Source of the DNA: a virus
Length of the DNA: 59,849 nucleotides
Direction: 5' to 3' (one strand)
IMG/VR virus record: IMGVR_UViG_3300045988_094266
In this document: one piece after another, positions 1 to 59,849 of the stretch
How the letters are laid out: each line of letters begins with the position of its first letter
How positions within the stretch are numbered: the first letter of the stretch is position 1
Notes under the pieces: model-generated
Told to the model about the DNA's origin: nothing
The model's database searches: none
What the model saw: the letters and a program-made list of their open reading frames with translations, nothing else
Program-made: the position numbers and the translations under genes

Positions 1-168
1 CGGTAAAGTTAGCACGCAAACTTTGTGATCTTGGTTTTATTATTGTTGGAACTGTTCCTAATGTTTAGAAACCTTGGTTAAATGTTTATCTTTTTGAAGA
101 TAGTTAGGATTTAAGGGATGCAGTTTAGAAGTATAAAGGGATAAGTTCGCTATTGGAGGATGATTGCC

Positions 169-558
169 ATGGCAGACAAAAGAAGAAGTCCTAATTAGCG
201 AACTATTAATCATATTCATAAGGAACCATGTGATACTAATAATATATATGCTAGGATTAATAAGGAAGCGTTATTTGCGGCCCGTAGAGAGTTGACAGAT
301 GGAGAGTTCTCTTTGTGGATATTTTTTGCTAGTCAATCTGAGAGGTTAACTGATTATGATTTTGGGCCTACTATTATAGAAAAAGAGCTTGGTATAAAGA
401 GAGCGAAATATACAAGTGCAGTAGATGGATTGGTAAAAAAGGGATATTTAGTTCCAGTTGAGAGAAAAGGATATTACGATTTTTACGAGATTCCTATTGA
501 TAGTGACGACGATAAATATAATTATATAGCTCCAGACGGAGAGAAATTTTCTTTTTAA
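169..558 (+). CDS. Replication-initiator-like winged-helix protein (RepA_N/DnaD-like) with an in-frame TAG at codon 10
   Basis: GGAGG lies 9 nt upstream of the ATG at 169. The frame runs through TAG 196-198 into the 292..558 track ORF. The C-terminal part looks like a winged helix (KELGIKRAKYTSAVDGLVKKGYL). The gene sits directly upstream of iteron-like repeats. Confidence 0.4.
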
Positions 559-560
559 TC

Positions 561-811
561 GTATTTCTGCAATACTATGAAAAAATTTCATGTATTTCTG
601 AGAATACTATGATTTCATCATATTGTGAAAAAGCTATGAAATTTTCATATATTTGTTGGAAAGCGATGAAATTAATTTCATAGTATTCTGATAATACTAT
701 GAAATTAATTGAAAAGGATTTTCATAGCTTTTTCACAATACCATGTCATAGTATTCTGACAATACCATGAAAGTAAATAAAAATCCATTTCATGGTATTC
801 TGACAATACAA
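561..811. repeat. Array of at least 5 copies of a 27-bp palindromic motif TTCATRGTATTCTGAYAATACYATGAA (iteron- or operator-like)
   Basis: Read directly in the sequence. Copies lie near 561-582, 587-612, 677-703, 745-771 and 788-811, with half-sites between them. Confidence 0.7.
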
Positions 812-903
812 CAAATATAACATATATTAGATAACAGAGTTAAGATAACAGTTGCGACTTTTTCATGTATTTGTGAAAAAGCGATGAGTAGGAGGATTAA
901 AGC

Positions 904-1077
904 ATGGAAGTATTTAAACCAATTAAGGTAGAAAATTATCAATTCATGAAAAATGGATTAAATTAGTATGAACCAGTATTGGTTTACTTTAAAGATGATG
1001 AAGAAGAAGGTAAGGTATATTTTGTAATCTTATGGAGAGAATAGAGGAGATTAATATGGCTACGAAGTAGCCATAAT
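904..1077 (+). CDS. Small ORF (57 codons) containing 2 in-frame TAG codons
   Basis: A strong RBS (AGGAGG, 8 nt spacing) precedes the ATG at 904. The frame is open to a TAA only if TAG is read through. Confidence 0.25.
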
Positions 1078-1080
1078 TAA

Positions 1081-1270
1081 GGAAGGTTTTAGAAATTTCG
1101 ATTTGAAAATTTTAAGAAGAAGGGATTTAGAATTTCAAATTAAAAAATAGGAGAGAAGAGAGAGAATAAGGATATAGGAAGAGAGAGATAGAGAGATCTA
1201 ATAAAGATGGATAGAGAAAGAAATAATAATAGAGTTTTAGTAAGAATAATAGAGAAAAAATAATAGAAAT
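1081..1270. repeat. Near-homopurine (GA-rich) tract of about 190 nt on the plus strand
   Basis: Read directly: long runs of A/G with only scattered pyrimidines. Confidence 0.8.
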
Positions 1271-1375
1271 TGATAAAATAGGGAAGAGAGGTGCCGATCG
1301 GGTCTAGGTACGAACCATCACAACACTCGTCACAACGATCGTAAACCTAGCCTTCCGCATTATAATATATATAAA

Positions 1376-1412
1376 AAAGGAGAGAAGCTACAATACTTCT
1401 CTCTCCTTTAAT
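1376..1412 (-). terminator. Rho-independent terminator for gene 1426..1881
   Basis: Hairpin AAGGAGAGAAG/CTTCTCTCCTT followed by a T-run on the minus strand. Confidence 0.55.
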
Positions 1413-1425
1413 CTTTTTCCTCTTG

Positions 1426-1881
1426 TTACTTTAAATGCTTCAAAAACTCCATAATACTATCTTCATCAGACTTAGTATTACCCTTAACCTGAGGCACACT
1501 CTTTGCGAGAGCATCAGAAATAGAGTCAACAGCAATGTCAATTACTTCATCAAGACTCTTTGCATTGACTACTCGAGCGGAAGTCTTAGCAGTTACAGTC
1601 ATAGCCTGCATAAACTGCTTAATATCATTTGCTGTCCACTTAGGATTGCTCTTGCTATAAACCAGCGCAGCTACACGACCAACGTCATCCTCAGTGAGAG
1701 ACAAATCATCAACATTGCCATAAAAAGTAGACTCAATCTCATCCAGAAGAATATCTCGTTCATGGTCTGCGGCGTTAGCCTCGGAGATTCTATTCATAGC
1801 ATCAGTAAATGCCTTTGCAATCTCCTCCTGAGTAGAACCATTCTGCATTGCATCACGAATCATAATCTCATAACTATTCAT
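1426..1881 (-). CDS. Hypothetical protein
   Basis: 151-codon ORF in standard code, followed by a terminator. Confidence 0.6.
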   Translation of the reverse strand: MNSYEIMIRDAMQNGSTQEEIAKAFTDAMNRISEANAADHERDILLDEIESTFYGNVDDLSLTEDDVGRVAALVYSKSNPKWTANDIKQFMQAMTVTAKTSARVVNAKSLDEVIDIAVDSISDALAKSVPQVKGNTKSDEDSIMEFLKHLK

Positions 1882-2126
1882 AATAAGTTCTTTTAGTTAG
1901 AAAAAGCGTTATGATGCTTCTTAAACTAAAATCCTCCTTTTCTTTATCTTATGTATATATTATATTATATTTTTTATATATTGTCGAACCGATCGGGTCT
2001 AGATAAAAAGATCGCTTTAACGGAATCCCGCGGAAAAGATTTTTCCTTTTCAAATAGTTAGCAACATCTTTACTATTGTTTGCTGTATCTTTAATGGTTT
2101 TAATTCTGTGAATATCAAGAAATTTT

Positions 2127-2190
2127 GAGAAAAACGAGGCATTTTTTGCTTATTTTTAAGTAAATTTGTTAGAAAAACGCGCATTTTTGC
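2127..2190. repeat. Two direct copies of GAAAAACG(A/C)G(G/C)CATTTTTGC
   Basis: Read directly. They lie in an AT-rich intergenic region that also holds a TTGTTAT/ATAACAA inverted repeat. Confidence 0.4.
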
Positions 2191-2661
2191 AAGATTTTAG
2201 AGGTTTTTTGTTATATTTTGCGATAACAAGAGGTAAAAGATCGCGGGCCGATCGGTTTATCTAGCTAAAATCTCTATTTTTGAGCTATTTTTATCATAAA
2301 ATCGTGTTAAACCGATCGGTTTCGCGAAAGAAATCTCTGGTCGTATTTGTTTTTCATAGCTATATCTTTGCTATTGCTAGTTGTATTTTAGAAAGTTTTG
2401 GTACTGTGAATACTTGACAATTTTAAGATTTTTATTATAAAAAATTGGACGAGAGAGCCAATATTGCTGGACCGATCGGAACTAGATAAAGAAAGAAGTA
2501 AAGTAGGGCCGATCGGTGTTTGAAAGATGGCGTTATGAATTTTGGGAAAATTGCTATGAAGTTGCGTTATGGCCAAGTTGCTATGAAAATTTTGCGCTAT
2601 GGTCCGATCGGGGAAATTCGGGCCGAGTCGCCCGCGACCGGCCCGTCGAGTTTAGAAAATA

Positions 2662-2698
2662 TAAAATAAAAAGAGAGGCCAAAGCCTCTCTTTTCTTA
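2662..2698. terminator. Bidirectional intrinsic terminator
   Basis: Hairpin AGAGAGGC-caaa-GCCTCTCT flanked by an A-run and a T-run. Confidence 0.55.
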
Positions 2699-2701
2699 AT
2701 C

Positions 2702-2947
2702 CTAGTTTTCTAAATTGATTTCTCCTATACAGTTACACCGTATCGGAGATTCAAAAACAAATTCATCTCCATATCCAACGATAGTTATTTCTCCATACTT
2801 TTTACAATACTCGTCTATCTTTTCGATTAGACTATTCCAATCTTTCTCTTGCGCTTTTTGTTTTCTAAGTGCCACTTCTTTATAGGCGGTAGCACTCAAC
2901 CATTGCAACTCCTCATCATTCAGTTTGTTGAAATCAATATCAACCAT
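2702..2947 (-). CDS. Hypothetical protein
   Basis: 81-codon ORF with a terminator downstream. Confidence 0.5.
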   Translation of the reverse strand: MVDIDFNKLNDEELQWLSATAYKEVALRKQKAQEKDWNSLIEKIDEYCKKYGEITIVGYGDEFVFESPIRCNCIGEINLEN

Positions 2948-2964
2948 CTAAAAATCTCCTTTCT

Positions 2965-3417
2965 TTAATGAAAAATCTCAGCCGGAATTTCACTAAAAAC
3001 TTGCTTAAATTGCTCCATAGTCAGTTCTCTTGCCGCTCTCTCAACCCTTTCTTTTGCCCAGTCGCAAACCATTTCGCAGGAAATAAATTTAATTTCATAC
3101 CCAGTAATGGCGTAGATTTTAGGCGACCACTCAAATCTTTTTGTATCAGCCATATTTCCAGTTAAAATCATATATTCGCCGGTGGCTTGATTTTCTTCTG
3201 ACTGTTCAACCCAACATTGAACTATATTTTCAACATAGTTTTTTCCAGTTTTAACCGCTTCTTTTTCGGTTCGAGCATTGATTAAAAAGGTAGAAAGCAT
3301 AATATCATCACGAAATGATACCGTAAATTTATAAGGCTTCTTAGAGAAGATACCCTTGCGACCTTCACACCAAAAGGTAACTTGAAAATTAACACGAAAT
3401 TGTTTTAAGCTTTCCAT
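2965..3417 (-). CDS. Hypothetical protein
   Basis: 150-codon ORF. Confidence 0.6.
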   Translation of the reverse strand: MESLKQFRVNFQVTFWCEGRKGIFSKKPYKFTVSFRDDIMLSTFLINARTEKEAVKTGKNYVENIVQCWVEQSEENQATGEYMILTGNMADTKRFEWSPKIYAITGYEIKFISCEMVCDWAKERVERAARELTMEQFKQVFSEIPAEIFH

Positions 3418-3425
3418 TTCTTTTA

Positions 3426-3554
3426 TCTCCTGTAATAATCTTCAATATAAAATTTCATTTCTTTTTCTGTACTTTGTCCTAATACCGAATAAATAGTGGA
3501 AATGTCAAGGCAAGTTCTTTTAATTAAGAAACGAATGATAGAGTTTTTAAGTTT
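3426..3554 (-). CDS. Small hypothetical protein (about 42 aa)
   Basis: Strong RBS GGAAGGGAGG upstream of the ATG at 3554. The ORF is below the track cutoff. Confidence 0.3.
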
Positions 3555-3584
3555 ATTCATCATTTCTTTTACCTCCCTTCCATG

Positions 3585-3752
3585 GTTAAATGATACCACA
3601 TTTTCGGGAGAAAGTCAAGCTGTCAAGTTGCACAAATTTTCAATTCAAAATTGTTGAAAATGACAATAGAAGAAAAATTCGGACCGCGGCGCACGCAAGC
3701 GGTCCGCTCAAAATTTTGCATAAAAAAATCTCCCCATAAGGGGAGATTTTTC
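3585..3752 (-). promoter_or_regulatory. Intergenic cassette copy 1: terminator, GC hairpin, inverted repeat, promoter
   Basis: Read on the minus strand in this order. Terminator ATCTCCCC/GGGGAGAT. GC hairpin CGGACCGC..GCGGTCCG followed by AATTTTT. TTGCACAA..TTGTTGAA inverted repeat. Then -35 TTGACT, 17-nt spacer, -10 TATCAT. Confidence 0.5.
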
Positions 3753-3753
3753 T

Positions 3754-4114
3754 TTAGTTGAGAATTATTGGATATGCCTTGCGAATAACCACCGTAACCA
3801 TGGCCGGGGGAGTGTCGCACAAGAAACGGTCATTTCTGATAAAACGACCAATTCCCATATTCTGCCACAAAGTCCGGTTTACATCCTCGTATCGTAGGGT
3901 ATTATACTTGGAAAGTTTGATATGCCAATCATAGATAAAGGAACCATCTTCCGGCATGGTGTAATCTGGAGCCCGCTTATAATTTCTCGTATGTTCTGCG
4001 GCTCTGCGCTCAAGATCATTTGTCGTGCCAATCTTGAGAATATAGCGCCCCTTTTTGTCGATATAATGTCCGACATATAGAAACTCTTTTCCCCTTGTCT
4101 GTAAACTAACTATA
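3754..4114 (-). CDS. GIY-YIG nuclease-like ORF lacking a canonical start codon
   Basis: The stop-to-stop frame encodes YVGHYIDKKGRYILKIGTTNDLERRAAEHTRNY, a GIY-YIG motif. The only ATG in this frame is far internal. An in-frame ATA follows an AAAGAGG RBS. Confidence 0.45.
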
Positions 4115-4130
4115 ACTTACCTCTTTTCTG

Positions 4131-4158
4131 GTAGGGCCGGGGTAGGCCGACCCTACCA
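4131..4158 (-). terminator. GC-rich hairpin between genes (terminator-like)
   Basis: Stem GGTAGGG ... CCCTACC. Confidence 0.35.
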
Positions 4159-4160
4159 CG

Positions 4161-4478
4161 TTATTTCTTCGGTTTACGCTTTTGCACAAGCGTCAACTCG
4201 AAACTATCCCCACCAATAGAAAACGCAATCTGTCTTTCCTTGTTAGTAATAGACAAGTCAGCGATAGAGAATTGACTGTTTTTTTCCAAAAACTCTGCCA
4301 ATTCCGCAATTATACCGCCTTTCGTGGCGTTTGGCTTGCGTTGCCGTGTAGTGAACTTATATGCGGTTGGCTGTTTGCGCGTTCCAGCATGGGCAAACTT
4401 TTGAGCGATTTTCGCCTTTTCTGGCGGTAAATCGTATTCAGTCTTTTTATCAGCCTCTACCGCTTTATCATAGGCCAA
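4161..4478 (-). CDS. Hypothetical basic protein
   Basis: 105-codon ORF with a TTG start and a GGAGG RBS. Confidence 0.5.
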   Translation of the reverse strand: MAYDKAVEADKKTEYDLPPEKAKIAQKFAHAGTRKQPTAYKFTTRQRKPNATKGGIIAELAEFLEKNSQFSIADLSITNKERQIAFSIGGDSFELTLVQKRKPKK

Positions 4479-4587
4479 TAAATCTGCCTCCTCTTCCGGC
4501 GTTAATTGCAGGGCTTTATACCTTGCAATCCGTTCAGCGTCACTAATACGACTGGATATAATATCACCCCCATATTATAAGTTAGGG

Positions 4588-4612
4588 CGGGGATTTTCAC
4601 CCCGCCCTATAC
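4588..4612 (-). terminator. Hairpin GGGCGGGG/CCCCGCCC downstream of gene 4617..5027
   Basis: The stem is stable but the U-tract is weak. Confidence 0.4.
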
Positions 4613-4616
4613 GGGG

Positions 4617-5027
4617 TTACGCCATCTTAAAAAGGGACTTGCCCTTCTTTTCCGTGCAGACCACTCGACCATCGAGTTTCAACTGCCGCACAAGGGCGGC
4701 GACCTTCTGGTTAGAATAGGCCGTCAGATCAGGAATAGCCTTAAAAATTTCCGTGCAGGTCACGCCATCGGTATCGGCATCCAGATCAGCCAGATACTCC
4801 ATAATCTGCTCCTTAAAATTCTCGTTCTCCTGCTGGGTGGAAGTCAGCTTCTTGTCACCGCTAGAGCTATTCTTCTTACGCAGAAGCTCCAGCTCATGGT
4901 CAATGACAGTAATAGCCACCTCGATGGTAGTGCCATACTTTACCTCGCCGTCAGTCAAGAGGGCCTTAATGTCTTCAAAACGCTGGGCCTTAGTAATGCG
5001 GATTTTCTTCTCGTCCATAATATACAT
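4617..5027 (-). CDS. Hypothetical protein, possibly a winged-helix regulator
   Basis: 136-codon ORF driven by three tandem promoters. The C-terminal segment resembles a winged helix, but this is only a weak resemblance. Confidence 0.55.
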   Translation of the reverse strand: MYIMDEKKIRITKAQRFEDIKALLTDGEVKYGTTIEVAITVIDHELELLRKKNSSSGDKKLTSTQQENENFKEQIMEYLADLDADTDGVTCTEIFKAIPDLTAYSNQKVAALVRQLKLDGRVVCTEKKGKSLFKMA

Positions 5028-5045
5028 CCTTTCTGGTTTTTAGGA

Positions 5046-5300
5046 CTGTCCTTGTCCTTTGATTATATTGTACCACACTATTTGGTACTTGTCAAGAGGT
5101 TTTTCAAACTTTTTTCAAGAACTTTTGCCCTTTACTTGTTTGCCCTCTCAACCTCCCTTATAGTGTAACACACTTTGGAAAGTTTGTCAAGCCCTTTTTA
5201 TTTAATTTTCAAGGTACATTGCCTTGTTTTCTGTACTTATTATAGCACATCTTCAAAGGCTTGTCAAGAGGTTTTTGAAAGATTTTTGAGAAATTCGCTG
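5046..5300 (-). promoter_or_regulatory. Three tandem sigma70-like promoters on the minus strand
   Basis: On the minus strand: TTGACA-17-TATAAT, TTGACA-17-TACACT and TTGACA-17-TACAAT, each preceded by an A-tract. Confidence 0.5.
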
Positions 5301-5379
5301 TCACTGTCTGCCGTTCGTCTCTCTCACTTTCTGAATGTATTTTACCACAAGCAAAAGCAGATTGCAAGCGTCGAATTGC

Positions 5380-5555
5380 ACAAAAAATCGGAATTTTGGG
5401 AGAGAGTTTTTGTGCAAAATTCTGCACAAAAACGGGACGAAATTTTTGTGCAACATTACCATTGAAAAATTCGGCCCGCGTCAGCCATCCGCGGGCCGTC
5501 GACCTTTTAGATATAAAAAAAAATAAGAGGGCTGTAAAGCCCTCTTAAATATCAA
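5380..5555 (-). promoter_or_regulatory. Intergenic cassette copy 2 with a duplicated inverted repeat
   Basis: Terminator AGAGGGCtgtaaaGCCCTCT. GC hairpin CGGCCCGCG..CGCGGGCCG. Two TTGCACAA..TTGTGCAA inverted repeats. Confidence 0.5.
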
Positions 5556-5730
5556 TCATATAACTATAAACCATATCCCAAAGCGGCATATCATCCAGAA
5601 GGATATTTACAGTCAAAAGTCCGGTTTCTGTCGGCCCATCAACAAACCATCCCAGCCGCTGCATAAGGTGAATAACCTCATAGACATAATCGGGGTCAAG
5701 ATGGTTAGTGGTAAACTGTCTTGAAAACAT
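5545..5730 (-). CDS. Hypothetical small protein
   Basis: 61-codon ORF between a terminator and an upstream gene. Confidence 0.4.
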   Translation of the reverse strand: MFSRQFTTNHLDPDYVYEVIHLMQRLGWFVDGPTETGLLTVNILLDDMPLWDMVYSYMIDI

Positions 5731-5757
5731 TTCTTTTCCTTTCTATCGGGCGGGGCT

Positions 5758-6549
5758 TTAAGCCCCTACCCGAATTGTCGGATTATTTTTCAAACTTGCG
5801 GAAAGTTGACGCTGAAAATCTGTCATAGGCGGAAACTCTCTTTTATTCTCATACAGGGCCTTTCTCATGGGCTTATGCTGACGCATACAATACCACATGA
5901 TTTCCGCCTCAATCAGAACATCCTCAAGCCCCGTATGACTTTCTTCAAAATCGGTATTGCCAGAGATAAACCGCCACACGATTTCCGCAGTCTTGCGGGG
6001 GACACCATTAGCCTGGACATATCCGTTTTCCTGACAGAATTTCTTATAAGTGGGCATATTGCAGATAACATCCTGTGTCATCTTCATAATATCCCAAATC
6101 TCCACGCTGTCAAACGGGAACCAATAACGCCACTTGGAGTAGGTCACATAACGCTGTGTAACTCTCAAGGCATTATCGTCAAATCTGGCATTATAAGCCG
6201 CAACTTCCTTAATGCCGTATCGCTCAATGGTATTGAGCATAGCTTGGCGGATTTCATAAGTGGTAGCCATTTTACGAGTGCCGGCCCGCAGTTCCTCAAT
6301 ATAGCGGGGAATTTTCCAATTATAATAAGCAGTCCGCATGAGATCCCGCTCATCGTTGAAAATGTCCCTATTTACAAAACTGGCAGTTTCATAAATATTG
6401 CCCTTGGTATCCACTACCGCCCATCCGCAATCATAGACAAGAACGCAACTCATATCCATGCGGGCTTTGCCGTTTTCGTCAGTTTCAGTCAGTGTGTTAG
6501 CAGTTTCAGTATCAACCACCAAAACATAGTGTCTACGCTTATCAATCAT
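5758..6549 (-). CDS. DEDDh-type 3'-5' exonuclease (DnaQ/RNase T-like)
   Basis: Motifs VLVVDTETAN (Exo I) and HTGLEDVLIEAEI (Exo III). A consensus promoter TTGACA-17-TATAAT and an AGGAAG RBS lie upstream. Confidence 0.6.
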   Translation of the reverse strand: MIDKRRHYVLVVDTETANTLTETDENGKARMDMSCVLVYDCGWAVVDTKGNIYETASFVNRDIFNDERDLMRTAYYNWKIPRYIEELRAGTRKMATTYEIRQAMLNTIERYGIKEVAAYNARFDDNALRVTQRYVTYSKWRYWFPFDSVEIWDIMKMTQDVICNMPTYKKFCQENGYVQANGVPRKTAEIVWRFISGNTDFEESHTGLEDVLIEAEIMWYCMRQHKPMRKALYENKREFPPMTDFQRQLSASLKNNPTIRVGA

Positions 6550-6574
6550 AATCTTTGACTTCCTTTCCTCTTGT

Positions 6575-6948
6575 TGAGTTTATTATAGCACATATCATGC
6601 TTGATGTCAAGAGGAAAAGGAAATTTTTATTGCGATTTACTGCAAGCTACTGGGCATTAGAACGGCCTATTCTAACGGCGTTCACTCGACTTACGACACA
6701 ATATAAATTTACTTCCTTTACTTTCTAAGAGTTCGCGACCTCTTGATTTCTTGGCCTTCCCCTCTTGACAAATATATAATACCATACTTTCGGGATAATT
6801 ACAAGATGGCAAATTGCACAAAATTTGCAAGCCAAAATTGTGCAACATCGACAAAAACAAAAACTCGGCTCGCCGCGTGCGCCAGCGAGCCGCCCAAACG
6901 ATATTAAAGAGTAAAAATAAGAGGGCCGAAGCCCTCTTAATATCCAAG
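6575..6948 (-). promoter_or_regulatory. Intergenic cassette copy 3
   Basis: Terminator AGAGGGCcgaaGCCCTCT. GC hairpin CGGCTCGC..GCGAGCCG followed by a T-tract. Inverted repeat TTGCACAA-N16-TTGTGCAA. Promoters TTGTAA-17-TATTAT and TTGACA-17-TATAAT. Confidence 0.55.
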
Positions 6949-7125
6949 ATATTCTTTATTGATAATCTCGTCAAGCCAATAGCTCAAATCTTCAAGCGAA
7001 ATATCGTCATCAATTTCATTGTCGGCCATAACCTGATCAATTTGACCAATGAGAATGGACGCATTTTTCAATACTTGTCGCTCTTCCTCGCTGAGGATAA
7101 GCCTATTAACCTTTCTAATCTTCAT
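6937..7125 (-). CDS. Hypothetical small acidic protein
   Basis: 62-codon ORF with an AGGAAG RBS. Confidence 0.45.
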   Translation of the reverse strand: MKIRKVNRLILSEEERQVLKNASILIGQIDQVMADNEIDDDISLEDLSYWLDEIINKEYLGY

Positions 7126-7165
7126 TTACAAAACTTCCTTTCTTATTTTAAGATTGACTGGTGGA

Positions 7166-7630
7166 TTACTCTACCAGTCGCCATAAGGCCGTAGGTAAAT
7201 CTTCATGTGGCTCGATTGTTTCCCCTAAATGCCAGCCATCCCGCACACTTTTATTATCATCAATCAAAATGAAATTGCTAATTCCCGGCTCAAAGTGTTT
7301 CCGCACACAATTTGCTTTTGTTGTGCCATATTCCACAAGGTGGACTTTATGTGCGGGGAAGTTGTATTTTGCAAGCCAAGTGCGCTTTGCGTCACGAACA
7401 GCAGTTTTATATGAGTTAGAACTGTCTTTTGCAAGCCAACTGATAACCCGAATTTCCCAGCCCTGCTCAATGAGTTTATTAAGAACGGTATTCAATTCTT
7501 CTATATCGCAAAGAGGTTTGGCGACTGTATATGGATAGGGATTTTCATTCATTAAATCTTTTAACCAATCATCCACGCCGTACAGGTCAACGATTGTTCC
7601 ATCCATATCAAAGCAGAGCATCTTTTTCAT
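7166..7630 (-). CDS. HAD-superfamily hydrolase, possibly a 5'(3')-deoxyribonucleotidase
   Basis: N-terminal CFDMDGTIVD matches HAD motif I (DxDGT). Confidence 0.55.
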   Translation of the reverse strand: MKKMLCFDMDGTIVDLYGVDDWLKDLMNENPYPYTVAKPLCDIEELNTVLNKLIEQGWEIRVISWLAKDSSNSYKTAVRDAKRTWLAKYNFPAHKVHLVEYGTTKANCVRKHFEPGISNFILIDDNKSVRDGWHLGETIEPHEDLPTALWRLVE

Positions 7631-7644
7631 TTTGATTTACTTCC

Positions 7645-7840
7645 TTTCTTTAGGTTGATTAAAGTATATCAGATTTCGGGATAGAAAACAAGAGGCAAAC
7701 TGCACAAAATTTCGGCTGGAAAATTGTGCAACTTCTACAAAAGAGAAAATTCGGCGCGCCACGCACGTTAGCGCGCCGCCGAGAAGCCTATTCAAAAAAT
7801 GGGATAAAAAAGAGGGCCGAAGCCCTCTTTTAACTTTCAC
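7645..7840 (-). promoter_or_regulatory. Intergenic cassette copy 4
   Basis: Terminator AGAGGGCcgaaGCCCTCT. GC hairpin CGGCGCGCC..GCGCGCCG. Inverted repeat CTGCACAA..TTGTGCAA. Promoter TTGTTT-17-TATACT. Confidence 0.5.
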
Positions 7841-8291
7841 ATATATTTGCAAGAAATCTTGCAGAAAGTTTAACCATGTCATGGACAGATTCTTCGTTAT
7901 TGCTATTTTTATAGCAAATAAAACCAAGCTGGTCGCCATTCACAAGAATTGGTGTAATAAACATACTTTCCCATTTTGTCGCCGAACTGCGAATATCAAT
8001 CCAGTCATCGGGAACTCTTGTAATTCCAAAGGAACGCGGCCCGCATAAAATTCCATCATTGTCAAAAATAGCCGCGGCGATTCCGTTAGATGAAAGGGCA
8101 TTTTGCATTTGTTTAGCGTAAGAGGAAAATTCTCCCATTATAGAATATTTCTTAAAAACTACGCCGCCATCTTCTTCAAGAAAAATCTCTAATGGGTCGC
8201 CTTCTCTAATATGAAGGTTTCTACGGATTTCCTTTGGAATTACTATCCGGCCCAAATCATCAATACGGCGCACAATTCCAGTAGCTTTCAT
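7830..8291 (-). CDS. AbrB/SpoVT-family transcriptional regulator
   Basis: N-terminal MKATGIVRRIDDLGRIVIPKEIRRNLHIREGDPLEIF matches the AbrB swapped-hairpin DNA-binding domain. The roughly 100-aa C-terminal domain suggests a SpoVT-like protein. Confidence 0.7.
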   Translation of the reverse strand: MKATGIVRRIDDLGRIVIPKEIRRNLHIREGDPLEIFLEEDGGVVFKKYSIMGEFSSYAKQMQNALSSNGIAAAIFDNDGILCGPRSFGITRVPDDWIDIRSSATKWESMFITPILVNGDQLGFICYKNSNNEESVHDMVKLSARFLANICES

Positions 8292-8295
8292 TTTT

Positions 8296-8327
8296 ATCTG
8301 CGGGAGTGCAAGATTTATAGTCTTGCA
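8296..8327. other. Strong hairpin GGGAGTGCAAGA/TCTTGCACTCCC next to the start of the AbrB/SpoVT gene
   Basis: A 12-bp perfect stem. There is no clear U-tract on the minus strand. Confidence 0.35.
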
Positions 8328-8343
8328 CTCCCTTCCTCCCTTC

Positions 8344-15927: not shown

Positions 15928-16001
15928 TGGCAAACAAATCTCCTATCTTATTTTTTATAATTATATTATAACATTTTTAAATAAATTAATCAAATAAGAT
16001 T

Positions 16002-16030
16002 TGACAATCTAGTTTTTTTTTGTTATTATA
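16002..16030 (+). promoter_or_regulatory. Promoter TTGACA-17-TATTAT at the head of the plus-strand module
   Basis: Read directly. An AAAGGAG RBS and the ATG at 16054 follow. Confidence 0.5.
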
Positions 16031-16053
16031 TGAGTATAAAAGGAGATGACAGT

Positions 16054-17100
16054 ATGATAAAATTAGATTATACTATTGAGTCTCCAGAAGAACGGAAGGC
16101 GCTTGTCGAAAAAATAATCGCAGAAAATCCGAACCTTAGTTCGAGTTATTTAGAAATATTAGCAGATTATTTAGTTCTATGTATGGAAAAGCAAGAGAAG
16201 AAAGAAAAGAATATATTAACAGATAATAGAATGGCTACTGTTAATAAAAGAGAATGTTCTTTCGAAGGGCTTGCGTCATAGATGGAAAATGGCGAGGATG
16301 GCATTTATGGTTTAATGTCAGAAAATAAAAATGTTATATTTTAGCCAAAGATTTCTATTACACAGAAAGATTTAGATACTATACCATGTTTAAAATAGTT
16401 GAGAGAAACCATTAATGTCTGGGAGGGCGCTTTAAAACGCGCTGCTGGGACAAAATAGGCATATATGATGAAAAAAGCATTAATAGAGATGCGAAAAGAT
16501 TAGTATATCATTAAGCAAGCATATTAGAAACCTATTATACCATGTAAATTAACGAGATCCGTAAGAACTCATATTCCTCTTGATGATTAGAGTTATCTTA
16601 ATGGACAGGAGGTAGTAGTAAAGGGTATTTCGCTAATGGACGCCAATGTTGTTTCTACTATTTTATGCAATTATTCAAAATTAAAAGAAGATAGTTATGA
16701 TTAGTTTGAGGGAGATACATGGTATTTAATTCAATCATTTGAAGAAATATGTGATAAAGCTCTCAAAGACTTTCCAATCTATTTACGAATTGTTGAACTC
16801 AAAATTGATAAAAAGTAGAATAACGAAATATAGGAAATATTAAAAAATGAGTTTGGTAAAACATATAGTGTTGAATATATTTCTAGCCTATGGAGAAATA
16901 AGATTCCTAAACTCATTGCGGAAGAGGCTTTAGAAGATTTTTTACGTTGGTAGTATAAACAAAAAGGATACCCAATGAAAAAATGTTCTAAGTGTGGGCA
17001 ATTAAAGCCAGCCCATAATCAATTCTTTTCAAAGAATAAGACAAGTAAGGATAATTTGTATAGTATCTGTAAGCGCTGTCGCAATAAGAAAAGAGGTTGA
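16054..17100 (+). CDS. Hypothetical protein with a C-terminal zinc ribbon (TAG-containing)
   Basis: Continuous frame with about 11 in-frame TAGs, ending in TGA. C-terminal CSKCG...CKRC. Confidence 0.5.
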
Positions 17101-17106
17101 TTATAA

Positions 17107-18276
17107 ATGAGCCATTATTGTAAAAAATGTGGTAAAACTATGGATGATAAATAGTTTTATACGTCAAAAAATTTAGAGAAGTATCCTCCAGATGGAAAGA
17201 TGGATATTTGTAAAAAGTGTCTTACTATGCATGTAGATAACTGGGATCCAGAAACTTATAAATGGATTTTATAGGAGATTGACGTTCCATATATTAAAGA
17301 AGAATGGAATGGTTTATTGGAGAAATATGGAAAAGATCCAAAGAAAGTTACTGGATTAACTATTATTGGACGCTATTTATCTAAAATGAAATTAAAGCAA
17401 TGGAATAAATACACTTGGGCAGATACAGAAACGCTAGAGAAAGATTCCATTGATAAAAAAGTTCTTAATATGAAGGCTCAAGGATTTACAGAAGATGAAA
17501 TTCAAGAGCAGTTGTCTATTGATAGAACTCCTCCAAAACCAAAAGAATTAGAGGATGTTTAGGCCCCTGTAGGAACTCCAGAATATGAAGATCCAGAGGA
17601 AGATGATGATTTTGGTGATTAGCTAACCGAAGAAGATAAATTAGTATTACGTCTTAAATGGGGCCGCGGATATTCTTGGGAAGAAAGAGTAAGAATGGAG
17701 CAGCTTTACAATGATATGATGAGTTCTTATGATATTCAAGGAGCGGGTCATAAAGATACTCTTATTATGGTATGTAAAGCTAGTTTAAAAGCAAATTAGT
17801 TAATTGATGCTGGAGATATTGATGGCTTTTAGAAGATGCAAAAAGCCTATGATAGTTTAATGAAAAGCGGCAAATTTACGGCTGCTTAGAACAAAGGCGA
17901 ATCCGGTGAATTTGTAGATTCAATAGGTGAATTGGTAGCCCTTTGCGAAAGAGAGGGTTTTATTCCTAGATATTATACGGAAGGGCCCCAAGATAAAGTA
18001 GATAGAACTCTTTAGGATTTACAGCAATATACTCATACTCTAGTTACAGAGGAAATGAATCTTGGTAATATGATCGAAGCTTCGTTAAGAGAAATAGTTA
18101 AAGACAGAGAACGCGAGGCAAATATTGATGTTGAAGATAGCGATGAGGATGAAGATTTATTTAATTACGAGCATCCAGAATTAACAGAAGAAGATTATCA
18201 AGAGTATGAAGATATGAAAGAGTCGGAAAGAGACAAAGATGAGGAAATGTTAAATAATATATTAAAGGAGGTTTAA
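17107..18276 (+). CDS. Hypothetical protein with an N-terminal zinc ribbon and an acidic C-terminus (TAG-containing)
   Basis: The frame is open through several TAGs. N-terminal CKKCG...CKKC. It lies upstream of terL, so it may be a small terminase or a packaging accessory protein. This is a guess. Confidence 0.45.
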
Positions 18277-18279
18277 TAT

Positions 18280-20026
18280 ATGGCATTAAAAGATTTATTA
18301 AACCTTTCAAATAATAATAAGAAAATTGGCCTTTCCGAAGAAAGAGTTCGTGCGATAATTCCAGCAGCAAGATAGTATATAGCTTTTTGGAGAGAATATC
18401 CAGATATGTTTATTGACTTTTTGTAGACCGGCGGAGACGAGACAAGAAAAAAAGAAATTAATTTTTATTTTTATTAGAGAGTTTTCTTGCGGGCGGCTAT
18501 GAGATATAAGTATGTATACATGGTATTTCCTCGTGCCTATTCTAAGTCATTCTTATCAGTAACGGTGCTTATGTGTAGATGTATATTATATCCTGGATGT
18601 AAGCTATTCATTACTTCTGGTGGAAAAGAACAGGCAGCAGGTATAGCAAAAGAAAAAGTCTAGGAAATTTGTAATGCGATTCCCGCGCTTTAGAGAGAGA
18701 TTGATTGGCGAAGAGGTAAGACTTAGGAAGGAAAAGATTATTGTAAGTATATCTTCAAAAATGGATCTTATTTTGACAACGTTGCTGCTAGAGAATCTTC
18801 TCGTGGTAAGCGTAGACATGGAGGATTAATTGAGGAGTGCGTTGGTGTAGATGGGGATATTTTAAATGAAGTTTTAATCCCTCTAATGAACGTTGATAGA
18901 AGATGTTTAGATGGATCTGTTCATGAAGAAGAAACACTCAATAAATCCTAGATTTATGTTACTACTGCGGGGTGGAAAAACACATTCCCATATAATAAGT
19001 TGATTACTTTGCTAGTGCGCATGATACTAGAACCCGAAAAGAGTATTGTAATGGGCGGAACATGGAGAATTCCTGTGCTAGTGGGATTGCAATCCCGCAA
19101 CTTTGTATAGGAGTTAAAACAAGATGGTACATTTAATGAAGCATCATTTGATAGAGAGTATGAATCTAAATGGAGTGGCACCGTAGAAGATGCCTTCTTT
19201 AATGGTGATGCTTTTGATAGAAGTAGAAAATTGCTTTAGCCTGAATATGAATCTTCCGGACGCGCTTCTGCTCAAGCATATTATGTTCTTTCTGTTGATG
19301 TAGGAAGAAAGAAATGTCAATCTGTTGTATGTGTATTTAAAGTAACCCCTCAGTCTCAAGGACCAGCGATTAAGTCTCTTGTTAATATATATACTATGGA
19401 TGATGAACATTTTGAAGATTAGGCAATTAAGCTAAAAAGATTATATTATGATTATAAAGCTAAAATTATTGTTATTGACGGTAATGGACTTGGTGCTGGA
19501 TTGATGGATTACATGGTTAAACCACAAATAGTACCAGATACTAACGAGGTTTTTCCTGATTTTGGTGTAGCCAATGACGAAGATGGAGAATATAAACGGT
19601 TTAGAACAGATAATACAGAATATGATGCTATTTATGAAATTAAGGCAAATGCGCCAATTAATACCGAAGCCCATAGCAATGTTTAGACATAGTTGCGGGC
19701 TGGAAAGTTAAGATTTTTAATCGACGAAAAAGTTGCTAGAAATAAATTACTTGGTACCAAGAAAGGTCAAGCCATGAAACCAGAAGAGCGGGCAGAATAT
19801 TTAAAACCATTCACTTTAACTTCTATATTAAGAGAAGAAATGCTAAATTTGCGAGAAGAAAATGAGGGTGTAAATATTATTTTAAAACAGGCAAATAAGT
19901 CTGTGCCCAAAGATAAATTCTCTGCGCTTGAATATGGATTATATTATATTAAATAGGAAGAAGATAGTAAACGCAAGCGTAAAAGTAGAAGATTTTCAGA
20001 TTTTATGTTTATGAGTGAGGTGTAAG
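18280..20026 (+). CDS. terL: Terminase large subunit (TAG-containing)
   Basis: About 580 codons with an AAAGGAGG RBS, sitting immediately before the portal-sized gene. It has ATPase-like N-terminal and nuclease-like C-terminal regions (VIDGNGLG). The assignment rests on architecture and position. Confidence 0.55.
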
Positions 20027-20028
20027 AT

Positions 20029-20385
20029 ATGAAGGCCAGTCGTGGAGAAATTAAAATTCATGAGATATTAGAGCAAAATGGCATGAACTTTAAAGAAGAG
20101 TATGAGTTTCCTGGACTGAAAGCACCAAGTGGCAGGCCACTTCGTTTTGATTTTGCTGTTTTTGATGATGATGGAAATCTTGATTTTTTAATTGAGTATC
20201 AGGGTAAATAGCATTATTAGGCTGTTAGTAAATTTGGTGGAAATAGAGGATTATACCAATAGAAATATAATGATAATCAAAAGCGTAGATTTTGTGCATT
20301 AAAAGGTATTACCCTCATTGAAGTTCCCTATACGGAGGAAAATATCATCTCTTATGATTATTTAATGAGTAAAGCTGGATATTAA
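20029..20385 (+). CDS. Possible PD-(D/E)xK nuclease-like protein
   Basis: RFDFAVFDDDGNLDFLIEYQGK followed by TAG then HY. It sits immediately after terL, a common position for homing endonucleases. Confidence 0.35.
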
Positions 20386-20402
20386 CACCTGGAGGTGATA
20401 TT

Positions 20403-22028
20403 TTGTTAAAACGTCGATAGGAAGAAATAAGAGCTAAAGGTTTTGATCTACTAGATCGAGGTATTATTACTCGTTATCAATAGGAAGAAGATTTTTTGAA
20501 CTATGATACTGTTGATTATGCAAAAATGCGAGTTGGATTACGGTCTGTGGATGATGCGCTTATTAATCTAGGCACATATAAAAAGATAAATAGAAATTAT
20601 GGAGATAAAAAGTTTGTATTAAATGCTATTTATAAGCATGATTACAAGACTTTAAGAGAGATTTCTAATTACTTTTATGAAAGTAGCGGTATTTATTATA
20701 GATTATGTAAATATTTAGCCTTCTTATATAGATTTGATTGGTATATTACTCCATACACAGTAGACGCGTAGAAAGATAAAGATAAGCTATTGAAAGATTT
20801 TTCAAAGGTCTTGCTTTACCTTGATAAATCTAGTGTGAAGAGAATGCTTGGAAATATATCATTAGATATTATTAAAGAAGGAGCTTATTATGGTGTAATT
20901 GTTGATTTTGGAGATAGATTTGCAATTTAGAAATTACCAGCTTCATATTGCAGAAGTAGATATTTCTAGGGCCCTAATCCAATAGTAGAATTAAATCTTT
21001 AGTTTTTTGACACTTATTTTGCCAATCCGCAGTATAAAATCTAGATATTAAAGATTTTTCCACAGGACATTCAAAAGGCATATATTCTTTATAAACAGGG
21101 AAAATTAAAAGGGGATTATCCAGGTGATACTACTGTATGGTATCCACTAGATCCTAGTATTTCTGTAAAGTTTAGTCTAAATGATAATGAATTTCCTTTT
21201 CTAGCTGGGGTTATTCCTTCTATTATTGATTTGGATCAAGCGCAAGAATTAGATCGTCAAAAGACAATGCAACAATTATTAAAAATTATTATTTAGAAGT
21301 TGCCTCTTGATAAAAATGGAGATTTGATTTTTGATGTTGATGAAGCAAGGGATATTCATAATAATGCTGTAACTATGTTAAAACGAGCTATTGGTGTAGA
21401 TGTATTAACAACTTTTGCAGATATTGAAAAAATTGATACAAAAGATAATAATTCTAATACAACGACAGACGATTTGGAAAAAGTTGAACGTACAGTTTAT
21501 AATAACTCAGGTGTAACTCATAATTTGTTTAATGCAGATGGCAATATTGCAGTTACAAATTCTATTTTGACAGATGAATCTAGCGTAAGAGATATTCCTC
21601 TCATGTTTACAGATTTATTAAATCGAGTAGTAGAGAAATTTAATCGCAAAAATCATTATGAGTTTAGAGCGGAAATGTTAGAAACTACTTAGTTTAATTA
21701 TAAAGAGTTATCTAAATTATATAAAGAGCACGCTCAACTGGGTTATTCTAAGATGTTGCCACAGATTGCTTTAGGTCATTCTCAATCGAGTATATTAGCT
21801 ACATTAACATTTGAGAACGAAGTATTGAATTTAGCAGAAATTATGATTCCGCCTATGAGTTCTAATACCAGAAGCGGAAAAGATTTGGGTAATAATAATT
21901 AGTCATCTAAAACTAATTCTTAGAATAAGTAGACAAGTTCAACTAATACTAATGGAGCCGGCAGGCCCAAAAAAGAAGATGGCGAAAAGTCAGATAAGAC
22001 AATAGCTAATCAAGAAAGTTCGTCATAA
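20403..22028 (+). CDS. Putative portal protein (TAG-containing)
   Basis: About 540 codons directly downstream of terL, with a GGAGG-TTG start. The call is based on position, not on recognised motifs. Confidence 0.4.
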
Positions 22029-22042
22029 AGGAGGGATTGAAC

Positions 22043-23302
22043 TTGCATATTAGTGTTCCCATTTTAAATACGATGGAATATATTTAGAACACTTAGATTT
22101 CTCCTCTAGTTAGTAAAGGTGTCTGCAAAGTTTGCTACGTTGGGTAGCAACCTAACCGCAACCATACTGTAATTACCAAAGAAGTGGCCGCGGAAATGGG
22201 ACGTAAACTACCAGGAAGTCCTATTGTTGGATATTTTAATCATGAAATAAATGATTTTGAAGGCCACAACAGAGAAATTATTGTTCGAGATGGTAAGTTT
22301 GCTATTGTTGATACCACAAGACCATATGGATTTGTTCCTACAAATGCAAATGTATGGTTTTAGAAGTTCAATGATGAAGGCGTAGAAAGAGAATATCTTG
22401 TGACAGATGTATACATTTGGACTAGCATTTATCCAGAATCTAAAAGAATCCTGGAGAATAGCAATAACCATTCTATGGAATTGAATGAAGAAAATCAATC
22501 AGGATTTTGGACAAAAGATGATAAAACAAATGAAAGAATCTTTATCTACAATGAGGCATTGATTGAGAAATTATGTGTTCTCGGAGAAAATGTTGAGCCT
22601 TGTTTCGAGGGAGCTCAATTTAGTTCTCAATTTTCTTTAGAGAATAATCAAGAGTTTTAGAAACTTAAAACTATGATGTATTCTATGATGGATCAATTAA
22701 AAGAAACTTTAAATAAAGGAGGCTCTCAAGAACCTATGGAGAATGAGAAGAAAGTACCTACTGATTTCGAGAAAAATACTCCAAATCCCGAAGAGGGTAA
22801 GAAGAAAAAGACTTCTGAAAATCCTGCTCCAGCCCCAGAGGGAGAAAAAGAAAAGAAAAAGGATACTCCTCAAGGTAAGAAGTATAATCTTGAAGAAGTA
22901 ACAGAATATACAGAGTTACTTACAAAGTTTACCGATTTAGAGACTAAATATTCTGCTCTTGAGCAAGAAAAAACTAATCTAGATAATGAAGTTACAGCAC
23001 TAAGAGAATTTAAACTTAATGCTGAACGTCAAAGTAAACAACAAATGATTGATAGTTTCTATATGTTAAGTGATGAGGATAAGAAAGATGTCGCTGAGCA
23101 TATTGATACTTATTCTTTAGATGATATTGAAGCTAAATTATCTATTCTTTGTGTTAGAAATAAAGTAAATTTCAATCTTGAAGAAAAGCATAAAGAAGAA
23201 GATAATACCCCAAAGGGACTTTTTAATTTAAATAATCCAGAAACTGACAACGTTCCTGATTGGGTAAAAGCAATTCGTGAAACTGCTAAAAGCAGTATTT
23301 AA
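22043..23302 (+). CDS. Putative scaffolding protein (C-terminal coiled coil), possibly fused to an N-terminal protease-like domain
   Basis: AGGAGG-TTG start. The frame is continuous across TAG 22658-60. The C-terminal half is a K/E-rich coiled coil. Confidence 0.4.
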
Positions 23303-23315
23303 GGAGGATTAAAGA

Positions 23316-24005
23316 ATGGCTAAGAGTTCTAAAAGATTAGGTAATGCCACTTTTGTCCAGTATGGATATGGTCAAGTGGAGCCAAACCATCTTTCCGCTC
23401 CAAGAAATGGTCAAGTATATGCTCAGCTTCCCGCAGCTAGCGCTATTGAGATTCTTGAGAACGGTCAATTTGTAAAGTATGATTATGCAAAAGGCGTATG
23501 CGATTTTAGTACGGAAGCTACTTCTGGCGCCTGGATGATGGTATTTAATGAAGTAAAGATTTATAGAGATCGCGAAACTGATGCTGATTTTGCTATGATT
23601 AAGGATAATTATAATGCTCGTGTATATAGTCCAATTGGACAAACAGTTTCTACACTTGCTACAATAAGTGATTATACCGGAGAAGCTGTACGCGAAGGTA
23701 GTGATGTAGCATATAAGAAAAATATGGAGACATTTACTTATCCTGCATTGATGCCAGAAGGAACTAAAATGGTACCTCGCGTAATTAAGATTAGTATTGG
23801 TGATATTTGGACTACTAATACCATTAAGGCTAATGCCGGAGAGCTTGCAGTAGGCGATCGTCTAAAGATTGATACTGATGGATATTTAACTAAAGATACT
23901 GAAACTTCTGCTAAAGGTGGAGATTTAGATCCTATCTTTGCAGTAGTAAAAGTGTATACTATGCCAGATCTTCAACCTGGTGTAAAAGTACAGCGTGTAG
24001 GTTAA
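23316..24005 (+). CDS. Abundant head protein (scaffold or decoration candidate)
   Basis: TAG-free, with a strong AAGGAGG RBS, sitting directly upstream of the major capsid gene. Confidence 0.45.
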   Translation: MAKSSKRLGNATFVQYGYGQVEPNHLSAPRNGQVYAQLPAASAIEILENGQFVKYDYAKGVCDFSTEATSGAWMMVFNEVKIYRDRETDADFAMIKDNYNARVYSPIGQTVSTLATISDYTGEAVREGSDVAYKKNMETFTYPALMPEGTKMVPRVIKISIGDIWTTNTIKANAGELAVGDRLKIDTDGYLTKDTETSAKGGDLDPIFAVVKVYTMPDLQPGVKVQRVG

Positions 24006-24024
24006 TTGGAAGGAGTGAAGAAGA

Positions 24025-25077
24025 ATGTTAGATAAAGCTAATTTACTTAGTTTAATGAAAACTGTCGCTAATGCAAATCCTTCTGGTACCTATAGCTATC
24101 AAGGAGAGTCTTTTAGCTATGACGCTTTAAATACTACTTTGCGTAATGAGCTAAATGAATTTGTTGGCACAGATGAACTTTATAGAGAAAATAAAAATAC
24201 TCTATTCTCTTTAATTGAGCAGACTATGGACGAAGTTGTTCCTAATCGTTTACTCAATTCTTATGGCAATTTTGCTGAGATTAGAACTTTCGCACAAGGC
24301 GACAAGCCTGTATTTACTCGTAGAACTGGACTTACTCGCGCTAAGCAATTCATTACTCGTGTGGGGCTTGCTGGTGTGTATGAGACCTTTAAGCTTGGTT
24401 CTGAGAGCTTCGAAGTTGGAACAAGCGCCATTGGTGGAGCTGCTCGTATCGGATTTGAGGAGTTCCTTGATGGAAGAGTAAACTTTGCAGAACTTACTCA
24501 AATTGTAACAGAGGGTATGCAAGAGCTTATTTATAGAGAGATTGCTCAAGCTCTTATGGGTTCTATCAATCAGCTTCCCGCAGCAAACCGTTGTGCTGTT
24601 GCTGGTTTTGACGAACCAACTATGGATTATCTTGTAAATACTGCTACTGCTTATGGTCAGCCAACTATTTATTGCACTCGTGAGTTTGCAGTAAAAATGA
24701 TTCCAGATAATGATGCTTGGATTTCTGACAACATGAGAGATCAGTATTGGGGAACTGGTTATCTTGCAAATTACAAGGGAACTAGAGTGGTAATTCTACC
24801 CCAAACTCTTGAGGATGAGACTAACTCCAAAAAGATGATCGATCCAGGTTATGCTTGGATTATTCCTGGTGGAGCTGAGAGCCGTCCTGTAAAAGTTGCT
24901 TTTGAGGGTACTACCCACGTGCGCGAACGCGATGATAATGACGACTGGTCTCGTGATATTCAGGTTTACCGTAAGGTTGGTGTCGGTGTAATGATGGCGA
25001 ATAACATCTTCTCTTATGTTGATACTGAACTTCAAGGCGAGCTTGATAATACTAACCCAAATCCAAATAATGGTTAA
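24025..25077 (+). CDS. Major capsid protein (HK97 fold, SPP1 gp13-like)
   Basis: 350 codons, TAG-free, with a strong RBS. RVVILPQTLEDETNSKKMIDPGYAWIIPGGAESRP resembles the SPP1 gp13 family. Confidence 0.65.
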   Translation: MLDKANLLSLMKTVANANPSGTYSYQGESFSYDALNTTLRNELNEFVGTDELYRENKNTLFSLIEQTMDEVVPNRLLNSYGNFAEIRTFAQGDKPVFTRRTGLTRAKQFITRVGLAGVYETFKLGSESFEVGTSAIGGAARIGFEEFLDGRVNFAELTQIVTEGMQELIYREIAQALMGSINQLPAANRCAVAGFDEPTMDYLVNTATAYGQPTIYCTREFAVKMIPDNDAWISDNMRDQYWGTGYLANYKGTRVVILPQTLEDETNSKKMIDPGYAWIIPGGAESRPVKVAFEGTTHVRERDDNDDWSRDIQVYRKVGVGVMMANNIFSYVDTELQGELDNTNPNPNNG

Positions 25078-25083
25078 TTGACA

Positions 25084-25121
25084 GGGGATAGGGAAATATC
25101 CCTATCCCCTTTTATTTATTG
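25084..25121 (+). terminator. Intrinsic terminator after the capsid gene
   Basis: GGGGATAGGGA-aatat-TCCCTATCCCC followed by TTTTATTT. Confidence 0.65.
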
Positions 25122-25141
25122 AGAAAAAGGAGATAAAAATT

Positions 25142-25675
25142 ATGAAAAATAGTTGCACTGTTTATAATAAGAGCGCAGGTCGTGTTGTATATAGATTGCC
25201 TGAATTGGGCGTGCGCCGTATGTTTTATCCTGGAGAACACAAGGAACTTGAAGTATCTGAACTAGAAAAGCTAGTACAAACGCCTGGAGGCCGCAAATTA
25301 ATTTATAATTACTTACTTGTAGATGATAGAGAGATTGTTGAATATCTTATTAATGGTAGGGTTGAACCAGAGTATTGGATGAAAGAAGAAGAGATTGATT
25401 CTTGGATGAATACGTGTTCTTTAGATGAATTTAAGGATGCTCTTGATTTTGCTCCAGAAGGCACTAAAGATCTGATTAAATCCCATGCTATTTCTCTTCC
25501 TTTAAATGATATGTCTAAAAGAGATGCTTTGGAAAAACAATTAGGATTTAATGTTACTAAAGCATTAGAATTAACAGCAGATGATAAAAAGAATCCTAAG
25601 GAAGAGAAACCTGTAAGAAGAGTGTCAACTACAAGTGAGGATACTCCAAAACGCAGAGTAGCTATTTCTGATTGA
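25142..25675 (+). CDS. Hypothetical head-associated protein
   Basis: 177-codon TAG-free ORF. Confidence 0.5.
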   Translation: MKNSCTVYNKSAGRVVYRLPELGVRRMFYPGEHKELEVSELEKLVQTPGGRKLIYNYLLVDDREIVEYLINGRVEPEYWMKEEEIDSWMNTCSLDEFKDALDFAPEGTKDLIKSHAISLPLNDMSKRDALEKQLGFNVTKALELTADDKKNPKEEKPVRRVSTTSEDTPKRRVAISD

Positions 25676-25694
25676 TATAAGGGAGGTTATAGCC

Positions 25695-26237
25695 ATGGAT
25701 AATAAGAAATATCCAATTTAGGGCGATCCGACCCCCTTTGAAGAAATTTATGATAGATTTTTTGGCAAGATTACTGATGATATGTATATGGAATGGACAT
25801 AGGAAGATACTGAAAAAGATTTGTATAACATCCTAATGGATGCACTTCCTGGTTTTGAGTTCCCTCGTTTTCCATTATACAGTTTTACCAATATAGAAAA
25901 TAATGATGAAGAGACTGGAATAGCAACTATTATTCCAGCCTTTTCTGCACATTTAACGACAGAAGAAATAAATATTCTTGCTATTCTAATGTATAATACT
26001 TGGTTACAACGCCAGGTGGCTTCAATAGAATAGACGAGAATGAAATATTCTGGAACAGATTTTAAAATGACTTCCTAGGCCAATCATTTAGCCAAATTAA
26101 TAGAGTTGAAAAAGGAAGCAGAACGTCAAAGTCATCATATGCAGCGTCTCTATAAAAGAAGAAAACTAATTGATAATCAAGGCTCTTATAAATCAAACTG
26201 GTCAACATTAAGAGAGATGAGTGTTTTTGATGGATAA
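25695..26237 (+). CDS. Hypothetical protein (head-tail connector region, TAG-containing)
   Basis: GGGAGG RBS. The frame is open through 4 TAGs. Confidence 0.4.
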
Positions 26238-26538
26238 ATATGATATTAATTTCCCATTAGAAACAAAAGAGTAGGATTTAAAGAGATTGATTAATTAGTT
26301 ATGGAAGTTAATTCCAATGAGAGAGAATAATGAAGACTGGGTAAATCATTTGAATGTAATAACAGAAGAAATTAGTGGATTAGTTAAAATGTATAAAGAT
26401 AGAGTTGAGGGACTTATTTTATTGTCTAAACTGGAAGGGTTATCTTCAAATGTCTGCAATGATTTTATGATTTATCGAAAAACAGTCTTTAGATGTATTG
26501 ATTTGTTGGCGTAGGTGATTAGAGATGACGAATCTTGA
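26230..26538 (+). CDS. Hypothetical protein (TAG-containing)
   Basis: Its start overlaps the previous stop (ATGGATAA). Confidence 0.35.
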
Positions 26539-27517
26539 ATTAATGCGAAAAAGATTTGAATGGTAGGGTGGTATTCACTAGGAAGATAGAATGATCAAAG
26601 ATAAATGGAGAACTCTTTAGAAAGCATTATTATATTCTTATCAAGCCTGTACTGTTCAATTAGTCTAGAAGTCAACCTAGGTTTTAGATGCAACGTTAGA
26701 TGCTATTGATCCAGATATGAATATTTATCCTATGTGTCGTGCGCTTATTAATCCAGATAAAGTGAAACAGGACTATGATGATAAGATAATCTCCATAGAT
26801 CATATTAATCAATATGAGCCTGGAGATGTCTTTGAGTGGAAAAAAACTGGCACTCATTGGATAATTTATCTTGAAGAAATAACTGAGGACGCTTATTTTA
26901 GAGGGGAAATAAGACGTTGTAGATATAGAATTAAGTTTAAAGATTAGGAAGGGAATTGGTGTTAGACTTGGGCTGCGATTCGAGGTCCAGTTGAAACCCA
27001 AATCGAGTCTATTTAGAAGAATCAAGAAAGATTGGATAAACCTAATCTTAGCTTAAACATACTTATGCCAAGAAATGAAAAAACTATTCATGCTTTTGAT
27101 AGATATAGTGAATTTTTGTTTGCTGGAAGATGTTGGAAAGTTTAGGCTCCAGATGATATAAGTATGAAGAATGTAATTGAAGTGAGTGCAGAAGAAGATT
27201 ATATAAATAGAGATACTGATGATATAGAAAATAGTATGAAAGATGGTTTAATATTCGAACCAGAAGATCCTACTCCAAATAGCGGGATTATGGGAGAGAC
27301 TTTTATTAAACCAATGATAGAAGAATCTTATTCTGTAGAAGAAGCTAATGGAGCTTGGTCAATATTAGAAAAGAATGTTCCTGTAACTTTATGTCCAAAT
27401 GGAAATAAATCTGTTTAGTTGGTGTGGAATAAAACTACTCATGGTCAATTCACTCTAGTATGGAAGAAGGATAATACTGTACTGGAAAAAGTTATTGTAG
27501 TAGAATCTTTATTTTAA
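26525..27517 (+). CDS. Hypothetical structural protein (TAG-containing)
   Basis: The frame is continuous through about 10 TAGs. Track ORFs 26717..26947 and 27164..27418 are in the same frame. Confidence 0.4.
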
Positions 27518-27532
27518 GGAGAGTGAATTGAA

Positions 27533-28069
27533 ATGAAAAAAAATACTTATGAGTATCCTAAATCTAGTTTGTTAGGTATGTAGAAAGATGCTTCTCTGAT
27601 TATGGAAAGAATACTTTCTAATTAGAATGTTTTGAAATTATTAACTTATAATACTAGAGATTGGAAAAGTAAACCGACCGTTACAGGAGATATGATAAAG
27701 GAAATGATTGATACTAAGTAGATTTCTGCTGTTCCTAAGATAAAGGTTGATAGACCAGAAAAATCTTATTTAAGATTGATTTATGGCACTATGGTTAGAA
27801 ATTCTACAAATCCTGAATATAGAGATAATACATTTGGTATTGATATTATTTGTCATTATGATAATTGGGATTTGGGAGATTATGATTTACGACCTTATCG
27901 AATTGCGGGAGAGATAGATTCAATGCTTGATGGAACTCATTTAACGGGTATAGGAGAGCTAGAATTTGTATCAGCTACGCCATATATATATGATGAAGAA
28001 TTTGCTGGTTTGTCTCTAACATATCTTGCTATTCGCGGAAATGAAGATAAGGTAAATCCGCTTGCTTGA
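27533..28069 (+). CDS. Hypothetical neck/tail-completion protein (TAG-containing)
   Basis: AAGGAG RBS. Contains 3 TAGs. Confidence 0.4.
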
Positions 28070-28085
28070 TTATAGATTAGCTTTA

Positions 28086-28811
28086 ATGGCCGGAATTGAT
28101 ATTCCCATTCCTGAATTACAACTTACTATTCACGTTCCCGTCATTAAAGAGATAGCTCTTATGGGAGAGACAAAATTTTTTATGGCAGTTCAATATTTAT
28201 GTTTAGATAAAGAATCATTAATATAGGACGAAACTCTTTTATCATCATTAACTAATTTTCAAGTATTGATGAAGGTGTTAGAATAGTCACAGGATAAAGA
28301 TAAAAAAAATGCTGTTATTATGCTACTTACATTATTATTTCCTGATTATATACCAGTAATAACTAGAAATTCAATAATTTTAACTAAGCAAGGAGAAAAT
28401 TAGCCTTTGTTAATAGATGATAATAACTTTGATATTTTTCAAAGCGTACTAAAAGAGATTTTGTGTGTAAACAGTCTATTTTAGGGAAATAATGTTATCT
28501 ATAATCCAGCTAATGACCGAGCTAAAGAAATTGCTGAAAAGTTAATGCGCGGTAGACGAAAAGTAGCAGAAATCAAAAGCAAAGGAAATAATGAGAGTGT
28601 TCTAACACGCTATATATCTATCTTGACAATCGGATCTAATACAATGAGTTTAGAGGATTGCTTAAATCTAAATATGTTTTAGATATTTGATTTGATGGAA
28701 AGATATAATGCGTTTATTGAATGGGATGTTGACTTGCGGGTTCGTCTTGCGGGCGGCAAACCAGATAAACCAGTTGAATCATGGATGCGAGATATACATC
28801 CTAAAAATTAA
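28086..28811 (+). CDS. Hypothetical protein (TAG-containing)
   Basis: The frame is open through 5 TAGs. Confidence 0.35.
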
Positions 28812-28825
28812 GGAGGAATTAGCTC

Positions 28826-30217
28826 ATGCGTTTTGGTATTCGTGAGATTTGCGATGTAGTACTTCGTGCCAAAAGCTATCAGACTTTAGGTAATCGTAAG
28901 TTCTATAAAAATGAACCAGTTTTGTACTTTGACACTTTAAGAACCTCTACTCTTGAAGGTGCTGCAACAACTGTATACGCACAGGGCGGACGTGGATATA
29001 CTAGATTGATTGCTTGGGAAGGTGAGCGTACTCTAACATTTACAATGGAAGATGCTTTACTTTCTCCAGAGAGCTTCTCTATTCTTTCTGGTGCAGGTCT
29101 GCTTGATGCAACAAAAGAAGCTCCAATTTACGTTCATCAAACTTCTCAGGTAGAAGTTGAAACAGCTAACACTATCGTAATTCCTGATAAAGCCTGCTGG
29201 AATGGATTTGCAGATCATGAAAATGAAATGTATCATCGTTCTGCTGACATTTTTGTAATGGTATTAGGAGATGATGGTCAAGTTAATGCTGAACCATGCA
29301 TTCCTGTTTCTGTTTCTTATACAGAGGACGGAAAATCAACTTTAACTTGTTATTCTCATGCGGGAGTGCTCCCATCTGGTACTATCGTTTTAGTTGACTA
29401 TTATGTAAAGCGCACTGGTGGCGCCCAGATGATTGAGATTACCGCTGATAAGTTTGGTGGAAACTATTATCTTGAAGCTTCTACTCTATTCCGCCGTGAG
29501 AGCGATGGCGTAGATATGCCTGCTGAATTTATTATTCCTAACTGTAAGGTTCAGAGTAACTTCACATTCAGCATGGCTGCTAACGGTGATCCATCTACCT
29601 TTACATTCACAATGGACGCTTTCCCAGACTACACTAAGTTTGATCAAACTCATAAAGTTCTTGCCGCTATTCAGGTAATTACTGATGAAACTGGAGAAAC
29701 CGAAGGTTCTCGTGAGCCATGCTCTGAGAATGTTGGTACTTATGAGAGTGAAGCCGCTGATGTAACTGTAAATTTTGTTTCTAACAGTGCCACAGAGGCG
29801 GAACTTGATGTAACTGGTACTGTAACAGGAAAGGCTTATGATACTGAGGCTTATGGAGATACAATTCCAGAAGCCGCACAAATTAGCCTCCAAATTCCAG
29901 TAGAGAGCGATAGTACCAAGTATACTGTAGTAACAACTAACCCAGCATATGAGAAATACTTCTCTACTGATGACCGTATTGAGGGCAATACAAAGACTCA
30001 AACCGTAGATGGCGCAGAATTGGCAGATGGCCTATTAGTAATTCTTACTAAGGAGAGTAATACAACTCCTATTACAGCTAAGATTACTAAGATTAACGGA
30101 GACTTTGAGAAGAGTTATACTATTAATAACAAGCTCAGTTTTGCAGAAAGCACAAGCACTTATTCTGGCGCAAAAATGCGCAATAAGCTAGTCTCTGTTA
30201 GCGATGACACCATTTAA
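28826..30217 (+). CDS. Major tail protein candidate (tube or sheath-like)
   Basis: 463 codons, TAG-free, with a TAAGGAGG RBS, followed by a strong terminator. It lies upstream of the chaperone and tape measure genes. Confidence 0.45.
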   Translation: MRFGIREICDVVLRAKSYQTLGNRKFYKNEPVLYFDTLRTSTLEGAATTVYAQGGRGYTRLIAWEGERTLTFTMEDALLSPESFSILSGAGLLDATKEAPIYVHQTSQVEVETANTIVIPDKACWNGFADHENEMYHRSADIFVMVLGDDGQVNAEPCIPVSVSYTEDGKSTLTCYSHAGVLPSGTIVLVDYYVKRTGGAQMIEITADKFGGNYYLEASTLFRRESDGVDMPAEFIIPNCKVQSNFTFSMAANGDPSTFTFTMDAFPDYTKFDQTHKVLAAIQVITDETGETEGSREPCSENVGTYESEAADVTVNFVSNSATEAELDVTGTVTGKAYDTEAYGDTIPEAAQISLQIPVESDSTKYTVVTTNPAYEKYFSTDDRIEGNTKTQTVDGAELADGLLVILTKESNTTPITAKITKINGDFEKSYTINNKLSFAESTSTYSGAKMRNKLVSVSDDTI

Positions 30218-30223
30218 TTTTAA

Positions 30224-30258
30224 GGGAGGACTTAATAAAGTCCTCCCTTTTTCTTTTT
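30224..30258 (+). terminator. Intrinsic terminator
   Basis: GGGAGGAC-ttaataaa-GTCCTCCC followed by TTTTTCTTTTT. Confidence 0.65.
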
Positions 30259-30276
30259 ATAAGGAGATATAGGAGT

Positions 30277-31719
30277 ATGGATGTTAATATTTATGATTAT
30301 GTATAGCGTTGGTCTTTAAATTATATTGTTTATCATAGTAGTCATTTAAGAGAATATGGAGATGTAGAGTCCGCAAATATTCTCTTTAGTGGATAGTATC
30401 AAGAGGCAATGAGTAAAATGAAGACTGCGGGAATTGAGACTTAGATTGTATCAATTCAAGAATAGATGCGGTCTAAAGGTCCAGTTGCCGCGAGTGGGTT
30501 AAGAGTTTTGAGTGATTTATAGATTGGTACCTTATTGGATTCTACTCTTGATTAGATCGCGGCAGGTATCAATGAAGGAATTGAATTAGCCGGTGGATAG
30601 GTAAATTTTGAGAATTATAATACTATATTACAATAGGCTGGCAATTTTAATAATTTGTTGGCTAATGGGGCACCTGATATAAAAAGAGTTAATGATTTTT
30701 TTAGATTATTGATATAGGCTCTTATGAAAGCCAATATGATAAATGTCAGTGTTCTTGATGCTTTAACCTAGATAGGAAGATCGCTAATTGGTACTAGTTT
30801 TTAGATAGATAATTCTTAGCAGCACTATGTTATGTCTATTGAAGATGGGGATATCAATGTAGCGAAAGAAGTAATAGATTCGTTGAGTAGAGCGGTTTCA
30901 AGATTAAATGAAGGTGGAAGTGTAAACTCTAGATCTTTTGCTAATACAATATCATATATTTTTAGAAAAGTTATTGGAAATTAGATTAGTCAAGCTATAG
31001 TCGCAGAAGGTATATCTATTGGAATTAATACTGCGGATAGTATATTAGATACTGCTATTAAGTAGTCTGGTGGAAAATTAAAGTGGGTTGATAGAGGATA
31101 GAATACTACTTCTGACAATGGAAGTAGAGGTGCTGTTAAAGTTTTTAATAATGATGTTTTTAATTTGTCAGTAACTAAGGGTAATCAAGTATTTAATATA
31201 GAAATTAGTGCTAATGTTAATGCAAAGTGGTAGAATAAAAAGAAATCTGCAAATAGAATTTAGGTTTTTTCAAATATGAATGTAGGGGATTATTTTTCTG
31301 GTTAGCCAGAAAAATATCTTGCTTATAATATGATTGCTCATAGATTCACTGGATCAGATTTTGAAGAATCTTTTAATAATATTCGTGCATCGGTAGCCGC
31401 CTCATTTTTTAATGAATGGGTTTCTTCTGGCGGTCTAGCTTCTTCTAAAGGACATCTTGGTCAGTTACTTATTGTTAATGGTAAAGTTTTTTCTATTTAG
31501 CGTATTATAAATAATATTTGTGATGACATAGTTCGCAATAGCGGTCATGAAATAGTTTCTATTGGGGGAGAAAATTCTACTGGTAATAAGTGGTATGGAA
31601 ATACTGGTCCAAATGTATTAGACGCTTTAACTCGTAGTAATATAGTTAATGAAGTTATAAGTAAATTAACAATTTCTGCTACATTAAACAATAATATATT
31701 GTCTAAATACGCATATTAA
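30277..31719 (+). CDS. Hypothetical protein with a very high TAG density (about 24 in 480 codons)
   Basis: AAGGAG RBS. A single frame is open to a TAA only under TAG read-through. Confidence 0.35.
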
Positions 31720-31723
31720 AAAC

Positions 31724-31752
31724 TTGACAATAGTTAATTTTTCTAGTATAAT
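31724..31752 (+). promoter_or_regulatory. Consensus promoter TTGACA-17-TATAAT
   Basis: Read directly upstream of the chaperone gene. Confidence 0.5.
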
Positions 31753-31784
31753 AAAAATATAAATGAGATAAAGGAGTTTTTACA

Positions 31785-32324
31785 ATGAGTGAAATTACTT
31801 TTAAAGATTTGGGTTTGGAGCCTAAAATTAAATATACAGAAGTAAAAATTGGAGAAGATAAGATTTTATCTGTGGTTAATTATCTTCCGATTGCAGATAA
31901 AACAAATCTTATTACTTTTGTCGCAGATTTAGCGATAGATGAGATGACTGGGTGTTTTAGTCCGGTAAGAGTAGAAACTTATTTTGCTATTGCTATTTGC
32001 AGATGGTATGGTGGAATTGTTTTTGAGCAAGAAGATGTGCATGAAAATATTGCCAAAACTTATGATACACTAGAGACTAATGGTGTTATTGATGCAGTTA
32101 GAAGTGCTATTCCAGTAGATGAATTGTCTTTTATTGAAGACTTAGTTAGAGATACTTTAAGCGATATAGCAAGATATAATAACTCTGCCGCAGGCATTAT
32201 CCAAATGATGAATAAAAATGCTTCTGGATTAGATACATATATTACTGATATAATGGAAAAAATTAAAAATGGTGAGAATCTTGAAACTTTATCAGTAATT
32301 AAAGATGTGGTTGGAAAAGATTAA
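31785..32324 (+). CDS. Tail assembly chaperone candidate
   Basis: Acidic 179-aa TAG-free protein immediately upstream of the tape measure gene. Confidence 0.4.
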   Translation: MSEITFKDLGLEPKIKYTEVKIGEDKILSVVNYLPIADKTNLITFVADLAIDEMTGCFSPVRVETYFAIAICRWYGGIVFEQEDVHENIAKTYDTLETNGVIDAVRSAIPVDELSFIEDLVRDTLSDIARYNNSAAGIIQMMNKNASGLDTYITDIMEKIKNGENLETLSVIKDVVGKD

Positions 32325-32364
32325 TAAATCTAATATAATTTACAAATTAGATAGAGAATTAAAA

Positions 32365-32404
32365 GGCTCTTGAGATATAATTCTCAAGAGCCTTATTTGT
32401 TTTA
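32365..32404 (+). terminator. Intrinsic terminator between the chaperone and tape measure genes
   Basis: GGCTCTTGAGA-tataat-TCTCAAGAGCC followed by TTATTTGTTTT. Confidence 0.6.
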
Positions 32405-32429
32405 TGGGTGATAAAGGAGGAAAAGGATT

Positions 32430-35400
32430 GTGGCTAATAATAGAAGATTAAATTATTAGATTGGGTTTGATGTTGATACTGCTGAACTTTACAGAGCAGT
32501 AAACGAGGCAGTTCAATCTTTAAATAAAATCAGTGCCGGTTCTAAAGTTACAGCAGAATTGCGACAAGCTTCTTAGTCTGCGCTAGAGTTATCTACTTAT
32601 ATGCATTAGGCATTTAATCAAGGGACTGGAAAGTTAGATTTAGTAGCTTTTGAAAATAGTTTAAAATCTAGCGGAAGAACTCTTAAAGATTATGCCAACT
32701 CGTTAATTTCGATTGGTACCGAGGGGCAAAAGGCTTTTTTAAATGTAGCAACAGCGATTCAAAAAGCGGAGCTTCCAGCATTGCGCACTGGCAAAATATT
32801 TGATTAGTTATGGATTACTATGAAAAATACTATGAGATGGCAGATTACCTCCACCGCGTTAAATAGTTTTGTGGGAACCATAGAATCAGCTTATGGGTAT
32901 GCACAAGATCTAAATGAATCATTAACAAATATTCGTATAGTTACTGAAAATTCTGCGGAAGACATGGCTAAATTTGCTCAATAGGCAAATGAAGCAGCAA
33001 AAGCATTAAGTACAACTACTGTTGAATATAGTGATGCTGCTTTGATTTATTATCAATAGGGTCTTACTGAATAGGAAGTTTTAGATAGAACTGAAACTAC
33101 TATTAAAATGGCTAATGCCGCAGGAATTAGTGCATAGACCGCTTCGGATCAGCTGACCGCAGTTTGGAACAACTTCTATGATGGAAGTAAGAGTCTTGAA
33201 TATTATGCTGATGTAATGGTGCGTTTAGGCGCCGATACAGCGTCTAGCTCTGATGAAATTTCAGAAGGTATCCAACAATTTGCCTCTGTAGCAGATACAG
33301 TTGGATTAAGTTACGAATATGCTGCTTCTGCTCTTGCTACTGTCACTGCTACGACACGTGAGTCTGCTAATACAGTAGGTACAGCATTTAGAACTTTATT
33401 TGCTCGTATCCAAGGCTTAAATCTTGGAGAAACTCTCGATGATGGCACTACATTAAATAAATATTCTAAAGCTCTTGAAAAAGTGGGTATTGATATTTTT
33501 GATGTTAATGGTGAGATTAAAACTATGGATACCTTACTTGATGAAATGGGTTCAAAATGGGAGACCTTATCTAATGACTAGTAGATTGCTTTGGCTTAGA
33601 CCGTAGCCGGAGTTCGCCAATATACTCGTCTTATTGCACTTATGGATAATTGGGATTTCTTTTAGGAGAATTTAGCTAGTGCTTATGGAGCAGAGGGATC
33701 TCTTTAGGAACAGGCAGATATTTATGCTGAATCTTGGGAAGCTGCTAGAGATAGAGTAAAAGCATCTGCTGAGGATATTTATGATAGTGTCATAAATCCA
33801 GATTTGTATATAAATGCAGATAATGTCTTAACTCCATTTTTATCTGGTATTGCAGACGCCATTGATGCAATGGGAGGGTTAAATGGTATTTTAGCTAGTA
33901 CCGCTTTGTTGATTAATGGGATTTATGGAAATAAGATTGCTGAATCAATGCGTTCTATGGTGGCTAATATAAAAGTTCTATCTGGATTAGAGTAGAATAG
34001 AGCGAGAAATTTGTAGGCATCAGCGGCTGAGATAGCAACTCAATTAGGCTTAACAAACTCTATGTCTTAGGCTGAAAAAAATCTTTTTAATATTATGGTT
34101 GACTAGGCTAATATATAGGGCCAAATAAATAGTAACTACGACGCGATGGATGCTAATGGTCGTAGATTAATTTAGACAGAACAGTTAAAATTAAGTATTT
34201 TGCAAGATTAGTTAAAGACATATTCTTAGTAGTAGATTTAGTCTAGGGAAAATGTATTAAATCTTAGAGATACTATTTATTTTAATATAGGAATAAAAGA
34301 TGGCTGGCAAGAAGAAGTTAAAGCAGAAATAAATAAATTTAATAGTAGAAATAAAAGTAATCAAATTTAGTTAAATATAAGAGCTAATAGTAACCTTGAT
34401 AAAATTTATAATGATGTTACTACTTAGTTAACTAGTTTAATTTAGCAATCTACAAAACTTGATACAGTGTATCAAGAATTTAAAAAACTTGAAAGCGCTG
34501 GAACTGCGACTAGAGACAGCCTTCGTAATTTATTATCTAGTGTTACGGGCAAAGAACATAATTATGCTTAGATTGAATGGCTGACTTAGCAATTAGAGGG
34601 GTTAAAAAATTAGTCTCAAAATGCAAAATTGCAAATTCGTGAACTTGGGACTATTTTATAGACTATGGGAGCCGATCCAAGAGTAGTTACTTCTTATATT
34701 AATGAATTAACAAAATTGGAGTCTGTTACTGCAAGAACAACTGAACAAGAGGCTCGATATTAGGAATTGTTAGCGAAGTTCCCTAGTGTAATTACAAAAG
34801 CATTAATACCAACGAGAGATTGGGCTACAATATTGGTTTAGGTTGGAAGTTCTCTTTCTAGTTTAACTATGATTATGAATGCTTTTTAGAGCATTGGAAG
34901 AATTTTTTCTGATGAAGATATGACTTCAACTGAAAGAATTGTAGCTTTGTTTACTTCTCTTGGTATGTTACTACCCTCTATTATTTCTGTTTATAAAACT
35001 TTAAATATGTTAACTACTGCTCATGCTGTTGCAGCAGCGGCGGACGCCGCGGCAACAGCAGTAGAGGCTTTAGCGACAGAATAGCTTGCTATGGCGAAGC
35101 AGAAAGCCGCTATGGCTTCCGGCATCTTAACTGCTGCAATTATGGTAGCAATAATAGCGATTACTGCAATAACAAGTGCTATAAAAGCATAGCATGAAGC
35201 AACCTTGGCTGCTGCTTAGGCCTCTATTGATGCGGCAAATGCAAAAAAAGAAGAAGCACAAGCGAATAGAGAGTTAATTCAATCTACTCAAAATGCCTTA
35301 TCTACTTATCAAGAAACTGGGGATGGAAAAGAAGAGTTAGATGATTTAACTCGTTAGTTGGCTGAAGCGTATGATTTAGAAGGCAGTGCATTAGCTAGAC

Positions 35401-38400
35401 TAAGTGGATAGTATGAAGATTATAATAGTGTTTTAAAAGCTGCTCAAGAAGCTCAAAGAAGAGAACTTTAGGAAACTTTGTAGTCCCAAGAAGAAGCGTT
35501 ACGTGCGAATGAAACTCTCATTCTTGAAACCGCGAGAGAGGGCGTGGGCCACGTATATTTTGGTGGAAATTATGAGGGGTCTTTTACTGGTTTTAATGAT
35601 TTTTGGAATGGCACCGAAGAAGATACTGCATCTAATATTCTTCTCAATAATGTGGACGCTTTATATAGTAGTTGGAATGACAATGTAATTGGCGGAAGAA
35701 GAAACTTAGCTTTTTCTATAGACCCAAATAATACAGAAGAATTAATTAATTTTTATGATCAATTAAATAATGCTATTAATTTGATGAATAATAGCATGAC
35801 TGTTTCGGAAAGAGGAGCATCTGGACTTTACAATGCTGCTGTTGAGTGGCGAGATAAAATGGAAGAGGTTGTCACTCAATATAAAGAAACTAAAGAGAGT
35901 ATAAATGCTATTCGGGTATAGCTTGGAGAGTTTAATAATTAGACTATTACCGATGATCAAGTATCAAGTTTAGCGTAGTATAAAATTTGGGTTAACGAAG
36001 TTACAGAGGCGCTCACTTCTGCTGGATATGAAGGCGAAGAATTAAACGATATAATCAATGATTTAGTATCTACTTCTCTGAATCCTGATATTAGTGGCTT
36101 TAAAGATATTTATGACGCAATTTTAGAGGTTGAAGAATTAGTCAATGATGAAGAATTAAAAAGTAATCTTGAATCTATTTTTACAGATGAAAATTATGAT
36201 ACTTCTGTATTAAATTTATTAAATTGGGGTGCTTTAACATAGGAGACTTTTTAGGATGCCTATGACAGTGCTAAAAAATATACTGATGCTATTTCCGAAG
36301 TTGAAAACGCAACAGAATCTTTAACTACTGCACAATCTGCCTTAGAAACTCTTGGAGATAGAGATTTAGATCGAGAAGGATTAGAATCACTTTCTAAAAC
36401 TGTTGATTGGGGAAATCAAGAAAAAGGAATTATTGATTTTAATTAGTTCCTTGCTATGACTTTAGTTGAACAATAGAGTTATTTATAGAGGATTATAAAT
36501 GAGTCCTATTAGGCTGTCAATAATGGATTAATAGATTAGATTAGTGAAGCAAAAAAGAGAATAACTGAGCAATAGGATATTTTAAATCAATATAGCGATT
36601 CTGAATTAGAACGTGCAGAAAAAGTTGTTTATGCTTGGGAACAAGTTCGAGAAGCGTATAATGATTATCAAGGTAGCTTAAATGGCGGAGAAGAATTTAA
36701 TCTTGATAATTATACGATTGATTGGGATTTGTTAGGTGAAAATTTTGATTGGGAATCTTTTAAAACCGAAACTGCGGATAACGTAGCTAGTGCATTTGAG
36801 TATGGGACAAAAGAAGCTCAAGATAAAATTGATACTGTAACTTTAGCAGAGTAGCTAATTAGTAGTTTATAGGATGATATAGATTCTAGCACAGCTTAGT
36901 TACAAATAAATGCAGAATTAAATTTTTAGAATCAATTAGATTAGATTGAAAATTCCGTTGACGGAATTGTAAGTGTATTCGATGCTATTTCTGATGGAGT
37001 AAGCTAGACTACCAATGAAGCTGGAGAACAAGTTTGGAGTTTTAGTAGAGAAGCAGCTAAGGCTATTGAATCTATCTATCCAGGTTTTATAGCTAACGCG
37101 GAATTATTAAGGGATGGTACATTTGCTTTAACAGATGAGATGTATCAAGCATTTTATAATAGTTCTTAGGGGCAATTAGCTGTTGATGCTGATACCAAAT
37201 CTAATATGCTTCAAAATCTTATTTCTCTTTTAGAGGCTAAACGAGGAGAGGCTGAAGCTTCGCTTAAGATCGCTGATCAGCTAGCTTCTGGAGAATTAAC
37301 TATAAACGAATTATCAGATGAGCAGAAGAGAACTTTATTAGCGGGATATGTAAATGCTTAGAATCTTGCTAATGGAGAAATGTTAGATGATTAGGTCAAT
37401 AGTTTAACCGCACAAGATACAAATTAGTAGACTTTATGGACTAATGTTAGCGAGTATTCTGCTTAGGGCGCGCAGAACATGAGTACTAATGTATAGTTAA
37501 ATACTCAAAATGTTCTTGCTAATCTTGAAAAAATTAGAGATGCGGCATATGCTACTGGAATTCAAGTATCTCAAATAGGAACTGATAATGTTACTAAGCA
37601 AGATTTTGATACTTCTGCTGTTTCTTTTGATAGTTCGGCTGCAACAACAATAGATACGAGTAACGCTAATGATTTCTTAAATTCTTTAACTGCAAATTTA
37701 GATGTAGAACCTGTAACCGCAGACGATTTAAATATTTATGGTGATGCTAGTGAGGCACTTGAAGCTAAGCAATCTTAGGCAGTTGGAGAAGCGCTAAGGG
37801 CCATTTATTAGGGGAGTATTGATGGGTATAATGAGGCTATAGCAGCAGCAAAAATAGCCTAGAGCAAATTATTAGATTCTATTGATGGAGCTATAGAAGG
37901 GGTAAAGGGAAGTTCAAGTGGCGGAGATAATGAAGGCACTAAGTATGACGAAGAAGATGAAAAGACTCTAAAGGATATTGAAGATAGATACCATGAAATA
38001 ACTCGCGAAATTGAGAATTAGAACGATTTATTAGATGATATTGGAAATAATATAGATAGAGCCTATGGCGCCAATAAACTTCAAGCATACTAGAGAGAAC
38101 TTCAAGAATTAGAGAAATAGCAAGCTAATTATAACAAACTACTTAATGAAGCTGAAACTTATCTTACAAAAGACTAGGCAGATCTTCAAGGGTTGTTTAA
38201 TAATTCTCTTATTTTTGATGAAAATGGAGAAATTGAAGGTTATCAAAGTGTTCTTCAATCTATAATAGATGATTATAATAATAATTTCTTAGCGGATTAT
38301 AATGCTTTTTTAGTTGCCTTTAGTAATCTTACTAAAGATGAATAGGAAGCTAGATAGGCAGAATATGATAGTTGGCAGTTACAAAAGGAAGCTGCTGATG

Positions 38401-41157
38401 AATTATTCCAAGCTCGTTAGGATGCTCTCGCCCAATATGAAGAAACTCTTGACAAAATTCAAGAAGTAAAGGACGAATAGGAAGAACTAGAGAGAAGCAT
38501 CGCAGACAATAGATTGAGTTAGATTGAATATAAACTTGAAGTTGTAATAGAAATAAAAGATGCTAAAGATGCTGTTCGTGAATTAACTAAAAAGATTGCA
38601 GAATCATTTGGTGATGAATTAACTCATGGTATTGAAGTCGCTCGTATTGATGAAAATAGTGTGAACGAAAATATAAAAATAATCAAGGATTATGAAGAAA
38701 CGCTTAAAAGTTATCAAGAAGAATTGGCTAACGCAACGGATGCGACTGATATTGATGGAATTATAAGTAAAATATCTGATTTATAGGGTAAAATAATTTC
38801 TACCGCAGAAGCTCTACTTGATTGGGTAGAGGGTCTTGAAGAAATGTTGCCAGATGCATTAGACGCTGCATCTGAAAGATTCGCTGAATTTACTGATCAA
38901 CTTGATCATAATGAATCAGTTCTTGGACTTATAAAAGAATTGTATACACTTTAGGGGGTTACATATAAAACCGAAGAAGGATTTGAATAGCTCCAAAAAG
39001 TAAGCGAAGAGACAATGAAAGCTCAAATAGCAAATGCGCAATTAAATAAACAGTGGTATGATGGTATTAAACAGGAGCTTTTAGAAGCCTAGAGCGCGTT
39101 AGATGCACTAGGCGGCGATGAAACAGATCCGGCATATGATGGTTTAAAAGCCAATCGAGATGCACTACTAGAAGAATATAATGAAGCCCAATAGGCGATG
39201 TTAAGTTCCGCGCAAGCCGCTATGGAAACTGCACAAGAAATGTATACTTAGGCTATTGAAAGAGCCGTATATGAATTTGGATAGGCGGTTTCTGGTGGAG
39301 TTGGCTTAGATTTGCTACAAGACAAGTTCGATCATTATATTGAGCAAGAAGATAGATATTTAGATAAAGTAAATGAGGCATATGAAGTATCTTCTTGGTA
39401 TAATAAACTTCAATAGGATATTGATAAAGCTACTAATTCTAAAATGAAAGATTAGTTGAAATAGTTACAAGAAGAAATTGATATTCGTAGAGAGAATAAT
39501 ACTTTATCTGAATATGATCTAGAAATTCTTGAAGCCAAGTATAATGTTCTTTAGGCCCAGATGGCTCTTGAAGATGCTCAAAACGCGAAAAATCAGCTTA
39601 GATTAGTGAGAGATAGCCAAGGTAACTGGAATTATCAATACACCGCAGATGCGAGCTAGATAGCGGATGCGGAATAGAATTTACTTGATGCAGAGAATGA
39701 ATGGTATAACATAGCTAAACAATAGGTTGAAGATGTTACTGGAGAAATTATTTCTACTTGGCAGGAATGTCAGGATAAAATAAAAGAGATTTATTCTGAT
39801 ATGACCTTGACTGACGAGGAAAGATCTGCCCGCGCGCAAGAAATCTATTCTTATTATACGCAGAAGGTTAAGGATCTAGAGAACGAAAAACAGATTGCTA
39901 TTTAGGATATGACCGAAGCCGGCAATAAAGCCTTAATTGATATGGCTATTGTTGCGGGAGACGAGGTAAGTGACCTAACTGGAATTACAAGTCAAGAAAT
40001 TCAGGATATTATAGCTAATTCTGGCTCTAGTATTATTGATTTGTTATTATCTGATAATGAATAGATTCAAGATATAGTTGGAAGTAATACAAAACTTATT
40101 GATTTATTTGATAATGTTTTCGCAAAAGATCTTGCTAATATGACTTCTAATGCTGGAAATTTTGAAGATTTTCTATCTAAGGCCATGGACGAAGCAAGTG
40201 GAGCGATGGAAGATTATCAAACTACTGTCTCTGGAGTTGCAGATTAGACTGGAACAAGTCTTGATGATTTAGAAGGTTATCTTGATGATGTTACAACTTC
40301 TACAGAGTTATGTTCTGATGCAGGATCGGAAGCTGTCACTTAGATGTTAGAATAGATAAGCACTATTCAAGATTTAAGTCAAGAATATTTAGACATGGCT
40401 AAATCAGTTAGAGAATATATAAGAGCTCTTGAGGAGGCTGCTAGAGCAGCTGGAAATACAATAGAAAGTGCTGGAGGAATAGATAAAGATGATTTACCTC
40501 CAGCTAATTCAGATCAATCTTCTGATAATAACTCTAGCAATAGTAATAGCGGATCTTCCAGCGGAGGAGCTGGAAGTGGCAATGGAATCCCAGAAGTAGG
40601 AGACGAAGTCATTTATACTGGTGGAACTTATTATCATGATTCTTATGGCACAGATCCAGCAGGTAGACGTGGGCCCGGCAAGAAAGTTAAAATAACTAAT
40701 ATAGCCAAAGGCAGACCATATCCGATTCATGTATAGTCTAATAATTCTGCATATGGTTGGTTAAAAGAAAGTCAAATAAGCGGATTTGATACAGGAGGTT
40801 ATACTGGAGAATTTGATAATGCTAAATTAGCTTTCTTACACGAAAAAGAGTTAGTTTTAAATCAAGAAGATACGAAAAATATTCTCGCGGCGGTTTCTGC
40901 TATAAGAGCTTTTGAACCTAGTTTTATAGCTTCTATAGAGAAAGCGCTTGATGGAAATGCACTATCTATTTCTAATCTTATGGCATCAAGATTAGGATCT
41001 AATACTTAGATTACTCCAGCAGACAACACAGTTGAACCGTATATAAATATTGAGCGAGTTGAGTTCCCAAATGCGACATCTTCTGATGAAATTCAAGATG
41101 CTATTCGTAGTTTAGCTGATGATGCTACTCAATGGGCAAATAGAAGAAAGGGATAAT
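32430..41157 (+). CDS. Tail tape measure protein, about 2909 codons (TAG-containing)
   Basis: GTG start with an AAAGGAGG RBS. Track ORFs 33216, 33804, 35544 and 40395 all lie in one frame. The segment ADVMVRLGADTASSSDEISEGIQQFASVADTVGLSYEYAASALATVTATTRESANTVGTAFRTLFARIQGL resembles the core of TP901-type tape measure proteins. It ends at a TAA. Confidence 0.6.
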
Positions 41158-41180
41158 AGGGGAGATTTCCTCCCCTATTA
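41154..41180 (+). other. Perfect 11-bp hairpin TAATAGGGGAG-atttc-CTCCCCTATTA overlapping the tape measure stop codon
   Basis: Read directly. There is no U-tract. Confidence 0.5.
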
Positions 41181-41207
41181 TCCCTATGAGAAAAAGGAGG
41201 ATAAATA

Positions 41208-44200
41208 ATGAATACTGCTTCTGAATCTATCTTTTAGACGATAGATATTCTAGTTGATAAAGCACTATCAAAATTAACTTATGATAAGACTATTTCAGCA
41301 GAGATTAGTAGTATTGTTAATCTTGATAGCGGAGAGTATAAAGTTAAATATTCTGGAAATATAGTTTCTGCTTTTGCGGATGATGTAAAAAAGCAGTATA
41401 AAGTAGGGGATACTGTATATGTTACTATTCCCCAGGATGATTTATCTGCAAGAAAAAGAATTGTTTGTAAGATAAATGAACAATCATTATCATATGGAGA
41501 GATGCTGTCGCTTTCTAATTCAATAATAGAAAAAAGCCCAACATTTGATACAATGTATGATTATGACAAAGATGCGGAAAGGGGCGTCGTAGCAGGCGCA
41601 CCAGCAGATAGTGATTTAAGTTAGTAGATTATTTATAGTGGTAATGAAGAAGGATATCATGGACTATTCCAATAGTATGCAAATAACAATGAGCTTATTA
41701 GAATAAAAGCCTCTTTCTTAACTACTTTCCATTGTGAACACACCAAAGGAAATTATGGTTTAGATATATAGTTCTTTACAAAAAGTGGAGATATAGTTTC
41801 TTATAAGCTTGATTTAAGTTCTTTTAATGGAGACCCCTATCGCTTTTAGGTCTACAGCCCGCAATCTGTGGTTATTAAGGCTCAAAAAAATTATTTAACT
41901 GGACTTAAATAGATTAAGTTATTTGAAGAAAATTTTGTCTATGATCGTTATGTGGAATCTGGTGTAGTTACAGATAAAGAGAATAGAACTGTACCTAACA
42001 TTTTTGTAAAGGATATAGAGATTTAGTTTGTTGAACAGAAAGATTTAACAGATAATTTATATTATTTAGATATTTCGACCCCGCAAGGAAATTCATTTAC
42101 CAACGAGATCTCTTCTCTTGATTTAGTTGGTCGATTAATTTATTAGGGCGATAATATAATAGATGAACAAACTTGTAAATGTAAGTGGTTTGAGCGAGAT
42201 GTAAGTGTTTTGTTAGGTAGCGATTCTTACGATAAAAATGGTGGTGTAGGATGGGCTCCCGTCACAGCGTCCGAGAGCAATACGATGACACTTAAGGCTG
42301 AGCAAGTGAAACATTAGAAGTAGTATAAATTAGTGGTTATATATAATGATAGCGTAACATTGAGTGCGGAAGTAATGATATATAATTTAACAAGTAACTA
42401 TGATTTTTAGCTTAAACAAACAACAGTAGGAGAAGATATCATCATTCAAGTTTAGAACAATGCGGATAACACCGTTCTTATTGGAGATTGGTATATGCTT
42501 TATCCAGATGGAAGCTATACAGCAGTTGGATTATAGCAAAATTCCATCACAGTTACTAATTTGTTATTGTACTCTTCTGTCACTTTTATTTGTGGAGTTT
42601 ATAATAAAGAACATACCGAGATTATCTCTGTATTAGAACATCTTGTCACAAATAGCTCTTCTGAAGAAGATGTAACAATTACTTATAATGGAGAAGATAC
42701 ATTCAGATATGATGCAAATGGAGATATAGCTATTGAAGACGCTGAAAAAGAACGTACTCTTCAAGTTGTTTTAACTTGGAAAGATGGTGTAGGAACTTCT
42801 TATAAAGTAGAATGGATTGGTCCAGATGGAAAAGATATTACTAATTCAAGATATAATCCTAGCGAGTCTATGATTGAAAACCTCTGGGTTGACAATAGTA
42901 ATATTTTACATTATACTATTAAGTAGAAGTATAAAGTTAATTTTAACAATAATACTATCTTAGTTCGTATAATTACTATGGATGAGCAAGAATATTCTTT
43001 CCGAAAAGAAATTCTGTTCTTAAAAGATGGTGATTAGGGTACGAACGGTACTACGTATGTAAGTGCTATTAGACCATTTGACCCTGACACTGGATTGAAA
43101 CTATCTGGATTAACTCCATTAGTTTATAGAGATGAATCTTGGGTAAATGAATTACCTATAAGATGCTATGTATATAAAGATGGAGAATTAATCAATAATA
43201 ATGGTAATTACACCCTATCTTATAAATGGACTGGTGTTAATATTGAATTGCGGGAAGGCGAGAATGATGACCGCAAAATAGCAAGTGGTACAACATAGTT
43301 GATCTCAAATCCCGCAGGTGGATATGTAAAAGTTTAGGTAACTATTAATGACAATAAGAATAATAGAGCCTATGAAATTTACTGTAATTACCCTATTGAT
43401 GTTGCTGTTAATTTTAGTGATGATGAATTAAATAATATTGATATTAGTTCTATTCCTTCTTATATTAAATATACTGCGTCTGGTGTTAATCCATCCTTTT
43501 ATAGCAATAACATTGAATTTATTGTTAATAATTAGGATTATAGTCGCAATATTTCTTCTCTTGTAAAAGAAATTTTAACAGTTGAAGAAAAAGATAATCT
43601 TTATTATCTTGAACCTGCATCTAGTTTTATTTTTGAAGATAATAGTATTGCTTTATTAAAATGTGAATACGAAGGAAAATATATCTACCATCCCGTTATT
43701 TTATATCTTGATACATATGGCAATGAGCTAATAAATGGATGGGATGGCACATAGCTACAAATTGATGAAGAAAATGGTTAGTATATCTTAGCTCCATAGA
43801 TTGGAGCAGGAGAGAAAGATAGTTTTAATCGTTTTACTGGTGTAGTTATGGGAAAAGATAGCGTTCAAGATAAAATAGGTTTATATGGTTATAAAGCTGG
43901 AGTTAATACTTTTGGTTTAATGGAAAATGGAACAGCGTTTTTTGGAGCTAAAAGTGGTGGAGGATAGATCATTATTGATGGAACTTCAGCGAAGATTTAT
44001 GGTGGAGGGAATTCTTCAGAAGAAGGTGGGGATGCCTCTAATGGAATGACTATTACTCTTGCTGATCTTAAAGCAGATGGATCTACCGAAGCTATAAAGA
44101 TTGGCGGAGGAGCTTTTACAGTAAAATATAATGGAACTGTAAAAGCCACCAATGCAGAAGTTTCAGGGACTATTTACGCCTCTTCTGGTAAAATTGGAGG

Positions 44201-45122
44201 AACGAAAACAGGATCTAATGGTTGGACTATTGAAACCAATAGACTATATAGCGGCTCTGGCTCAACGAGAGTTGAATTAAATAGCCAATCTCCAACCAAT
44301 ACTTCTACTCCTACTAATAATAATGATTTTGCTATTTGGGCAGGAAGTGCTACAGCATCAAGTGCTAAATTTTCTGTTTCTAAAGGCGGATTAATTACTG
44401 CTAAATAGGGAAATATTGGAGGTTGGATTCTTTCTTCTAATAAGTTAACTAGTGATAATTATAGAACTGGAATAGCGAGCTCTGGTACTTATCGTTTTTG
44501 GGCAGGAGCTAGTTCTAGCAGTACGGCAGATAGACCAGTTTTCTCTGGATCTTCTTACTTTTATGTTACTAGCTCTGGAGAAATGTAGTGTAAAAATGCA
44601 ACGATTAATGGTTCAATTTATGCAGATGACGGTGAGATTGGTGGCTGGATTATCAGTTCAAATAGAATTTCTGGAGGAAGAACTACACTATATTCAAATG
44701 GTAGAATTGTGTGTGATGATTTTGAATCAGACAATGTAGATATTAGCGGAGATATTAATGCAACTACTTTGACTTGTGATAATGGTGAGATTGGTGGCTG
44801 GATTATCAGTGAAAGCGGATTGGAAAATGGTGCCACAAGACTATATAATGGTTTAGTTTAGACGAATCAAGTAGATATATTTTTAGATAATCGTTGGAGA
44901 AATAAGCTGGGAACTTTAGGATATGTTGAAGGAGAAGATGATTATGGTCCTACTGAGAATATTGGTATTCTTACTGAACGAGGAGATCATAGTATTATTT
45001 TAAAATCTTCTAGAAACATAGCTCTACGAACAGAAGGTGGCGGAATATGGATAACTGGAGGAAGTCTAAATGTAAATGTTTCTAAAGAAAATTAGCACGG
45101 TATCTATGCCCAATTTGCGTAA
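41208..45122 (+). CDS. Large tail/baseplate protein with C-terminal repeated (I/L)GGWI motifs (TAG-containing)
   Basis: AAAGGAGG RBS. About 1300 codons with track ORFs in the same frame. Repeats include GNIGGWILSSNKL, DGEIGGWIISSNRI and NGEIGGWIISESGL. Confidence 0.45.
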
Positions 45123-45136
45123 GGAGTTGATAGTAT

Positions 45137-45877
45137 ATGGGTTCTGTAACTTTACATTCTCCTTCTTACTCTAGTGTTGGATAGAGATATGCTTCAATAA
45201 GTTGTACTGCGGTAGGATGGGTGTATCCAAGTGATTCCGGAACGACCACTACTGGAGATAGTAAAAATGGTTCTAGAACTACTATTTCTTATAGCAATAC
45301 AGTATGGAGTTGGAGCTTTAGCGATGGAGGCAGCTCTAGTTCAAAAGAACCAACTCATAATTTTACTGGCTTAACCGCGGGAAGGGCAAACACAGTTAGA
45401 GGTACATTAAGTGCTAGATGTACGAAAACTACTACTGTAACTCGATGGTCTACCCATAGAGAAGAAGTAGGAAAAGACGAAAATGGGAATCCAATATATG
45501 AAGATGTAACAACAACTACTGGGCCAACTACGTCTAGGACAACAGTTAGTTTAGGATCTGCATCTGATAGTGTAACTGTATATACGCAACCAACTAGCTT
45601 TTCTTTTGGATGCAGTCCTGGAGATTATATAGCAGATTATGCTACAGCCAGCAAATGGAATTAGTTAGCTGACTAGGTTGGTAAATATAAAAGTTGGAGA
45701 AACTAGTCAAATCAGTATTCTTCATACAATAATTTAAAAGTTTCTCGTGGTGATTGGATAACTGCGAGTGTTTATAATTCTATGGCATCTGCTTGCGGGA
45801 CTTCAAGAGTTACCGCAGATAAAACTTTGATTAGTGCAGCTTTATTTGAAGCTTTAGCAGATGCGGTTTCACCATAA
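45137..45877 (+). CDS. Hypothetical tail protein (TAG-containing)
   Basis: AAGGAG RBS. Thr/Ser-rich. Confidence 0.4.
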
Positions 45878-45897
45878 GAGAAAAAGGAGTCTTAATT

Positions 45898-46269
45898 ATG
45901 AAAATGTTAAACAAGGATATTTTGGAAGCAGTTGAGAATTTAAATTCTACAATACAAGATTGCTCACTTCTTCCCGCGAGTGTATCATATGCAGTAATAA
46001 GAAATTTTAAAATTCTTTCTCCTATTGCTGAGGATATTTATAACGAACGAAAAAAGATTATTGAAAGATATGGAGAAAAAGTTGATGATATAACCTATTA
46101 GATTTCAGAGGAGAAAAGGGAAGCGGCTAATCAAGAATTAAATGCTTTATTGGCGGTTAATACTAGCGTTCCATTAGCGACTTTTTCTATTGATATTTTA
46201 TAGGGGTATGATATTCCTTTAAAAGTTATGAATACTCTATATTTTATGGTGGAGGCTGACGAGGAGTAA
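45898..46269 (+). CDS. Hypothetical protein (TAG-containing)
   Basis: The 67-codon track ORF extends through 2 TAGs to a TAA. Confidence 0.35.
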
Positions 46270-46281
46270 AACTCGTCAGCC
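46254..46281 (+). other. Hairpin GGCTGACGAG/CTCGTCAGCC overlapping the stop codon
   Basis: Read directly. Confidence 0.4.
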
Positions 46282-46354
46282 TCTTGGCCAATTATATTTA
46301 TAAAAAATATAAGATTTTTTAAATATTTTAGATGAGAAAAAGGAGGCGTTAATT

Positions 46355-49141
46355 ATGCCAATTAGTATTTATCCGCCTACTTTGTAGAGTACATAGCCAG
46401 CATTTCTTTCTAGCGTGAACGTATATTAGATAAATTTTACGCTATAGCCAATTACGTCTTTTAATGACATAGGTCATGTACAAGTGCGGCTAGTTCGTTA
46501 GTCTAATAATAAAAGTATTGTAAATACAGACCAATATCCAGATGGAACTATTTATAAAGCTCCTTCTGCGATAGGGTCTTTAGGAAATCAATATTTTGTA
46601 TCAATTAATAGAAGCGAATTAGCCGAATCTTGGTAGCCAGGCTATTTATACAAAGTACAAATGCGTTTTGGTATAAATCCAATGTATACTTCGTTATCAG
46701 AATTTGCCACTTGGAAACAATAGCAGATAGATGCGGGAGCCTTTTCTGAATGGTCTACTGTAATGATAATCAAGGCTATAGATACACCAATTATTAAAAT
46801 AGAAAACGATGAAGCTAAACGAGAAGATGTTATATCTACTGAAAGAATAGAGGCAACTCTTACTCCTTTGTTTATAGGAAGCTTTAATATTAGCTCTGCT
46901 AGTAATGAATTATTGGATAGATATAAATTTGATTTGTATGAAGGAGCCTCTAAAGATCCTAATTATTTACTTGAAACATCTGGATGGTTATAGCACAATG
47001 GTTCTATTAATAATACCGATACTTATAGATTTAAAACCGTGTTAACCAATAATAAAAGCTATACAGTAGTCTACTCTATTATTACTATTAATGAATATGA
47101 AGGAGAATCAGAGCCTTATAATTTTTCAGTTAATAGGACCTATTTGGGAGATTTAGAGGGAGTATCTATTAGAGTTGAAGATAATGATGTATATTGTCGA
47201 GAAAATGGTTGTATAAAAATATTTTGTACCGCTAAAAATGGACTTAGTGGTAGTTATGTAATAACAAGAAGTTCTGAAAAAAGTAATTATTAGATATGGG
47301 AAGATTTAAAATATCTTAAATTTTCTAATCAAGTATTAAATGATTCAGTTATTCATGTTGATTTTGCTATTGAAAGTGGTATAAGATATAAATATGCCAT
47401 ACAATAGGAAAATTCAGCAGGGTTGCGGACTTCTTAGGTATATGATACAAGTAACCAAGGTAGAAGTGTTGATTTCCAATATAGCTATATTTATAGGGAT
47501 AATATATAGTTAAAGTTATCTCTTAATTAGACATTATCCAGCTTTAAACATACTACTTTAAGAAGTAAACAAGATACCTTAGGAAGTAAATATCCTCATT
47601 TGGTTTAGAATGGTAAGGCTTATTATGCAGAGTTTCCAATTTCTGGATTAATAAGTTTTTAGATGGATGAAGATTAGACATTTTTCTCTTTAAAAGATGA
47701 TGGACTTTATTACAATAATGAATTAGTAATTCCCAAAGACAAATTTATTAAAAACAATGTAACCAGAGGAAAATGTCAAGAGAAGTAGGAAACTTATTCT
47801 GAAGTTTCTACAGATGAAAATAAATTATCTATCTCAACTAGTTTAACAAATGATAATATTTTTATTGAAAGAATATTTAGAGAAAAAGTGGAAGAATTTT
47901 TAAATGATTTTAATTATAAGCTCTTTAAATCTTCTACCGAAGGAAATATAATTATAGGCTTGCTGAATGTATCTTTGACTCCGAATAATACGGTCGGCCG
48001 CATGATTTACTCCTTTTCTGCTACTGCGTATGAAGTTTTAGAGAATACCATAGAAAATTTAAATGAAGTTAATATAATAAATATTGGTAAATTTGAAAGT
48101 TTGGCTAGCGAAGATAGAATAAATTCTTTCGGATAGTTAAGTGGAATTTATGGTAGAAATATAGATTTATATGCGAAGATAAGAGAGCAGGAAGAGGTTA
48201 GTATAGGCGGAGGATATAAACTTAATTTAATTCAAGTTACAGATATTTAGATTGAGCAATATCCAAAAATAGATTTGACTGCACGATTACTAGAATTAGA
48301 AGCTCTTAAATCTGAAGCCGCGGGAGATGACGAGGATACTTCTGAATATGATAGACAGATTTAGGAATGTAAAGATTTGATTCTCGCTCTTGATGGCCCT
48401 GAATCCGCAACTATCGAAATTAATGTTAATGGTTCAAGAATTTTAGTTGCTCCAAATAGAGTTTATCATTTAAATGAAAATGTAAATTCTTTATCTTTGT
48501 CCGCGTCTAGCGTTCCTATTGTTGTAAACTATGTTTGCTAGTTGAATTAGGTTGAGGACGTTTCTGTTGGAGTCGTTTCTGCTATTGATGCTTCTCGCAT
48601 TTGGGGATAGATTTCTGGAATTTTTACTGGTACAGATGGAGTTTTAAAATTCTATAATTACGATTATAGAAACAGTGAAACTTATCGTATATTTAGTAAT
48701 GTTCCACCAAATATGGAAAAGTTTTTAGTCAAGGATAAATAGGGAGATACTATTGTTGATAATACAACCTTTAATCTATATAAAACCATTAATATTTATG
48801 AGATAATAAAAGAAGAAACATAGAAACAAGTTGAGCTTATATATAATACTCATTTCGAGTTAAATGATGATGGATAGTTGACAGATGGCGAGATTTATTA
48901 TACTTTTAGTGATATTGTTTTACTTGATATTGAGGCGGATGAAGGAACTACCCTTTTAATTAGTTCTAGTCCAGATGGAAGTAATCCGTCTATTATAAAG
49001 ATTGGTCCAACTGGAAGGTATACTCTTAATCCATTAGATAATATGGTTAAATATATAGCTTTAGAAAGTGCTTAGTTTTGTGTAATAAATTATAAATGTT
49101 TAACAAATCAAATGCGCATGAAGGTGGAATAGTATTATGTT
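46355..49141 (+). CDS. Large baseplate/tail structural protein (TAG-containing, about 928 codons)
   Basis: AAAGGAGG RBS. Track ORFs 46763, 47039, 47888 and 48878 all lie in the same frame. Confidence 0.4.
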
Positions 49142-51041
49142 TGATTATTTAAATGATATGGATTTCCTTGTAGCTCTTGATAAATTAAATATTAAAACTC
49201 ATTACGCAAAAATTATTTTACTTTCTTTTGATGAAAAACCTATTAGAGAAATATAGGGTAACATAACTGCTGGTAGTTTAAGTGTTAATGGATCGTCCTC
49301 TGTTCGTAGAACAATTAACCTAACTATGTTAGCTAATGAGAATAATAGCGATATTGAAAATATAGATAATGAGATTTCAATAAATAAGAAGGTTAAAGTT
49401 TTTGTTGGATATAATAATCCCTTAAAATCTTATGCAAATTATGGTGACATAATTTGGTTCCCTTGTGGATTGTTTGTTTTATCTAACGCATCGGTAGCAA
49501 GATCCACTTCTGGATGGACAATCTCTATAAGTGGAAAAGATAAAATGTGTTTACTTGATGGAACCGCAGGAGGGACATTTCCAGGCTCTATAACCTTTCA
49601 TGAAAGTTATATATAGAAAAAAGATGGAGATATAGAAATTGTATATCCAACTATCTTTCAAATTATATATGAAGCAGTCAACCATTGGGGCGGAGAGGCT
49701 ATAACAAATATTATTATTACTGACATAGAAGAAACTTGTAAGATGTTGGTTAAATATATAGGAGATAAACCCATATATTTTAGCAATAATTATGAAAGTA
49801 TGGACTTTTCTCCAAGCGCTGATTTTCCTCATATGATAAGTTATGGATAGGATGCTGGATATAGAGAAACTGAATTTACTTATCCGGGAGAATTAATTTT
49901 AGATGCTGGAGATACTGTAACTACTCTATTAGATAAAATAGTTGAAGTTCTTGGAAATTTTGAGTATTTTTATGATATAGATGGTCGCTTTATCTTTTAG
50001 GAGATAAAGAATTATCTTAATACTGGAAGTCCTTTAACAGAGTTATCTCCAGAAAATTATGTAAAGAGCTATAATAATGCTAAGTTTTTATACTCTTTAA
50101 CCGATCTTGATACTACTACAGCCATAACCCGCAGTCCAAAGTTTGATAATATAAAAAATGATTTTTATGTTTGGGGGAAGAGAACCACTACATCTGGAAT
50201 AGAAGTTGATATTAGGTATCATCTTGCTATTGATACTAAACCAATAATTGACTTAGCAGGATATTATATGTGGGCTGTGAGTGATAAAGAGACGGGATTA
50301 ATTATAAGATATGATTTTAATAATATATCTTCTGATTATTCAATATCAGGATATGAAGTAGAATTAGTTGGATCTCCGTGCGATGAGTGGAGAGAGGAAT
50401 TATATCGTAGAGCATTAAACGCACAAGTAACAAATAGTGTATATGATAATTATTATGACTCTGAATTAATCGCCGAATGGCGCAATTTATATAATCCACT
50501 AAATGAGAAATGGGATGAATATAATCATTGGAATCCAGATGTATTTAATAATCCAGGAAATCTAAACTATTGGCTAGATTTTATAGATATCGGTTCAGAA
50601 ATTGGAAAATATTCAATAAATGAGATAGGTAGAAGGACTAAAATAATTAATAGTTCTGATATAACTTCCGTATATAATATAGAAGCTCCTGATATTATAT
50701 TTATTGAAGGATTAGACCAGGATTTGATAGCAGAATATAGAGGAATTGGTTAGAGATTTTTTGTTCTTACTTCTGAGTATTATAATTTATTTTCAATAAG
50801 CTCCACAAATGCGAGTTGTTTTGATAAAATTAGAGAAATGTTGTATTAGAATTTAAATTATAATACAACTATATCCATTACTTGTTTACCAAAATATTAT
50901 ATGGAACCAAACAATATTCTTTATGTTGAAGATAAAGACAGTGGACTTAGTGGAAATTATTAGATAACCCAATTCACTTTACCTCTTTCATATAATGGAA
51001 CTATGAGTATTATAGCCACGGAAGTATTAACAAGAGTATAA
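49137..51041 (+). CDS. Tail/baseplate structural protein (TAG-containing, about 634 codons)
   Basis: Its start overlaps the previous stop. Track ORFs 49326 and 50268 are in frame with it. Confidence 0.4.
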
Positions 51042-51057
51042 GGAGGAGTAGGAGATA

Positions 51058-51648
51058 ATGCCAACTGTTGGTCAAATATATTATAATGTAATAGATAACA
51101 ACAGTGGTAGTTATGTTTCTAGTGGGTAGAATATATTCAGTGATATTGTTGTCCAAGTGGGGGCCTCTCAATTTAATAAAGTTGGAGTATAGGCTCCTGC
51201 TGGGACTAAGATAGTTATGAATGAATCAAAAACTATTATGGTTGGTAGAACTGGAATATATGAACTAGATGATGACATAGCTATTACTAATATGTATTTT
51301 ATTAGACCTAGAAAGTATGAGAAAGACGAAGAAGCATCTCAGTAGGCTATTGAACAAGGAACTGCGGGAATGCAAGCCGCAGATAAAAAAAGGAGTGAAG
51401 ATTTGGAGAGATTTTATAAAGAAAATCCAGATATGCCAGATCAAGATACCGATCCAGAAGGATATAAGGCTTATTGGGACGCATATAATAATATTCAGAC
51501 TGCTTATATAGAGGCTTATTAGACAGCATTAAGCTTATATAATCAGGGGGTAAATGGCATTTATGTACTACCAAATCCTGATAATGTTGATGCTCCAGAA
51601 AATTATTAGGATTTATATAATGTCATTATTGACTTTATTTATGTATAA
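51058..51648 (+). CDS. Hypothetical protein (TAG-containing)
   Basis: GGAGGAG RBS. Contains 5 TAGs. Confidence 0.35.
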
Positions 51649-51662
51649 GGAGGTGTCAAACT

Positions 51663-53573
51663 ATGGAGAGTTTCTATGGAGGACCTAAAGGTATAGATTT
51701 TGAAATTAAGCAAATCTTTACTAGTAAATATTAGATGGATAGAGATTTAACAAAGGGTTGGACATCTTCTATTTTCCCTGGAGATTTCGTTATTGTATCA
51801 TATGGTTTGCCAAGTGATGCAAATTATGATATTTATAAGAATGAAGATTTATAGAATTATGGTAAAAGTTATAACTCTACCCTTTGGAAAAAAGTTTTTA
51901 ATGATAAAGATGGAAGTGGGTCTGCGGGCGGCCTAAGCTATGAGATGCAGGCTTCCATGACAGGAAATACACCAAGAATTAGCTTACATGATACAGAAGT
52001 TCTTGATGCCGATGAAGATCCAAATGTAGTTTGGGATAATACAGATTTAGATAGATTGTGGCTAACTTTTTAGTTACCTTAGAGTCAAAACATTCAATTA
52101 GGCGAAACAACTGTTCTAGATTGCAATAAAAATCCTAGTGCGGAATTAGATACAACAGATATAAATAATCCAAGTTTAAAATTATCCTTGCCGCAATCGC
52201 AGGTTATTGAGACGGCATTAGTTGAATTATTAAATGTTGGGGAAGAGCCTACAGTATCCTTAGAAACGTCTGGTTCTTATTCTATAAATAGACCGGCAAT
52301 TAAATTCCAATTACCTGTATCTCAATCATTATAGGAAGGAACTACAACAGTTCTTGATTCTAATGAAACACCATATTTTGAGATAAATTTTGATGATATA
52401 AATAAGCCAGTTATTAATTTCTTTTTACCTCAAAGCTAGGTAATGGGAAATCCAGAGACTATTATTGTGGGTCCAGAGGAAAACCCATCAGTTTAGATAG
52501 ATAATACTAATATTAATTCTCCGGTATTAAAATTTAGTTTACCAGAATCTATTAAGTTTTATTATGGTGAACTATTAGGGGAAAGAACTGCTGGGACTTA
52601 TGAAGAAACGAATGAAGCTTTTGCAGATTATAATATTGGTGATTATTATATTAATGCACCGACCGGTTTTATTTACAAGGTAACAAAGAAGTAGGGTACA
52701 ACTTGCACTTTCCAATATGTTGCTTGTATTTAGTCTCCATTACCTGAAATAGAAGTAACAAAATTAGATCCTTATACAAATGGTGGTAGCGAGTATGAAC
52801 CAACTGCACCTACTGTAGTAAGAGAATTTACTAATACGGAAGAAACCGCTTGGAAACTTGTCTTTGGGCTGCCATCCGCGGTTAAATATGGAGTTTCTTT
52901 TGATTTTATAGGAATTGATGAAGAGGGATCTATCTCTAGTAAGATTATTTCTTCTGATACAGTAAATCTTGATTTCTAGATTCCAAGAGGATCTAAATTA
53001 TTTGCTGGATTAGCTGTTTCTGATACATCTTTAAATGTTACTGTTGATGGAGCTAAAACAGGAGATTTGTATTTAAATACTGATACAGGAGATATTTATT
53101 CATTAAGCTCTAATGGAACATGGGTTAAGAATAAAGGAAACTTAAAAGGTCCTGTTGGAGAAGCTCTTAAAATAGTTAAAAGTTACACTATTAACGAAAC
53201 TGAAACAATTAAGGATTCTTTATAGAATGGCGTAAATTACATCGAAGAAAATTACGATGGAGAAATCAGCGCAGAGGATATTTTCTCTATTACTTGGGTT
53301 GAATATGAGACTAATTAGGAAACTTCTTATTGGTATTATAAAGCAGCCGATGGAGTATGGGGAAGAGTTCAACTAACCGGAGGTATTGCTAACCTTATTG
53401 ATAATGATTATAATAATGAAGATGGTGGAGAGGTAACAAATAAAACTTATAGCGTTCATTATATCAACACTTTAATCGGTGGAGCTATTACAAATAAAGA
53501 TAGATAGACATATTCTGCCGAATAGATAGAAGAGTTGTTATCTTGGGGAAGTTTTAGTGATTTAATACCTTAA
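51663..53573 (+). CDS. Tail fiber/baseplate protein with four tandem ~35-aa 'LPxSQ' repeats (TAG-containing)
   Basis: GGAGG RBS. Repeat units include NNPSLKLSLPQSQV, NRPAIKFQLPVSQS, NKPVINFFLPQSQV and NSPVLKFSLPESIK. Confidence 0.4.
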
Positions 53574-53606
53574 TTTATATTTAGAGAGTATAAAGGAGGG
53601 CCTAAA

Positions 53607-54389
53607 ATGGCTTTATTTAAGATTTTTCGAGGACCAGAAGATAATTTGAATAGTGTACCTCTTCATGAAGGATACGCTTATTTCACAGAAGATAAAGGAA
53701 ATCTCTTTATTGATATTAGTAATGAAGAAGGTGGACGTTTGCAGGTAAATGCTTATGCTGCTCAAGTTCTAAAGAATGATATTACTGAGATTGATATTGA
53801 TGATATTTTTCTTAAAAATATGACTGCCACTGTAGCTCAGGGCGGAACTGGACATAATAGTCTAACTGTAAATGCTTTATTAATTGGTAATGGAACTAAT
53901 GCGGTAAAGATGGTTGAAATTGCGGCTGGTTAGGTTGTTATCGGAAATAGCGAGAATGGTGTAACAGGATTGCAAGGAACTGGCGCTTTATTTGCCGCTA
54001 CAGCTGGCGCTCCGCAATTTGGAACGCTTCCAATTTCAGTTGGTGGAACCGGGGCAATTAATGCAGCAGGGGCGAGAACTAATTTAGATGTGTATAGCAA
54101 ATTGGAAACAGATAACTAGATTAGTGGAAGTACTACGGCAGCTTATCCAGCAACTCTTTCTGCATCAGGTTGGGTATTAAATGAAGATATGTATACATAT
54201 ACTTATTCCAATACTTCTTTAACTTGCGGAAAAGCAGGTAATGTGCCACCTATTATTAGTTATACTTCTAATCTTGAAGAGTATAGTAAAATTGATCACG
54301 CTGATGCATCAGTTGGGGTTGGAATTACCTTTTATACAAAAGAAAAACCAACAAATGATATTGCTATTATTATCATTGATGTAAAATAA
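53607..54389 (+). CDS. Tail fiber protein (1-2 in-frame TAGs)
   Basis: The N-terminus KIFRGPEDNLNSVPLHEGYAYFTEDKGNLFIDI is a common phage fiber N-terminal motif. Downstream it is Gly-rich. Confidence 0.5.
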
Positions 54390-54438
54390 AAAAATGGGGA
54401 GAACCTTAATTTCAAAGGTTCTCCCCATTTTTTATTTC
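54386..54438. terminator. Strong bidirectional terminator at the point where the two strands' genes converge
   Basis: TGGGGAGAACC-ttaatttcaaa-GGTTCTCCCCA flanked by an A8 run and a T6ATTT run. Confidence 0.7.
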
Positions 54439-54533
54439 TCGCAAGGAGGTTTACTATATAAATGATAATGCGGTTTTTCTTCTCCAAACCATTTCCATCT
54501 TAGGTAGTCGTCTAATACTATTGCCAAAAGGCT

Positions 54534-54890
54534 TAAAAAGAACCAGGCGATAGAGAATGGTAAACAAATCTACCCCATAAAATTCAATGGAATATGAGAA
54601 TAATCCCAAATACCTAAGCCTAGTTTTACATTTAATACTAGACCAAAAATTAATTCTAAAGCAGTTATAATTAAAGAGCCTTTTATTCCTTGAGTAAGAA
54701 TGGATTCTTCCCAAAGAATGTTCTCATTCATTAGTCCTATCAATAAAAAACATAAACCGCCTAATAAGAACATAGACCAATGACAGGTTCCAAGACTGAT
54801 AAAAGTTTTATAGAGGAGCTCTATACCGTAATATAGAGTTCCTCCAACCGCGAATAGAATTATATTTTTACTTACTGTCGGTATCTTCAT
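54534..54890 (-). CDS. Small polytopic membrane protein (holin-like?) with one in-frame TAG
   Basis: Three to four hydrophobic segments. The 106-codon track ORF is extended by 11 codons through a TAG. Confidence 0.4.
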
Positions 54891-55530
54891 ATTTTAACTC
54901 AATAGCTTTTAATTTATCTATCGAATCAGCTTCGAATATCTAAGTTTTATATTCTTGCATTAAATGATATTTAGGATATACCGCATTTGAAATAGCTAAA
55001 CTTAGAGCGGATAATTGCTCTAAACTCCATGGCACACATTCTTCGTGTCGAGCGTGCCACTCAAGCGTAGGATTTTCTACTTCAGCCGCGAGAGCGACTT
55101 GATATTGATTGAGATTTAAGCTAATCTCAGACTGGTCCTCCTACGTAATTCCATATTCTTTTCCATCAACCCAAGTTAGTGGGTGGGCAGCAAGATACTC
55201 TGCGAATAATTTCTTGTTTTCCTCTTGTTTGTCATACTTTGCCTAATCTAAATCAGAAGTGAATGTTCCATCTTCTTGATTATATATTGAATAATTAGGA
55301 GTAACATCTGATGGAATTGTTTCTATCTCTAATACTTTTACAGCATTAGATTGATTTAATACATCGGCTTTAATTAGAGTATAATGTGTATCTCCATTTG
55401 AGCCGATAACCCCAGTTCCCTCTTCTTCCTCGCAGGCAACGACAATACCATTTGAGGATTGCAGTTTAATGTAACGTGCTTCTGAAAGAATATCAACTAC
55501 TACATTCTCTCTATTTAATAGAATATACAT
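54868..55530 (-). CDS. Hypothetical protein (3 in-frame TAGs)
   Basis: The 95-codon track ORF extends in frame to a TAA at 54868. Its ATG overlaps the TAA of the RT extension. Confidence 0.35.
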
Positions 55531-55706
55531 TACTTTATTTCAACTCCTTTAAATAATGAACGAAAATAATTGTCCATATCTTGAATTATATAAAAACAAG
55601 TTCCTTTAGAAATATGTGCCCTCCAACCTTGATAGGATTTCTAAATTTCATCTGTTGAAATTTTACCCTCTAGCCATAGCGCTTGCATTTTCTTCAACTT
55701 TCTGCG

Positions 55707-56747
55707 CTAATGAGCCACTTTCTTTTTAAAAGGAATTTGTATTATATGATTAGTGTCTGTGAGATAAAAGTTCCACTTTAAGTATTTTAATGGGGCGTGA
55801 CGTTTGCCGTCCGCGTGAATAGGAGAGATTCTAGTAATAGTAGTCTTTTTCTTATTCATTTTTAATCCTTGCTTATTTAAGCGAACTTCTATTCTCTTTT
55901 CACATTCGGCTAAGTATTGACTGTCATTGTGGAATAAATATAAATCATCCATATAACGACCATAATACTTTATATGTAACTCTTCTTTGATGAAGTGGTC
56001 AATTCCGTTCAATGCTAGCAATGCGAATAATTGTGATGTTTGACTTCCTAATCCAAGACTTTTATTATCATATTCATAGTATTTGCGGCCAGGCTTGAAA
56101 TTAGTGGTACTAATTCTCGTGTATTTGTGCCGTTTACTAATATAATAATCTTTTCCTGGTATGGGAGAGGAATCTTTTGTTAGCTTAAAAGAAAATGTAT
56201 CTATTAAATAACAGCATAGTTGATAAATTCTTTTATCTTTTATCAAACGTTTAGCCGCTTTCTTTAAAGATTTATGGTCAATAGAATCAAAATATTTTTG
56301 AATATCAATTCTTAACCCATAAAAATCTTTTCCTAATCCATATTCTCTATGAGCTTGTTGAAGATGTTTCTTTACTCTTTTTAAAGCAAAGTCTATTCCT
56401 TTTCCTCTTAAAGTAGCACAATTATCGTAGATAAATCTAGGAGTTAATTCTGGTAATAAAACTTGTTCACATAACGCATTTTGTACCAGTCTGTCGTTGA
56501 TATGACACGCTCTTATATCTCTTGGTTTGCCTCGTTCGATTATCGAAAAACAACTAAACACAAGCTATTCGTATTCACACGCTCGCAGATCAGCTTCTGT
56601 TTTTAAAATTGTTTCTATCCTATTCTCTTCAAAATTAATTGTACTATCTTTCCATCGAACGTTTCGGCATACCTTATAAGACGCATCATACATAGTGTCA
56701 AAACTACAAAAACGCTCGAAAGTAGTATCTTGATTTATTTCAGACAT
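55707..56747 (-). CDS. Diversity-generating retroelement (DGR) reverse transcriptase
   Basis: Motifs DRLVQNAL, LGSQTSQ (the DGR-type motif 4, [ILV]GxxxSQ) and the YMDD catalytic box. One in-frame TAG at 56565-67 joins track ORFs 56565..56747 and 55707..56561. The ORF ends at a TAG, so it may read on to the TAA at 55530. Confidence 0.7.
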
Positions 56748-57056
56748 ACTTTCTCCTTATCATGTAGCTATAGTGGTAGCTACTCGAGCTCCACGTCTAC
56801 AGTCTTACTTTATCCACTTTTTCAGTGAAATGGTTAAGTTCTCCTTAGATGAAAAGGCAGATCTACCTATAGTATATTATTCGATAGTTGTAGAGCAAAG
56901 CTCTTTAATGGTCTCTCAATCTCTTCCCCACATAGTGAGTGCAATCCAGAGTAAACCTTAATTAGATGGATAATAATATACTCCGGGGTACTATTTAGGC
57001 GTTGCTCGTTTGCGCTGCTCCGCAGCTTAACTCGCAACATGATAGCTCCATCTAAT

Positions 57057-57156
57057 CCGGCGCGAGCCCGTTGCTGTTGTTGTAGTTGTTGTTGTTCGCA
57101 GATCCATCGTTGTTGACATTGCAAACGTTGTTCGAGTTGTTGTAGTTACGGGACCG
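57057..57156 (-). repeat. DGR template repeat (TR)
   Basis: 100-bp copy of the variable repeat. All 20 mismatches sit at TR adenines on the coding (minus) strand. The frame is AAC-rich (NYNNSNNVCNVNNDGSANNNNYNNSNG). Confidence 0.8.
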
Positions 57157-57186
57157 AAAGATACAGAACTTAACCGCAGAAAAATA

Positions 57187-57681
57187 TTATCGACCTCTCC
57201 TATGGGTTTTAGGAGCCGAATATCTATGCTCGACTATAAGTTTATCTCTATTTTTTCTATCTTGGATTGATTCTTTTACTTTCTTAGTCAATCTAGCTAG
57301 ATGTTCAAAAGATCTTCTTTTCTTTTTGCTGTTCTGAGCATACTAATAAATACATAGGTCGATTTGTCGAAATATACTATCACAATATTCAATCGCTCTA
57401 TTGTGATATTCATTTCTTTTTGTAAGGGTTTCTTTATCTTTTAAGTTTATCCTACACGCCTCATAACAGCAAGCGTGTATACCCTTTCCGCATTTAATTA
57501 TATCGTACCCGAACGCTTGAAGAGGTTGACCCTCTCCAAGCAGTCCAGGTTTGCAGATTTGTTTTCCATCCTTATCAAATTCTCTAGGACGAGTTAAGAC
57601 TAAAATGTAGCCAACCAATTCACGGGCTTTATAAAGACAGTCTTGTTTTGATAGGTGTCTATCCTTTACTTTTACAGACAT
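57187..57681 (-). CDS. Avd-like DGR accessory protein candidate (call rests on position only)
   Basis: It lies between the variable and template repeats, as avd does in Bordetella-type DGRs. The track ORF ends at a TAG and continues to a TAA at 57187. There is no recognisable Avd motif. Confidence 0.3.
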
Positions 57682-57763
57682 TTAAAATTTCCCTCACTTG
57701 AATATATAATTTTTTTATTGGACAATTTAACCTTAACTGTCCCGAATTGTTATTTTGCTGTAT

Positions 57764-59514
57764 TATCCAATGACGAAAGCCGGCGCGAGCCCGCCGCTGC
57801 TGTAGTAGTTGACGTAGGTCGCAGACCCATCGCCGTTGACACCGCAAACGCCGCCCGAGTGGTCGTAGTAACGGGACCGTTCCCAATACCACATCGTTGA
57901 ATTCGTCAACGAACCATTGGCGTTCATCTGGTATTTAACTCTAGTAGAGTTGCTTGTATAGTAACTATAGGCCGTCTAACTTCCTCCAACAGTCCACTCC
58001 TAATAAGAACTAGCATAGCCGCTAGAGCTAGTAAATCCCATCTCACATTCAGAAGGTAGCCAACATTTTGCAGTTGTTTGAACATCCGCAGTATTATTCT
58101 AATTACCATTACTAGCAGAACTTGTCTTCTTAGTAACAGATTTAATAGAAGCGGTTGCGCTACATCTATTACCAAAATCATTGCACAAGGATTGAGCGGT
58201 TGAACCATTCCATAACGCGTTACTACCAAATGATGTACTGTTAGGTAAAGTTCCCGCAGTCTGGAAAGTTAATGTTCCAGTTCCATCCTAATCAGCACCA
58301 ATACAAATCATTGTAGCAGCGTTGGCACCAAGTACCGCACTAGAAAGACTTACAAGTTTCTTTTTACCTACACATTTCTTTCTTTCACTGGAAGAAGCCT
58401 TAGCTGCCCAGGTCTTTAATCCAGCCCACCACTTAGCATCACCAGTAGCAGTTTCAGAACCCCACTCCCAATAGCTTGCTGTTACTGTAACAGTCTTGTT
58501 ACCTGGAGCAGTATGGTTAGTTCCGGCCGCAACTTTAATAGTAATCGTGGTAGAAGAAATAGCTGTACTGCCATCACCTTTAATAGTAAGAATATTACCA
58601 CTTAAAGAGAGGGTAAGACCAGTAACACTAGTTGGAGTATAGCTAATAGCTCCATCTCCCGCGCGAGTAATAGTAACTTTAACGCCAGCACTATAATTAT
58701 CTCCATCAAGAGCAACAGAAGTTGGATTTACGGTTAAACTACCCGCGGCTTTATTAATAACCCAGTTTACATCAAGATTATCGGTTGTCTTATCAGCCCA
58801 TCTATAGTTGCTCTTTAGAGTAAATGTAGCTGTATAAGTTCCTGCGTTAGTAGCGGAAGTAGTTCCACCAATCGTCATATAAGTGGTATTGAAATTATTC
58901 CAATAAGAAGTTCCACTTACTGATTGACTATTACCTGTATAGGTAAGATTACTTTTCCAGGTTGGTTTAGCGACAGATTTACGCTCAACAGTTACCGTAA
59001 ATTTCGCAGATTGAGTTACTTCATTCTCTGTATAAGAAACAGTAATTTGCTAGCTGCCAACTGTAGTTAAGGATGTTGGTGAGCACGTATAACCTGTGAC
59101 AGCCGCGCTTTTACTATCAGAGTAACTCGCTGTAACTACCATTCCTGTTGTTTGAAGGGTGTCGCCATATTCATAGGTCATCTTAGTTGGGTTAGTAGTA
59201 ACCTAAATACTAAGAAGTTTATGAATAACAGTTACCTTCTATGCAGTTTGACAAGTTTCACCGAGTTCTGAATAAGTAATAGTTACTTCAGTAACTCCGT
59301 CTGTTAAAGGACTTGGAGTAACTTGATATCCAGTTACTTCTGCTGTTGTTACAATAACACCATCCATGCCGTAAGATGCGGTAACTACCATTCCAGCAGG
59401 ATTAAATGTGTCACCAGCAAGATAGCTCGTTTTATTAGGGGGAGTGGTTACTTCAATTTTTACAAGAGAGCCTCCACCTTTTCCACCCTACTCAGCTAAA
59501 ATACATTTAGGCAA
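57764..59514 (-). CDS. DGR target protein: tandem bacterial Ig-like domains with a C-terminal VR (about 6 in-frame TAGs)
   Basis: AAGGAGG-TTG start at 59514. Ig-like repeats (MVVTASY...VTGYT..P). The VR is in frame and the ORF ends GLAPAFVIG then TAA. Confidence 0.55.
57780..57879 (-). repeat. DGR variable repeat (VR) at the 3' end of the target gene
   Basis: Encodes ...RYYDHSGGVCGVNGDGSATYVNYYSSGGLAP. The GC-rich IMH-like end GGGCTCGCGCCGG is identical to the TR. Confidence 0.8.
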
Positions 59515-59687
59515 ATTGTTTACCTCCTTCTATCTAGCTATTGCTATAAACAAATCTAAATTACTAGATAGAAGGTCGAGGATGGAAGCGATCTTCGCTC
59601 CAGTCTTTTAGAAAGTCATTAACAATTTCCGAGAAAAAGTACACTTTTTAACAGGAAAAATACTTCTTCTGTCTAGATAACAAAAAA

Positions 59688-59725
59688 TTGGGAAAAGGGT
59701 AAGAAACCCTTTTCCCAAAAGTGAG
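59688..59725 (-). terminator. Terminator hairpin GGGAAAAGGGT/ACCCTTTTCCC
   Basis: Followed by AATTTTTTGTT on the minus strand. Confidence 0.5.
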
Positions 59726-59840
59726 TATCTTACTCTTTTCAAATATATATGAAAGAAAGAGTAGATAAATTATATATAGTTGACCAAGTTCAGTAAAGTG
59801 TACTTTTTTAAAGGTTTTAGATGAAAGGAGAAAATATCTA

Positions 59841-59849
59841 TGGAATGTA
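59841..59849 (+). CDS. Start of a plus-strand gene, cut off by the window edge
   Basis: AAAGGAG RBS 8 nt upstream of an ATG. Confidence 0.25.

Follow-up and report, generated by a model that had tools for sequence, protein, structure and literature searches.

Candidate origin-type array of nine 29-bp symmetric sites beside a TAG-recoded winged-helix gene in a viral genome fragment

Nine 29-bp two-fold-symmetric sites of the form TTTCAT-N17-ATGAAA, delimited by sequence reading and with a repeat finder, span positions 554-889 of the window (the whole 59,849-bp stretch of viral DNA that was analysed, IMG/VR record IMGVR_UViG_3300045988_094266), directly after a gene for a 129-aa initiator-like protein. 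This array is probably an origin-type initiator-binding array, on the plan of lambda O, SPP1 gp38 and RepA_N, of a gut phage in which TAG is translated as glutamine. An initiator with adjacent iterons is textbook biology; what would set the present arrangement apart is that the initiator has one domain, that its nine sites of 29 bp belong to two subtypes and lie just beyond its frame, and that recruitment is possibly mediated by a tail. To our knowledge, no study has addressed replication in gut phages that recode TAG (phAss-1-like phages and their relatives), the hosts of which are uncultured or unknown.

The array and its operon

The nine sites start at 554, 586, 613, 643, 676, 720, 744, 788 and 861, with centre-to-centre spacings of 32, 27, 30, 33, 44, 24, 44 and 73 bp. 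A sequence-only reading had described an array of 27-bp palindromes at 561-811; the repeats are real, symmetric and present in many copies, but the array extends from 554 to 889 and its sites are 29 bp long. The five or more copies then claimed correspond to nine related sites, of which only two contain the 25-nt core of that reading exactly (678-702, with 12-bp arms and a 5-bp spacer, and 746-770) and a third has it with 3 mismatches (790-814); the number of core matches expected from shuffled sequence is 0. The shorter pattern TCAT-N17-ATGA has six exact matches in the 59,849-bp window, all six between 588 and 863, compared with about 2.2 matches in shuffled sequences, where they are scattered over the window with a maximum of 2 within any 350 bp.

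Three flavours of half-site (TTTCATRGTATT, TTTCATNTATTT and TTTCATMGCTTT) give rise to five near-symmetric sites (subtype 1: 554, 586, 676, 744 and 788), which have a GTATTCTGAYAATAC centre, and four composite sites (subtype 2: 613, 643, 861 and, in inverse orientation, 720), which have an asymmetric ATTTGTGAAAAAGC centre. Within the array, the GAAAAAG centre is confined to the four composite sites. Site 1 (TTTAATCGTATTTCTGCAATACTATGAAA, 554-582) has a degenerate left half and is missing in the related contigs L001 and L002. It is followed by site 2 (TTTCATGTATTTCTGAGAATACTATGATT, 586-614) and by two composite sites, site 3 (TTTCATCATATTGTGAAAAAGCTATGAAA, 613-641) and site 4 (TTTCATATATTTGTTGGAAAGCGATGAAA, 643-671). 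Site 5 (676-704) is a perfect palindrome, TTTCATAGTATT CTGAT AATACTATGAAA, the complementarity of which reaches 18-nt arms (670-687 and 693-710). Site 6 (720-748), composite and in the opposite orientation, shows 92% complementarity to site 3, and its last 5 nt are shared with site 7 (TGTCATAGTATTCTGACAATACCATGAAA, 744-772). Site 8 (TTTCATGGTATTCTGACAATACAACAAAT, 788-816) has a degenerate right half, and its centre is the -35-like hexamer of a promoter-like element; site 9 (TTTCATGTATTTGTGAAAAAGCGATGAGT, 861-889), again composite, lies between that element and the ribosome-binding site of the next open reading frame. The A+T content of the array and its flank (74-78%) is modestly above the local background.

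The array is conserved in close relatives. Two contigs, of 114 and 164 kb, carry a copy of the gene with 81% identity, and a closer contig (94%) is 143 kb long. When the window was aligned with L001 and L002, positions 744-890 were mostly invariant and the array was at least as conserved as the adjacent gene (81% protein identity); the alignment collapses after about 895. In L021, the 143-kb relative, homogenisation has turned the array into perfect tandem repeats of 27 bp, at which the contig breaks.

That the array directly follows a Rep-like gene was borne out: site 1 overlaps the stop codon (556-558) of the gene at 169-558 on the + strand. The product of this gene is initiator-like as previously read, with the correction that an in-frame TAG at 196-198 leaves 169-558 a single open reading frame only if TAG is translated as Gln. 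Reading TAG as a sense codon triples the total length of long open reading frames in the window, from 5,851 to 18,420 codons; the + strand block from 16 to 54 kb is rich in TAGs (for example, 98 in an open reading frame of 2,908 codons), and the - strand open reading frames of 1426-14928 have zero TAG codons. At codon 10 of the gene (the TAG), close homologues invariably have Gln, N9 and Q10 being nearly invariant among 96 family sequences, and a second TAG in the L001 gene corresponds to CAA in the window. Because of these two correspondences, TAG is assigned to Gln in this genome on the strength of the alignments. No suppressor tRNA was found in the window. Since TAG codons occur within the operon, synthesis of the initiator-like protein would depend on TAG being decoded, an odd requirement in an early initiator.

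The gene is the third of a + strand operon. The second gene, of the DUF5659 family, is represented in the window by its 3' part (3-194, + strand), which overlaps the start of the winged-helix gene by 26 nt and has 3 in-frame TAGs in its translation; its full-length orthologue in L001 passes the Pfam cut-off for DUF5659 with 28.9 bits. A 5.4-kb contig, L020, which matches the window at 100% identity starting at position 1, supplies the missing 5' end of the window's DUF5659 gene and, upstream of it, a gene for a ribbon-helix-helix (RHH) protein. This CopG/Arc-type RHH gene is the first gene of the operon in L001 as well as in L020, so that the + strand order is RHH gene, DUF5659 gene, winged-helix gene, array, small open reading frame, purine tract, G+C-rich element and terminator. 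Such an RHH-headed operon resembles a cop-rep layout. The operon sits among - strand genes, at least in L001, and the genes to the right of the array are oriented toward it.

The end and start of the window can be joined into an in-frame, ATG-led DUF5659 open reading frame, as if the window were a complete circular genome; this was rejected because L020, L026, L019 and L022 continue upstream into different sequence, with the true 5' end and the RHH gene. By comparison with these contigs, the window is part of a larger genome. A packaging-site reading of the array was also rejected, the portal gene and presumed terminase gene being located at 18-22 kb.

A cumulative GC-skew analysis, which had been proposed as a check on the origin, gave no support: the minimum (about 15.5 kb) and the maximum (about 54 kb), 15 kb and 6 kb distant, each fall where the gene strand switches, and the small + strand unit appears as a positive blip in a region of negative skew. 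Because skew tracks gene strand and the window is only part of a genome, this outcome is uninformative rather than refuting.

The protein family and its repeats

In the 129-aa protein, a basic N-terminal arm leads into an extended winged helix (residues ~5-110), after which a short acidic linker joins the EKFSF tail at the C-terminus. It has a single winged helix and stops 20 residues past this domain; there is no effector domain at its C-terminus, and no gene for a helicase, loader or primase was recognised within the window. A structure model built from four close homologues was unusable (pLDDT 51), and an alignment of 96 sequences was used instead; the DNA-binding domain has a DnaD-NTD-like fold. 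The earlier description of a RepA_N/DnaD-like winged helix thus holds at the level of the fold, but not as membership of Pfam RepA_N (PF06970), which was matched by none of 96 family members. Taken singly, the window protein matched only HTH_36 in Pfam, below threshold, and nothing in PHROGs; tblastn against GenBank phages found nothing, and a sequence search of the PDB found only a generic cullin winged helix.

An exhaustive profile search identified 683 cluster representatives, 109 of them at E <= 1e-10, which have in common an N-terminal domain of about 110 aa; beyond it come a linker of low complexity and a C-terminus that varies. When 96 family members were scanned singly, 59 matched phrog_270 (replication initiation protein), 35 matched phrog_186 (DnaD-like helicase loader), 33 matched phrog_428 and 30 matched phrog_678 (replication initiation O-like); only two matched regulator PHROGs. 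Lambda O itself matches phrog_678 and phrog_345, and the experimentally defined TP901-1 Rep matches phrog_186 and phrog_428. In Pfam, the same 96 members matched HTH_36 (50/96) and DnaD_N (2/96), and Rep3_N was not matched. Alignment of the family profile by hhalign was not significant against lambda O (E 0.17) and weak against TP901-1 Rep (E 0.019 over 49 columns), and for this reason the link to initiators is drawn through shared PHROGs. By these comparisons the tie of the window protein to initiators would run through its family members and its fold, and its place in the O-like group appears to be indirect; by sequence it is not a RepA_N protein, since matches to that model were sought and none was found.

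The C-termini of the family show a pattern: 50 of 148 representatives end in Phe (background 3.9%, P ~6e-33), and among these 50, 27 end in F-x-F like the EKFSF of the window protein and nine end in an acidic …DLPF. The latter resemble the DDDLPF tail of Firmicute SsbA (PMC5531588).

Loci of homologues of decreasing similarity were compared by locating, in each, the densest 200-bp cluster of direct or inverted 8-mers; a wider locus search with an alignment of 12 sequences added 3, 10 and 2 new loci from three collections. In 11 of 16 loci, counted in nt from the domain start, the densest repeat window begins at +275 to +430, the point where the part of the gene encoding the winged helix ends; the other five had no repeat cluster at this place. 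After related loci were collapsed, the same placement was found in seven of 12 independent lineages (P ~4e-7).

The repeats themselves differ from locus to locus. L003, the gene of which is 48% identical, has about nine 30-bp TTTCATAG…CTATGA units that start within the gene, where they encode a QNDPM-type peptide repeat, and run beyond its stop codon. Palindromes of 22 bp that converge on an A/T tract occur in L011, L023, L025, L017 and L028: L011 (P0154 group) has three copies of GGTATATGAAAATTTCATATAG, the first about 40 nt past the stop codon, L017 has the variant TATATGGTTTTTCCATATAG, and L028 has two copies of TTCGGTAAAAATTACCG. Three copies of TTTGAAAACAGGCTTTAAGCC are present in L024. 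In the integrase-linked elements L005 and L008, three copies of GGATAACCCGKC lie within the gene as direct repeats. On plasmid pRGF00006, a truncated copy of the gene is followed by three copies of GTGTAnnAAATTTTAATACAC, semi-palindromic repeats that also clearly converge on an A/T tract. This plasmid was rejected as evidence that the module can be a sole initiator, since the module copy coexists with the plasmid's own canonical Rep_3 initiator.

Repeats that change with the protein while keeping a constant position, at the end of the DNA-binding module, form the pattern of cognate binding sites, and placement within the protein's own frame, as in some of these lineages, is a known habit of initiator genes. 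Together with the PHROG matches of the family, this recurring layout of gene and then repeats supports the earlier proposal of a candidate origin, with origin activity as its predicted consequence. The rule that repeats begin where the winged-helix coding part ends also predicts cognate sites for several hundred uncharacterised proteins.

Elements right of the array and alternative explanations

A promoter-like element, CTGACA-17-TATATT (800-828, + strand), matches the consensus at 10 of 12 positions, points rightward and is kept as CTGACA-17-TATATA in L001 and L002. It runs into an AT-rich block (810-858, ~76% A+T) that is a candidate unwinding region and contains two direct AGATAACAG motifs (828-837 and 841-851); AGATAA-type motifs also follow the repeats in L003, L011, L023 and L028. 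Ranked by low duplex stability within the window, the 40-mer at 810 reaches the 98th percentile and those of 1211-1280 the 99th, with similar values elsewhere nearby. Next on the + strand is a 58-aa open reading frame (904-1080) with a strong AGGAGG ribosome-binding site (890-895) and in-frame TAGs read as Gln. Its first 60 nt differ from L019 at two positions, both synonymous, and L001 and L002 have an unrelated 49-aa open reading frame in its place.

The non-coding tract at 1140-1290 (+ strand) is purine-rich (76-86% A+G), includes the least stable 40-mers near the array (1211-1280), and varies in length, with an indel relative to L026 and no alignable counterpart in L001. In L003, too, purine-rich sequence follows the array. 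The tract gives way to a conserved G+C-rich element (1290-1358) with a CCGATCGG-GTCTAGGT motif, which differs from L001 and L002 at three of 69 nt, one of these being a single-base indel, with both flanks unalignable; its DNA fold taken alone is unremarkable (z = -1.1), and it is possibly, but not necessarily, part of the array's unit. Seven of eight copies of the CCGATCGG palindrome lie at 1294-2611 (0.17 expected), in a conserved non-coding region of about 1 kb to the right of the array in all close relatives. Rfam searches of the array, the G+C-rich element and the non-coding region at 1.9-4.3 kb found no credible family. A bidirectional terminator hairpin (1379-1404) closes both the + strand unit and the convergent - strand gene at 1426-1881.

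The positions of sites 8 and 9, which overlap or bracket the promoter-like element, would be explained if the winged-helix protein were a dimeric repressor and the nine palindromes its operators, controlling the element at 800-828 and the small gene downstream and blocking read-through from the upstream operon, with no part in replication. As an account of the whole array this is unlikely. Nine sites over 335 bp far exceed the need of one promoter, and seven of the nine are not at a promoter-like element scoring >=10/12; no further site, at other promoters or anywhere else, is present within 59.8 kb. The repeats of L003, L005 and L008 are within coding sequence, a location common in initiator genes and uncommon for operators, and the family matches initiator PHROGs over regulator PHROGs by 59 to 2. 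A regulatory role is nonetheless likely for at least two of the sites: because sites 8 and 9 bracket the promoter-like element, a protein that bound the array for initiation would also damp transcription from it.

An improbable alternative is that the array titrates or 'handcuffs' the initiator, as P1 incA does, or is the remnant of an origin, while initiation takes place elsewhere, for example in the conserved non-coding region of the CCGATCGG cluster (1.3-2.65 kb). The protein's lack of an effector domain speaks for it. It would also accommodate the second set of conserved palindromes and the conserved non-coding region of about 1 kb just to the right, the truncated gene copy and repeats of pRGF00006 on a plasmid with its own Rep_3, and the homogenised 27-bp tandems of L021. 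The linkage of gene and repeats is nevertheless family-wide and includes small elements with no visible second repeat set, and, as at bona fide origins, the array of the window has an AT-rich block and a transcription unit next to it.

Partition loci of types II and III (ParR/parC and TubR/tubC) are also characterised by arrays of short repeats beside a small DNA-binding gene. If the array were a centromere of the tubC or parC kind and the protein a centromere-binding adaptor, the phage might be able to persist as a plasmid; the short repeats adjoining a small DNA-binding gene, the RHH gene in the same operon and the large genomes of the relatives (114-164 kb) would fit. No TubZ-, ParM- or ParA-type NTPase domain is encoded in the operon or its neighbours, however, and neither fold nor sequence links the protein to TubR or ParR; a centromere is improbable. 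Very improbable is a function of the sites as RNA hairpins (processing, termination or stability signals) in a read-through transcript, for although no terminator was found between gene and array and the perfect sites could form 12-bp stems, the halves of the composite sites (four of the nine) pair at their outer 6-7 nt only, the equivalent sites of relatives are direct repeats (L005 and L008) or in coding sequence (L003), and Rfam has no match.

Predicted initiation and likeness to known systems

As an origin-type array, the locus may operate as follows; DNA binding, a dimer stoichiometry, melting, recruitment of a partner and firing of the origin are all predicted steps. Decoding of TAG as Gln would yield the 129-aa protein, in essence a bare origin-binding domain composed of a basic arm and an extended DnaD-NTD-like winged helix. 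Dimers of this protein would bind the nine dyad sites of 29 bp, which follow one another at intervals of 24-44 bp except for the last, at 73 bp, and cooperative filling of the sites would build a higher-order complex comparable to the lambda O-some. This complex may destabilise nearby DNA that melts easily, either the 810-858 block or the purine-rich tract on its right or both, and rightward transcription from the promoter-like element in site 8, through the purine tract, would probably aid melting. The flexible acidic linker and aromatic tail (…EKFSF-COOH) may then recruit a helicase-loading or primosome component. The same protein could throttle rightward transcription through sites 8 and 9.

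On a more speculative and rather unlikely reading, the family would be a distinct group of minimal origin-binding proteins in which an aromatic tail is the only effector and activation occurs by mimicry of the SSB tail. The tails in question have the form Φ-x-F-COOH or, in some members, the acidic …DLPF of the SSB type. Were this so, tails displayed on double-stranded iterons would mimic an SSB-coated fork and recruit PriA or the DnaD/DnaB/DnaI loading pathway without a dedicated helicase-loader domain; the terminal Phe tail suggests how a one-domain initiator could engage host machinery.

The predicted system can be compared with lambda O, which has an N-terminal winged-helix origin-binding domain, as the window protein would, and with which the family shares phrog_678 and phrog_345. 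Dyad iterons begin about 350 nt past the gene start in both cases (+348 in lambda, where the annotated iterons occupy nt 348-432 of gene O; +386 for the array here), and an A+T-rich region on one side and transcription through or beside the origin would also be common to both. Lambda, however, has four 18-bp iterons inside the O frame, in contrast to the window, where nine 29-bp sites in two subtypes lie immediately past the frame, and the C-terminal domain of lambda O binds the loader P, encoded next door, whereas the window protein ends after its DNA-binding domain and has no adjacent loader gene.

Repeats within or at the initiator gene are likewise a feature of Firmicute replisome organisers (SPP1 gp38 with oriL, and TP901-1 Rep); those of SPP1 oriL are inside gene 38, beside an AT-rich unwinding element (PMC6316719). 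The host clade of the window, likely Firmicutes/Clostridia (PMC10607447), would be shared with these Firmicute-phage replisome organisers. The module of the window differs from those of SPP1 gp38 and TP901-1 Rep: each of these proteins has a C-terminal domain within a length of 250-270 aa, its repeats are direct, and loader and helicase genes come after its gene. The RepA_N initiators (pSK41/pTZ2162 RepA and the RepA of Vibrio cholerae PLE) are set apart not only by the lack of any RepA_N match among the 96 family members but by a genus-specific C-terminal domain, which is absent here, and by binding sites with a poly-A tract at the centre, where the principal sites of the window have CTGAY.

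P1 has nine initiator-binding repeats (incA) directly downstream of the gene for its initiator, RepA, an arrangement with the same number and placement of repeats as in the window. The P1 repeats are 19-bp direct repeats bound by monomers of a Rep with two winged helices, and incA is a copy-control element, the firing origin being upstream of repA. The Rep_3 iteron plasmids differ in the same sense, with WH1-WH2 proteins and direct repeats of 17-22 bp bound by monomers, as against one winged helix and inverted-repeat sites here. TubR-tubC and ParR-parC share with the window a small DNA-binding protein with an adjacent repeat array, and differ in the cytomotive NTPase gene, which is lacking here.

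With a defined pair of protein and site, origins could be located and shuttle or interference constructs built, replicon modules could be typed in metagenomes, and the stage of infection at which a recoded initiator is made could be addressed. The family is distributed among phages, integrative elements and small plasmids of gut Firmicutes, in at least 683 sequence clusters. Its distant homologues in L005, L008 and L013 adjoin recombinases.

Palindromes and conserved non-coding elements right of the array

The 8-bp palindrome CCGATCGG occurs eight times in the window versus 0.17 times expected, and seven of the eight copies (at 1294, 1989, 2248, 2312, 2472, 2509 and 2604) lie inside the 1.3 kb immediately to the right of the array of dyad sites (1294-2611); the outlying copy is at 14048. 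Some copies belong to a longer motif, CCGATCGG-N1-4-TCTAGRT. The cluster is present at matching relative positions in the homologous loci L001, L002, L020, L022 and L026, and may be a set of binding sites for a second factor.

The first clustered copy is part of a G+C-rich element of 69 nucleotides (1290-1358) that also has a further CGATCG as well as a TCTAGGT/ACCTAG pairing. This element differs from its counterparts in L001 and L002 at only three positions, one of which is a single-base indel, and the flanking sequences cannot be aligned with those loci on either side. No match to the element was found in Rfam, and its predicted fold by itself is unexceptional.

A conserved unit on the plus strand (approximately 2414-2695) resembles a small RNA gene that has escaped annotation: it has a promoter near consensus, a conserved body of approximately 220 nucleotides, and a terminator hairpin. 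The body includes three copies of CCGATCGG, a G+C-rich 3' part, and a 27-bp tandem with CTATGAA motifs resembling half-sites at 2554 and 2581. A different hairpin is found in place of the terminator in L001 and L022, and the unit belongs to no Rfam family. Relative to L001, the window has an insert of approximately 1 kb (2646-3674) encoding two genes on the minus strand (2696-2947 and 2965-3417), which splits an otherwise conserved ORF-poor region of approximately 1 kb (2108-2645 and 3675-4160 of the window, corresponding to 6824-7790 of L001).

The array and the winged-helix family in relatives

The circular 5.2-kb plasmid pRGF00006 (HG796773.1), which has a resolvase and a Rep_3 initiator of its own, also carries a copy of the winged-helix gene that is truncated at the N-terminus and contains four in-frame TAGs. 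Three semi-palindromic repeats of 22 bp come after this gene copy. The module (450-920, minus strand) has the appearance of a captured phage origin fragment. The array of L021, a 143-kb human-gut contig, is a perfect 27-bp tandem (TTTCATGGTATTCTGACAATACTATGA; 3400-3493) within which the contig stops; tandem repeats likewise form the ends of the homologous loci L003 and L004, approximately 300 bp beyond their arrays. Arrays of this kind break assemblies.

One third of the winged-helix family representatives (50 of 148) have a C-terminal phenylalanine, which is part of an F-x-F terminus in 27 of them and of an acidic tail ending in DLPF, resembling that of bacterial SSB, in nine. Several members (P0007, P0008 and P0009) have short peptide repeats in the linker; in P0007, the protein of L003, it is the DNA repeats that code for them.

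TAG recoding and other features of the genome

TAG is a glutamine codon in this phage: reading it as sense triples the long-ORF content of the whole window. The late block on the plus strand (e.g. 16030-54389) is rich in TAGs, with 98 in a single ORF of 2,908 codons (32430-41156, plus strand) that is probably the tape measure gene; the minus-strand ORFs between 1426 and 14928 have none. ARAGORN found no tRNA genes in the window, which therefore encodes no suppressor tRNA. Among GenBank phages, only the TAG-recoded gut phage phAss-1 (OQ749652) shows DNA similarity to the window, and that similarity is weak.

Minus-strand genes of the early region encode a DEDD-like exonuclease (phrog_20187; 5758-6549), an AbrB/SpoVT-type regulator with MazE_antitoxin and SpoVT_C domains (7830-8291), and a FolD-like methylenetetrahydrofolate dehydrogenase/cyclohydrolase (14835-15659).

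Joining 59820-59849 to 1-194 creates an ORF that is in frame, starts with ATG and has a ribosome-binding site, as if the window ends were the junction of a circular genome. This was rejected: relatives carry a different, true upstream sequence, and so the end-to-end ORF is a coincidence.

A diversity-generating retroelement is located on the minus strand at 55530-59553. It consists of a reverse transcriptase (RVT_1; 55530-56747), a template repeat (57054-57156), an Avd-like ORF (57187-57681), and a target gene (57763-59553) with a variable repeat at its 3' end (57777-57879) that is 80% identical to the template repeat. An additional stretch resembling the template and variable repeats is present in L020, upstream of the operon that contains the winged-helix gene.

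What the first reader, a model, noticed from the sequence alone, without database searches (positions are those of the whole stretch)
1274..2611. Seven copies of the 8-bp palindrome CCGATCGG in 1.3 kb of AT-rich non-coding DNA (parS- or operator-like)
Four copies extend to CCGATCGG-N2-3-CTAGAT. The palindrome contains GATC and CGATCG cores. The same region has further direct and inverted repeats at 2127-2190 and 2540-2610. Clustered palindromes of this kind are typical of partition centromeres (parS) or of multi-site repressor operators. Together with the Rep-like gene and iterons, this raises the possibility of a phage-plasmid lifestyle.
Basis: partly seen in the sequence, partly recalled or inferred. 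Interest (0 to 1): 0.55.

Follow-up and report, generated by a model that had tools for sequence, protein, structure and literature searches.

The report
Conserved palindrome array in gut phages
Seven exact copies of the palindrome CCGATCGG surround a small conserved gene in this stop-codon-recoded gut phage, and the same array recurs unchanged in distant relatives, so it is most likely a set of docking sites for one still-unknown DNA-binding protein that controls that gene, not a plasmid-partition site.

Summary
CCGATCGG occurs 8 times in the window, 7 of them at 1294-2611, against 0.17 expected. The span is not all non-coding: a conserved 151-aa acidic protein gene (1426-1881, minus strand) lies between sites 1 and 2.

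The window is part of a ~100-150 kb phage that reads TAG as a sense codon. Across 28 related loci there are 133 exact sites inside the homologous 1.4-kb regions and only 4 in 290 kb outside. One-mismatch copies are rare. The flanks diverge freely.

The same layout holds even in lineages whose neighbouring protein is only 40% identical. A terminator hairpin is followed by CCGATCGG sites mixed with CATATG-type palindromes, then sigma-70-like promoter(s) with a site beside them, then the small acidic gene, a terminator and a last site.

Best reading (0.42): an operator array for a two-fold-symmetric DNA-binding protein that controls this gene. The binder was not identified. The neighbouring GIY-YIG (T5orf172) nuclease does not co-vary with the array.

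No ParA/ParB was found, and the "Rep/iteron" unit is a swappable module that is independent of the motif. Origin, centromere and RNA-pairing readings are not excluded.

The parts
1294..1301 (.). CCGATCGG site 1. It lies in the gap between the variable DNA-binding-protein/repeat module and the terminator of the small acidic gene. Its extended context, GKSGTG-CCGATCGG-KNCTAG, is conserved in all lineages.
1379..1404 (.). Bidirectional intrinsic-terminator-like hairpin that ends the small acidic gene
1426..1881 (-). Small acidic helical protein gene (151 aa). It is the constant companion of the array and is flanked by sites in every lineage. No known domain.
1959..1987 (-). Predicted sigma-70-type promoter of the small gene (TCGACA-17-TATAAT)
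1989..1996 (.). CCGATCGG site 2, 1 nt upstream of the -35 hexamer of the small-gene promoter
2059..2130 (.). 72-nt repeat copy a (71% identical to 2357-2428)
2120..2188 (.). Two 26-nt A/T-tract repeats (GAGAAAAACGAGGCATTTTT type), conserved in the L046 type
2209..2233 (+). Early-cassette-type promoter-like element on the plus strand (TGT-TATATT ... CAAGAGG). Site 3 starts 30 nt after the -10.
   Evidence: read from sequence, compared with cassette promoters; conserved in L046
2248..2255 (.). CCGATCGG site 3 (left flank GCGGG conserved across types)
2267..2301 (.). Four A/T tracts spaced 10-11 bp apart between sites 3 and 4 (possible intrinsic bend)
   Evidence: read from sequence; also in L046
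2312..2319 (.). CCGATCGG site 4
2357..2428 (.). 72-nt repeat copy b
2414..2441 (+). Promoter-like TTGACA-16-TATAAA on the plus strand. Site 5 starts 30 nt after the -10.
   Evidence: read from sequence; conserved in L046/L048
2434..2461 (-). Promoter-like TTGGCT-16-TATAAT on the minus strand (distal, pointing towards the small gene). Not conserved in the L046 type.
2472..2479 (.). CCGATCGG site 5 (mutated to CTGATCGG in L048/L054)
2509..2516 (.). CCGATCGG site 6
2528..2602 (.). Five short GC(N)YTATG(R) repeats. These are the window's degenerate form of the (C/G)CATATG(G/C) palindromes that accompany the sites in other lineages.
2604..2611 (.). CCGATCGG site 7, 7 nt from the GC hairpin
2619..2645 (-). 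GC-rich hairpin CGGGCCG...CGGCCCG. It is one of seven covarying copies in the early region. On the minus strand it is followed by a U-run (terminator-like), so it marks the upstream boundary of the array.
2668..2695 (.). Classical bidirectional terminator-like hairpin closing the preceding early cassette

Best explanation
The CCGATCGG copies are recognition sites on double-stranded DNA for one sequence-specific, two-fold-symmetric DNA-binding protein. The protein is either part of the conserved core of this phage group or a conserved host protein. Together the sites form an operator array over the enlarged control region of the last early gene cassette.

In transcription order (leftwards in the window) the layout is: terminator hairpin, then four to six sites mixed with CATATG-type palindromes, then one or two sigma-70-type promoters with a site next to the -35 or just downstream of a -10, then the small acidic protein gene, then a terminator, then a final site.

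I infer that protein bound at the upstream sites controls initiation at these promoters. The single downstream site could close a loop around the ~0.5-0.7 kb gene. The result would be a tight on/off switch for the acidic protein.

Shown: the sites, their non-random clustering, their invariance, and the conserved layout.
Inferred: protein binding, the promoters, looping, and the direction of regulation (repression or activation).
For: 1. Enrichment: 7 sites in 1.3 kb against 0.17 expected in 59.8 kb.

2. Family conservation: every relative with enough flank carries 3-7 exact sites in the homologous place. Totals are 133 sites in 34 kb of array regions against 4 in 290 kb outside.

3. Sequence-specific constraint: 65 distinct site contexts share no flank consensus, yet the 8-mer never varies. 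One-mismatch forms number 18 inside and 47 outside. This occurs in genomes that otherwise avoid GATC and many 6-bp palindromes.

4. Depth: the array is present, unchanged, downstream of g105 homologues that are only 40-57% identical, in contigs from other samples.

5. Constant partner: the gene between the last two sites is always a homologue of the 151-aa acidic protein.

6. Promoter geometry: the gap between the nearest site and the -35 of the strong predicted promoter is 0-1 nt in three types and about 17-21 nt in four others (L045, L085, L142, L146). In L146 and L135 a site also starts about 19 nt after the -10 of an upstream tandem promoter.

7. By analogy, every other early promoter in the window has its own dyad-symmetric element just upstream of the -35.

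8. Each copy is itself a palindrome, as expected for a dimer on duplex DNA.

9. No Rfam match was found, and none of 50 predicted RNA pairs shows a compensatory change.
Against: - No binder was identified. The embedded protein is strongly acidic and has no detectable DNA-binding domain.
- The adjacent conserved proteins gave nothing usable. g105 has no fold match. The T5orf172 protein is a GIY-YIG nuclease fold whose presence does not track the array.
- All-or-none conservation of an 8-mer across very divergent phages is unusual for operators, which are normally degenerate. It would fit an enzyme-type recognition, a host factor, or mutual base pairing equally well.
- Site spacings (22-334 bp) show no helical phasing (worked out by hand from the spacings).
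- In L058 and L135 the nearest site is about 100-130 bp from the proximal -35.
- The whole ~700 bp is conserved, not only the sites. It is about 99% identical among the window, L001 and L002, and has long identical blocks against L046. More than simple operators is therefore encoded there.
- All promoters are consensus predictions only.
Confidence: 0.42

Rival explanations
1. Centromere-like or tethering sites. The palindromes load a ParB/KorB-like or host chromosome-organising protein that segregates or anchors the phage genome, for example in a carrier/plasmid state or for spore entrapment.
For: Exact palindromes at irregular spacing with a variable copy number resemble dispersed parS/OB sites (comparison from memory). 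The array lies beside a frequently swapped module of small DNA-binding proteins plus repeats, which could be an incompatibility determinant. The phage carries a SpoVT homologue, which suggests spore-forming hosts.
Against: The core is 8 bp, not 16 bp. No ParA, ParB, TubZ or ParM-type domain appears among the 40 window and relatives' ORFs put through Pfam (mostly early-region and DGR genes; most late genes unscanned) or in +/-10 kb of six relatives. No integrase or other lysogeny marker was seen. The array is tied to one gene and its promoters in all lineages. The neighbouring module genes contain in-frame TAG, so they are expressed only after the code switch.
Confidence: 0.12
2. Replication-origin boxes. 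The sites bind a conserved initiator or helicase-loader next to type-specific initiator repeats, with the A/T-rich repeats acting as an unwinding element.
For: Site 1 directly abuts the short tandem repeat array of the variable module in every type. A/T-tract repeats and phased A-tracts lie inside the array. Conserved exonuclease and wHTH genes are nearby. The whole 700 bp is conserved as if it were densely cis-acting.
Against: No replication initiator, helicase or primase was identified nearby. The variable modules swap without any change in the motif. GC skew follows gene orientation only. The tight association with the small gene's promoters is not explained.
Confidence: 0.12
3. Nucleic-acid pairing elements. 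In an RNA (or in single-stranded DNA) the identical palindromes pair with one another. Any-to-any pairing among three or more segments requires identical palindromes, and would freeze the sequence.
For: MFE folds pair sites 2-7, 3-4 and 5-6, with z about -4.4 on both strands. The outer flanks of sites 3/4 are complementary in three types with coordinated differences: TCGCG/CGCGA, CTGCGG/CCGCAG and TTGCG/CGCAG. Each plus-strand promoter-like element is followed, 30 nt after its -10, by a pair of sites. The CTGATCGG variant would keep a U-G pair on the plus strand.
Against: The z-scores are trivially produced by repeated palindromes. Flank complementarity is absent in the L073/L076/L086 type and weakened in L042. 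None of 50 RNAalifold pairs has a compensatory change. No Rfam family matches. Sites 1 and 2 lie outside any single plausible transcript. In distant lineages the promoters point towards the small gene, and some sites lie upstream of them.
Confidence: 0.1
4. Enzyme targets. The 8-mers are cleavage, nicking or methylation sites of a phage or host enzyme (for example the adjacent GIY-YIG T5orf172 nuclease, or a P1-pac-like methylation-gated packaging site). They would stimulate recombination or packaging at a mosaic boundary.
For: All-or-none exact 8-bp palindromes look like Type II-style recognition. The next conserved gene encodes a confident GIY-YIG fold with the catalytic residues conserved. 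T5orf172 nucleases mark exchange boundaries in other phages (PMC10448857). Module swaps and a 1-kb indel flank the array. Many contigs break here.
Against: T5orf172 is absent within +/-4 kb in lineages that have 5 sites (L135, L142, L146-150), and present in lineages with no site within about 4 kb downstream (L125, L126, L128-132). Contig ends are scattered and do not fall at sites, as expected from assembly-graph branching. The array is 14 kb from the terminase-like gene. No methyltransferase was seen.
Confidence: 0.08

Closest known systems
KorB OB operators of IncP plasmid RK2 (from memory, not tested here)
   Same: Multiple copies of one exact short palindrome. Some lie immediately upstream of a -35 and others tens to hundreds of bp away, with irregular spacing. 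One protein serves many sites.
   Different: OB is 13 bp and is spread over a whole plasmid. KorB is a ParB-family protein encoded with IncC/ParA. Here the core is 8 bp, all sites are within 1.3 kb around one gene, and no ParB-like gene was found.
ParB-parS centromeres, including the dispersed sop sites of phage-plasmid N15 (from memory)
   Same: Near-perfect palindromes, several copies at irregular spacing, close to replication-type functions.
   Different: parS is about 16 bp. Partition genes are absent from all DNA inspected. The array is locked to the promoters of one small gene.
Phage repressor operator sets with looping (lambda OL/OR; gal and lac auxiliary operators) (from memory)
   Same: Dyad-symmetric sites at and around promoters, plus a distal site that could close a loop over the regulated unit.
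   Different: Known operator sets are degenerate and co-evolve with their repressor. Here 133 of 133 counted sites are identical across lineages whose proteins are 40% identical, and no repressor gene is evident.
P1 pac site (seven TGATCA/G hexamers whose Dam methylation gates cleavage) (from memory)
   Same: A cluster of about seven short palindromes that contain GATC.
   Different: P1 pac spans 162 bp inside the pacA gene. This array spans 1.3 kb and is far from the terminase-like gene. There is no evidence for methylation or cleavage.
T4-type PeSL promoter/stem-loop cassettes (from memory)
   Same: The surrounding early region is built of repeated terminator-hairpin plus promoter cassettes. 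Indels are bounded by the hairpins.
   Different: This concerns the context, not the CCGATCGG sites, which occur in only one cassette.

Membership tests
ParB-parS partition centromere | An inverted repeat of about 16 bp recognised by a ParB HTH | tested here: not met
   Only the 8-bp core is conserved. Positions -20..-1 and +9..+28 show no consensus across 65 site contexts.
ParB-parS partition centromere | parA/parB (or another motor plus adaptor) genes on the same replicon, usually adjacent | tested here: not met
   No such Pfam domain appears in the 40 window and relatives' ORFs scanned (mainly early-region and DGR genes, with most late-region ORFs not scanned) or in the precomputed calls for +/-10 kb in six relatives. 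The remaining ~50-90 kb of each genome was not inspected.
ParB-parS partition centromere | Stabilises a plasmid or exerts incompatibility | not testable with these tools
   Needs an experiment.
Transcriptional operator array | Dyad-symmetric sites that overlap or adjoin promoters of the regulated gene | tested here: met
   A site lies 0-1 nt or about 17-21 nt from the -35 of the small-gene promoter in 7 of 9 types, and about 19 nt after the -10 of an upstream promoter in two. The promoters are consensus predictions.
Transcriptional operator array | A cognate DNA-binding regulator | tested here: inconclusive
   The candidates examined are the acidic protein, g105, the T5orf172-like protein, the g136 wHTH and the SpoVT-like protein. 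None could be linked to the motif.
Iteron-type replication origin | Tandem direct repeats of 17-22 bp that co-vary with a neighbouring initiator | tested here: not met
   The sites are 8-bp palindromes 22-695 bp apart. The neighbouring DNA-binding modules swap while the motif is unchanged.
P1-type pac site | A compact cluster of GATC-containing repeats within or beside the small terminase gene | tested here: not met
   The array spans 1.3 kb and is about 14 kb from the first late genes and the terminase-like ORF 18280-20025. That ORF was assigned by position and size only; Pfam gave no hit.
Target of the adjacent GIY-YIG/T5orf172 nuclease | Enzyme gene and sites co-occur | tested here: not met
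   Lineages exist with 5 sites and no T5orf172 within +/-4 kb, and with T5orf172 and no sites within about 4 kb downstream.
Known structured RNA (Rfam) | A match to a covariance model | tested here: not met
   No hit at gathering score in the window. Only sub-threshold, terminator-driven hits in 1100-2800.
Structured RNA in general | Compensatory substitutions that support the helices | tested here: inconclusive
   None of 50 pairs shows a double change. The flanks of sites 3/4 are complementary in 3 types, but not in the L073 type.

The most novel reading that the evidence does not exclude
The invariant palindromes may not be protein operators. They may instead be mutually pairing segments of a transcript (or of single-stranded DNA). 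Because every copy can pair with every other, the set would form a switchable family of helices. That would explain both why each copy must be a palindrome and why the 8-mer is frozen across very divergent phages. Such a multi-state leader or non-coding RNA could time expression of the acidic protein in a phage that changes the genetic code during infection.
Probability: 0.08. Interest if true: 0.75.

Novelty: new member of a known kind. Interest (0 to 1): 0.42.

Why it matters
The array defines a deeply conserved cis-regulatory module in a very common but uncharacterised group of TAG-recoded gut phages. The embedded protein sequence occurs in 555 index blocks of public assemblies, and the nearest described phage, phAss-1, lacks the module.

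The module gives a handle for finding a regulator, phage or host, with an unusually strict 8-bp specificity. It also points to a small acidic early protein whose expression these phages control elaborately. If the binder is a host protein, the motif could help assign hosts to this phage group.

Tried and rejected
- Missing suppressor tRNA or a known RNA hidden in the ORF-free DNA: ARAGORN and Rfam found nothing. The relatives are 100-150 kb, so the tRNAs lie outside the window.
- Literature search for the motif: nothing relevant.
- Rep/iteron link: the hairpin-proximal GCTATGAA repeats resemble the window's repeats at 554-890. However, L002 keeps them while carrying a different Rep module, so this was rejected.
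- Restriction-avoidance story for CGATCG: it is not depleted beyond what GATC depletion explains (20 observed against 19.1 expected).
- Physical genome end at the array: many contigs end nearby, but at scattered positions. This is explained by a conserved segment flanked by variable modules.
- Helical phasing of site spacings: none (worked out by hand).
- The small acidic protein as a GatB/YqeY-like tRNA-binding domain: a 15-bit NCBIfam hit that the PDB profile search did not reproduce.
- g105 as the binder: the model is moderate (pLDDT 75) with no fold match.
- T5orf172 nuclease as the binder or cutter: the GIY-YIG fold was confirmed, but the gene does not co-occur with the array.
- phAss-1 as a comparator: 1 site in 136 kb and no homologues of the module genes.

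Full report
**Observation.** CCGATCGG occurs eight times in the 59,849-bp window. Seven copies lie at 1294, 1989, 2248, 2312, 2472, 2509 and 2604, and one lies at 14048. Dinucleotide shuffles give a mean of 0.17 and never more than one. Three details need correcting. The span contains a real gene, 1426-1881 on the minus strand. Only two sites carry the exact N2-CTAGAT extension. The region is not unusually AT-rich.

**Context.** The window is phage DNA in which TAG is a sense codon. ORF coverage rises from 47% to 92% when TAG is read through, and the late genes 16030-54389 are full of in-frame TAG. The nearest described phage is phAss-1, of the 'Caudoviricetes code 15 clade', which is predicted to infect Clostridia (PMC10607447). 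One relative sits in a MAG labelled as an uncultured Eubacterium.

The leftward early region (about 1400-15700) is built of repeated cassettes. Each has a classical terminator, a GC-rich hairpin with a U-run, an inverted repeat TTGCACAAAATTT...AAATTTTGTGCAA, a sigma-70-like promoter, a CAAGAGG ribosome-binding site and a gene. The hairpin has seven copies with compensatory changes: 96% of cells are paired, three pairs change on both sides, and 0 of 500 shuffles reach the observed score. The hairpin at 2619-2645, 7 nt from site 7, is one of these. The array therefore occupies the control region of the last cassette, stretched to about 730 bp.

**Conservation.** The exact hairpin sequence, and the pattern CCGATCGG-N2-AAA-N-TCGG, retrieved about 25 viral contigs of 55-164 kb. 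Every one with enough flank has 3-7 exact CCGATCGG copies within 1.3 kb. Over 28 loci there are 133 exact sites in 34 kb of array regions and 4 in 290 kb outside. One-mismatch variants number 18 inside and 47 outside. Single sites can be lost, as with CTGATCGG in L048/L054. These genomes otherwise avoid GATC (361 observed against 812 expected) and many 6-bp palindromes.

**Depth.** A search with the conserved neighbouring protein g105 brought in much more distant lineages. Loci whose g105 is only 40-57% identical (L123, L133, L135, L142, L145-L150) still carry 3-5 exact sites downstream. In the three read in detail (L135, L142, L146) the layout is the same. A hairpin plus U-run is followed by CCGATCGG sites mixed with (C/G)CATATG(G/C) palindromes, then one or two strong promoter-like elements with a site beside them, then a homologue of the 151-aa acidic protein, and then a last site. 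The unit is therefore 'array plus small acidic gene'. The exact protein of the window is listed in 555 index blocks of public assemblies.

**What the array is not tied to.** The module to the left of site 1 differs between genomes that share an identical acidic protein. It is a wHTH protein with palindromic repeats in the window, a 212-aa double wHTH in L002/L091, a 47-aa RHH plus three ORFs in L062/L090/L092-94, and DUF6291+HTH_7 in L053.

**Mechanism.** The most economical reading is that each palindrome binds a dimeric, sequence-specific protein on duplex DNA, and that the set acts as an operator array for the acidic gene.

Points in favour:
- The sites have dyad symmetry, and the motif is invariant while everything around it drifts.
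- A site sits 0-1 nt from the -35 of the near-consensus promoter (TCGACA/TTGCAA/TTGGCA-17-TATAAT) in three types, and about 17-21 nt away in four others. In two lineages a site also follows an upstream tandem promoter by about 19 nt.
- Every other early promoter of this phage has its own dyad element at the equivalent place.
- The single site beyond the terminator would allow a loop around the gene.

Points against:
- No binder is known.
- An 8-mer that stays identical across lineages whose proteins have diverged to 40% identity is atypical for operators. It suggests a host factor, enzyme-like recognition, or mutual pairing.
- The spacings are not helically phased.
- In L058 and L135 the nearest site is 100-130 bp from the proximal promoter.
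- The whole 700 bp is conserved, about 99% between the window, L001 and L002, although the adjacent gene is only 86% identical in L001.

**Rivals.**
- *Centromere.* Exact, irregularly spaced palindromes next to a swappable DNA-binding module would fit. However, the core is 8 bp and no partition gene appears in any DNA inspected.
- *Origin boxes.* Site 1 abuts the short tandem repeats of the variable module in all types, and A/T-tract repeats and phased A-tracts lie inside the array. But no initiator or helicase is nearby, and the link to the promoters is left unexplained.
- *RNA or single-stranded DNA pairing.* Any-to-any pairing would require identical palindromes and would freeze them. The flanks of sites 3/4 are complementary, with coordinated differences, in three types. 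That complementarity fails in a fourth type, RNAalifold finds no compensatory change, and Rfam finds nothing.
- *Enzyme target or packaging site.* This is disfavoured by the lack of co-occurrence with the nuclease and by the scattered positions of contig ends.

**Verdict.** This is a real, strongly non-random, deeply conserved cis-element. It is best classed as a new example of a multi-site palindromic operator-type array whose binding partner is unknown. The parS / phage-plasmid interpretation is not supported by anything that could be tested here.

Noticed in passing
window 16030-54389 (+), also 160-558, 14835-15659, 54432-59553: TAG is used as a sense codon (code-15-like). ORF coverage rises from 47% to 92% when TAG is read through. 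One late ORF (32430-41156) has 98 in-frame TAGs. No tRNA gene lies in the window. Relatives are 100-150 kb and carry tRNA arrays elsewhere.
   Followed up: partly
window 55530-59553 (-): A diversity-generating retroelement. It has a reverse transcriptase at 55530-56747 (PF00078), an Avd-like ORF at 57187-57681, a template repeat at 57054-57156 and a variable repeat at 57777-57879, at the 3' end of target gene 57763-59553. All differences fall at template adenines.
   Followed up: yes
window 2614, 3675, 5467, 6861, 7747, 9400, 10826 (36-nt copies) and flanking about 150 bp: Seven repeated early-gene cassettes. Each has a terminator, a covarying GC hairpin AAATTCGG-stem-CCG, an inverted repeat TTGCACAAAATTT..AAATTTTGTGCAA, a promoter and CAAGAGG. 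The inverted repeat looks like a second, separate operator class.
   Followed up: partly
window 2650-3700 vs L001: A three-gene block (2702-2947, 2965-3417, 3423-3599) is absent from relative L001. The junction lies directly after the GC hairpin at 2619-2645, and the other end is at the hairpin at 3681-3706. This suggests hairpin-bounded cassette gain or loss.
   Followed up: partly
window 160-890; L002 5637-6869; L053 11600-12682; L062/L090 11238-12148: The module left of site 1 exists in at least four unrelated versions (wHTH, double wHTH, RHH, DUF6291+HTH_7), each with its own repeats, beside an identical small acidic gene. The L002 version has 11 in-frame TAG codons.
   Followed up: partly
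window 7830-8291, 13068-13505, 13490-14320, 14835-15659 (all -): Host-like early genes: a SpoVT/AbrB homologue whose N-terminal domain matches the SpoVT family model (TIGR02851) over its first 82 residues, a PTH2 peptidyl-tRNA hydrolase, a microbial-type PARG, and FolD (with 4 TAG codons).
   Followed up: no
window 3754-4101 (-): A stand-alone 116-aa T5orf172 protein with a confident GIY-YIG nuclease fold and conserved catalytic-type residues. It has no attached DNA-binding domain and lies at a mosaic boundary.
   Followed up: yes
family loci, 247 kb outside the array: Many 6-bp palindromes are strongly avoided (ATCGAT 2 observed against 50 expected, CTCGAG 4 against 46, AGTACT 3 against 33), as is GATC (361 against 812). 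This suggests heavy restriction pressure from the hosts.
   Followed up: partly
contigs 068993, 075249, 3300029726_000006, 7000000081_000034, 038812, 051734, CALCFD010000051, L065: At least eight assemblies end within about 1.5 kb of the array, but at scattered positions. This is probably assembly-graph branching where a conserved segment meets variable modules.
   Followed up: partly
L124 and L134 (whole loci): In two distant g105-bearing phages with no CCGATCGG in the fetched locus, a different palindrome, GCCCGGGC, recurs 9-11 times at intervals of roughly 400-2400 bp across the locus.
   Followed up: no
window 5030-5114: An 85-nt stretch is 79% identical to a Gokushovirus record (KT264788). 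It lies in an ORF-poor stretch of the early region.
   Followed up: no
window 14048-14055: The eighth CCGATCGG lies inside the PARG-like ORF. The extra site in L045/L057 lies in a stretch that looks unrelated by eye (a translated comparison returned no output). It is probably incidental.
   Followed up: partly

Follow-up and report, generated by a model that had tools for sequence, protein, structure and literature searches.

The late genes of the phage represented by the 59,849-nucleotide stretch of DNA analysed here (the window) very probably read TAG as glutamine (genetic code 15), with only TAA and TGA terminating translation; this high confidence applies jointly to the genetic code and to the mechanism of expression proposed below. 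Amber reassignment is a feature already well described in gut phages, including the phAss-1 group (PMC10607447). A first-pass annotation had proposed that TAG is decoded by a suppressor tRNA, most often as glutamine, between positions 16054 and 54389, and four lines of evidence support it: protein profile matches, TAG codons at glutamine sites of the terminase, codon exchange among relatives, and a tRNA(CUA) encoded by relatives. The limits that it gave are too narrow, as minus-strand genes at 14835..15954 and 54432..59607 also contain in-frame TAG codons.

When only TAA and TGA are treated as stops, the plus strand from 15985 to 54389 resolves into 23 contiguous long open reading frames (ORFs), of which the longest (32415..41156, 2913 codons) has no in-frame TAA or TGA. 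The 12,399 codons of these stop-to-stop ORFs include 279 TAG codons, or 271 of 12,098 (approximately one per 45 codons) if the 23 genes are counted from the first ATG. As had been claimed, the long genes are broken by TAG alone, not a single in-frame TAA or TGA having been seen in 12.4 thousand codons, and they terminate at the other two codons: 44 correctly set gene models on both strands end with TAA (39) or TGA (5), and none with TAG. Coverage of the same region of the plus strand by greedily chosen, non-overlapping ORFs rises from 28.0% under table 11 (ORFs of at least 100 amino acids) to 99.3% with TAG as a sense codon. This gain is specific to TAG because the control codes bring nothing comparable (26.6% when TGA is the sense codon, 34.4% when TAA is). 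In mononucleotide shuffles, ORFs covered 4% and the longest had 203 codons. Single PHROG profile matches extend across TAG positions, for example in the portal protein. TAG accounts for 271 of the 562 glutamine-type codons (48%) of the 23 late genes, and the glutamine content of these genes is 4.6% of codons if TAG is glutamine, or 2.4% if TAG is left out.

The gene identities assigned in the first pass to terL, portal, tape measure, capsid and tail tube are supported (Table 1); the tape measure is matched by Pfam PhageMin_Tail at residues 130-337. Pfam searches gave no match for the first gene of the late operon, or for the two distal tail genes searched (41208..45122 and 46355..49144). Apparent gaps are filled by the small genes 20029..20385, 26230..26538 and 45898..46269, each of which contains TAG. 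In the 'sigma factor' first gene and the terminase, tape measure, lysin and retroelement genes, a first TAG is usually reached within the initial 5-45 codons. Among the plus-strand genes, the TAG share of glutamine-type codons is highest in 27533..28069 (3/3), followed by 30277..31719.

Table 1. Genes and gene blocks of the window, with the number of in-frame TAG codons in each
Coordinates	Strand	Assignment	TAG	Remarks
16030..17100	+	First late-operon gene; candidate sigma factor	11	PHROG 5767 'sigma factor' match; C-terminal zinc-ribbon-like tail
17107..18276	+	YonG-like; small-terminase position by related phages	8	
18280..20025	+	Large terminase (TerL), YonF homologue	13	Two TAG on invariant Gln positions
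20029..20385	+	118 aa	3	Apparent gap after terL
20526..22028	+	Portal protein	10	PHROG 2739, single match, residues 34-499
22073..23302	+	YonD-like head protein	5	
23316..24005	+	Head gene just 5' of capsid, 229 aa; candidate scaffold or decoration	0	8 Gln codons
24025..25077	+	Major capsid protein, YonB family	0	13 Gln codons; 52% identity to phAss-1
25142..25675	+	177 aa	0	2 Gln codons
25695..28811	+	Five head-tail connector-type genes	25 (total)	25695..26237, 26230..26538, 26525..27517, 27533..28069 (YomW), 28086..28811 (YomV)
28826..30217	+	Tail tube, YomU_Tube	0	12 Gln codons
30277..31719	+	480 aa	19	73% of Gln-type codons
31785..32324	+	179 aa, 5' of tape measure; putative, chaperone position	0	2 Gln codons
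32415..41156	+	Tape measure	96-98	2913 codons, 2851 from first ATG at 32601
41208..54389	+	Distal tail, baseplate and fibre genes		Functions suggested by position alone
41208..45122	+		27	
45137..45877	+		4	
45898..46269	+		2	
46355..49144	+		28	
49137..51041	+		7	
51058..51648	+		5	
51663..53573	+		14	
53607..54389	+		2	
1426..14928	-	Early-type gene block, 16 gene models	0	
7830..8291	-	MazE/SpoVT-like		
13068..13505	-	PTH2 peptidyl-tRNA hydrolase		
13490..14257	-	Microbial PARG		
14835..15620	-	FolD-like	4	
15607..15954	-	ORF	7	
54432..54890	-	Membrane protein	1	
54868..55530	-		3	
55530..56747	-	Reverse transcriptase of diversity-generating retroelement	3	
57187..57681	-	Within diversity-generating retroelement	1	
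57763..59607	-	Diversity-generating retroelement target gene	7-9	

The use of TAG divides the genome by gene class. The models of the early-type block on the minus strand end at TAA or TGA, and the stop-to-stop ORF at 11890..12342 is also free of TAG. The TAG-bearing genes at 14835..15954 border on the junction from which the late operon diverges, and homologous genes were called in the 97.6%-identical relative L001; the block at 54432..59607 contains 15 TAG codons. In relatives, TAG counts per protein length in amino acids are low for PolIII alpha (1/1305), NrdD (0/757), GyrA (0/795), GyrB (0/630), primase (0/371) and ligase (0/364), and high for a RecJ-like protein (13/585), RuvC (9/160) and lysin (11/484).

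No tRNA was found in the window, but a tRNA(CUA) is encoded by seven relatives (L157, L158, L159, L166, L176, L177 and L180), two of which are 85-89% identical to the window in DNA sequence where they overlap it. The gene lies approximately 57 kb beyond the right end of the window, within a cluster of 16-20 tRNAs, and is present in every relative with a readable tRNA region, whether as close as 85-89% DNA identity or as distant as phAss-1. By extrapolation from these relatives, the strain of the window may be expected to possess it also; contigs 98% identical to the window end before the tRNA region. The search for a tRNA(CUA), release factor 2 (RF2) and glutaminyl-tRNA synthetase (GlnRS) that had been recommended was successful in part: the tRNA was located in relatives, outside the window, whereas neither RF2 nor GlnRS was found in searches of phage genes. 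GlnRS is missing from many Bacillota. The tRNA(CUA) of the relatives is a canonical class I tRNA (60 bits with the tRNA model of Rfam), with positions 1-72 unpaired (U.U or C.U). Its isotype is ambiguous by sequence, as it shares 64% identity with the tRNA-Trp and equally with the tRNA-Gln(UUG) of the genome that encodes it: the anticodon arm and T arm are Trp-like, and the acceptor stem matches the one in the phage tRNA-Gln(UUG). [quoted passage not shown] ARAGORN labels the tRNA 'Pyl' from the anticodon alone. Judged by the characteristics of tRNA-Pyl (a small D loop, a 6-bp anticodon stem, and no GG or T-psi-C consensus), pyrrolysine at UAG was rejected, since the tRNA folds into a canonical cloverleaf, its D loop contains GG, its anticodon stem is 5 bp long and its T loop reads TTCGAAT; the alignment of TAG with glutamine codons also contradicts it.

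The identity of the amino acid at TAG is indicated by comparison with homologous genes. In the terminase gene, TAG occupies the invariant glutamine positions of the FYQR and FEDQA motifs, where the standard-code terminases of phages Sundance, PJN02, phiL47 and Kirov have CAA or CAG. Among 24,189 codon columns aligned with five relatives, the partners of TAG in the window are TAG (29%), CAA (25%), CAG (7%) and GAA/GAG (9%), the first three together making up 60% of columns, and this profile is the same as that of CAA. In crAss-like phages only, insertion of glutamine at TAG has been demonstrated by proteomics (PMC9523058). Another amino acid, or a mixture, is an improbable reading of TAG, for which tryptophan and glutamate are the candidates; glutamate would be inserted if a non-discriminating GluRS charged the tRNA and amidation failed. 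Such a reading is favoured by the anticodon arm of the suppressor (GGUCU-CUA-AAACC), which differs from that of the phage tRNA-Trp essentially only at anticodon position 35, by the equal overall similarity to tRNA-Trp and tRNA-Gln, by the rank of GAA/GAG as the second partner class of TAG after the glutamine-type codons, and by the failure to find a phage GlnRS. However, A36-A37-A38 is expected in any tRNA that reads codons starting with U, and only 2 of 322 TGG columns are aligned with TAG (as are 6 of 1029 TAT columns). The match between the partner spectra of TAG and CAA, glutamate share included (CAA is aligned with GAA in 4.5% of cases), speaks against glutamate. Both are at odds with the glutamine positions invariant in standard-code homologues, and with an acceptor stem that agrees with the phage tRNA-Gln(UUG) at positions 2-6 and 67-72, as does G73. 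Glutamine is the preferred assignment.

It is very improbable that the phage has no working suppressor and that it depends on a host which, by its own suppressor or an alternative code, reads TAG as sense. The window does lack a tRNA, and surveys have reported recoded phages with no detectable suppressor tRNA (PMC7886860; PMC10607447), but the conservation of tRNA(CUA) in every relative where it could be read argues against host decoding, as do the early genes, whose avoidance of TAG is sensible only if TAG is a stop codon at the start of infection. We know of no bacterium in which TAG encodes glutamine. That the TAG codons are real stops in a decaying, pseudogenised prophage, or artefacts of assembly or sequencing, is barely credible: the shattered table-11 calls, with ORFs of at least 100 amino acids over only 28% of the plus strand, would fit decay, but in 12.4 thousand codons just one type of stop codon breaks the frames, hundreds of independent assemblies carry the genes intact with TAG at differing positions (598 sequences make up the TerL cluster, and there are at least 120 full-length homologues among the matches listed), and the exchange of TAG with glutamine codons is the pattern of a synonymous codon; the absence of in-frame TAA and TGA bears out the earlier dismissal of pseudogenisation.

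Five plus-strand genes are free of TAG: 23316..24005, 24025..25077, 25142..25675, 28826..30217 and 31785..32324. Four of these had been singled out in the first-pass annotation as the genes expected to be most highly expressed, and 25142..25675 is an addition. The absence of TAG is significant for the capsid (P = 8e-5), the tail tube (P = 1.6e-4) and 23316..24005 (P = 3e-3), but not for 31785..32324, the 'chaperone' (a label derived from its position), or for 25142..25675, where there are so few glutamine codons that P = 0.23 for each. The three significant genes are also free of TAG in relatives of 70% identity, where they are shifted to CAG; the capsid gene of L005 and L007 has no TAG, and that of the 97.6%-identical L001 has one. 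The avoidance of TAG in abundant virion proteins is likely due to suppression being less efficient than normal decoding.

These observations suggest a mechanism. The early-type and replication genes, which have almost no TAG codons, could be translated by the standard machinery of the host. The tRNA cluster, which in relatives is located among TAG-free genes, would supply the canonical class I tRNA(CUA), to be charged with glutamine by host enzymes. As it accumulates, this tRNA would out-compete release factor 1 at UAG, and the late operon with its dense TAG codons, the lysins and the diversity-generating retroelement would then be translated; the gated set would include the first gene (annotated as a sigma factor), the terminase, portal, connectors, tape measure, baseplate and fibres. 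Both the timing of early and late expression and the contest between this tRNA and release factor 1 are inferred; an equivalent model is in the literature on other recoded phages (10.1101/2021.08.26.457843; PMC7886860). TAG would be an ordinary synonymous glutamine codon, its share driven to 48% by AT-biased mutation of CAG to TAG; shares derived from counts in the same genes differ by lineage (approximately 14%, 22% and 39-48%). The capsid, the tail tube and 23316..24005 avoid TAG, presumably on account of lower suppression efficiency. It is conceivable, but on the whole unlikely, that amber suppression is deliberately kept limiting so as to partition the late proteome at the level of translation: bulk proteins are encoded without TAG, and low-copy or dangerous proteins (the 'sigma factor' first gene, terminase, tape measure, lysins and retroelement) have TAG at about half of their glutamine codons. 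If so, the level of tRNA(CUA) would set the output of the TAG-containing genes and possibly late transcription itself, and the phage PTH2, tmRNA and tRNA-repair proteins (Thg1-like, PNK and RNA ligase) might protect the suppressor tRNA and handle ribosomes that have stalled or read through; the low probability given to the partition is for the whole of it, these support functions included.

Annotation with table 11 fragments and misannotates the 38-kb module, which under code 15 becomes a complete virion and packaging module. The gain in annotation is small, since public protein collections already hold code-15 calls of these genes, and the phage is common, as the size of the TerL cluster indicates. 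Amber reassignment is hereby extended to phages that have an SPbeta-like structural module and probably infect gut Clostridia. The gradient of TAG usage, together with the avoidance of TAG in three virion genes that is conserved in relatives, makes these phages a good system for studying if expression is limited by the efficiency of suppression, and how a CUA tRNA is loaded with glutamine where the host may have no GlnRS.

The window is probably about 40% of a genome of approximately 145 kb, from a siphovirus, as yet uncultured, whose hosts are gut Clostridia and whose structural module is SPbeta-like. The contigs of relatives are 143-149 kb, and 148-kb phage contigs were binned in metagenome-assembled genomes named Oscillospiraceae and Eubacterium, the comparison being confined to phage genes. 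The TAG-poor early genes fit a host with the standard code. The best match to the capsid among complete genomes of GenBank phages is phAss-1 (52% identity; GenBank OQ749652, 'Caudoviricetes code 15 clade', Babkin et al. 2023, PMC10607447). Membership in the genus Phassvirus, defined by approximately 70% or more nucleotide similarity across the genome, was rejected because of the low capsid identity and the absence of any megablast match between 24 kb of the window and GenBank phages. The signature proteins of the wider phAss-1-related group, with its genomes of approximately 130-150 kb, were all found: TerL, the capsid, a tape measure of 2851-2913 amino acids, and, in relatives, PolIII alpha. 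Judging by these sequence comparisons, phAss-1, of the published code-15 group, appears to be the closest named relative, with the phage of the window outside its genus.

In common with phAss-1 are TAG recoding in the terL, portal, tape measure and fibre genes (the published list of its suppressor-TAG genes, PMC10607447, does not include capsid or PolIII), a tape measure of approximately 3000 amino acids, a genome of approximately 136-149 kb, many tRNAs including the tRNA-Sup-CTA (as seen in relatives of the window), no phage aminoacyl-tRNA synthetase, and Clostridia as predicted hosts. The relatives of the window have a single copy of tRNA(CUA), whereas phAss-1 and its two congeners have two or three, and the gene order around the tRNAs is different. 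The diversity-generating retroelement of the window and its gene for PTH2 are candidates for further differences. With the code-15 crAss-like phages and the clades of Borges et al. (Lak, Agate, Garnet, Topaz and others) it shares TAG in late structural and lysis genes, variable recoding of replication genes, a phage suppressor tRNA (encoded by its relatives), a probable standard-code host and a proposed gating of late or lytic expression (10.1101/2021.08.26.457843; PMC7886860), but it differs from them as an unrelated virion lineage, with an SPbeta/YonF-type terminase, a YonB capsid and a probable host among the Bacillota instead of the Bacteroidota. RF2, which some Lak and Agate phages encode, was not found in this phage. 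The structural genes are homologous to those of SPbeta-like and Enterococcus EF1-like siphoviruses (YonG, YonF, YonD, YonB, YomX/W/V and the YomU tube), large phages of a similar genome size class that use the standard code.

Among the classical amber suppressors of E. coli, supE is a tRNA-Gln with the anticodon CUA, and Su7 is a tRNA-Trp with the anticodon CUA that inserts glutamine. The phage tRNA(CUA) has in common with both the class I structure, the anticodon, discriminator G73 and, on the reading preferred here, insertion of glutamine at UAG; its combination of a Gln-like acceptor stem with a Trp-like anticodon arm recalls the two together. It is set apart from both by its unpaired positions 1-72, and whereas supE and Su7 are leaky mutant alleles, the phage tRNA(CUA) is a conserved gene that would decode approximately 2% of late codons.

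Read with TAA and TGA as the only stops, positions 15985 to 54389 of the plus strand are filled by 23 abutting open reading frames (ORFs) of 180 to 2913 codons, and the apparent gaps between them hold three more small genes. Frames measured from stop to stop contain 279 in-frame TAG among 12399 codons; taking each gene from its first ATG gives 271 among 12098, or roughly one TAG every 45 codons. In a greedy tiling of this strand with non-overlapping ORFs under each stop-codon reading, coverage was 28.0% with the standard code (table 11) and 99.3% with TAG as sense; shuffled sequence with TAG as sense gave 4% coverage and a longest ORF of 203 codons. The first-pass annotation had claimed that the long genes are broken by TAG only, and had called for this comparison of coding density; such TAG-only interruption is confirmed, far beyond chance. 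Its statement that the genes stop at TAA or TGA also holds, for 39 and five of 44 gene models respectively, with none ending at TAG. Reassignment of TGA or TAA was rejected, since coverage then reached only 26.6% and 34.4%, and so was the reading of the TAG codons as pseudogene damage. TAG positions show only a weak 5' bias along genes (KS p = 0.027), and the base following TAG (+4) matches the all-codon background but is modestly unlike that following CAA or CAG (chi-square p = 5e-4).

TAG is here a sense codon equivalent to Gln and never a terminator. Two TAG codons of the window lie at Gln residues invariant in four standard-code terminases (motifs FYQR and FEDQA), and among terminases of recoded relatives TAG swaps mostly with CAA. 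Across 24189 aligned codon columns between the window and five relatives, the partners of window TAG are TAG (29%), CAA (25%), CAG (7%) and GAA/GAG (9%), nearly the same profile as for CAA, whose partners are CAA (40%), CAG (14%), TAG (10%) and GAA (4.5%). TAG is the partner of TGG in 2 columns out of 322 and of TAT in 6 out of 1029. These terminase motifs, the alternation with CAA and the CAA-like partner profile make TAG a synonymous Gln codon, the assignment that the first-pass annotation had named as the most frequent one in recoded phages. The 120 best database homologues of the large terminase (TerL) run the full length and read Q wherever the window has TAG, which is not independent evidence because their DNA also has TAG, translated as Q by the gene caller. 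In the late operon 48% of Gln-type codons are TAG, and Gln makes up 4.6% of codons with TAG counted and 2.4% without.

Recoding holds throughout the interval first proposed (16054-54389) but is not confined to it, as minus-strand genes on either side also carry TAG. To the left these are an ORF and a FolD-like gene, and no other annotated gene of the early region has several TAG codons; elsewhere the minus-strand genes of 1426..14928 lack TAG. To the right, 15 TAG codons are found in the block 54432..59607 (-), which holds a diversity-generating retroelement along with genes for a membrane protein and a 220-aa product. The retroelement is complete, its template and variable repeats differ nearly exclusively at template adenines, and all three of its genes contain in-frame TAG. 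The early region also includes a gene for a microbial-type poly(ADP-ribose) glycohydrolase (PARG).

Four genes had been singled out as TAG-free. For capsid, tube and 23316..24005 the absence of TAG is significant, but for the 'chaperone' gene, as for 25142..25675, it is uninformative. Counterparts of the three significant genes are likewise TAG-free in relatives at only ~70% DNA identity, which use CAG near-exclusively in these genes and favour CAA in neighbouring ones. The avoidance is strong rather than absolute, because a single TAG occurs in the capsid gene of relative L001, which is 97.6% identical. In phAss-1, the nearest named relative, TAG is listed for the TerL and tape measure genes and not for capsid or PolIII (Babkin et al., PMC10607447). 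Over the same 13-15 genes (window 16030..30217), TAG shares of Gln codons derived from tabulated codon counts are ~14% and 22% in two relatives at ~70% DNA identity (L007 and L005) and ~39% in the window lineage, and TerL has 4, 8 and 13 TAG codons respectively, which looks as if TAG were gradually displacing the other Gln codons. L005 lies on a 328,633-bp ENA scaffold, more than twice the size of the phage genome, and may be an integrated prophage or a mis-join.

Gene identities were assigned by homology and by profiles, and PHROG profiles cross the TAG positions in unbroken matches (for example portal, phrog_2739, residues 34-499). The terminase is homologous to those of Brevibacillus phage Sundance, Bacillus phages PJN02 and Kirov, Lactococcus phage phiL47, SPbeta-like phages and Enterococcus phage EF5. 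Precomputed Pfam hits on near-identical public contigs to YonG_N, YonD_N, YonB (capsid), YomW, YomV and YomU_Tube indicate an SPbeta-like structural module, the YonB and YomU assignments being such hits on relatives rather than direct Pfam matches. The capsid protein matches annotated Bacillus phage major capsid proteins as well as that of phAss-1, the 8.7-kb gene is a tape measure gene because it has a PhageMin_Tail domain, and the gene that opens the operon matches phrog_5767, annotated 'sigma factor'. In the Pfam copy searched, the sigma-like protein, the 'chaperone', the capsid and tube proteins and those of the baseplate region had no matches. The first-pass labels of terL, portal, tape measure, capsid and tube are upheld, but 'chaperone', like the baseplate and fibre labels, is putative and taken from position.

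Contigs that encode a protein identical to one in the window measure 116-149 kb, and phage-sized 148-kb contigs whose capsid protein is 90-91% identical have been binned into metagenome-assembled genomes named Oscillospiraceae and Eubacterium. A rightward walk along IMG/VR contigs (overlaps 98%, 89% and 85% DNA-identical to the window) passed, with TAG counts over protein length where available, genes for NrdG, NrdD (0/757), dUTPase and RuvC (9/160); PolIII alpha (1/1305), a RecJ-like protein (13/585), primase (0), DnaB (2), ThyX and ligase (0); GyrA and GyrB (0 in both), lysins (11/484) and a PhoH-like protein; and then clustered genes for a Thg1-like protein, a polynucleotide kinase and an RNA ligase. 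Early-type and replication genes are mostly without TAG, and late, lysis and some recombination genes are TAG-rich. In locus L156 the cluster, ~47 kb right of the window and ~8 kb from the tRNA region, resembles a tRNA repair or modification system by motifs recognized by eye (RNA ligase-like, Thg1-like tRNA-His guanylyltransferase homologue, polynucleotide kinase and several metallophosphatases). An RNase H-like gene in locus L107 appears split into two overlapping frames, possibly by a frameshift or an assembly error.

No tRNA or other Rfam family was found in the window, and the first 155 related loci (2.7 Mb) yielded only two Arg tRNAs, both in an unrelated contig. A tRNA with anticodon CUA, which the first-pass annotation had proposed seeking in the rest of the genome, is encoded by relatives, ~57 kb beyond the right end of the window, in a region of 16-20 tRNAs that includes Trp(CCA), Gln(UUG), Gln(CUG) and a tmRNA. 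It is a canonical amber suppressor of 75 nt, class I, with encoded CCA, discriminator G73, canonical D and T loops and an unpaired position 1-72 (U.U, or C.U in locus L157); the Rfam tRNA model gives it 60 bits, and it is 97-99% conserved across four sub-lineages and sits among TAG-free genes. A query with the neighbouring 109-aa protein, made to link this tRNA to the strain of the window, reached only a more distant relative (L166), and a left-hand walk (loci L014-L017) gave no overlap with the tRNA loci. An identity as tRNA-Pyl was rejected from the D and T loops, the ARAGORN label 'Pyl' deriving from the anticodon alone. The tRNA is 64% identical both to tRNA-Trp and to tRNA-Gln(UUG) of the same genome, with an acceptor stem matching tRNA-Gln(UUG) and Trp-like anticodon and T arms. 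Judged by sequence its isotype is ambiguous between Trp and Gln. No Theta/HDV-like ribozyme or other Rfam family was found beside it. RF2 and GlnRS, named in the first-pass annotation as genes to seek, were not found in the window or in 0.74 Mb of related loci by tblastn with E. coli queries, a search of limited sensitivity that covered all but a few kb to ~20 kb of the genome. Beside the suppressor tRNA, relatives encode an 809-aa protein with Pfam hits to the major-vault-protein shoulder and Vault_3, and a second protein of DUF2828/DUF7788 type, both essentially TAG-free and an unusual pair for a phage.

Gln-like TAG and the tRNA(CUA) of relatives support the interpretation as a recoded phage, and it is very probable that a phage tRNA(CUA) inserts Gln at TAG. 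By analogy with published systems (Borges et al., 10.1101/2021.08.26.457843; Yutin et al., PMC7886860), the host would read TAG as stop, the phage would make tRNA(CUA) early, host enzymes would charge it with Gln, and late genes would become translatable only once the charged tRNA is present. AT-biased mutation of CAG to TAG may have raised TAG use once it was neutral, and abundant virion proteins may be kept TAG-free because suppression costs yield. A PTH2-type peptidyl-tRNA hydrolase gene in the window and, in relatives, a tmRNA with the tag DNDYFENYLAA could be relevant where UAG is suppressed, as both act on stalled or aborted translation.

Features of the window and of related phage loci on other contigs (L numbers). 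P(0 TAG) was computed at the 52% TAG share of the remaining late genes.
Feature	Sequence	Coordinates	Strand	Details
PTH2-type peptidyl-tRNA hydrolase	Window	13068..13505	-	TAG-free early gene
PARG	Window	13490..14257	-	
FolD-like methylenetetrahydrofolate dehydrogenase/cyclohydrolase	Window	14835..15620	-	4 TAG
ORF	Window	15607..15954	-	7 TAG
Large terminase, YonF type	Window	18280..20025		
TAG-free gene	Window	23316..24005		8 Gln codons; P(0 TAG) 3e-3
Capsid	Window	24025..25077		13 Gln codons; P(0 TAG) 8e-5
TAG-free gene	Window	25142..25675		2 Gln codons; P(0 TAG) 0.23
Tube	Window	28826..30217		12 Gln codons; P(0 TAG) 1.6e-4
'Chaperone' (putative)	Window	31785..32324		2 Gln codons; P(0 TAG) 0.23
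Diversity-generating retroelement	Window	55530..59607	-	
Reverse transcriptase gene	Window	55530..56747	-	Pfam RVT_1, YMDD motif
Template repeat	Window	~57054..57156		
Small helper-type gene	Window	57187..57681	-	
Variable repeat	Window	~57777..57879		3' end of target gene
Target gene	Window	57763..59607	-	Big_3 plus DUF6273
tRNA(CUA)	L157	2441..2515		
tRNA(CUA)	L158	2636..2710		
tRNA(CUA)	L159	2428..2503		
DUF2828/DUF7788 and 809-aa protein genes	L166	12053..16387		
DUF2828/DUF7788 and 809-aa protein genes	L157	3516..7876		
tmRNA	L177	1068..1383		
tmRNA	L180	1722..2037		
tmRNA	L166	449..763		
tRNA repair/modification-like cluster	L156	~2459..8695		
RNase H-like gene, apparently split	L107	4670..5153		frames 4670..4990 and 4830..5153

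Phages that recode amber to Gln in their late genes and encode suppressor tRNAs are well documented (Borges et al., 10.1101/2021.08.26.457843; Ivanova et al. 2014, as cited in PMC7886860), with proteomic proof (Peters et al., PMC9523058), and the same recoding is described for phAss-1, whose group consists of gut siphoviruses of 130-140 kb akin to Enterococcus phage EF1 and SPbeta-like phages (PMC10607447). The TerL cluster of the window phage has 598 member sequences, so that the phage is common in public data, where its genes are already stored as code-15 translations (TAG as Gln). Its relationship to the phAss-1 group is a divergent one: capsid identity to phAss-1 is 52%, and megablast of 24 kb of the window against GenBank phages gave no nucleotide-level match. 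To these known systems it makes modest additions: a conserved TAG-free trio of bulk virion genes, a gradient of TAG use among lineages, and a suppressor tRNA with the look of a Gln/Trp mosaic.

Follow-up and report, generated by a model that had tools for sequence, protein, structure and literature searches.

A DGR in a TAG-recoded siphophage carries in-frame TAG codons in its reverse transcriptase and target genes

The window, i.e. the whole stretch of 59,849 nucleotides from IMG/VR virus record IMGVR_UViG_3300045988_094266 that was analysed, carries a complete DGR on its minus strand, in which a target gene is followed by an Avd-like accessory gene, a template repeat (TR) and the reverse transcriptase (RT) gene (Table 1). 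Two further genes complete the unit, the first of which begins with an ATG (55530-55528) that overlaps the TAA of the RT gene as TAATG, and every gene of the unit contains at least one in-frame TAG. The hairpin upstream of the target gene insulates the unit from upstream transcription. A scan for sigma-70 promoters gave no more matches than shuffled sequence, and none of them was convincing as a promoter of the unit.

Table 1 Features of the DGR unit and its surroundings (coordinates refer to the window; codon counts are those found at the aligned position in relatives).
Feature	Position	Strand	Remarks
Strong hairpin terminator	54389..54433	.	19-bp stem; closes the minus-strand DGR unit; the convergent plus-strand structural block also ends here
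Last gene of DGR unit	54432..54890	-	152 codons, 1 TAG; membrane protein; ABC_trans_CmpB (PF06541) match
Gene downstream of RT	54868..55530	-	220 codons, 3 TAGs; weak DUF4376 match; synteny conserved in relatives
DGR reverse transcriptase	55530..56747	-	405 codons; RBS AAGGAG; stop TAA 55530-32
TAG, RT codon 369	55641..55643	-	CAG 20, CAA 5, TAG 2
TAG, RT codon 347	55707..55709	-	TAG 27, CAG 4, CAA 3
TAG, RT codon 61	56565..56567	-	TAG 18, CAG 13, CAA 3
Template repeat (TR)	57055..57156	-	AAC-rich: 17 AAC, 1 AAT, 2 TAC
Avd-like accessory gene	57187..57681	-	164 codons; four-helix bundle with beta-hairpin insertion; between target and TR
TAG, Avd-like codon 113	57343..57345	-	End of helix 3; GAA, CAA or AAA
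DGR target gene	57763..59514	-	583 codons from TTG 59514; GGAGG RBS; stop TAA
Variable repeat (VR)	57778..57879	-	Target codons 546-579; 3' end is the GC-rich IMH GGGCTCGCGCCGG
TAG, target codon 513	57976..57978	-	33 codons upstream of VR
TAG, target codon 505	58000..58002	-	
TAG, target codon 472	58099..58101	-	
TAG, target codon 409	58288..58290	-	C-terminal domain; CAA 21, TAG 10
TAG, target codon 155	59050..59052	-	Inside second Big_3; CAA 20, TAG 5, CAG 2
TAG, target codon 104	59203..59205	-	
TAG, target codon 92	59239..59241	-	
TAG, target codon 9	59488..59490	-	CAA 21, TAG 5, CAG 1
Terminator-like hairpin	59688..59718	-	13-bp stem and T-run; upstream of target gene

The RT matches RVT_1 (E=3e-16), and its best PDB match is the Bordetella DGR enzyme bRT (8ub7, E=3.5e-15); it contains the motifs GSQTSQ (GxxxSQ type, residues 234-239) and YMDD (YxDD type, residues 265-268). 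An earlier reading of this DNA, made from the sequence only, had pointed to the in-frame TAG at codon 61, to a TAG at codon 347 at which the RT would terminate, and to a reading frame continuing from there to the TAA that overlaps the next gene. The first and the last of these observations were confirmed. The termination at codon 347, however, turned out to be wrong: this TAG is a sense codon, the standard-code RTs have CAG, CAA, GAA or AAG at the corresponding position and then continue, and so does the RT of L030, a standard-code phage with the same cassette (coverage 0.83 vs 0.84). A third TAG, at codon 369, had been missed, which brings the total to three, and the left boundary of the RT and of the DGR feature is 55530 rather than 55707.

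The comparison of RT lengths shows that the proposed C-terminal extension exists. The homologues, which measure about 400-405 aa, do not end where the first TAG falls, the outcome named beforehand as speaking against a recoded RT, but span all three TAG positions and have Q at each of them. The thumb (X) domain can be aligned with that of group II intron RTs up to residue 396, and standard-code DGR RTs (approximately 33% identity) align out to residues 395-405. The RT of L030 contains 0 in-frame TAGs and has its C-terminus at the same place; this phage is a natural control. Termination at codon 61 would delete every catalytic motif, and termination at codon 347 would delete the thumb domain. 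The 284-aa ORF with a GTG start (55707-56561) was rejected as a stand-alone RT, given the conservation and the homologues that span all three TAGs.

In the predicted target protein, a pair of Ig-like Big_3 domains is followed by a beta-rich centre and a C-terminal domain with a C-type-lectin fold, which contains the VR; public gene calls begin at ATG 59391 and give 542 aa. About six in-frame TAGs had been attributed to the Ig-like region. Such codons do occur there, but the gene contains eight, of which four (codons 9, 92, 104 and 155) belong to the Big_3 region or its immediate surroundings and four (codons 409, 472, 505 and 513) to the C-terminal DUF6273/C-type-lectin domain. If TAG were not read through, the target would end at codon 9 and the Avd-like protein, with its single TAG, would lack helix 4. 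The label Avd-like rests on structure, namely a four-helix-bundle fold that is matched by many unrelated proteins; there were no Avd sequence matches in Pfam, NCBIfam or PDB.

TR and VR match over 102 nt, and every mismatch in the core coincides with a TR adenine, none with another base. The VR lies at the 3' end of the target, on the C-type-lectin fold, and is followed by the GC-rich IMH, as characteristic of a DGR. The cores of TR and VR contain no TAG, and since the TR is built from AAY codons, adenine substitution cannot convert any of its codons into a stop codon of any kind; that the repeats contain no TAG and cannot gain one in this way had been noted before and holds. The absence of TAG from the repeats is nevertheless of no significance. 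At the TAG density of the target, 0.47 TAGs are expected in the 34 codons of the VR (P(0) = 0.63), Gln codons as a possible source of TAG are lacking in both repeats, and the absence is thus expected by chance and from the AAY-codon design.

Besides those of this window, we compared the repeats of five near-identical genomes (L001, L002, L005, L006 and L007). They have five different VRs, which all differ from that of the window as well, at TR-adenine positions, while the TRs are identical except for one base of the IMH; this C/G polymorphism co-varies in TR and VR, the variant being copied into the VR. The RTs of L005 and L006 carry the same three TAGs. The VR diversifies at TR adenines and the TR is kept, which argues that the DGR is active and that read-through happens, and the region appears to be a canonical, currently active DGR.

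The window is part of a TAG-recoded siphophage of approximately 145 kb, presumably of Bacillota. Stop-to-stop frames of at least 100 codons cover 54% of its length under the standard code, the longest comprising 465 codons; once TAG is read through, the longest frame in the whole window increases to 2914 codons, and a single ORF of 2851 codons contains 96 TAGs. The read-through pattern extends through 40 kb in which essential virion genes are located, among them portal, terminase and the 2851-codon ORF. The early block at about 1.4-14.3 kb is TAG-free, with about 25 ORFs that have no internal TAG and two TAGs located 1-4 codons ahead of a backup TAA. In the RT, Avd-like and target genes, TAA and TGA are absent from the coding frame apart from the terminal TAA of each gene, whereas they occur 1-37 times in the non-coding frames; the in-frame TAGs of these three genes exceed chance.

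The codons that relatives have at the positions of the TAGs of the window are TAG (657), CAA (333) and CAG (133), followed by Lys and Glu codons, counts that are pseudo-replicated across related loci; TAA or TGA was never found there. CAA and CAG together account for 466 of the approximately 1500 non-TAG codons and form the top class, the remaining two-thirds or so being diverse. This comparison with relatives indicates that TAG encodes Gln (genetic code 15). Proteomic proof that Gln is inserted at UAG is known only for crAss-like phages (PMC9523058).

Its TerL (44-50% identity) places the phage in the group of Enterococcus EF1/H1, Geobacillus E3 and phAss-1, and a crAss-like affiliation was rejected on these grounds. 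A megablast search with 12 kb of tail genes gave no match among GenBank phages. The only clue to the host is that relatives were binned with MAGs of Oscillospiraceae, Eubacterium and Clostridia, and hosts of these groups presumably use the standard code.

A suppressor tRNA is present in the phage lineage. A tRNA(CUA) is encoded at 17433-17508 of L104 (IMGVR_UViG_3300045988_091188), a contig that is 99% identical to the window, with a score of 59.8 bits against the Rfam tRNA model, a loop CU-CUA-AA and G73, and it has conserved counterparts in 7 additional relatives. For the phage of the window, the suppressor is deduced from this 99%-identical relative and was not seen in the window itself, its position corresponding to approximately 26 kb left of the left end of the window, among ORFs that are TAG-free. 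ARAGORN detected no tRNA in the window, within ±10 kb around the RT of 16 relatives or in the first flanks on both sides of the window, and Rfam at the gathering threshold detected none in the window and three flanks. A direct scan of about 130 kb for CUA anticodon hairpins, which ended short of the tRNA(CUA) locus, gave no tRNA-like match. In overall identity, the suppressor is less similar to the phage tRNA-Gln (0.68) than to tRNA-Cys (0.76). Since its match to tRNA-Gln(UUG) is limited to acceptor positions 2-6 and the 3' end, its charging with Gln, which we infer, is based mainly on the codon alignments.

Taken together, we consider it very likely that this is a working DGR in a gut phage whose middle and late genes read TAG as a glutamine codon, and that RT and target become complete only with the suppressor tRNA. 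Early genes, which have no internal TAG, would be translated by a host that presumably uses the standard code. The phage tRNA with the anticodon CUA, encoded among TAG-free genes, would then decode TAG as Gln, and only afterwards would the full 405-aa RT, the Avd-like protein and the receptor-binding target be produced. The RT-Avd complex would copy the TR RNA with adenine-specific errors and replace the VR. The earlier suggestion that full-length RT and target need amber suppression is supported by the CAG and CAA codons of relatives, by L030, by the tRNA(CUA) and by the active VR. In its simplest form, this explanation would regard the TAGs of the DGR genes as ordinary CAA/CAG-to-TAG drift in genes expressed after the code switch, and production of the DGR proteins would as a consequence be confined to the suppressor-positive phase.

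One might go further and see in recoding a lock that times hypermutation. With TAG present in RT, Avd-like protein and target alike, neither cDNA synthesis nor retrohoming would be possible until the suppressor has accumulated, and diversification of the receptor-binding protein would be tied to the late stage of infection, at which replicated genomes are plentiful; we regard this as rather improbable. Unlikely as well is that the TAGs represent a selected regulatory gate, which would permit mutagenic retrohoming only late, once the suppressor is present and many genome copies exist, and would avoid host-toxic RT activity. A gate would fit with the occurrence of TAG at RT codon 61 in 18 and at codon 347 in 27 of the 34 related loci, with a TAG in every gene of the unit and the insulation of the unit by terminators, and Borges et al. 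have proposed that recoding regulates late genes. However, orthologous RTs contain between 0 and 17 in-frame TAGs, with sites alternating between CAG/CAA and TAG, which looks like neutral turnover, and the standard-code phage L030 has the same DGR ungated. Moreover, the TAG share of Gln codons is lowest in the late region for RT (0.17) and Avd-like gene (0.12), others being at 0.45-0.7, which a gate would not predict.

The UAG codons might also be read by near-cognate decoding via the abundant phage tRNA-Gln(CUG) and tRNA-Gln(UUG), which adjoin each other in the tRNA array of relatives, perhaps with reduced RF1 activity. The lack of a tRNA in the window would agree with this, and many TAG-recoded phages have no detectable CUA tRNA, which was detected in 13% (PMC9610469). 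We nevertheless consider this explanation very improbable, as a well-formed tRNA(CUA) is found in the 99%-identical genome and conserved across the clade, and an ORF with 96 TAGs would need efficient decoding, for which near-cognate reading is unlikely to suffice. Hardly credible, and effectively refuted by the codons of relatives, the conservation of the RT and the diversification of the VR, is a decaying pseudogene cassette in which TAG is a true terminator, although translation table 11 does split the RT into fragments of 60 aa (56565-56747) and 284 aa (the GTG-initiated ORF) and the target into pieces of 50-196 aa, and some public RT entries are truncated (P0021, 334 aa; P0065, 298 aa; P0054, 343 aa): the reading frames exclude TAA and TGA entirely but not TAG, the same pattern extends over the virion genes, the protein is conserved across every TAG with CAG or CAA there in relatives, the VR diversifies in genomes that bear the TAGs, and the lineage encodes the tRNA(CUA).

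A working DGR in a TAG-recoded phage is not without precedent, as recoded DGR RTs and targets have already been published (Lou et al. 2023; zeta crAss-like phages 2025). DGRs are known in TAG-recoded phages that persist in the infant gut (Lou et al. 2023, bioRxiv 10.1101/2023.08.07.552389). The RT described there (MKRYNNLF...) belongs to a different lineage and is at first sight unrelated to the one found here, and that study relied on a time series, whereas we deduced activity from comparing genomes across samples and identified a sister phage that has the same cassette and uses the standard code. In Crassvirales (zeta crAss-like phages 2025), amber suppression was described in 7/18 DGR RT genes, along with suppressor tRNA(CTA) genes. 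The DGRs of these phages share with ours the GxxxSQ motif of the RT, and their tail-fibre targets have Ig-like and C-terminal C-type-lectin domains; they are, however, mostly without Avd, while the phage studied here is non-crAss by TerL and has an Avd-like gene.

The Bordetella BPP-1 DGR (bRT-Avd-TR-mtd), whose bRT is the top structure match, resembles the present one in the adenine-specific changes from TR to VR, in the AAC codons and in the location of the VR in a C-type-lectin fold. BPP-1 uses the standard code, in contrast to the TAG-recoded phage. Furthermore, bRT comprises 328 aa compared to 405 aa; the RT described here has about 50 additional aa inserted ahead of GxxxSQ, and its thumb is longer. 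No similarity to bAvd could be detected in the sequence of the Avd-like protein, which contains the beta-hairpin insertion, and the target has N-terminal Big_3 domains, unlike that of BPP-1. Among recoded phages, phAss-1 (proposed Phassvirus) and Agate-type phages are gut siphophages of about 135-150 kb with approximately 30 tRNAs including tRNA-Sup(CTA) (PMC10607447; Borges et al. 2021/2022). As in the phage investigated here, it is chiefly the virion genes that use TAG for Gln, and recoded phages have close relatives with the standard code; the TerL, however, is only 44% identical to that of phAss-1. The phAss-1 paper contains no mention of an RT or retroelement (PMC10607447).

These results do not change what is known of DGRs or of recoding, but they add a non-crAss lineage that presumably infects Bacillota to the recoded phages known to have an active DGR. 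Standard-code gene callers and DGR finders split or miss this RT, and truncated calls are already present in public databases. For this reason, annotation with code 15 is needed before DGR surveys of recoded phages, a need that was also noted in PMC12386605. The recoded phage and the standard-code phage L030 constitute a natural pair with the same cassette, which could be used to test the effect of recoding on the timing or amount of DGR activity.

Under the standard bacterial code (code 11), stop-to-stop frames of at least 100 codons cover 54% of the window and the longest reaches 465 codons. When TAG is treated as a sense codon, frames of up to 2914 codons appear, and treating TGA in the same way brings no improvement of the window's open frames. 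The gene map under TAG read-through comprises three blocks, the last of which is a convergent unit with the DGR. The target, the Avd-like accessory gene, the TR, the RT and two downstream genes lie between strong hairpin terminators (59718-59688 and 54433-54389).

Features of the window under TAG read-through, with the fraction of Gln codons written as TAG
Feature	Coordinates	Strand	Content	TAG share of Gln codons
Block 1	~1.4-14.3 kb	minus	no internal TAG	
Early block				0
Block 2, virion	16-54.4 kb	plus	TAG-rich; sigma-factor-like gene, terminase-like gene, portal, 2851-codon ORF	
Most virion genes				0.45-0.7
Sigma-factor-like gene	16030-17100	plus	11 TAGs	
Five virion genes	23316-24005, 24025-25077, 25142-25675, 28826-30217, 31785-32324	plus	no TAG	0
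2851-codon ORF	32601-41156	plus	96 in-frame TAGs	
Block 3, convergent unit with DGR	59.5-54.4 kb	minus		
Target	59514-57763	minus	583 codons from TTG with GGAGG RBS; 8 in-frame TAGs	0.41
Accessory (Avd-like) gene	57681-57187	minus	164 codons; 1 in-frame TAG (codon 113)	0.12
TR	57156-57055	minus	102 nt; no TAG	
RT	56747-55530	minus	405 codons; 3 in-frame TAGs	0.17

In the three DGR genes, TAA and TGA occur in frame only as the terminal TAA of each gene, yet both turn up often in the two other frames, and this asymmetry with TAG is far from chance. The two RT sites named by the sequence-only reading (56565-67 and 55707-09, codons 61 and 347) are indeed in-frame TAGs, but a third one at 55641-43 (codon 369) had been overlooked. 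For the target, about six TAGs had been placed in the Ig-like region; TAGs do occur in or beside this Big_3 region (codons 9, 92, 104 and 155), but the gene has eight, four of them in the C-terminal domain (codons 409, 472, 505 and 513), and codons 156-408 and the VR (codons 546-579) carry none. The absence of TAG from VR and TR also holds, but it is uninformative, since 0.47 TAGs are expected per 34 codons at the TAG density of the target (P(0) = 0.63); moreover, neither repeat contains a Gln codon and hence a source codon for TAG.

The RT had been taken to terminate at the TAG at 55707-09, which is wrong: four agreeing lines of evidence place its end at the TAA at 55530-32, which overlaps the next ATG as TAATG. 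Comparison with homologues, of which there are more than a thousand, shows that the C-terminal extension is real, most among the matches listed being 398-410 aa long. In an alignment of 26 RT sequences, the three TAG positions are occupied by Q, with K or E in a few sequences at 347, and the last 58 residues are among the best conserved (YQGWRAH, MDNYF..LFKGVEI). Because gene callers may have rendered TAG as Q, the DNA of related loci was also checked; there, every codon at positions 61, 347 and 369 that is not TAG is CAG or CAA. Standard-code phage RTs with 30-35% identity align as far as residues 395-405, GenBank phage RTs (Phage nd12, Roseburia phage Shimadzu) align across residues 8-403, and the part past codon 347 aligns to the thumb (X) domain of group II intron RTs through residue 396. 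A natural control for full-length products is provided by the related locus L030, whose RT has CAA at all three positions, no in-frame TAG and an end one residue away from that in the window; its phage shares the gene order around the DGR and is not recoded (coding coverage 0.83 under code 11 vs 0.84 with TAG as Gln, code 15).

The RT contains the motifs GSQTSQ and YMDD, and its best relative of solved structure is the Bordetella bRT. The TR/VR match spans 102 nt, with all core mismatches at TR adenines. The TR codons (17 AAC, 1 AAT, 2 TAC, plus GAT, GGA and AGC) cannot be turned into TAA, TAG or TGA by adenine changes, as had been claimed for TAG; such a stop-proof TR is standard DGR design and nothing special to recoding. 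Five genomes whose RTs share 90-99% identity with that of the window have an unchanged TR, and each has a different VR, the changes lying solely at TR-adenine positions. In two of them, L005 and L006, the RT has the window's three TAGs as well, and VR diversification in TAG-bearing genomes indicates that functional RT is produced and that read-through therefore occurs. We also observed a C/G polymorphism in the IMH, the GC-rich stretch closing the VR (GGGCTCGCGCCGG vs GGGCTGGCGCCGG; window 57063-57067 / 57786-57790 region; L001, L002, L005 and L006). The base always matches between TR and VR of one genome, so this base is either transferred from TR to VR or held in agreement between the two copies.

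Across ten genes common to the window and related loci, the window's in-frame TAGs stand opposite TAG (657 times), CAA (333) and CAG (133), with Lys and Glu codons next in number, and never opposite TAA or TGA; the counts are inflated by kinship among the sequences, but their ranking is as TAG = Gln would predict. Early genes stop at TAA, and in the two cases of a TAG close to the end a TAA comes 1-4 codons later, which fits TAG still being a stop early in infection. The TAG-free genes of the virion block, whose neighbours write 45-70% of their Gln codons as TAG, include phrog_4088 (350 aa) and a virion structural protein, phrog_2729 (463 aa), and lie shortly before the 2851-codon ORF. They probably encode the most abundant structural proteins (capsid, major tail protein, chaperone); if so, codons that depend on suppression would seem to be selected against where expression is very high. 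The ORF itself follows a TAG-free 179-aa gene and, from this position, presumably encodes the tape-measure protein; it makes heavy demands on any suppressor. The sigma-factor-like gene (phrog_5767, E=3e-38; HNH/Endo VII-like C-terminus) opens the plus-strand block, and its TAGs imply that this putative late transcription factor is itself suppression-dependent. To the right of the window, about 9.5 kb past the RT, a RuvC-like resolvase gene (L001 289-768) has 9 TAGs in 159 codons, a density above that of most virion genes; adjacent replication-type genes have 0-2.

The terminase TerL is 44-50% identical to those of Enterococcus phages VRE9_4, H1 and EF1, Geobacillus E3 and phAss-1, and related contigs measure 132-151 kb. 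The phage is accordingly a large siphophage of Bacillota type from the phAss-1/EF1 neighbourhood; these TerL relatives led us to reject a crAss-like phage. MAG bins of close relatives (Oscillospiraceae, Eubacterium, Clostridia) provide weak host evidence.

No tRNA was found in the window or within ±10 kb of the RT in relatives. Walking outward on IMGVR_UViG_3300045988_091188 (locus L104), whose RT is 99% identical, revealed an array of 27 ARAGORN-called tRNAs and a tmRNA starting about 10 kb left of the window and, in a second small cluster some 26 kb past the left edge of the window, a tRNA(CUA) (L104 17433-17508; Rfam tRNA score 59.8 bits). It has the anticodon loop CU-CUA-AA, a mismatched 1:72 pair, a G73 discriminator and an encoded CCA, and it matches the phage tRNA-Gln(UUG) at acceptor positions 2-6 and at the 3' end; over the whole sequence, tRNA-Gln does not stand out among the phage tRNAs by similarity. 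Seven more relatives carry CUA tRNAs with this design. The adjoining ORFs are TAG-free, as expected for expression before the code switch. Within the clade these tRNAs take two forms, 75-76 nt (L104) and 91 nt with a long extra arm (L107 1652-1742, L145 19029-19119), which share the 5' UGC, the 3' GCUGCCA and the anticodon loop.

The earlier observation is partly confirmed, its TAG counts and RT end needing correction, and its interpretation that full-length RT and target require amber suppression is supported. The account that fits best is ordinary DGR retrohoming, with the three proteins of the cassette completed only once the phage amber suppressor is active. The TAGs themselves look like drift, because RT orthologues contain from 0 to 17 of them, single sites flip between CAR (CAA/CAG) and TAG, and recoding among the late genes is lowest in the RT and the Avd-like gene; a selected timing gate on the DGR is a less probable reading. 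The conserved CUA tRNA makes it unlikely that UAG is read by near-cognate decoding with no suppressor. A pseudogene cassette is excluded by the CAG/CAA codons at the RT TAG sites of relatives, the lack of alignment to TAA or TGA, the diversifying VR and the barring of TAA and TGA, but not TAG, from the reading frames.

A DGR inside a TAG-recoded phage is a combination already described, by Lou et al. 2023 (bioRxiv 10.1101/2023.08.07.552389) and for zeta crAss-like phages (2025). The preprint on late-gene recoding (Borges et al. 2021) mentions neither DGRs nor reverse transcriptase, and the phAss-1 paper (PMC10607447), an account of the neighbouring phage group, is silent on any RT or retroelement. 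What the window contributes is another phage lineage, an Avd-like protein that sequence searches do not pick up, and a standard-code sister phage carrying this cassette as well.

The tRNA arrays of relatives showed further peculiarities. The tmRNA (L104 6708-7023; Rfam RF00023, 114.6 bits; tag peptide DNDYFENYLAA) lies inside the array and is kept across the clade (L103 2025-2340, L106, L111, L112, L116, L145); a ribosome-rescue RNA in a stop-rewriting phage may merit a look. In L089, a twister-P1 ribozyme-like match (15127-15184, plus strand; 51.7 bits, below the gathering threshold of 67.2; E=1.9e-9) lies directly 5' of tRNA-Ser(GCU) at 15190. The closest relative carries a tRNA-like gene (L103 4894-5010, plus strand) with normal acceptor, D and T arms, in which a 55-nt insert containing a hairpin with the 8-nt loop UCUUUAAC replaces the anticodon arm. 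More distant relatives share a conserved 74-nt tRNA close to where the main array ends (L107 9902-9975, L111 8563-8636, L112 9902-9975, L118 6755-6828) with the 8-nt anticodon loop GUUAAAAG, for which ARAGORN calls a 4-base anticodon, 'taaa'. Finally, an element between tRNA-Val and tRNA-Gln (L103 4440-4565, plus strand), flanked by the inverted repeat GACGCAT/ATGCGTC, holds a T-arm-like GGTTCGAATCC and then acceptor-like and anticodon-like hairpins (weak Rfam tRNA match, 23.4 bits) and is possibly a permuted or degenerate tRNA.
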